Positions 1 to 38,638 are shown, counted from the first letter of the stretch. The stretch is 38,638 nt of DNA from Macrostomum lignano (GCA_002269645.1 NIVC01004666.1:1-38638); one strand, 5' to 3'. The notes: generated by a model from the letters alone, not told the origin. Numbers and translations are program-made.

Positions 1-570
1 ATGTTTGACATGGTGGTCCTTTTATGTTGACATGGTGGCTCTTTAATGTTTGACATGGTGGCTCTTTAGTTTGACATGGTGGCTCTTTAATGTTCTACAT
101 GGTGGCTCTTTGTTATGTTTGACAGGTGTGCTCTTTAATGTTTGAATGGTGGCTCTTTATGTTTCGACATGGTGGCTCTTTAATGTTCACATGGTGGTCT
201 TTATTTTTGACATGGTGGCTATTTAATGTTTGACATTGGAGTCACATCTATGTTGACATGGTGGCTCTTTTATGATGACATGGTGGCTCTTTAATGTTTG
301 ACCTGGTGGCACTAATGTAATGATGGCTCTTTATGTTTGACAATGGTGGCTCTTTAATGTTCGACATGGTGGCTCTTTAATCTTCGACATGGTGGCTCTT
401 TAATGTTCGATATGGTGGTCTTTTATGCTTGACATTGGTGGCTCTTTAATGTTTTGACATGTTGGTCTATTATGTTTGACATGGTGGCTCTTTAATGTTT
501 GGCATGGTGGCTCTTTAATGTTTGACATGGTGGCTCTTTAATGTTAGACATGGTGGCTTTTAATTTTTAA
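1..570. repeat. 23-bp minisatellite B (ATGTTTGACATGGTGGCTCTTTA), more degenerate copy
   Basis: Directly visible tandem units with many small indels; continues past the window start. Confidence 0.95.
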
Positions 571-1713
571 CGTTTGTTAAACGTTTTGTTAAAGTTTTTG
601 ACGTTTGTAACGCAAGAATTTTTTGTATTTTTTCGCGAATAAACTTGAAAAGTACAAGTTAAACTTATGAACATGGCATTAAAGTACAACCGATATGTCA
701 CGTATACATAGCGTGTGCAATGGCTGCATGTGACCAGATGAGTTCCTTTAATACTCTACGTTAGTCTATAGTCGCAGCCCTCGGATTCGCTCATTCCTGC
801 CCTCAAATCCATAGTCAGAACAATCAGTTCGGCTCTATTTCCTTAGCCTTTGCGCTTTGCCACAGACTATTCATATTTGTTTCGCCAAAGATTAAGAAAT
901 GAAGTAAGACAAAAGCTTCATTCAGGGCCTTCGCCTTAGTTAAAATTGACATCTTGTGAGTTTCGTATATTATTCAACTTTCAATATATGGAAGACGAAG
1001 GCCCCGTCGCAAGTTGATGCAAATCGTTTTTTATGAGCTTACAGTCCACAGTTGTCACAGGTGACTTGATCGAGATATTTTTGATTTTTGAAAAAAAGAC
1101 TGTCACTCGTAGTTTGCGTAAAAATCCATATACTAAAATTCACTCTAATGTTAAGTTTTTGCGAACCTTGGAAAACTAAAAACAAAATTGTTTCGTCTTT
1201 TGCATAAATTTGCGATATAAAATAAGTAAAGTTTTTACACGAATTATAATGAAATTTCAGGTGAAAAATAAAAGACAAAATTAACTGCTCATCAAAGATT
1301 GAATTCATTAAAAGCAGTGCAAAAGAAGGTTTGTTTCAAAAGTTACTTTCGGCTAATATGAAATTGCCTTAAAATACAAATTAACTGTAAAGTGCAAATT
1401 GACTGTAAAAATTAATACAATGAATAAAATAAGCCTAATTGAGCTTCAACATAAAGTTCATCAGCTATTAGCTCGTACTCACTGCCATGCAATATCTACG
1501 CTTCGTTAGAAATGAGGTTGGGGCAATAAGTTTCCTGCGATTCTTTTAGGAATGAGAGCTATTGACAGCTATTGCTTTAGAGAATGAGAGCTATTACTTA
1601 AGAGATATGGGGAAATAATTATTCTATTTTTCCTTAAAAATAAATGAATATACTTTCTAGCCTTTTGCATAAGGAAAATTATTGCTCACCCCTCATTTTT
1701 TACGATAAATAAA

Positions 1714-4147
1714 TTAGTCTTCAGTGAGAACTTCTGGAAACACAACGTTTCTGGTCCTTGTTCCCGGAATCCGGACGCGAACATTTGCCGCGTTCTTTGC
1801 TCGTGACAGCGCCGTGTACAGCTGGCCATGCGTGAAGCAACCGACTGACAGGTCAATGCCAACTGTGTCCAGAGACTGTCCCTGCGACTTGTGAATCGTC
1901 AGGCAGAAACTCGGCTTCACAGGGAACTGCAGCCGCTTAAAACTGACGGGGAGGTCCGCATTGCTAGGAATCAGCGGGATTCGCGGCAGAAGAATCTCGT
2001 CTCCCGTGAACTGGCCGGCGGCAATCTTGCATCTAAGCACGTTCTCGCCCATTGCGAGTATGATGAGCCGCGTACCATTGCACAATCGTGGCGGGTTGAT
2101 GTTCCTGAGAAGAACTACTGGCATACCCACTTTTAGCCTCAGCAAGTGAATCGGAAAGTTCGGGGCATCCAGCTGGTTGAGCAACTCAGGCGGGAAGTGC
2201 GTAGCGGCATCCTCATCGGCCACACTGTCTATTGAGCGGTACTCCCGCAGGCTGCCGGGGAACATGCCCAGGCACGTCTCGTTGATGGCATCCACTGAGT
2301 CATTGTACGGCGCCAGGATCGCTCGGCTTGCAAAGTAGCCGTCCCTCTCCACTGACGCCTCAAACGATGGGTACACAAAATTTATCAGATCATTGAGCGG
2401 CGCCTCCGCAGAAATGATGATCTCAGCAGGAAGAGACACTTTCTCCTCTGCATCCTGGTCAATTGTTCCGGATCCGATCTGGGGGAGTTAAAAGTCAAAT
2501 ATTTAAAACGCTAGACAGACTTTAAGCTAGGCATTCTTGAATAAGCCACAATTTTTAAAATGGAGCTCTCAACACGAAAGAAACCGAATATCCTTAAATC
2601 TTCCAATAAATAAACTGATGAAAACAAACTTACCTGCTTGAGTAGCTCGGTGTATCTCAAATACGTTGCAGAATCGGAACTGCTCAGCAATCGGATGTTT
2701 CTTGTAAGGCGATGCCGCCGGAAAAATTTCCACAGTGGGGATCTGCTGACACACGCCATGACGCTGTTGGCTCGAGTCCCATGCACCACAACGGGCAGCA
2801 GCTGGCGAAAGTCCCCAGCGCAAACGAAAACCACTCCGCCGAATGGCACGTCCTGCTTCCGCACGTCTCGCAAGCACCGGTCGACGGCCTCCAAATCCTT
2901 CCGGTTTGTCATAGAAATCTCGTCCCAGACAATTAGACGCACTGTCCGAAATACAGCGGCCTGTTTGGACTGCGCTCCAACAGCGCACACGTCTTTGCTC
3001 GAACGGATCGCCCGAATTGGTATCTTGAACCTGGCATAGACAAATAGTTTCACCATGCCTAACATATTTACAGCACACGAAATATTTACAACTGCTTTTT
3101 GAAATATTGACAATAAATTACTCACGTTGAATGCGCCGTCTGTCCACCTGGCAAAAGAGTCGCTGCGATTCCAGAAGCCGCAACGGCGAGGGCGACTTCA
3201 CCCCGGCTGCGCACGAAGGCTAGCAGAACCTCTAGCAGGAAGGTCTTGCCAGTGCCAGCAGGTGCGTCCAGGAAGTGCAAGCCGCTGGTGCCGTCCACAA
3301 GATTCTGAGTCACGGACTCGTACACCGCTTTCTGCTCATCTGTCAGCATTGGTAAGCGCGCCTCAGTAATCAGTGCTTGCTCAACCGTATCAAACTGCAT
3401 TGGTCCATCTTGAGGTGTCACGGAGGCCGCAGGCAGGCCGTACTCTGGCAGGCTTCTCCCGCCCATGGAGATCAGCATGCTCTGAAGCTCACGCAGCGCC
3501 AGGTCAGTAATCTCCTCGGTGCTCAAGTCTCGGTGGTGGAACCGCAGGTCCTCGCTGAGATCCTCGGCAAAACTGCACCAGAGGTCGCTGCCATCCTCAG
3601 GCTCACCCCATATGAGAATTACGGCCAGAAGATGTCTCAGGGCTCTTGGCATTCTTGACTGAACGGCCTCAGCTAGACACCGCCGCCAGTGATCATCTCG
3701 CTGCAGCAGGCCAAGGGCCATGCAAGCAGCCTTGGCGCTCGGATGCACAACGCCGTCCACGGTCTGCAGCGCCTCGAAGCTAGTCGGTCCCCTAACATTC
3801 AAAAGGAGCATTCGAACATAAAATAAATCACCTGCTCTTGGACTCACCGTGTACATGCGTGCAACGTTTTTGTTCCGCACTACACCCGGATGGCCATCGA
3901 CTCGCACACCCTGCTTGGCCCGCCGCCACTCTCTTTCGCTGGAGAGCCACACAAAGTAGGACGGCACCTCCGTGTAGAGCAAGGACCCAGCAAATTCGTC
4001 AATACGGCACAGCTTGAAAAATGCCGTCAACGTCGAATCCTTCGGCGTTCTCGCTTTTGCTCTTGCGGTCCCCTCGTTGAAATACACGAGCTGCTCTTCC
4101 GACTTGTGAACGCAGAGTCGGATGACCGCCGGAAACCTGTTGTGCAC
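1714..4147 (-). CDS. RepHel exons 7-9: Pif1-family SF1B helicase
   Basis: Walker A DAPAGTGKT, Walker B IVWDEISM, AGDFRQLLPV, TIHKSQGQSL, HGQLYTALSRA. Stop at 1714-1716. Confidence 0.95.
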
Positions 4148-7100
4148 CTGATCAGAAAGTGGAAGGAAAATATACAGCCTTTAAGTTTCGATGGAAATTC
4201 AATTTATACTATGACGAGGTTTCACAGCTCTGGTTAAAATGAGCCAATAATAATTAGAATGCGAATTACTTCAAAGCCCAAGATGGTATTCACGGCTTCC
4301 ATTGGACCAATGTAGCGCGCGGACAGGTACTCTTTAATCTCATCACGCGGCTTATTTCCTGTCGTTTGCGTCGGCTGCTGGTCACCCACTGCCTGCTCTC
4401 TCGGTTCAGTAGAATTCCTATTGGCATCGACTTTGAACGTCGCCATGTCGCCACCCTTTAACAGGTACTTGATCACGTACTTGACCGACTTCACAGTGGC
4501 GCAAACTTCGACGTTCAAGTGGCACGCAAACTGGAGCAACAGGTCAGGGCTGTACGGAACGACCCACCTGTTTTAATGAAAAAATAATATCATTAACTTT
4601 CAGAAACAAAAGCTGCAATGCACAACTAAGCAATATATTAGCGTTTGAACTTCCCTGTTGTCCATGCGAATGCTCCGGCCTTTGAACAGTTTGTCCACTG
4701 TAAATCCGCCCATCTCAGGCGATAGTCTGCGGTACAGTGGGTAGCCAGTATCGCTGGTCAGCGTCACCTGCTGGAACTCTTTCGGAAAGCCCTTGCTGCA
4801 TTCGCCATTCTCCATGCAAGGACACGCCGGATTCTCCTTGCCGCAGGGGCCATGGATCATGTGCGTCTTCACCAGCTCATACAGCACAGGCTGCTGCTCT
4901 GGGTCCGGAATCTCGGCAGACACGATGTCATCGTATCGGTCCGGAGTCACTCGCTGACCGCTCATGAGCCACAGCAGAAAGTGCACATGGGGAAGACCTG
5001 GAGCGTCAAAAAAGTATTAAAAAATATCACAAAACCTTTGTAAATCTAAATTTTAATAAATCTTAAAACTTTGATTCTTGCAAGTCAGAATTTTTACTCA
5101 CCACGCTTCTGGTACTCCAGTGAGCAAACGTGAGCGGCCTCTTTCCCATAGCGCTTGGTCAACTGGGCCAGAAGAGCTTTCCTCTTCATTTCAAAGACTC
5201 GGCTAACAATGTCCGGCCGGTCTTCTGCCCGCTGTCCAGGCAGCAGCTGAGCGCTGATCTCCGGCCATTTCGGATTGCACGTTGCGGTGACAAACAGGTC
5301 CGGCTTACCGAACTTGTGAACATAGGTCATAGCGTCCTGTAGCCTCTCCATCAGGTACCTTGGCCCGCCAACGAAGCTCGAAGACAGAAGCACATGCGCG
5401 GGCTTGCCTATGTCACTCGGATCTCTGTCGGTAGACCTGCCATCAGCTGCAAACAGAGCGTCCCGCAGACCGCTGTATGTCTCGCTGCGCAGGTCCTGCT
5501 GATGGGTCCGCAAATACAGCAGCCTCTCTGCCTCAATCTTGGCACACATGTCCACCAAGTACTGCTGAAATAATCTTCGGCCATAGTGCAGCACACTGAA
5601 CTGGCCCGCTCGCACCATGATTTCGCTCGCATAGTATTTCATGGGCGTCAATTTCTTGCCATTACTCATCAGCAACTCCGGGTGCCAGCCATCTTCGCCA
5701 TTCGGGAACAGCAGCACATACTCCAGCGGGTCATATGAGCGGTGCGTCTCGCTGATTCTCTGGGAACCGCCACCACGCAGTTGAATCACGACGTCCCGAC
5801 TGGCCGGTGTGTTCTCATTGTCCTCCACAATCAGGATACCGACCTCGTTCGCCGTAGGCAAGTTGTAGCGCCTGATTTTGAACGGAGTTTGTGGGATACA
5901 GAGTCTGTACAAATTGGATAATTGGATAATTTATTACGCAAAATATCTTATTAGAATGTCTTGCAGACATACCGAATGTGTTCCCCAGATGGTCGACGGT
6001 CAGGGTGAATTACGATTCGCGCATCTCCCAACTCCGGATCTTGACTGATTCGATGAGCGACTGCCCTCAGGCTGCGGACATAGCCGTTGCACTCGTGAAG
6101 CAGCGTCTGCAATAGCTCCAGTAGCTCCGGCTTCACCTTCTGGCTGAGACTCTGGCGGCTTTCAAGTTCGCGATCATTGAAATACACCTGCCAGCCATGG
6201 GGCTCAGCTGAATCCTCTGCAAACAGCGGCGCCGTGTTGTGATGCAACTGGCCGCTGATGATGAAGCTGGGACACCAGCCTGGCACCAACCGCAGTTTGG
6301 CACCCAGCGATGTCAGGTGCAGCGCCGAGTTGTAACTCCGAATGTTGGTCAGGAACTCGGCACTCATTCTGTGCCGCCCCAGGTACAGATCTGCCAGCAC
6401 TTGAGGCACGGTGCGGCTGGGCAGCTTCACCTTGCCTTTGGCGCAGCAGAAATTCCTCGTCTCAGAGCACCAAAGTAATGCACCGCATTGGTCGCATGCT
6501 CTGTCCATTGGGCCACAGTTATGGGCTGGCGCTTCAGGCCTGATAATCCGTTCTGGCCTGTGATTAGAAGGATTAGGATTAGGAAGGATTAATGGCAAAC
6601 AGTTTTCCCAGTTAATCTTTCAGCTTACAAAAAAATTTATTGGAATAAAACAACTTGAGTTCGATGACAAATAAATTATGATGACCAGTCACACCAATGA
6701 CCTACCTCTCTTGAGCAGGTCTTGCGCCAAAATGACATGCACTCTGCTGAGTTAATCTTGGCTCCTCTGCATCTACAATGGGCTCAGAAACTGGAATCGG
6801 ATTAGCAAATCGCAATCACTCATAATGCTCATGACGCAAAAGAATTCGGACGATTGCAATCGGTGGCTGCAAAGGGGACATACAGTACTGCAGTACAGTG
6901 CCGTTTTCTTGATAAATCACCAGATCAACATTAAAACAACGGCTTAAAAGCGGAACAACTTCATCAGGCACATATGTGCCTTCAGAAAAAGAGGAATCAA
7001 CAATGAAATCAGCATTTTCTGGCAAAACAAAGCCTTGTTCAATCAATTCTGGCATAATCTGCACTACACGGCTCGTCAGCTCGTGTCTTAAAGATGCCGC

Positions 7101-8001
7101 ATCGGTCTCAAGTGGAGTGCCCTGCAACTGATCACAGACTGCATAAAAAAAACAGTTCCCATCACCAGGAATGCGAATTATGCGCAACGCATCAAAAGGT
7201 ACCACAGACGGTGTGGCCAACTCACTACTATCAAACCTGGAATATAGGAAAAAAATTATACACAACTTCATTTGCCGGTAATTAAAGTAGTGACGAATAA
7301 ATTTTATGCTATTCTATACTGATCTCTTAAATAAAACTCTTGGAAAGCAATCGACTTGAAAAGATGAGAAAAAATGCACGAAACAGATTCCAGTTTTTAA
7401 TTATATGCCCAAGTACCAATAAAACATCAGCTAAGATAGAAAATACCCCGAATTAGGCACAAAGGGCACTTGGATTTTATATAGCTATAAAATATATAGC
7501 TCCAATTAAAATGTCATCCTACCTGCCAGCCGACACTCCTCGACGGCGAATTTGCTCGGCTTCCACTCGAGCTCTTCGTTGCTCTTCGGTTTCTGAAGCG
7601 CGTCGCTTCTCCGCACGAGTTCTGTCTCCAGATCTACGCTCTTCTCGCTGAGCGTCTGTTTCCGTTGCCCTTCGCTCAGCATTTTCCTGCCGGAGTCTCG
7701 TCAGGCGCTCTTCTCGCTGAGCGTCGGTTTCAGTTGCCCTTCGCTCAGCCTCCTGCTGCCGGTGTCCAGCCAGCCGCTCTTCTCGCTGCGCGTCAGTCTC
7801 CATGGCCGTTCGCTCAGCCTTCTGCTGCCGCAGTCCAGCCAACCGCTCTTCTCGCTGCGCGTCAGTCTCCATGGCCGTTCGCTCATTCTTCTGCTGCCGC
7901 AGTCCAGCCAGCCGCTCCTCTCGCTCAACGGCACTCTCTTGCTGACGCTTCTTCTTGGCATCTCTGCTCTTCTTCAATGCGCTGGTGCCACGTCGAGCCA
8001 T
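1714..8001 (-). CDS. Helitron RepHel transposase (STPR-OTU-Zn-Rep-Pif1), 9 exons, ~1729 aa, probably recently disabled
   Basis: Exons 8001-7523, 7236-6706, 6557-5973, 5871-5102, 4997-4655, 4567-4270, 4147-3126, 3030-2634, 2478-1714. All intron phases match (total 5190 nt). Splicing rebuilds motifs across junctions: EHIRRYNLPTANEV, EYQKRGLPHVH, DNRWVVPY, AHSTFKIP, LLKQIGSG. The ORF-track start at 8013 is TTG; the first ATG is 8001 in A-3/G+4 context. Confidence 0.93.
4270..5871 (-). CDS. RepHel exons 4-6: HUH Rep (rolling-circle initiator) domain
   Basis: Motif 1 LFVTATCNPKWPEI, motif 2 EYQKRGLPHVH (split by intron 5101-4998), motif 3 YVIKYLLKG, plus HGPCG...CSKGFPK. The exon 5 donor at 4654 reads GGAAGT rather than GTAAGT. 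Confidence 0.92.
5973..6557 (-). CDS. RepHel exon 3: Cys-rich putative zinc-binding region
   Basis: CDQCGALLWCSETRNFCCAKGKV, typical of the Helitron N-terminal region. Acceptor CACAG|G, donor CG|GTATGT. Confidence 0.85.
6706..7236 (-). CDS. RepHel exon 2: OTU-like cysteine protease domain, with in-frame TGA at 6818-6816
   Basis: IPGDGNCFFYAV (Cys motif) and HYE (His motif). Acceptor TTCCAG|G at 7237. Donor AG|GTAGGT at 6705, or a weaker in-phase GA|GTGATT at 6819. Confidence 0.8.
7523..8001 (-). CDS. RepHel exon 1: basic N-terminus plus about six 23-aa STPR-like repeats
   Basis: Repeats such as ETDAQREERLAGLRQQKAERTAM (69-bp units) fit the E-T-x-x-[QE]-R-x-x-R-L pattern of STPR repeats. Donor CAG|GTAGGA at 7522. 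Confidence 0.8.
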
Positions 8002-8869
8002 ATTGGAATTCAAATTGAAAGATAAGAATTTTGAGTTATAATGAAAAGAAAGGATAGTAGGGGTTGTGTGCGAGAAAAGAGAAAGGTATGAAGTCTATAA
8101 TGTCACGCGTTTTAAACTCAGCAACCACCCAATCCCAAAAAGCTGGACACCATTTGTACACTGTTAGACTGTCAGTGTGTACAGCAAGCCTAAATTCTCT
8201 CCAATACCCGCCTGCTAATTGGTCAGGACTCTTTTTATTATTCAATACTCTCTCTCAAACACCTAACTCTAACTCTCCTATGTGAAAGGATTCAGATAAA
8301 TTTTCTGAAGGAGGCGCAAGCCTCAGTAGCCAATGTACATCTATCTCTGTGGCACTTTTGGACTTTTTTATAATCAGACGGTTTTATTACATTTTGGAGG
8401 GTCAGTCTCAAACATGGTTCGTATATTGTGAATCAATTAGATACTGTATATATGTGCATGTATTTCACTCTCTCACTCTCCCTCTCTCCAGCATTTAAAG
8501 TTAGTATGTCAATTGTGCACGGGAAGATTTTATAATGTACAATCTTTTCTCGCAGTGTACATTTATAGTTCTCTAGCCTGGCGACAAAAAATACTACTTT
8601 ACTGGGCGCTGCAAAGTTTAATTCCAATCAGAATGGCTCACAGTAGGAAGTTCTGCTTGACCCTTGCAGAAAGGCATGTGTGTTATTCGAATATTCGCGC
8701 TTCTTCTATGCTTTACAGGAACTTTTCATGCTTAAAATGACACTTCTTTTACGATTTTTATGACACTTGTGGTTCTGAATTAGTAAGCCTCGACGCTAGC
8801 ATTTTTTAGGTTTTTCATGACGCTTCTTTTATGTTTAACAAAAATTACACTATAAGATGAGCACGAAGC

Positions 8870-9282
8870 AGTTATGACATAATCAATTTTTCAATCGGTC
8901 AGTATGGTTACGCAGTCTAAATCAAGTCTCGTAATATGCTTCTACACAGTGTTTTCAACACTGTGACGCAATTCAAGGCGGAGGTACAATTCAGCTGTTA
9001 TGCAATCTTTATCACAATCAGAATTCAGTCAGTCAGTTTTTTCTCTAGCATTTTTACAATGCATTTCAGGTCGAAAGAGCTGCTTGACCTTTGCAAAAAA
9101 GCATGTTTTTCGAATATTTAATCCCTTTAAAATTGAGCATTTTCTTAGCCAAGATGCATGTACCGTCCCAGGAAAATTTCTGATCGAATGGTGCAAGTTT
9201 GAAGAAAATCGGTTGAGCCATTTTTTCTGAAATCTATCGCATACCTACCCACATACAGACAACTCATTTTTAGTATATAGGA
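8870..9282 (-). repeat. Conserved ~400-bp 5' core of the Helitron family (El1 copy)
   Basis: Plus strand TATGACATAATCAATTT...GCAAAAAAGCATGTTTTTCGAATATTTAATCCC...GAAAATCGGTTGAGCC...TTTTTAGTATATAGGA. Recurs at ~12490, 16103, 19490, 21853, 27415, 29370 and 38210. Confidence 0.9.
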
Positions 9283-9312
9283 TACAAACCTTAGAGATTT
9301 AGTATATTTAGA
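9283..9312 (-). other. 30-bp spacer resembling a second Helitron 5' end (second copy at 12904-12933)
   Basis: Minus strand TCTAAATATACTAAATCTCTAAGGTTTGTA starts with TC, resembles the family start TCCTATATACTAAA, and ends in A. Confidence 0.65.
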
Positions 9313-9462
9313 CTAGCAATCTTCGCCCCCCGATGGGGGACATCTGGATAGAATCTCTGTTCTCTACAAGTAACAAAAAGACAGCCAGAAAATCCTTCAC
9401 AAAGACAACAGACAAACTGCTCAAATGAAGTGAATTGCAATAAGAAATCTTCCCAAGACCAC

Positions 9463-10140
9463 AAGCATCCCCCAGATAGCAAGCATTCCCCGGATAGCAA
9501 GCATCCCTCAAATAGCAAGCATCCCCCAGATAGCAAGCATTCCCCAGATAGCAAGCATCCCTCAAATAGCAAGCATCCCCCAGATAGCAAGCATCCCCAG
9601 ATAGCAAGCATCCCCCAGATAGCAAGCATCCCCCAGATAGCAAACATCCCCCAGATAGCAAGCATCCCCCAGATAGCAAGCATTCCCCAGATAGCAAACA
9701 TTCCCCAGATAGCAAGCATTCCCCAGATAGCAAGCATCCCTCAGATAGCAAGCATACCCCAAATAGCAAGCATCCCTCAGATAGCAAGCATCCCTCAGAT
9801 AGCAAGCATCCCCCAGATAGCAAGCATCACTCAGATAGCAAGCATCCCTCAGATAGCAAGCATCCACCAGATAGCAAGCATCCCTCAGATAGCAAGCATC
9901 CCCCAAATTGCAAGCATCGCCCAGATAGCAAGCATCCCCCAGAAAGCAAGCATCCTCCAAATAGCAAGCATCCCCCAGATAGCAAGCATCACTCAGATAG
10001 CAAGCATCCCTCAGATAGCAAGCATCCACCAGATAGCAAGCATCCCTCAGATAGCAAGCATCCCCCAAATTGCAAGCATCGCCCAGATAGCAAGCATCCC
10101 CAGAAAGCAAGCATCCCCCAAATAGCAACCATCCACCAGA
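9463..10140. repeat. 18-bp minisatellite A (GATAGCAAGCATCCCCCA), about 37 units
   Basis: Tandem units with 17-bp variants; source of the PQIASI/GCLLSG/DACYLG ORFs. Confidence 0.95.
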
Positions 10141-10238
10141 CAAAAAGTAGCTAGAGCGACAATTTCCTTAGCTTTATAGTGGCTCCTTTAAATTGGCATG
10201 GCGCTTTATACCTTTACATTTGAAATTGTATATCTTGA

Positions 10239-12311
10239 ATGTTTGACATGGTGGCTCTTTTATGTTTGACATGGTGGCTCTTTATTGTTCGACATGGTGG
10301 CTTTTTTATGTTTGACATGGTGGCTCTTGTATGTTCGACATGGTGGCTCTTTTAATGGTCGACATGGTGGCTCTTTAATGTTCTTCATGTTGGCTCTTTT
10401 ATGTTTGACATGCTGGCTTTTTTATGTTTGACATGGTGGCTCTTTTATGTTCGACATGGTGGCTCTTTTATGTTCTACATGGCTGCTCTTTTATGTTCGA
10501 CATGGTGGCTCTTGTATGTTCGACATGGTCGCTCTTTTGGGTTTGAAATGGTGGCTCTTTAATATTTGACAAGGTGGCCCTTTAATGTTTAACATGGTGG
10601 CTCTTTAAATTTCGAAATGGTGGCTCCTTAATTTTCGAAATGGTGGCTGTTTTATGTTTGACATGGTGGCTCTTTAATGTTCGACATGGTGGCTCTTTAA
10701 TGTTCTTAATGGTGTCTGTTTTATGTTTGACATGGTGGCTCTTTATTGTTCGACATGGTGGCTCTTTAGTTTTCGAAATGGTGGCTGTTTTATGTTTGAC
10801 ATGGTGGCTCTTTAATATTTGACAAGGTGGCCCTTTAATGTTTAACATGGTGGCTCTTTAATTTTCGAAATGGTGGCTCCTTAATTTTCGAAATGGTGGC
10901 TCTTTTATGTTTGACATGGTGGCTCTTTAATGTTCGACATGGTGGCTCTTTAATGTTCGACATGGTGGCTCTTTAATGTTCTTAATGGTGTCTGTTTTAT
11001 GTTCGACATGGTGGCTCTTTTATGTTCGACATGGTGGCTCTTTAATGTTCGACATGGTGGCTCATTTAGGTTTGAAATGGTGGCTCTTTAATGTTTGACA
11101 TTGTGGCTCTTTAATATTGGACAAGGTGGCTCTTTAATGTTCGACATGGTGGCTCCTTAATTTTCGAAATGGTGGCTCCTTAATTTTCGAAATGGTGGCT
11201 GCTTTATGTTTGACATGGTGGCTCTTTAATGTTTGACATGGTAACTCTTTTATGTTTGATATGGTGGCTCTTTTATGTTCGACATGGTGGCTCTTTAATG
11301 TTCGACATGGTGGCTCCTTTAGGTTTGAAATGGTGGCTCTTTAATGTTTGACATTGTGGCTCTTTTATGTTCGACATGGTGGCTCTTTTAGGTTTGACAT
11401 GGTGACTCTTAAATGTTTGACATGGTGGCTCTTTAATGTTTCACATGGTGGCTCTTTAATATTTGACATAAAGTCACATATATGTTTGACATGGTGGCTC
11501 CTAAATGTTTGACATGGTGGCTCTTTAATGTTCGACATGGTGGCTCCTTAATTTTCGAAATGGTGGCTCCTTAATTTTCGAAATGGTGGCTGCTTTATGT
11601 TTGACATGGTGGCTCTTTAATGTTTGACATGGTAACTCTTTTATGTTTGATATGGTGGCTCTTTTATGTTCGACATGGTGGCTCTTTAATGTTCGACATG
11701 GTGGCTCCTTTAGGTTTGAAATGGTGGCTCTTTAATGTTTGACATTGTGGCTCTTTTATGTTCGACATGGTGGCTCTTTTAGGTTTGACATGGTGACTCT
11801 TAAATGTTTGACATGGTGGCTCTTTAATGTTTCACATGGTGGCTCTTTAATATTTGACATAAAGTCACATATATGTTTGACATGGTGGCTCCTAAATGTT
11901 TGACATGGTGGCTCTTTATGTTTGACATGGTGGCTCTTTTATGTTCGACATGGTGGATCTTTTTTGTTCTACATGGTAACTCTTTTATGTTTGATACGGT
12001 GGCTTTTGAATGTCTGACATGTTGGCTCTTTTATGTTTGACATGGTGGCTCTTAATTGTTTGACATAGTGGCTCTTTAATGTTCAAAATGGTGGCTCTTT
12101 AATGTTCGAAATGGTGGCTCTTTAATGTTCGAAATGGTGGCTGTTTTATGTTTGACATGGTGGCTCTTTTATGTTTGACATGGTGGCTCTTTAATGTTCG
12201 ACATGGTAGCTCTTTAATGTTCGACATGGTAGCTCTTTTATGTTTGACATGGTAACTCTTTTATGTTCGATATGTTGGCTCTTCTATGTTTGACATTGCG
12301 CTTCTTTGATG
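10239..12311. repeat. 23-bp minisatellite B, about 90 units, with a 391-bp (17-mer) internal duplication
   Basis: The variant ATTTGACATAAAGTCACATA recurs at 11461 and 11852. Confidence 0.95.
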
Positions 12312-12367
12312 TTTAGCAGTTTTGTTGTGTTTTTAAGGTGTTTTAATAAAAAAATCTTTTTGCACTA

Positions 12368-12428
12368 CTATGATTCGAACCCAGGTCGCTACATTAGCAT
12401 TCCAGTCTGTTCGCATCAGGGCTATCTC
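12368..12428 (-). pseudogene. tRNA-derived (Ser-GCT-like) Pol III unit remnant in El2
   Basis: Minus strand TAGCCCTGATG (A-box-like) ... GAATGCTAATG ... GGGTTCGAATC (B-box), followed by T7. Confidence 0.6.
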
Positions 12429-13082
12429 TTTTCAATTGGAGAACATGAATTGTGGCCCTTATAATTCAATTCTTACAGCAAGTCAATTGGAGTAAAAAGT
12501 TATGACATAATCAATTTCTCAGTCAGCCAGTATCAGTCTCAATTTAAGTTAGCAATATGGTTACGCAATTTAAATCAAGTCGTGTGTGCATTTCTTCGGT
12601 ACTGTTTTTAACTTGTTGTGATGCAATCTTTATCACAATCGGAATTCAGTCAGTCAGTTTTTTCTCTAGCATTCTTACAATGCATTTCAGGTCGAAAGAG
12701 CTGCTTGACCTTTGCAAAAAAGCATGTTTTTCGAATATTTAATCCCTTTAAAATTGAGCAATTTCTTAGCCAAGATGCATGTACCGTCCCAGGAAAATTT
12801 CTGATCGAATGGTGCAAGTTTGAAGAAAATCGGTTGAGCCATTTTTTCTGAAATCTATCGCATACCTACCCACATACAGACAACTCATTTTTAGTATATA
12901 GGATACAAACCTTAGAGATTTAGTATATTTAGACTAGCAATCTTCGCCCCCGATGGGGGACATCTGGATAGAATCTCTGTTCTCTACAAGTAACAAAAAG
13001 ACAGCCAGAAAATCCTTCACAAAGACAACAGACAAACTGCTCAAATGAAGTGAATTGCAATAAGAAATCTTCCCAAGACCAC

Positions 13083-13752
13083 AAGCATCCCCAGATAGCA
13101 AGCATTCCCCGGATAGCAAGCATCCCTCAAATAGCAAGCATCCCCCAAGCAAATTCCCCAGATAGCAAGCATCCCTCAAATAGCAAGCATCCCCCAGATA
13201 GCAAGCATCCCCCAGATAGCAAGCATCCCCCAGATAGCAAGCATCCCCCAGATAGCAAGCATCCCCCAGATAGCAAGCATCCCCCAGATAGCAAGCATTC
13301 CCCAGATAGCAAACATTCCCCAGATAGCAAGCATTCCCCAGATAGCAAGCATCCCTCAGATAGCAAGCATACCCCAAATAGCAAGCATCCCTCAGATAGC
13401 AAGCATCCCTCAGATAGCAAGCATCCCCAGATAGCAAGCATCACTCAGATAGCAAGCATCCCTCAGATAGCAAGCATCCACCAGATAGCAAGCATCCCTC
13501 AGATAGCAAGCATCCCCCAAATTGCAAGCATCGCCCAGATAGCAAGCATCCCCCAGAAAGCAAGCATCCTCCAAATAGCAAGCATCCCCCAGATAGCAAG
13601 CATCACTCAGATAGCAAGCATCCCTCAGATAGCAAGCATCCACCAGATAGCAAGCATCCCTCAGATAGCAAGCATCCCCAAATTGCAAGCATCGCCCAGA
13701 TAGCAAGCATCCCCAGAAAGCAAGCATCCCCCAAATAGCAACCATCCACCAG
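13083..13752. repeat. 18-bp minisatellite A in El3
   Basis: Tandem GATAGCAAGCATCCCCCA units. Confidence 0.95.
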
Positions 13753-13851
13753 ACAAAAAGTAGCTAGAGCGACAATTTCCTTAGCTTTATAGTGGCTCCT
13801 TTAAATTGGCATGGCGCTTTATACCTTTACATTTGAAATTGTATATCTTGA

Positions 13852-15924
13852 ATGTTTGACATGGTGGCTCTTTTATGTTTGACATGGTGGCTCTTTATTG
13901 TTCGACATGGTGGCTTTTTTATGTTTGACATGGTGGCTCTTGTATGTTCGACATGGTGGCTCTTTTAATGGTCGACATGGTGGCTCTTTAATGTTCTTCA
14001 TGTTGGCTCTTTTATGTTTGACATGCTGGCTTTTTTATGTTTGACATGGTGGCTCTTTTATGTTCGACATGGTGGCTCTTTTATGTTCTACATGGCTGCT
14101 CTTTTATGTTCGACATGGTGGCTCTTGTATGTTCGACATGGTCGCTCTTTTGGGTTTGAAATGGTGGCTCTTTTATATTTGACAAGGTGGCCCTTTAATG
14201 TTTAACATGGTGGCTCTTTAAATTTCGAAATGGTGGCTCCTTAATTTTCGAAATGGTGGCTGTTTTATGTTTGACATGGTGGCTCTTTAATGTTCGACAT
14301 GGTGGCTCTTTAATGTTCTTAATGGTGTCTGTTTTATGTTTGACATGGTGGCTCTTTATTGTTCGACATGGTGGCTCTTTAGTTTTCGAAATGGTGGCTG
14401 TTTTATGTTTGACATGGTGGCTCTTTAATATTTGACAAGGTGGCCCTTTAATGTTTAACATGGTGGCTCTTTAATTTTCGAAATGGTGGCTCCTTAATTT
14501 TCGAAATGGTGGCTCTTTTATGTTTGACATGGTGGCTCTTTAATGTTCGACATGGTGGCTCTTTAATGTTCGACATGGTGGCTCTTTAATGTTCTTAATG
14601 GTGTCTGTTTTATGTTCGACATGGTGGCTCTTTTATGTTCGACATGGTGGCTCTTTAATGTTCGACATGGTGGCTCATTTAGGTTTGAAATGGTGGCTCT
14701 TTAATGTTTGACATTGTGGCTCTTTAATATTGGACAAGGTGGCTCTTTAATGTTCGACATGGTGGCTCCTTAATTTTCGAAATGGTGGCTCCTTAATTTT
14801 CGAAATGGTGGCTGCTTTATGTTTGACATGGTGGCTCTTTAATGTTTGACATGGTAACTCTTTTATGTTTGATATGGTGGCTCTTTTATGTTCGACATGG
14901 TGGCTCTTTAATGTTCGACATGGTGGCTCCTTTAGGTTTGAAATGGTGGCTCTTTAATGTTTGACATTGTGGCTCTTTTATGTTCGACATGGTGGCTCTT
15001 TTAGGTTTGACATGGTGACTCTTAAATGTTTGACATGGTGGCTCTTTAATGTTTCACATGGTGGCTCTTTAATATTTGACATAAAGTCACATATATGTTT
15101 GACATGGTGGCTCCTAAATGTTTGACATGGTGGCTCTTTAATGTTCGACATGGTGGCTCCTTAATTTTCGAAATGGTGGCTCCTTAATTTTCGAAATGGT
15201 GGCTGCTTTATGTTTGACATGGTGGCTCTTTAATGTTTGACATGGTAACTCTTTTATGTTTGATATGGTGGCTCTTTTATGTTCGACATGGTGGCTCTTT
15301 AATGTTCGACATGGTGGCTCCTTTAGGTTTGAAATGGTGGCTCTTTAATGTTTGACATTGTGGCTCTTTTATGTTCGACATGGTGGCTCTTTTAGGTTTG
15401 ACATGGTGACTCTTAAATGTTTGACATGGTGGCTCTTTAATGTTTCACATGGTGGCTCTTTAATATTTGACATAAAGTCACATATATGTTTGACATGGTG
15501 GCTCCTAAATGTTTGACATGGTGGCTCTTTATGTTTGACATGGTGGCTCTTTTATGTTCGACATGGTGGATCTTTTTTGTTCTACATGGTAACTCTTTTA
15601 TGTTTGATACGGTGGCTTTTGAATGTCTGACATGTTGGCTCTTTTATGTTTGACATGGTGGCTCTTAATTGTTTGACATAGTGGCTCTTTAATGTTCAAA
15701 ATGGTGGCTCTTTAATGTTCGAAATGGTGGCTCTTTAATGTTCGAAATGGTGGCTGTTTTATGTTTGACATGGTGGCTCTTTTATGTTTGACATGGTGGC
15801 TCTTTAATGTTCGACATGGTAGCTCTTTAATGTTCGACATGGTAGCTCTTTTATGTTTGACATGGTAACTCTTTTATGTTCGATATGTTGGCTCTTCTAT
15901 GTTTGACATTGCGCTTCTTTGATG
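13852..15924. repeat. 23-bp minisatellite B in El3
   Basis: Copy of 10239-12311. Confidence 0.95.
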
Positions 15925-15980
15925 TTTAGCAGTTTTGTTGTGTTTTTAAGGTGTTTTAATAAAAAAATCTTTTTGCACTA

Positions 15981-16041
15981 CTATGATTCGAACCCAGGTC
16001 GCTACATTAGCATTCCAGTCTGTTCGCATCAGGGCTATCTC
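15981..16041 (-). pseudogene. tRNA-derived Pol III unit remnant in El3
   Basis: Identical to 12368-12428. Confidence 0.6.
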
Positions 16042-16663
16042 TTTTCAATTGGAGAACATGAATTGTGGCCCTTATAATTCAATTCTTACAGCAAGTCAAT
16101 TGGAGTAAAAAGTTATGACATAATCAATTTCTCAGTCAGCCAGTATCAGTCTCAATTTAAGTTAGCAATATGGTTACGCAATTTAAATCAAGTCGTGTGT
16201 GCATTTCTTCGGTACTGTTTTTAACTTGTTGTGATGCAATCTTTATCACAATCGGAATTCAGTCAGTCAGTTTTTTCTCTAGCATTCTTACAATGCATTT
16301 CAGGTCGAAAGAGCTGCTTGACCTTTGCAAAAAAGCATGTTTTTCGAATATTTAATCCCTTTAAAATTGAGCAATTTCTTAGCCAAGATGCATGTACCGT
16401 CCCAGGAAAATTTCTGATCGAATGGTGCAAGTTTGAAGAAAATCGGTTGAGCCATTTTTTCTGAAATCTATCGCATACCTACCCACATACAGACAACTCA
16501 TTTTTAGTATATAGGACTAGCAATCTTCGCCCCCCGATGGGGGACATCTGGATAGAATCTCTGTTTTCTAAAGTAACAAAAAGACAGCCAAAAATCCTTC
16601 AAAAAGACAACAGACAAACTGCTCAAATGAAGTGCATTGCAAAAGAAATCATCCCAAGACTGC

Positions 16664-17090
16664 AAGCATCCCCCAGATAGCAAGCATCCCCTAGATAGCA
16701 AGCATCCCCAAGATGGCAAGCATCCCCCAGATAGCAAGCATCCCCAGATTGCAAGCATCCCCCAGATAGCAAGCATCCCCAAGATAGCAAGCATCCCTCA
16801 GATAGCAAGCATCCCCCAGATAGCAAGCATCCCCCAGATAGCAAGCATCCCCCAGATAGCAAGCATCCCCCAGAAAGCAAGCATCCCTCAGATAGCAAGC
16901 ATCCCCCAGATAGCAAGCATCCCCCAGATAGCAAGCATCCCCCAGATAGCAAGCATCCCCCAGATAGCAAGCATCCCCCAGATAGCAAGCATCCCCCAGA
17001 TAGCAAGCATCCCCCAGATAGCAAGCATCCCCCAGATAGCAAGCATCCCCAAGATAGATAGCATCCCCAAATAGCAAGCATCCACCAGAC
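16664..17090. repeat. 18-bp minisatellite A in El4
   Basis: Tandem units. Confidence 0.95.
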
Positions 17091-17179
17091 AATAAGTAGC
17101 TAGTGCGACAATTTCCTTAGCATTATAGCGGCTCCTTTAAAATTCGCTTACTTTTACGTTTGAAATTGTGTATCTTTTT

Positions 17180-19305
17180 ATGTTTAACAGGGTGGCTCTT
17201 TTATGTTCTACGCTCGTACATGGTAACTCTTTTATGTTTGATACGGTGGCTTTTCAATGTCTGACATAGTGGCTCTTCTATGTTTGACATGGGGGCTCTT
17301 CTATGTTTGACATGGGGGCTCTTCTATGTTTGACATGGGGGCTCTTCTATGTTTGACATGGGGGCTCTTCTATGTTTTACAAAGTGGCTTTTTAATGTTC
17401 AAAAAGGTGGCTCTTTTATGTTTGACATGGTGGCTCTTTAATGTTTGGCATGATGGCTCTTTAATGTTTGACATGGTGGCTCTTTAATGTTAGACAAAGT
17501 AGCTCTTTAATGTTTGACATGGTGGCTCTTTAATGTTAGACAAAGTAGCTCTTTAATGTTGATGGCTCTTTAATGACATGGTGGCTCTTTAATGTAGACA
17601 TGGTGGCTCTTTAATGTTCGACATTGACTTATATGTTTGACATGATGGCTCTTTAATGTTTACATGGTGGCTCTTTAATGTTTGACATGGTGCTCTTTAA
17701 TGTTCGACATGGTCTCTTAATGTTCGACATGGTGGCTCTTTTATGTTCGACATGGTGTCGCTTCAATGTTTGACATGGAGTTACGTATATGTTTTACATG
17801 GTGGCTCTTTATGTTCGACGTGGTGGCTCTTTAATGTTTGACATGGGTCTCTTCAATGTTTGACATGGAGTTACGTATATGTTTGACATGGTGGCTCTTT
17901 AATGTTTTACATGGTGGCACTTTCATGTTTGACCTGGTGGCTCTTAAATGTTTGACATGGTGGCTCTGTAATGTTTGACATGGTGTCTCTTTAACGTTTG
18001 ACATAGAGTCATGTATATGTTTGACATGGTGGCTCTTAAATGTTTGACATGGTGGCTCTTTAATATTTGACATGGTGGCCCTTTTATGTTCGACATGGTG
18101 GCTCTTTAATGTTTGACATGGAGTCATTATATATGTTTGACCTGGTGGCTCTTGTATTTTTAACACGTTGGCTCTTTAATGTTCGACATGGTGGCTCTTA
18201 AATGTCTAACATGGAGTCACGTATATGTTTGACATGGAGTCATGTATATGTCTGGTATGGTAGCTCTTAATGTTTTACATGGAGTCACCTATATGTTTCA
18301 CATGGTGGCTATTTTATGTTTGACATGGTGCTTCTTAAATGTTCGACATGGTGGCTCTTTAATGTTTTACATGGTGGCACTTTCATGTTTGACCTGGTGG
18401 CTCTTTAATGTTTGACATGGTGGCTCTTTAATATTTGACATGGTGGCCCTTTTATGTTCGACATGGTGGCTCTTTAATGTTTGACATGGAGTCATGTATA
18501 TGTTTGACCTGGTGGCTCTTTAATGTTTGACATGGTGGCTCTTTAATGTTTTACATGGTGGCACTTTCATGTTTGACCTGGTGGCTCTTTAATGTTTGAC
18601 ATGGTGGCTCTTTAATATTTGACATGGTGGCCCTTTTATGTTCGACATGGTGGCTCTTTAATGTTTGACATGGAGTCATGTATATGTTTGACCTGGTGGC
18701 ACTTTCATGTTTGACCTGGTGGCTCTTTAATGTTTGACATGGTGGCTTTTTAATATTTGACATGGTGGCACTTTCATGTTTGACCTGGTGGGTCTTTAAT
18801 GTTTGACATGGTACCTCTTTTATTTTCGACATGGTGGCTCTTTAATGTTTTACATGGTGGCTCTTTAATGTTTGACATGGTGGCTCTTTAATGTTTGATA
18901 AGGTGGCTCTTTAATGTTTGACATGGTGGCTCTTTAATATTTGACAAGGTGGCTCTTTAATGTTTAAAATGGTGGCTCTTTAATGTTCGAAATGGTGGCT
19001 GTTTTATGTTTGACATGGTGGCTCTTTAATGTTCGACATGGTGGCTCTTTAATGTTCTTAATGGTGTCTGTTTTATGTTTGACCTGGCGGCTCTTTAATG
19101 TTTGACATGGTGGCTTTTTAATGTTCGACATGGTGGCTCTTTTAGTTTGAAATGGTAACTCTTTATGTTTGACATGGTGGCTCTTTTATGTTCGACATGG
19201 TGGCTCTTTAATGTTTGACATTGTGGCTCTTTAATGTTTGAAATGGTGGCTCTTTAATGTTTGACACTCTTTACTCTTTAATGTTTCGACATGGTGGCTC
19301 TTTAA
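17180..19305. repeat. 23-bp minisatellite B in El4 (includes GGAGTCATGTATATG variant units)
   Basis: Tandem units. Confidence 0.95.
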
Positions 19306-19360
19306 TGTTGAGAATTTTGTGTTTTTTAACGTGTTTTAATAAAAAAAACATTTTTCACCA

Positions 19361-19420
19361 CTAAGATTCGAACCAAGGTCGCTACATTAGCATTCCAGTC
19401 TGTTTGCATCCGGCTATCTC
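19361..19420 (-). pseudogene. tRNA-derived Pol III unit remnant in El4
   Basis: Minus strand TAGCCGGATGC...GCTAATG...TTGGTTCGAATC, followed by T8. Confidence 0.55.
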
Positions 19421-20679
19421 TTTTCAATTGGAGAACATGACTTGTGGCCCTATAATTCAATACTTATAGCAAGTCGGTAAGAGTAAAAAGTTATGACATA
19501 ATCAATTTCTCAGTCAGCCAGTATCAGTCTCAATTCAAGTTAGCAATATGGTTACGCAATTTCAATGAAGTCTTGTGTGCGTTTCTGTGGCACTGTTTTC
19601 ACCTTGTTGTGATGCAATCTTTATCACAATCGTAATTCAGCCAGTCAGTTTTTTCTCTAGCATTCTTACAATGCATTTCAAGTCAAAAATTTGGCTTGAC
19701 CTTTGCAAAAAAGCATGTTTTTCGAATATTTAATCCCTTTAACATTGAGCAATTTCTTAGCCAAGATACATGTACCGTCCCAGGAACATTTCTGATCGAA
19801 TGGTGCAAGTTTGAAGAAAATCGGTTGAGCCATTTTTTCTGAAATCTATCGCATAGCTAGTTAGTTACAGACATTTCATTTTTAGTATATAGGATGTTGC
19901 AGTGCAAAATACTTCAGTAGAAATAGCAGGTTAAAATCACAATTTGCAGTACATTTTGATTAAATAGTCAAGCCCACACCCCAATCACCAGCAGTCAACC
20001 CACACCACTAAACAGCCAATCAGAATGCAGATACCCCTCCCTACCCTGTCTGCAATCTCTTCGTTTCCAGACTAAATCCGCTGGGGTGGGTGGGCTCTGA
20101 ATATTGTGGTGTGATCTCACGACGCTAATTGAACTACCACGGCCAACCCCTCTCAACGTTGTCTGCGACTTATCGTTTTTCACACTCATGAAGAGCAGCA
20201 TAAACTTTATTAGTCATTTATCCAGTTCATCTGAACTTGTTTGTGTTTACTCCATTTTCTCACCCCTCTCTATCTAATTCAGTCTTCTTATTCTTTTCTC
20301 TGTTTGTAGCCGCCGTCTCATTAGCTCTATAATCTCGCGCCTATCTCCAACACCCCTCCTAATTCTTACTTGCAATCAACCCTAACCCCGGAGTTTACAC
20401 CTGAGTCATTGAAATGACTAAGAAAGTAGCAACAATTAAAAAGTGCAGGGTATTCTGTGTTGTTTACCGCTTCAAACTGGTTTTGATTCAACCTCCCCAG
20501 GCCCAGCTTGGCTTTAGTCACCCAACCAACACTGTGCTCTCACCCCTTCTCTCTGTCCAGTGTGAGCTTCACCCTAAGCCGTGCATAGCTTAGCCCCAAC
20601 CCGTCCAGCCACTGCCGTCACTCTTGCTTAGCTTCATTTGTCAATCTCAGCCCTGAGTGGCTAATCCCCACACGACACG

Positions 20680-20736
20680 GCCAATCGGGTTGGGCCAGCA
20701 CCAACCCACCCCAGAAAGTTTTGCTATATATATATA
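20680..20736 (+). promoter_or_regulatory. Candidate CCAAT and TATA elements upstream of the zinc-knuckle ORF
   Basis: GGCCAATC at ~20679 and CTATATATATATAC at ~20724, about 70-80 nt upstream of ATG 20803. Motif match only. Confidence 0.3.
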
Positions 20737-20802
20737 CTGTAGATTCTTACTCGACGCCAACTTAAGATATCCAAACAAATTAATCAGAAATCAAACTTAA
20801 TC

Positions 20803-21351
20803 ATGAAAATAACAATCGTAGAAAAGTCAAACAGCCGGCAGCGCCGCCCACGCCATCCCCGAACACGTAAGTATTGCATACATTGCTGGTTACTACTTTA
20901 TCATTTAATCACCCCCCCCCCTAGACCTTGCTTTCTCTCTTCTTGACTCTGAGAAGCAAACAAACCAATCAATCGCCAACCAATCAAGAATATATATAGC
21001 ATTCTTGAGAACCAAAATCTCATTTTTATACAGGGTTTCTTGCTATCATTCAGTCTGTGAATTTTAATACATTCTCGGTTACTACCCAATACTACATTAT
21101 CATTTAAACCCTGAATTTGCTTTCTTTCATCTTATTCTGAGAAGCAAACAAAAAGCGAATGCACATTATTCTTATATACGAACCAAAATCTCATTTAATT
21201 CCGGCCCCGGGCTTACGTAGTAATCAAACATGCTGTTTATTTTAAAATTAACAATTTAACCATCCTTACTTCCTTTCATAGCTGCGGCCTGTTACTTCTG
21301 CGGAGACACAAACCACAAGGTAGCCAAATGCGACGCTCTCCACACCCAAAT

Positions 21352-21387
<36 letters not shown>

Positions 21388-21766
21388 TTTCCCCTGGGAT
21401 TTACTCCCAGCCTGCTGGGTAATCAGCAGGCCCTATCCGGCGCCGCGTCTTTGTCGCGGGGGGGAGGCAACGCCCGTTCTTCGGGCGGCGAAGAGCGCCG
21501 GGAATCGGTCACCGCTCCTGGCTCAGGGGCGGTGGATGTGGCTCGGTCCGGCCCTCTGTGCTCAGCCTTTGTCGCTGGCTCTGTCAGCGGTAGGGGTTTG
21601 GTACCTGGTCCGGTTATTTCGAGCTCGGTCCGCAGTCAACAACAACAGCAACAGCAGCAGCAACAGCAACAGCAGGAGCAGGAGCAGCAGCAACAGCAGC
21701 AGAAGCAGCAACAGCAGCAGAAGCAGAAGAAATAAGCAGCAGCAGCAGCAGCAGAATAACTTATAA
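20803..21766 (+). CDS. Candidate 2-exon gene: CCHC zinc-knuckle plus poly-Q/low-complexity protein (exons 20803-20866 and 21282-21766)
   Basis: ATG in A-3 context. A phase-1 intron GTAAGT (20867) to TTCCTTTCATAG (21281) joins in frame, giving MKITIVEKSNSRQRRPRHPRTPAACYFCGDTNHKVAKCDALHTQMQQQQ..., with an exact C-X2-C-X4-H-X4-C. Confidence 0.55.
21352..21755. repeat. (CAG/CAA)n microsatellite tracts at ~21352-21388, 21636-21730 and 21736-21755
   Basis: Directly visible. Confidence 0.9.
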
Positions 21767-21852
21767 CTTATGCAACTTATGCAAATATATTTTGAAATTT
21801 GAAATTTGCTGAACAGAGTGTGCTTTCTGACCTTTCTCCTTTGAATTAGTGT

Positions 21853-22250
21853 AGAGCAGACATAATCAATTTCTCTATTATTATTAAAGTTAACAATATG
21901 GTTACGCAATATAAATTGAGTACTGTGCTATGCTTTCACACTCAACGCTGTGACGCAATTCAATTGAGTGTCTTGTGTATTGTGATGCAATCTATTTTAG
22001 AATCAGAATTCAACCAGTCAGTTTTTCTGCTAGCATTCTTACAATGCATTTCGATGCTTGACCTTTGCAAAAAAGCATGTTTTTCGAATATTTAATCCCT
22101 TTAGCATCGAGCAATTTCTTAGCCACGATGCATGTACCGTCACGGAAAAATTTCTGATCGATTGGTGCAAGTTCGAAGAAAATCGGTTGAGCCGTTTTTG
22201 CTAAAATCGATCACACACACACACACACACACACACATACCGACAGACCA
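21853..22250 (-). mobile_element. Helitron core fragment El5 (El6 subfamily), lacking the terminal ~15 bp of the 5' end and any 3' end
   Basis: Shares the El6-type deletion (CATTTCGATGCTTGACC) and a (CA)n tract at 22212-22237. Diverges from El6 right after GACAGACCA. Confidence 0.75.
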
Positions 22251-22561
22251 CTGTAGCCCAGTGTAGTGTAGCACAGCCATTGGCGGAAACTAATAGAACA
22301 AAAGCAATCTAGTGCGGCCCCCCTTGGGGGCGCCCAATAAGAACGAAGCAAAAATAGTTTATGGAAATCAATGAAAAAGCACATTTTCGTAAAAACCAAG
22401 TCCTTCATCACTTTTAAAATTCACCTTATTCATTTAAAATTGTCATGGACAATAATATTTGCTATGAATCTCTTTTTTTCTAAAATTAACAAACAGACAA
22501 GAAAATATAGCTTTCACAAAGATCACAGTCATTACCCCTAAATAGAAAATATTCCCAAGAC

Positions 22562-23240
22562 AGCAAGCATCCCCCCAGTAGCAAGCACCCGCCTCCAAAA
22601 GTAAACAACCGCAGATAGCAAGCATCCACCCAGATAGCAAGCATCCACCCAGATAGCAAGCATCTGCAGATAGCAAGCATCTGCAGATAGCAAGCATCTT
22701 GCAGATAGCAAGCATCTTGCAGATAGCAAGCATCCCCCAAATAGAAGCATCCCCCGGATAAAAGCATCCACCCAGATAGCAAGCATCCCCCAAATAATGT
22801 AGAAGCATCCTTCCAGATAGCAAGCATCCCCCAAATAATGTAGAAGCATCCTTCCAGATAGCAAGCATCCCCCAAATAATGTAGAAGCATCCTTCCAGAT
22901 AGCAAGCATCCCCCAAATAATGTAGAAGTATCCTTCCAGATAGCAAGCATCCCCCAAATAATGTAGAAGCATCCTTCAAGATAGCAAGCATCCCCCAAAT
23001 ATTGTAGAAGCATCCACCCAGATAGCAAGCATCCCCCAAATAATGTAGAAGCATCCTTCCAGATAGCAAGCATCCCCCAAATAATGTAGAAGCATCCTTC
23101 CAGATAGCAAGCATCCCCAAAATAATGTAGAAGCATCCTTCCAGATAGCAAGCATCCCCCAAATAATGTAGAAGCATCCTTCCAGATAGCAAGCATCCTG
23201 CACATAGCAAGAATCCCTAAATAGCAAGCATCCCTGGATA
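22562..23240. repeat. SatA derivative evolving into a 41-bp dimeric unit
   Basis: Unit GATAGCAAGCATCCCCCAAATAATGTAGAAGCATCCTTCCA; AGAAGCATC recurs at 22801 and 22842. Confidence 0.9.
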
Positions 23241-23276
23241 GAAATAATCCTATACATGTAGCCAAGCGTATCAAGC

Positions 23277-26200
23277 GCAGTAATCCTTGGCTATGGAGTG
23301 AAGTAATCCTTGGTTTATTAAGACCAATAATCTTTGACTTATCGAGTGCAGTAATCCTTGGTTTATTAATAGTAATAATCCTTGGCTTCTCGAGTGCAGT
23401 AATCCTTGGTTTTCCAAGTGCAGTAATCCTTGGTTTATTAAGAGCAATAATCCTTGGCTTATCGAGTGCATTAATCCTTGGTTTATTAATAGCAATAATC
23501 CTTGGCTTCTCGAGTGCAGTAATCCTTGGTTTGCCAAGAGCAATAGTCCTTGGTTTATCGAGTGCAGTAATCCTTAGTTTATTAATAGCAATAATCCTTG
23601 ATTAATCAAGTGCAATAATCCTTGGCTTATCGAGTGCAGTAATCCTTAGTTTATTAATAGCAATAATCCTTGGCTTATCGAGTGCAGTAATCCTAGGTTT
23701 ATTAATAGCAGTAATCCTTGATTAATCAAATGCAGTAATCCTTGGTTTGCCAAGAGCAATAGTCCTTGGTTTATCGAGAGCAGTAATCCTTACTTTATTA
23801 ATAGCAATAGTCCTTGGCTTATCGAGTGCAGTAATCCTTAGTTTATTAATAGCAGTAATCCTTGATTAATCAAGTGCAGTAATCCTTGGTTTATTAATAG
23901 CAATAATCCTTGGCTTATCGAGTGCAGTAATCCTTGGTTTTCCAAGTGCAGTAATCCTTGGTTTATTAATAGCAGTAATCCTTGATTAATCAAATGCAGC
24001 AATCCTTGGTTTGCCAAGAGCAATAGTCCTTGGTTTATCGAGAGCAGTAATCCTTAGTTTATTAAGAGCAATAATCCTTGGCTTATCGAGTGCAGTAATC
24101 CTTGGTTTATTAATAGCAATAATCCTTGGCTTCTCGAGTGCAGTAATCCTTGGTTTTCCAAGTGCAGTAATCCTTGGTTTATTAAGAGCAATAATCCTTG
24201 GCTTCTCGAGTGCAGTAATCCTTGGTTTTCCAAGTGCAGTAATCCTTGGTTTATTAAGAGCAATAATCCTTGGCTTATCGAGTGCAGTAATCCTTGGTTT
24301 GCCAAGAGCAATAGTCCTTGGTTTATCGAGTGCAGTAATCCTTAGTTTATTAATAGCAATAATCCTTGATTAATCAAGTGCAATAATCCTTGGCTTATCA
24401 AGTGCAGTAATCCTTGGTTTATTAATAGCAATAATCCTTGGCTTCTCGAGTGCAGTAATCCTTGGTTTTCCAAGTGCAGTAATCCTTGGTTTATTAAGAG
24501 CAATAATCCTTGGCTTCTCGAGTGCAGTAATCCTTGGTTTTCCAAGTGCAGTAATCCTTGGTTTATTAAGAGCAATAATCCTTGGCTTATCGAGTGCAGT
24601 AATCCTTGGTTTGCCAAGAGCAATAGTACTTGGTTTATCGAGTGCAGTAATCCTTAGTTTATTAATAGCAATAATCCTTGATTAATCAAGTGCAATAATC
24701 CTTGGCTTATCGAGTGCAGTAATCCTTGGTTTTCCAAGTGCAGTAATCCTTGGTTTATTAATAGCAGTAATCCTTGATTAATCAAATGCAGCAATCCTTG
24801 GTTTGCCAAGAGCAATAGTCCTTGGTTTATCGAGAGCAGTAATCCTTAGTTTATTAAGAGCAATAATCCTTGGCTTATCGAGTGCAGTAATCCTTGGTTT
24901 ATTAATAGCAATAATCCTTGGCTTCTCGAGTGCAGTAATCCTTGGTTTTCCAAGTGCAGTAATCCTTGGTTTATTAAGAGCAATAATCCTTGGCTTCTCG
25001 AGTGCAGTAATCCTTGGTTTTCCAAGTGCAGTAATCCTTGGTTTATTAAGAGCAATAATCCTTGGCTTATCGAGTGCAGTAATCCTTGGTTTGCCAAGAG
25101 CAATAGTCCTTGGTTTATCGAGTGCAGTAATCCTTAGTTTATTAATAGCAATAATCCTTGATTAATCAAGTGCAATAATCCTTGGCTTATCAAGTGCAGT
25201 AATCCTTGGTTTATTAATAGCAATAATCCTTGGCTTCTCGAGTGCAGTAATCCTTGGTTTTCCAAGTGCAGTAATCCTTGGTTTATTAAGAGCAATAATC
25301 CTTGGCTTCTCGAGTGCAGTAATCCTTGGTTTTCCAAGTGCAGTAATCCTTGGTTTATTAAGAGCAATAATCCTTGGCTTATCGAGTGCAGTAATCCTTG
25401 GTTTGCCAAGAGCAATAGTACTTGGTTTATCGAGTGCAGTAATCCTTAGTTTATTAATAGCAATAATCCTTGATTAATCAAGTGCAATAATCCTTGGCTT
25501 ATCAAGTGCAGTAATCCTTGGTTTATTAATAGCAATAATCCTTGGCTTATCGAGTGCAGTAATCCTAGGTTTATTAATAGCAGTAATCCTTGATTAATCA
25601 AATGCAGTAATCCTTGGTTTGCCAAGAGCAATAGTCCTTGGTTTATCGAGAGCAGTAATCCTTACTTTATTAATAGCAATAATCCTTGGCTTATCGAGTG
25701 CAGTAATCCTTAGTTTATTAATAGCAGTAATCCTTGATTAATCAAATGCAGTAATCCTTGGTTTATTAAGAGCAATAATCCTTGGCTTATCGAGTGCAGT
25801 AATCCTTAGTTTATTAATAGCAATAATCCTTGATTAATCAAGTGCAGTAATCCTTGGTTTATTAATAGCAATAATCCTTGGCTTATCGAGTGCAGTAATC
25901 CTTGGTTTTCCAAGTGCAGTAATCCTTGGTTTATTAATAGCAGTAATCCTTGATTAATCAAATGCAGCAATCCTTGGTTTGCCAAGAGCAATAGTCCTTG
26001 GTTTATCGAGAGCAGTAATCCTTAGTTTATTAAGAGCAATAATCCTTGGCTTCTCGAGTGCAGTAATCCTTGGTTTTCCAAGTGCAGTAATCCTTGGTTT
26101 ATTAAGAGCAATAATCCTTGGCTTCTCGAGTGCAGTAATCCTTGGTTTTCCAAGTGCAGTAATCCTTGGTTTATTAAGAGCAATAATCCTTGGCTTATCG

Positions 26201-27172
26201 AGTGCAGTAATCCTTGGTTTGCCAAGAGCAATAGTCCTTGGTTTATCGAGTGCAGTAATCCTTAGTTTATTAATAGCAATAATCCTTGATTAATCAAGTG
26301 CAATAATCCTTGGCTTATCAAGTGCAGTAATCCTTGGTTTATTAATAGCAATAATCCTTGGCTTCTCGAGTGCAGTAATCCTTGGTTTTCCAAGTGCAGT
26401 AATCCTTGGTTTATTAAGAGCAATAATCCTTGGCTTCTCGAGTGCAGTAATCCTTGGTTTTCCAAGTGCAGTAATCCTTGGTTTATTAAGAGCAATAATC
26501 CTTGGCTTATCGAGTGCAGTAATCCTTGGTTTGCCAAGAGCAATAGTACTTGGTTTATCGAGTGCAGTAATCCTTAGTTTATTAATAGCAATAATCCTTG
26601 ATTAATCAAGTGCAATACTCCTTGGCTTATCAAGTGCAGTAATCCTTGGTTTATTAATAGCAATAATCCTTGGCTTATCGAGTGCAGTAATCCTAGGTTT
26701 ATTAATAGCAGTAATCCTTGATTAATCAAATGCAGTAATCCTTGGTTTGCCAAGAGCAATAGTCCTTGGTTTATCGAGAGCAGTAATCCTTACTTTATTA
26801 ATAGCAATAATCCTTGGCTTATCGAGTGCAGTAATCCTAGGTTTATTAATAGCAGTAATCCTTGATTAATCAAATGCAGTAATCCTTGGTTTGCCAAGAG
26901 CAATAGTCCTTGGTTTATCGAGAGCAGTAATCCTTACTTTATTAATAGCAATAATCCTTGGCTTATCGAGTGCAGTAATCCTTGGTTTATTAATAGCAAT
27001 AATCCTTGGCTTATCGAGTGCAGTAATCCTTGGTTTATTAAGAGCAATAATTCTTGGCTTATCGAGTGCAGTAATCCTTAGTTTATTAATAGCAATAATC
27101 CTTGATTAATCAAGTGCAGTAATCCTTGGTTTATTAATAGCAATAATCCTTGGCTTATCGAGTGCAGTAATC
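23277..27172. repeat. 24-bp minisatellite D (GCAGTAATCCTTGGTTT-based), about 160 units, with 792-bp block duplication
   Basis: Tandem units; identical ORFs recur at offsets 792 (33x24) and 1968 (82x24). Confidence 0.95.
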
Positions 27173-27270
27173 TAAGTTTTGTTTTATTAAACGACTAAAT
27201 GTTTTATTAAAGAACTAAATATTTAATAAAAGCTTTTAATAAAAATTTTTACACTACTACTTTTAAACTA

Positions 27271-27333
27271 CTTAGATTCGAAACCAGGTCGCTGCATTAG
27301 CAGTCTCGTCTGTTCAGCTCTAGGCTAGCTCTC
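27271..27333 (-). pseudogene. tRNA-derived Pol III unit remnant in El6
   Basis: Minus strand TAGCCTAGAGC...GACTGCTAATG...TGGTTTCGAATC, followed by T5. Confidence 0.55.
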
Positions 27334-27816
27334 ATCGAAGTTATCAGTGAATTTGTACCACTTATATAATTCAACACTCACACCAAGTCAGTTAGAGTAA
27401 AAAGTCACACGAAGCAGTTATGACATAATCAATTTCTTAGGCAAGTCATTACCAGTGTCTATGAAAGTTAACAAATGGTAACGTAATATAAATTGGGTAC
27501 TGCGCTATGCTTTCACACTCAAAGCTGTGACGCAATTCAATTGAGTGTCAAATTCAGCCAGTACACAGACGATAAATAAAGTGTATTGTGATGCAATCTA
27601 TTTCAGAATCAGAATTCAACCAGTCAGTTTTTCTGCTAGCATTCTTACAATGCATTTCGATGCTTGACCTTTGCAAAAAAGCATGTTTTTCGAATATTTA
27701 ATCCCTTTAGCATCGAGCAATTTCTTAGCCACGATGCATGTACCGTCACGGAAAAATTTCTGATCGAATGGTGCAAGTTCGAAGAAAATCGGTTGAGCCG
27801 TTTTTGCTAAAATCGA

Positions 27817-27817
<1 letters not shown>

Positions 27818-27851
<34 letters not shown>
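27818..27851. repeat. (CA)n microsatellite near the 5' end of El6
   Basis: Directly visible. Confidence 0.95.
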
Positions 27852-27854
<3 letters not shown>

Positions 27855-27879
27855 CGACAGACCATTTTTAGTATATGGA

Positions 27880-29765
27880 CTAGCAATCTTCGCCCCCCGT
27901 TGGGGGATATCTGGATAGAATCTCTGTTCTCTACAAGTAACAAAAAGACAGCCAAATAAAGCCTTCACAAAGACAACACAAAAAACTGCTCAAATAAAGT
28001 GTAATGCAAAAAGAAATCATCTCAAGACAGCAAGCATCCCCCAGATTGCAAGCATCCCTCAAATAGCAAGCATCCCCCAGATAGCAAGCATCCCCCAGAT
28101 AGCAAGCATCCCCCAGATAGCAAGCGTCCCCCAGATAGCAAGCATCCCCCAGATAGCAAGCATTCCCCAGATAGCAAGCATCCCCCAAATAGCAAGCATC
28201 CCCCAAATAGCAAGCATCCCCCAGATAGCAAGCATCCCCCAGATAGCAAGCATCCCCCAGATAGCAAGCATCCCCCAAATAGCAAGCATCCCCCAGATAG
28301 CAAGCATCCCCCAAATAGCAAGCATCCCCCAGATAGGAAGCATCCCCCCTCCCAGATAGCAAACATCCCCCAGATAGCAAGCATCCCCCAGATAGCAAGC
28401 ATCCCCCAAATAGCAAGCATCCCCCAGATAGCAAGCATCCCCCAAATAGCAAGCATCCCCCAGATAGGAAGCATCCCCCCTCCCAGATAGCAAGCATCCC
28501 CCAGATAGCAAGCATCCCCAAATAGTAAGCATCCACCAGACAATAAGTAGCTAGTGCAACAATTTCCTTAGCTCTATAGTGGCTCCTTAAAAATTGACAT
28601 GACGCTTACTTTTACGTTTGAAATTGTTTCTTATGTTTGACATGGTGGCTCTTTAATGTTCGACATGGTGTCTCTTTAATGTTTGACATGGTGGTCCTTT
28701 TATGTTTGACATGGTGGCTCTTTAATTTTTGACATGGTGGCTCCTTTATGTTTGGCATGATGGCCCTTTAATGTTCTACATGGTAGCTCTTTTATTTTCG
28801 ACATGGTGGCACTTTAATGTTTGGCATGATGGCTCTTTGATGTTGGACATGGTGGTCCTTTTATGTTTGACGTGATGGCTCTTTAATGTTTGACCTGGTG
28901 GCACCTTAATGTCTGTAATGATGGCTCTTTAATGTTTGAAATGGTGGCTCTTTAATATTTGACATGGTGGCTCTTTAATGTTTGACATGGTGGCTCTTTA
29001 ATGTTCGACATGGTGGCTCTTTAATGTTCGACATGGTGGCTTTTTAATGTTCGACATGGTGGCTCTTAAATGTTAGACATGGTGGCTCTTTAATGTTCGA
29101 CATGGTGGCTCTTTAATGGTCGACATGGTGGCTCTTTACTGGTCGACATGGTGGCTCTTTAATGTTTGACATTGTGCTTTTTTGTGTTTAGCATTTTGTG
29201 TTTTTAAGGTTTTTGAATAAAAAAATCTTTTTGCACTACTAAGATTCGAACCCAGATCGCTGCATTAGCAGTCCAGTCTGTTCGCATCTATGCTATCTCT
29301 TTTCAATTGGAGATCATGAATTGTGGCCCTTATAATTAAATTCTTATAGCAAATCGGTTAGAGTAAAAAGTAATGACATAATCAATTTCTCAGTCAGCCA
29401 GTATCAGTGTCAATTCAAGTTAGCAATATTGTTACGCAATTTAAATCAAGTTTTGTGTGCATTTGTTCGGCACTGTTTTCAACTGGTTGTGATGTAATCT
29501 TTATCACAATTGGAATTCAGTCAGTCAGTTTTTTCTCTAGCATTCTTACAATGCATTTCAGGTCGAAAGAGCTGCTTGACCTTTGCAAAAAAGCATGTTT
29601 TTCGAATATTTAATCCCTTTAATATTGAGCAATTTCTTAGCCAGGATGCATGTACCGTGCCAGGAAATTTCTGATCAAATGGTGCAAGTTTGAAGAAAAT
29701 CGGTTGAGCCAATTTTTCTGAAATCTATCGCATACCGACAGACAACTCATTTTTAGTATATTGGA
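27880..29765 (-). mobile_element. Non-autonomous Helitron El7 (1886 bp) with short satA and satB arrays
   Basis: CTAG|TC junctions at both ends (27880/27879 and 29766/29765). Hairpin CCCCCC-GTT-GGGGG. SatA at 28031-28540, satB at 28631-29180. Confidence 0.9.
29239..29299 (-). pseudogene. tRNA-derived Pol III unit remnant in El7 (best preserved copy)
   Basis: Minus strand GAGATAGCATAGATGCGAACAGACTGGACTGCTAATGCAGCGATCTGGGTTCGAATC, followed by T7. Confidence 0.65.
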
Positions 29766-31240
29766 CTAGCAATCTACGCCCCCGTTGGGGAGCCAAAGAA
29801 ATGCAATACACGTATTTTTAATAAGCTACATGTAGCCTTGAAATCTTAAAAAATCTCCTGTCAAAATTCTAACCCTAACCAAAACCCTAAATTCAATATT
29901 TTGTCCATGAGTTTTTGCATGATCGATGCTTCTATGATTTTTGGCATGACGCTTCCATTGTTTTTGCATGACGCTTCCATTATTTTTGCATGATGCTTCC
30001 ATGATAAACATTTTTAATAAGCTAAATGAGTTAAGTTATAAGCTACCCTAACCCTAACCCTAACCCGAATCTTAACGCAATAACCCTGAACCTAACCCTA
30101 AACCTAAACCCTAATACCAACCCTAACACTAACCCTACAGCCTGACATCTGCATAAGTTTGTGAAGAGCTAGTAGTATTTTTTAGCTTAGTATCTTAGCG
30201 TTAGGGAGCCAAAAATACAGTACAAGTTTTGTAATAAACTACATGTAGCATCTCTTTGCAATTTACCTCAGAAGTCCCTTGTAAGCCTTGAAATGTCAGT
30301 AATTCCCCCCACAAGCTTTAACAAATCAACTCCCCCCTTGACATCTCAGCGATGCCCCAAATAAGCCTTGAAGTCTAAAAAAATCTGTCAACCTTCTTAC
30401 CCTAACCCTAGCCTAACCCTAACCCTAACCCTAGCCTAACCCTAACCCTAACACTAACCTAACCCTAAAGCATTGAAATTTCAGTAATTCTGAGTCATTA
30501 TAGCACTACTACAGCGTTATAGCGATTCCCTCGTAGGGATTCCCAAATGAATCTCTTCGCTTCGACATGAAGCTTCTTTTATTTTTTACATTATGCTTTT
30601 TCTATCAGTGAGCCCTGAGGAGCCAACAAAAAATGTAATAAAAAGTTTTCATTAAACTACATGTAGCTTCTGACTTTAGCCTTGAAATCTCATTTATACC
30701 CCCGTGAGCCTTCACATCTCAGCTATTCCCCCCGTAAGCCTTGACATGTCAGCGATGCCCCCCATAAATCTTGAAATCTAAAAAAATCCCCTGTTAACCT
30801 TGAAACCCGATAAAATATAACCCTCAACCCACACCTGACCTAAACCTAACTTTAACCCAACCTAAAGCCTTGAAATCTCAGCAATTCTTCTCCCCTAAGC
30901 CTTGACATTTTAGTGTTTCCTTCTTTAAGAATCACAGCACTATAACGATTTCCACCAAGCTTTGACATTGTAGCAATTCCCAAATGAATCTTTTAACTTC
31001 GACATGACTTTTCTTATATGTATACATAGTGCTACTTTTATTTTTTACATGACTCTGCTTCTATCAGCGCCCCCCCTGTGGCGAGCCAACAATGAATGTA
31101 ATAAAAATTGAGTAAAGTACATGAACTTTGAAGTAGCTTCTGACTTTTGCTTTGACATCTCAGAAACCCCCCCCCCACCTGTAATCTCAGTTATTCTCTG
31201 TGAGCCTTGACGTCTCAGTAATTCTCCCCAGCACAGCACT
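29766..31240. repeat. Four diverged ~415-460-bp units with interspersed (CCCTAA)n-like tracts
   Basis: GAGCCAA...TACATG anchors at ~29790, 30205, 30619 and 31083. CCCTAA-like runs at ~29870, 30048-30135, 30398-30468 and 30817-30865. Confidence 0.7.
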
Positions 31241-31299
31241 GTACTATAGCTTCATTTAATTTTTATATGACACCTTTAATGTCTGACATGGCGCTTCTT

Positions 31300-34200
31300 T
31301 TGATTTTTACATGACGCTTCTTTTTTTCTTCCATTATTCTTCTTAATTTTTTAAATGACACTTTCATTAGTTTTTATATGAGGCTTCTATGATTGTTTGC
31401 ATGACGCTTCTATGATTTTACCATGACGCTTCTATTATTGTTTGCATGACGCTTCTATGATTTTTACATGACGCAACTATGATTTTTTAAATGACGCTTT
31501 TATGATTTTTTACATGACGCTTTTATGATTTTTTACATGACGCTTCTATGCTTGTTTACATGACGCTTCTATGCTTGTTTACATGACGCTTCTATGATTG
31601 TTTACATGACGCTTCTATGATTGTTTACATGACTCTTCTATGATTGTTTACATGAAGCTTCTATGATTGTTTACATGACGCTTCTATGATTTTTTACATG
31701 ACGCTTCTATGATTGTTTACATGACGCTTCTATGATTGTTTACATGACGCTTCTATGGTTTCTTTATGACGCTTCTATGATTGTTTACATGACGCTTCTA
31801 TGATTGTTTACATGACGCTTCTTTGATTTTTACATGACGCTTCTATGCTTGTTTACATGACGCTTCTTTGATTTTTTTACATGACGCTTTTATGATTGTT
31901 TACATGACGCTTCTATGATTGTTTACATGACGCTTCTTTGATTTTTACATGACGCTTCTATGCTTGTTTACATGACGCTTCTTTGATTTTTTTACATGAC
32001 GCTTCTATGATTTTTACATGACGCTTCTATGATTGTTTACATGACGCTTCTATGATTTTTTACATGACGCTTTTATGCTTTTTTTACATGACGCTTCTAT
32101 GATTTTTTCATGACGCTTCTATGATTGTTTACATGACGCTTTTATGCTTTTTTTACATGACGCTTCTATGATTGTTTACATGACGCTTCTATGATTGTTT
32201 ACATGACGCTTCTATGATTTTTTACATGACGCTTCTATGATTTTTACATGACGCTTCTATGATTTTTACATGACGCTTCTATGATTTTTTCATGACGCTT
32301 CTATGATTTTTACATGACGCTTCTATGATTGTTTACATGACGCTTCTATGATTTTTACATGACGCTTCTATGATTTTTACATGACGCTTCTATGATTTTT
32401 TCATGACGCTTCTATGATTTTTACATGACGCTTCTATGATTGTTTACATGACGCTTCTATGATTTTTACATGACGCTTCTATGATTTTTACATGACGCTT
32501 CTATGATTTTTACATGACGCTTTTATGATTTTTTACATGACGCTTCTACGATTTTGGCAGGACGATTCTATGATTTTACATGACGCTTCTATGATTTTTT
32601 ACATGACGCTTCTATGATTGTTTCATGACGCTTCTATGATTTTTACATGATGCTTCTACGATTTCTGCAGGACGCTTCTATGATTTTTACATGACGCTTC
32701 CATGATTTTTTACATGACACTTCTATGATTTTTTGCATGACGCTTCCATGATTTTTTCATGACGCTTCTGTGATTGTTTATATGACGCTTCTATGCTTTT
32801 TATATGACGCTTCTATGATTGTTTACATGACGCTTCTATGCTTTTTATATGACGATTCTATGATTTTTACATGACGCTTCTATGATTGTTTACGTGACGT
32901 TTCTATGATTTTTTCATGACGCTCCTATGTTTTTTTCATGACGCTTCTATGATTTTTTCATGACGCTTCTATGATTTTTACATGACGCTACTATGATTTT
33001 TACATGACGCTTCCATGATTTTTTACATGACGCTTCTATGCTTTTTACATGACGCTTCTATGATTATTTCATGACGCTTCTACGATATCTGCAGGACGCT
33101 TCTATGATTGTTTACATGACGCTTCTATGATTTTTACATGACGCTTCTATGATTTTTTCATGACGCTCCTATGTTTTTTTCATGACGCTTCTATGATTTT
33201 TTCATGACGCTTCTATGATTTTTTACATGACGCTTCTATGATTTTTTACATGACGCTTCCATGATTTTTTACATGACACTTCTATGATTTTTTCATGACG
33301 CTTCTATGATTTTTACATGACGCTTCCATGATTTTTTACATGACACTTCTATGATTTTTTGCATGACGCTTCCCTGATTTTTTACATGACGCTTCTATGA
33401 TTTTTTACATGACGCTTCTATGATTGTTTACATGACGCTTCTATGATTTTTTACATGACGCTTCTATGATTGTTTACATGACGCTTCTATGATTTTTTAC
33501 ATGACGCTTCTATGATATTTTCATGACGCTTCTATGATTTTTTACATGACGCTTCTATGATACTTTCATGACGCTTCCACGATTTTTTACATGACGCTTC
33601 TATGATTTTTACATGATGCTTCTACGATTTCTGCAGGACGCTTCTATGATTTTTTACATGACGCTTCTATGATTTTTTACATGACGCTTCTATGATTTTT
33701 ACATGATGCTTCTACGATTTCTGCAGGACGCTTCTATGATTTTTTCATGACGCTCCTATGATTTTTTCATGACGCTTCCATGATTTTTTACATGACGCTT
33801 CTATGATTGTTTACATGAAGCTTCTATGATTGTTTACATGACGCTTCTATGATTTTTTACATGACGCTTCTATGATTGTTTACATGACGCTTCTATGATT
33901 GTTTACATGACGCTTCTATGGTTTCTTTATGACGCTTCTATGATTGTTTACATGACGCTTCTATGATTGTTTACATGACGCTTCTTTGATTTTTACATGA
34001 CGCTTCTATGCTTGTTTACATGACGCTTCTTTGATTTTTTTACATGACGCTTTTATGATTGTTTACATGACGCTTCTATGATTGTTTACATGACGCTTCT
34101 TTGATTTTTACATGACGCTTCTATGCTTGTTTACATGACGCTTCTTTGATTTTTTTACATGACGCTTCTATGATTTTTACATGACGCTTCTATGATTGTT

Positions 34201-37200
34201 TACATGACGCTTCTATGATTTTTTACATGACGCTTTTATGCTTTTTTTACATGACGCTTCTATGATTTTTTCATGACGCTTCTGTGATTGTTTATATGAC
34301 GCTTCTATGCTTTTTATATGACGCTTCTATGATTGTTTACATGACGCTTCTATGCTTTTTATATGACGATTCTATGATTTTTACATGACGCTTCTATGAT
34401 TGTTTACGTGACGTTTCTATGATTTTTTCATGACGCTCCTATGTTTTTTTCATGACGCTTCTATGATTTTTTCATGACGCTTCTATGATTTTTACATGAC
34501 GCTACTATGATTTTTACATGACGCTTCCATGATTTTTTACATGACGCTTCTATGCTTTTTACATGACGCTTCTATGATTATTTCATGACGCTTCTACGAT
34601 ATCTGCAGGACGCTTCTATGATTGTTTACATGACGCTTCTATGATTTTTACATGACGCTTCTATGATTTTTTCATGACGCTCCTATGTTTTTTTCATGAC
34701 GCTTCTATGATTTTTTCATGACGCTTCTATGATTTTTTACATGACGCTTCTATGATTTTTTACATGACGCTTCCATGATTTTTTACATGACACTTCTATG
34801 ATTTTTTTATGACGCTTCTATGATTTTTACATGACGCTTCCATGATTTTTTACATGACACTTCTATGATTTTTTGCATGACGCTTCCCTGATTTTTTACA
34901 TGACGCTTCTATGATTTTTTACATGACGCTTCTATGATTGTTTACATGACGCTTCTATGATTTTTTACATGACGCTTCTATGATTGTTTACATGACGCTT
35001 CTATGATTTTTTACATGACGCTTCTATGATATTTTCATGACGCTTCTATGATTTTTTACATGACGCTTCTATGATACTTTCATGACGCTTCCACGATTTT
35101 TTACATGACGCTTCTATGATTTTTACATGATGCTTCTACGATTTCTGCAGGACGCTTCTATGATTTTTTACATGACGCTTCTATGATTTTTTACATGACG
35201 CTTCTATGATTTTTACATGATGCTTCTACGATTTCTGCAGGACGCTTCTATGATTTTTTCATGACGCTCCTATGATTTTTTCATGACGCTTCCATGATTT
35301 TTTACATGACGCTTCTATGATTGTTTACATGAAGCTTCTATGATTGTTTACATGACGCTTCTATGATTTTTTACATGACGCTTCTATGATTGTTTACATG
35401 ACGCTTCTATGATTGTTTACATGACGCTTCTATGGTTTCTTTATGACGCTTCTATGATTGTTTACATGACGCTTCTATGATTGTTTACATGACGCTTCTT
35501 TGATTTTTACATGACGCTTCTATGCTTGTTTACATGACGCTTCTTTGATTTTTTTACATGACGCTTTTATGATTGTTTACATGACGCTTCTATGATTGTT
35601 TACATGACGCTTCTTTGATTTTTACATGACGCTTCTATGCTTGTTTACATGACGCTTCTTTGATTTTTTTACATGACGCTTCTATGATTTTTACATGACG
35701 CTTCTATGATTGTTTACATGACGCTTCTATGATTTTTTACATGACGCTTTTATGCTTTTTTTACATGACGCTTCTATGATTTTTTCATGACGCTTCTATG
35801 ATTGTTTACATGACGCTTTTATGCTTTTTTTACATGACGCTTCTATGATTGTTTACATGACGCTTCTATGATTGTTTACATGACGCTTCTATGATTTTTT
35901 ACATGACGCTTCTATGATTTTTACATGACGCTTCTATGATTTTTACATGACGCTTCTATGATTTTTTCATGACGCTTCTATGATTTTTACATGACGCTTC
36001 TATGATTGTTTACATGACGCTTCTATGATTTTTACATGACGCTTCTATGATTTTTACATGACGCTTCTATGATTTTTACATGACGCTTTTATGATTTTTT
36101 ACATGACGCTTCTACGATTTTGGCAGGACGATTCTATGATTTTACATGACGCTTCTATGATTTTTTACATGACGCTTCTATGATTGTTTCATGACGCTTC
36201 TATGATTTTTACATGATGCTTCTACGATTTCTGCAGGACGCTTCTATGATTTTTACATGACGCTTCCATGATTTTTTACATGACACTTCTATGATTTTTT
36301 GCATGACGCTTCCATGATTTTTTCATGACGCTTCTGTGATTGTTTATATGACGCTTCTATGCTTTTTATATGACGCTTCTATGATTGTTTACATGACGCT
36401 TCTATGCTTTTTATATGACGATTCTATGATTTTTACATGACGCTTCTATGATTGTTTACGTGACGTTTCTATGATTTTTTCATGACGCTCCTATGTTTTT
36501 TTCATGACGCTTCTATGATTTTTTCATGACGCTTCTATGATTTTTACATGACGCTACTATGATTTTTACATGACGCTTCCATGATTTTTTACATGACGCT
36601 TCTATGCTTTTTACATGACGCTTCTATGATTATTTCATGACGCTTCTACGATATCTGCAGGACGCTTCTATGATTGTTTACATGACGCTTCTATGATTTT
36701 TACATGACGCTTCTATGATTTTTACATGACGCTTTTATGATTTTTTACATGACGCTTCTACGATTTTGGCAGGACGATTCTATGATTTTACATGACGCTT
36801 CTATGATTTTTTACATGACGCTTCTATGATTGTTTCATGACGCTTCTATGATTTTTACATGATGCTTCTACGATTTCTGCAGGACGCTTCTATGATTTTT
36901 ACATGACGCTTCCATGATTTTTTACATGACACTTCTATGATTTTTTGCATGACGCTTCCATGATTTTTTCATGACGCTTCTGTGATTGTTTATATGACGC
37001 TTCTATGCTTTTTATATGACGCTTCTATGATTGTTTACATGACGCTTCTATGCTTTTTATATGACGATTCTATGATTTTTACATGACGCTTCTATGATTG
37101 TTTACGTGACGTTTCTATGATTTTTTCATGACGCTCCTATGTTTTTTTCATGACGCTTCTATGATTTTTCATGACGCTTCTATGATTTTTACATGACGCT

Positions 37201-38020
37201 ACTATGATTTTTACATGACGCTTCCATGATTTTTTACATGACGCTTCTATGCTTTTTACATGACGCTTCTATGATTATTTCATGACGCTTCTACGATATC
37301 TGCAGGACGCTTCTATGATTGTTTACATGACGCTTCTATGATTTTTACATGACGCTTCTATGATTTTTTCATGACGCTCCTATGTTTTTTTCATGACGCT
37401 TCTATGATTTTTTCATGACGCTTCTATGATTTTTTACATGACGCTTCTATGATTTTTTACATGACGCTTCCATGATTTTTTACATGACACTTCTATGATT
37501 TTTTCATGACGCTTCTATGATTTTTACATGACGCTTCCATGATTTTTTACATGACACTTCTATGATTTTTTGCATGACGCTTCCCTGATTTTTTACATGA
37601 CGCTTCTATGATTTTTTACATGACGCTTCTATGATTGTTTACATGACGCTTCTATGATTTTTTACATGACGCTTCTATGATTGTTTACATGACGCTTCTA
37701 TGATTTTTTACATGACGCTTCTATGATATTTTCATGACGCTTCTATGATTTTTTACATGACGCTTCTATGATACTTTCATGACGCTTCCACGATTTTTTA
37801 CATGACGCTTCTATGATTTTTACATGATGCTTCTACGATTTCTGCAGGACGCTTCTATGATTTTTTACATGACGCTTCTATGATTTTTACATGATGCTTC
37901 TACGATTTCTGCAGGACGCTTCTATGATTTTTTCATGACGCTCCTATGATTTTTTCATGACGCTTCCATGATTTTTTACATGACGCTTCTATGATTTTTT
38001 ACATGACGCTTCTATGATTT
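31300..38020. repeat. 22-23-bp minisatellite C (CATGACGCTTCTATGATTTTTA), about 300 units, with block duplications
   Basis: Tandem units; rare variant units recur at offsets of ~1514 and ~646. Confidence 0.97.
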
Positions 38021-38073
38021 TTTAGTTTTCTTCTTGGTGTTAAAAAGCTTTAATTAAAAAAATTCCACTCTCT

Positions 38074-38135
38074 CAAAATTTGAACCATCGTCCCTGCATT
38101 TAGCAGTCAGTCTGTTTACCTCTAGGCTAGCTCTC
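38074..38135 (-). pseudogene. Degenerate tRNA-derived unit in El8
   Basis: Minus strand TAGCCTAGAGG...GACTGCTAAATG...GGTTCAAATT, followed by T7. Confidence 0.45.
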
Positions 38136-38638
38136 ATCGTTTTGATAACATGAATTTTAGCACTTATAATTATAAGTTTCAAAACTCCAAGCATGGAGTA
38201 AATCACACGAGGCAGTTATGACATAATCAATTTCTCAGTCAGTCAGTATCAGTTAACAATATGGTTACGCAATTTAAATCAAGTCTGGTGCTACGCTTCC
38301 ACACTGCATTTTCAATTCAAGTCAGAGTTACAATTCAGTTATGATGCAATCTATTTCAGAATCAGAATTCAACCAGTCAGTTTTTTTCTCTAGCATTCTT
38401 ACAATGCATTTCAAGTCGAAAAGTTTGCTTGACCTTTTGCAAAAAAGCATGTTTTTCGAATATTTAATCGCTTTAAACATGGAGCAATTTCTTAGCCAAG
38501 ATGCATGTACCGTCACGGGAAAATTTCTGATCAAAACAGTGCAAGTCTCATGAAAATCGGTTAAGCCATTTTTTCTTAATCGATTACAAGCAAGCAAAGA
38601 TTTTCATTTTTAGTATAAACGAGGCCAACTCCTCCTTC

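What the first reader, a model, noticed from the sequence alone, without database searches (positions are those of the whole stretch)
9283..29770. Train of non-identical Helitrons joined by five exact CTAG|TC junctions: possible self-targeting into the 5' end of resident elements
Seen: exact 3'-CTAG to 5'-TC junctions with no intervening base at 9313/9312, 12934/12933, 16517/16516, 27880/27879 and 29766/29765. Neighbours El3/El4, El6/El7 and El7/El8 differ in length, core sequence and satellite type. Known: Helitrons insert between A and T, and rolling-circle replication of one template gives tandem copies of the same element. Inference: a mixed train cannot come from one circle. It follows naturally if a new copy uses the host-A|TC boundary of a resident Helitron as its A-T target, so the 5' end acts as an attachment site. 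Arrays would then grow in a polar, cassette-like way. Tandem Helitrons are described; strict heterologous 5'-end targeting would be the new part.
Basis: partly seen in the sequence, partly recalled or inferred. Interest (0 to 1): 0.85.

Follow-up and report, generated by a model that had tools for sequence, protein, structure and literature searches.

The report
Head-to-tail train of mixed Helitron transposons
The window is a one-way train of nine or so satellite-carrying Helitron transposons, several joined exactly end to start, which is best explained by new copies landing right at the ends of resident copies plus local duplication, a behaviour already reported for maize Helitrons in 2008.

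Summary
All five exact CTAG|TC junctions exist at the stated coordinates, on the minus strand, and they are far beyond chance. The units are true canonical-type Helitrons: 5' TC, 3' CTAG, and a GC hairpin 13 nt from the 3' end. One is a decayed RepHel/OTU autonomous copy whose Rep domain matches Helraiser.

Only four junctions are independent. Junction 12933/12934 is a copy of 9312/9313, made by a 3.6-kb tandem duplication (C and D are 99.75% identical). In both, the 5' partner is a 30-nt 5'-end stub, not a whole element. Junctions 27879/27880 and 29765/29766 join clearly different subfamilies. Junction 16516/16517 joins copies of one family about 8-12% apart. A sixth, imprecise head-to-tail joint lies at about 22250-22300.

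One circle cannot give this mix. End-adjacent integration, followed by unequal crossing-over, is the best reading. The window cannot tell insertion at the resident's 5' boundary from insertion at its 3' boundary. It also cannot test strictness or polar growth.

The central idea is not new. Du et al. 2008 described dissimilar head-to-tail maize Helitrons with this junction and proposed the same host-A plus resident-T target. No related loci could be retrieved. Verdict: a new family, probably from a Macrostomum-like flatworm, showing a known phenomenon unusually densely.

The parts
1..568 (-). 23-bp satellite (same family as in C, D, E, H) of a partial element A that is cut by the window start. 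The 557 bp that follow it (569-1125) are unrelated to the usual 5' region.
1126..1139 (+). 14-nt exact copy of G's 5' terminus (TCCATATACTAAAA) in the opposite orientation, preceded by A. It is either the stub of an inverted element or an inverted repeat of B. Unexplained.
1714..8013 (-). Coding part of autonomous-type Helitron B: STPR-like repeats, an OTU protease, Helitron_like_N (Rep) and a PIF1 helicase. The helicase reading frame is broken near 3041-3125 compared with an intact relative. No hairpin+CTAG 3' end was found.
8996..9282 (-). 5' terminal region of B (TCCTATATACTAAAAATGAG...), 98.6% identical to that of C and D.
9283..9312 (-). 30-nt stub f (TCTAAATATACTAAATCTCTAAGGTTTGTA) that resembles the first 30 nt of a related 5' end. 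It is the 5' partner in junction 1.
9313..12903 (-). Non-autonomous Helitron C: 3' CTAG and hairpin, 18-bp satellite, 92-bp spacer, 23-bp satellite, and a 589-bp 5' region.
12904..12933 (-). Second copy of stub f. It is the 5' partner in junction 2.
12934..16516 (-). Non-autonomous Helitron D, 99.75% identical to C. Its 5' TC is joined directly to E's CTAG (junction 3).
16517..19894 (-). Non-autonomous Helitron E, same family as C and D. It is 87.6% identical to D over the full length and 92-95% at the ends. Its 5' TC is preceded by A and then by unrelated sequence, so there is no junction here.
19895..22250 (-). Stretch F: unclassified sequence with a CCHC-like knuckle and a CAG/CAA tract. 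At its right end lies the 5' region of a further element, F2 (about 21860-22250, 97-99% identical to G), which lacks its terminal ~15 nt.
22251..22300 (.). 50-nt filler between F2's truncated 5' end and G's degenerate 3' end. This is an imprecise head-to-tail joint.
22301..27879 (-). Helitron G, a different subfamily. Its 3' hairpin is present but the terminus reads CTTT instead of CTAG. It has a ~120-bp insert before the hairpin, 18-bp-type satellite variants, a 24-bp satellite with a 240-bp higher-order repeat, and a (GT)n tract in the 5' region.
27880..29765 (-). Helitron H, a short copy of the C/D/E family. Its CTAG is joined to G's TC (junction 4) and its TC is joined to I's CTAG (junction 5).
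29766..38622 (-). Helitron I, a third subfamily. It shares only the last ~25 nt of the 3' end (hairpin+CTAG) and about 250-290 nt of the 5' region. It has four 3'-end-like modules with telomere-like CCCTAA tracts (29766-31285) and its own 23-bp satellite (31286-38024). Its 5' end, TCGTTTATAC.., is flanked by C.

Best explanation
The window is a co-oriented nest of canonical-type (Helraiser-like) Helitrons and their satellite-carrying non-autonomous derivatives. The heterologous exact junctions arose because the RepHel transposase integrates incoming copies exactly at a resident element's terminus. The most likely route is that it cuts the host-A|TC boundary of a resident 5' end, the same cut it makes to start transposition, and uses it as the A|T target. 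The result is host-A + new element (TC...CTAG) + TC-resident. A pre-existing CTAG|TC junction, in the chromosome or in a circle, would be an equally good substrate. The train was then remodelled by homologous events between the shared 5' regions. Unequal crossing-over between the identical terminal 160 nt of B and of the C/D ancestor duplicated a 3.6-kb unit together with its junction. Shown: the anatomy, the exact junctions, the heterology, the shared orientation and the duplication. Inferred: the integration mechanism and which side is targeted.
For: Helitron identity. Seven full 5' ends begin with TC and share ATATACTAAA. Five 3' ends carry ..CCCCC-loop-GGGGG(G)CG(A/T)AGATTGCTAG, with the 5-bp GC hairpin 13 nt from the end. 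B encodes Helitron_like_N, PIF1 and OTU, and its Rep region matches Helraiser 7LCC at E=5e-45.
The junction is a true module boundary. Homology breakpoints fall exactly on it in different combinations: D5'|E3', G5'|H3', H5'|I3', stub|C3', and E5'|unrelated DNA. I shares only the terminal ~25 nt of the 3' end, as expected if hairpin+CTAG is the functional terminator.
Not chance. p is about 1e-3 or less per insertion, the junction pattern has zero matches in shuffles, and all 5' terminal regions but one 14-nt stub point the same way.
Not one circle. H versus G is 84% and H versus I 82% in the 5' region. The 3' regions, inner sequence and satellites are unrelated or only distantly related.
Biochemical plausibility. 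Helraiser cuts between the flank and its 5' TC, prefers AT targets with an AT-rich 3' flank, forms circles with an exact CTAG|TC junction and cuts that junction precisely (PMC4778049; PMC5876387).
Precedent. Du et al. 2008 showed that dissimilar head-to-tail maize Helitrons with this junction arose by consecutive insertions.
Secondary duplication. C and D are 99.75% identical, similarity runs through the stub and junction, and B, C and D are identical over the terminal 160 nt.
Against: There is no empty site, no presence/absence polymorphism and no second locus, so no insertion event is demonstrated here. No 3' end in the window abuts host DNA, so the A|T rule is seen only at E's 5' flank (A). 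I's 5' flank is C. F2 and G are 97-99% identical in the 5' region and adjacent, and B, C and D are near-identical. Local duplication or concatemer formation therefore clearly contributes. E|D joins members of one family and could be an old dimer. The G|F2 joint is imprecise, which fits aberrant end-joining as well as later damage. Assembly errors in such repeats cannot be excluded.
Confidence: 0.55

Rival explanations
1. Rolling-circle concatemers plus in-situ evolution only. The train began as tandem copies of one or a few elements, produced by rolling-circle replication or read-through. It became mixed through satellite turnover, internal replacement, gene conversion and unequal crossing-over, with no end-targeted insertion.
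For: C and D are 99.75% identical tandem copies with a copied junction. F2 and G are adjacent and 97-99% identical at the 5' end. E and D have the same architecture and nearly the same 23-bp array length, 2092 versus 2082 bp. Tandem Helitron arrays attributed to rolling-circle amplification are known in bats and plants.
Against: H|G and I|H join elements whose similarity is confined to the termini, with sharp breakpoints exactly at the junction. I shares only ~25 nt at its 3' end, and G's 24-bp satellite is unrelated to the others. Uniform divergence of a concatemer would not give that mosaic. 5' regions at 82-86% identity are poor substrates for homologous exchange between arrays.
Confidence: 0.13
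2. Targeting of the resident's 3' end. Incoming elements integrate at the CTAG|T boundary, a non-canonical G|T target, so that trains grow at the 3' side.
For: It gives the same exact CTAG|TC junction and the same orientation. Du et al. 2008 considered this order equally possible, and it was the simpler reading of their inbred-line data, because the upstream element occurs alone. The transposase also recognises and cuts the 3' end.
Against: Among 1751 Helraiser insertions, AT was strongly preferred, and the listed exceptions were TT, AC and AA, not GT. Nothing in the window tells the two orders apart.
Confidence: 0.15
3. Hetero-multimers formed outside the chromosome. Either ends of different excised elements are joined in trans by the transposase, or one element integrates into the junction of another's circle. 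The mixed multimer then integrates, or transposes by 3'-end bypass, as one unit.
For: Circles with exact junctions are real intermediates and are cut at the junction. About half of recovered circle junctions are aberrant, which resembles the G|F2 joint with its filler and truncated ends.
Against: No hetero-multimeric circle has been reported in the papers read. This reading predicts that the same train recurs at other loci, which could not be checked.
Confidence: 0.1
4. Artefact or coincidence. The repeat-rich sequence was mis-assembled, or the junctions are chance adjacency in a dense transposon graveyard.
For: The region is almost entirely satellites and near-identical repeats. The differences between C and D are mostly homopolymer or satellite length changes.
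Against: Four independent base-exact junctions in one orientation have p < 1e-8 under random AT insertion, even within this window. The heterologous junctions lie in unique, non-satellite sequence.
Confidence: 0.04

Closest known systems
Adjacent dissimilar head-to-tail Helitrons in maize (Du, Caronna, He, Dooner 2008, PMC2267711)
   Same: The CTAG 3' end is joined directly to the TC 5' end, making a G/T junction with no host base. The partners are dissimilar, so they are not tandem repeats. The authors interpreted them as consecutive insertions and proposed the host-A plus resident-T target explicitly.
   Different: Maize has one pair carrying gene fragments, with presence/absence evidence. 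Here there are four independent junctions among about nine co-oriented, satellite-carrying elements in 38.6 kb, in an animal genome, with no polymorphism data.
Tandem Helitron arrays from rolling-circle amplification (bat Helibat, Pritham & Feschotte 2007; plant centromeric Helitrons, Xiong et al. 2016; as cited)
   Same: Exact head-to-tail junctions and a shared orientation. The C/D pair fits this class or unequal crossing-over.
   Different: Those arrays repeat the same element. Here G, H and I are different subfamilies.
Helraiser circle intermediates (Grabundzija et al. 2016, 2018)
   Same: The identical joint, 5' TC fused to CTAG 3', is made and re-cut by the transposase. B's Rep domain is clearly homologous.
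   Different: Those are extrachromosomal, single-element circles. Here the joint is chromosomal and lies between different elements.
Satellite-carrying Helitrons and Helentron derivatives that build repeat blocks (Paramecium chromosome-end Helitrons, PMC13085455; Hydractinia subtelomeric Helitron-like repeats, PMC11934779; DINE-1/HINE, PMC4067079)
   Same: Non-autonomous rolling-circle elements consisting largely of internal satellites, clustered locally and associated with telomere-type repeats.
   Different: Exact heterologous end-to-start junctions are not the described feature there. The elements here lack the subterminal inverted repeats and TT target of Helentrons.
Bacterial HUH transposons whose target equals their own end-cleavage site (IS608 TTAC; IS91 one-ended/tandem insertions). 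This comparison rests on my own knowledge plus the mention.
   Same: A single-strand HUH nuclease uses the same short sequence for donor-end cleavage and for target choice. This logically allows insertion right next to a resident copy.
   Different: Prokaryotic, different proteins, a defined tetranucleotide target. The analogy was not tested here.

Membership tests
Canonical Helitron (Helitron1/HLE1 type) | RepHel transposase (HUH Rep plus PIF1-like helicase) | tested here: met
   Element B has Helitron_like_N at E=3.6e-46, PIF1 at 3e-34 and 1e-19, and the Pif1 2B domain. Its Rep region matches Helraiser 7LCC at E=5e-45. The copy is decayed, with a frame break in the helicase.
Canonical Helitron (Helitron1/HLE1 type) | 5' TC terminus | tested here: met
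   B, C, D, E, G, H, I and stub f all begin with TC, followed by ..ATATACTAAA.
Canonical Helitron (Helitron1/HLE1 type) | 3' CTRR terminus preceded at about 10-15 nt by a short hairpin | tested here: met
   C, D, E, H and I end in CTAG, with a 5-bp GC stem 13 nt upstream. G has the hairpin but CTTT. B's 3' end was not found.
Canonical Helitron (Helitron1/HLE1 type) | Insertion between host A and T without target-site duplication | tested here: inconclusive
   E's 5' flank is A, but I's is C. No 3' end touches host DNA, and no empty site is available.
Canonical Helitron (Helitron1/HLE1 type) | No terminal inverted repeats | tested here: met
   The 3' 160 nt of C, D, E, H and I hold no inverted copy of the 5' terminus. 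One unexplained inverted 14-nt 5'-terminus copy lies beyond B's coding region at 1126-1139.
Helentron / Helitron2 (HLE2) and their HINE/DINE-1 derivatives | 12-15 bp subterminal inverted repeats, a 3' stem-loop, TT target, T-rich boundaries, and (for Helentron) an endonuclease after the helicase (PMC4067079) | tested here: not met
   The non-autonomous elements have no subterminal inverted repeats. E's flank is A, not T. B's helicase ORF ends at 1714 with no endonuclease domain after it. OTU and internal satellites are shared with Helentrons but do not define them.
Tandem Helitron concatemer (rolling-circle amplification) | Neighbouring units are copies of the same element joined CTAG|TC | tested here: not met
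   This is met only for C/D at 99.75%. It is not met for H|G and I|H. E|D is intermediate at 87.6% full length.
Consecutive end-adjacent Helitron insertions (Du et al. 2008) | Dissimilar partners at an exact CTAG|TC junction | tested here: met
   Junctions 27879/27880 and 29765/29766.
Consecutive end-adjacent Helitron insertions (Du et al. 2008) | Independent presence/absence of the two partners among haplotypes or strains | not testable with these tools
   No second copy of the locus or of the family could be retrieved.

The most novel reading that the evidence does not exclude
This Helitron family integrates preferentially, perhaps almost obligately, at the 5' boundary (or at existing CTAG|TC junctions) of resident family members, whatever their subfamily. 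The conserved ~290-nt 5' terminal region would then act as an attachment site, and mixed arrays would grow like cassette arrays. This would be a true site-specific mode for a eukaryotic rolling-circle transposon, and a mechanism for building Helitron/satellite blocks. In the window, all five canonical 3' ends (four independent) sit on a 5' end and none sits on host DNA.
Probability: 0.25. Interest if true: 0.7.

Novelty: new member of a known kind. Interest (0 to 1): 0.35.

Why it matters
If end-adjacent integration is a strong preference rather than an occasional event, it would explain how Helitrons nucleate the large, one-way Helitron/satellite blocks seen near chromosome ends and centromeres in several lineages. 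It would also give Helitrons a self-targeting 'safe haven' strategy. Finally, it would predict that the transposase's donor-end recognition doubles as target recognition, which can be tested directly with the Helraiser system. As it stands, the window adds a dense animal example and a new satellite-carrying family. It also shows that such trains are further expanded by unequal crossing-over. It does not establish a new principle.

Tried and rejected
1. Helentron/HINE classification. It was suggested by the satellites, the OTU domain and the TCCTATATACT-type 5' end. I rejected it because the non-autonomous elements have no subterminal inverted repeats, the ends are CTAG plus hairpin, E's flank is A, there is no endonuclease, and the Rep domain matches Helraiser strongly.
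2. Treating 16517-27879 as one 11-kb element. Rejected: it holds E, stretch F with truncated F2, a filler, and G.
3. Five independent junctions. Rejected: junction 2 is a copy of junction 1.
4. Finding B's 3' end, or the rest of the element cut by B. There is no hairpin+CTAG in 1-1713, and 569-1125 has no similarity to the family's 5' region, scoring no better than shuffles.
5. Getting more copies of the family to census what follows 3' ends. Protein-database searches with the ORF that reads through the 3' end and junction, and with the conserved 5'-region ORF, found no candidates. The metagenome scan for the 3' terminus gave two chance hits in unrelated GC-rich DNA. Exact look-ups of two window ORFs found nothing. 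Logan contigs of a related autonomous element (78% nt identity) and a Macrostomum lignano locus lack these termini.
6. Rfam and tRNA scans of the window found nothing.
7. Dating elements from satellite homogeneity or terminal decay to test polarity. I judged this too weak to use.
Full report
**Observation**

The hexamer GACTAG occurs five times on the + strand, at 9311, 12932, 16515, 27878 and 29764, and nowhere else in that orientation. Read on the - strand, each is ...hairpin-CGAAGATTGCTAG|TC(C/T).... This is a 3' CTAG fused without any spare base to a 5' TC, exactly at the coordinates given.

The flanks are long and conserved..TTTTTAGTATAT(N)GGA on one side and CTAGCAATCT(T/A)CGCCCCC(C)G(A/T)TGGGG on the other. 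A 22-nt junction pattern never occurs in 100 dinucleotide-preserving shuffles. The window has 3524 AT dinucleotides, so a random AT insertion has a chance of about 1e-3 or less of landing on a resident 5' boundary in the right orientation. Three or four independent hits give p < 1e-8.

**What the units are**

All elements lie on the - strand. A self-comparison with satellites masked, Tandem Repeats Finder and terminus scans give the following map in + coordinates.

| Unit | Coordinates | Notes |
|---|---|---|
| A | 1-568, plus 569-1125 | 23-bp satellite, cut by the window start, then unrelated sequence |
| B | about 1126-9282 | autonomous type |
| stub f | 9283-9312 | 30 nt |
| C | 9313-12903 | |
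| stub f again | 12904-12933 | |
| D | 12934-16516 | |
| E | 16517-19894 | |
| F | 19895-22250 | its right end is the 5' region of a further element, F2, lacking its last ~15 nt |
| filler | 22251-22300 | 50 nt |
| G | 22301-27879 | |
| H | 27880-29765 | |
| I | 29766-38622 | |

- **Shared architecture.** C, D, E and H have the same layout: a 3' end of about 150 bp, an 18-bp satellite, a 92-bp spacer, a 23-bp satellite and a 589-bp 5' region.
- **G.** It keeps an 18-bp-type satellite (16 of 18 identical) but carries an unrelated 24-bp satellite with a 240-bp higher-order repeat.
- **I.** It has its own 23-bp satellite, 15 of 23 identical to the C-H type.
- **5' ends.** Every full 5' end starts with TC followed by ..ATATACTAAA.
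- **3' ends.** C, D, E, H and I end in CTAG, with a 5-bp GC hairpin 13 nt upstream.
- **B's proteins.** B encodes STPR-like repeats, an OTU protease, Helitron_like_N and a PIF1 helicase. Its Rep region matches the Helraiser structure 7LCC at E=5e-45.
- **B is decayed.** Compared with a related intact 486-aa helicase ORF, B changes frame near 3041-3125.
- **Likely host.** The best protein relatives are from Macrostomum lignano (74-89% identity), so the host is probably a macrostomid flatworm or a near relative.

The non-autonomous elements have no subterminal inverted repeats. E's 5' flank is A, not T. No endonuclease follows the helicase. These are therefore canonical-type Helitrons, not Helentrons, despite the satellites and the OTU domain.

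**The junction is a true boundary**

The alternative would be that the real unit is circularly permuted, with CTAG|TC as an internal motif. It fails because homology breakpoints fall exactly on the junction in several different combinations. These are D's 5' end with E's 3' end, G's with H's, H's with I's, the stub with C's, and E's 5' end with unrelated DNA. In addition, I shares with the others only the last ~25 nt of the 3' end, that is, the hairpin and CTAG. This is what is expected of the minimal terminator.

**Independence and heterology of the junctions**

C and D are 99.75% identical over 3.6 kb. Nearly all differences are length changes in the 18-bp satellite and the C-run of the hairpin. 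The similarity runs through the stub and the junction: 8996-9461 versus 12617-13081 is 98.9% identical. B, C and D are identical over the terminal 160 nt of the 5' region.

The simplest history is an ancestral order B-f-X-E. Unequal crossing-over between the 5' regions of B and X then gave B-f-X-f-X-E. Junction 2 is therefore a copy of junction 1, and at most four junctions are independent. In both, the TC belongs to a 30-nt stub that looks like the first 30 nt of a related 5' end. B would then sit in the AT at position 30/31 of an older element. That is itself an insertion into a resident 5' terminal region, although the rest of that older element could not be recognised.

- **Junction 3 (E|D)** joins members of one family that are 87.6% identical overall and 92-95% identical at the ends.
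- **Junctions 4 (H|G) and 5 (I|H)** join different subfamilies. Their 5' regions are 82-86% identical, and their 3' regions, interiors and satellites are different.
- **A sixth joint, G|F2,** is imprecise. G ends in CTTT rather than CTAG, 50 nt of filler follow, and F2 lacks ~15 terminal nt. G and F2 are nonetheless 97-99% identical in the 5' region.

**Mechanism**

A concatemer of a single circle can explain C/D, possibly E/D and possibly G/F2. It cannot explain H|G or I|H. Something must therefore join the ends of different elements precisely and in one orientation.

The published biochemistry of Helraiser offers an obvious route:
- The transposase cuts between the flank and its own 5' TC.
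- It prefers A|T targets with an AT-rich sequence on the side that ends up 3' of the insert.
- It forms circles in which TC is fused to CTAG.
- It cuts that junction exactly.

A resident host-A|TC boundary is thus both a canonical A|T site and a sequence the enzyme already recognises. An insertion there yields host-A + new element + TC-resident, with the observed base-exact joint. I take this as the best explanation, with later unequal crossing-over, at a confidence of about 0.55.

Three variants cannot be excluded from this window:
- insertion at the resident's 3' boundary, a G|T target that is disfavoured by Helraiser target data but was left open by Du et al.;
- insertion into an existing junction;
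- formation of mixed multimers on circles.

The flanks predicted by the 5' and 3' variants are the same. Element ages cannot be estimated reliably without family consensus sequences. The claims of strictness and of polar growth are untested. The youngest event seen, the C/D duplication, is internal to the train.

**Comparison with what is known**

Du et al. [quoted passage not shown] They showed from inbred lines that the two are separate insertions. [quoted passage not shown]

Related findings were already in the literature:
- perfect head-to-tail bat Helitrons (Pritham and Feschotte 2007);
- rolling-circle concatemers in plants (Xiong et al. 2016);
- a general preference to insert near other Helitrons (Yang and Bennetzen 2009; all three as cited).

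Satellite-rich Helitron blocks near chromosome ends are described in Paramecium and in cnidarians. What this window adds is density, with four independent exact junctions among about nine co-oriented elements and every canonical 3' end capped by a 5' end. It also adds an animal host, a new satellite-carrying family, and clear evidence that recombination multiplies junctions.

**Limits**

I could not obtain any other copy of this family:
- Protein-database searches with the junction-spanning ORF and with the conserved 5'-region ORF found no candidates.
- The metagenome scan gave only chance hits.
- Exact ORF look-ups found nothing.
- Related Logan contigs and a Macrostomum lignano locus lack these termini.

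The decisive census and the presence/absence tests therefore remain to be done. Assembly correctness in this repeat-rich stretch is unverified.

**Verdict**

This is a known phenomenon in a new family, seen at unusual density. Interest is 0.35. The most novel reading still open is near-obligate, subfamily-independent targeting of resident 5' ends that builds cassette-like arrays. I give it a probability of about 0.25.

Noticed in passing
window 29766-31285: The 3' part of element I holds four 3'-end-like modules, starting at about 29766, 30199, 30600 and 31060. Each is followed by telomere-like CCCTAA-type tracts (for example 30045-30137 and 30399-30468) and a few 22-23-bp satellite monomers. 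Only the first module keeps hairpin+CTAG. It looks like serial duplication or bypass of 3' termini, and it hints at a subtelomeric origin.
   Followed up: partly
window 1126-1139 (+ strand): An exact 14-nt copy of G's 5' terminus (TCCATATACTAAAA) lies in the opposite orientation, preceded by A. It sits about 575 bp past the stop of B's helicase ORF. It could be the stub of an inverted element or an inverted terminal repeat of B. B has no recognisable hairpin+CTAG 3' end.
   Followed up: partly
window 9283-9312 and 12904-12933: A 30-nt stub, TCTAAATATACTAAATCTCTAAGGTTTGTA, resembles the first 30 nt of a related 5' end. It suggests that B inserted into the AT at position 30/31 of an older element's 5' terminal region.
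   Followed up: partly
window 1-1125: The 23-bp satellite (1-568) of the C/D/E/H type is followed by 557 bp with no similarity to the 589-bp 5' region that follows this satellite in the other copies.
   Followed up: partly
window 23269-27172: G's 24-bp satellite has a 240-bp (10-monomer) higher-order repeat, with about 16 higher-order units. It produces identical 120-aa ORFs at 24011 and 24803.
   Followed up: no
window 7519-8013 (- strand): B's N-terminal ORF consists of 69-bp coding repeats (7637-7925) and matches the Pfam STPR repeat family (E=7.7e-13). It lies upstream of an OTU-like protease ORF (6816-7271).
   Followed up: no
window 19895-22250: Stretch F, between E and the truncated F2 5' region, has a CCHC zinc-knuckle-like motif (about 21285-21335) followed by a CAG/CAA (polyQ) tract (21637-21754). 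It has no convincing Pfam domain. It could be a captured gene fragment inside F2 or host DNA.
   Followed up: partly
window 27826-27860 and 22212-22240: A (GT/CA)n microsatellite lies inside the 5' terminal region of G and F2 only, 20-60 nt from the 5' end. This shows that the terminal region tolerates insertions there.
   Followed up: no
window 38623: Element I's 5' end (TCGTTTATACTAAAAATG) is preceded by C rather than the canonical A. The window ends 16 nt later, so the flank cannot be characterised.
   Followed up: no
L001-L007 (Logan contigs, runs SRR316283xx-SRR316284xx): A related autonomous Helitron, about 78% nt identical to B, has an intact 486-aa helicase ORF and a downstream RPA-like (REPA_OB) ORF that B lacks.
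   Followed up: partly
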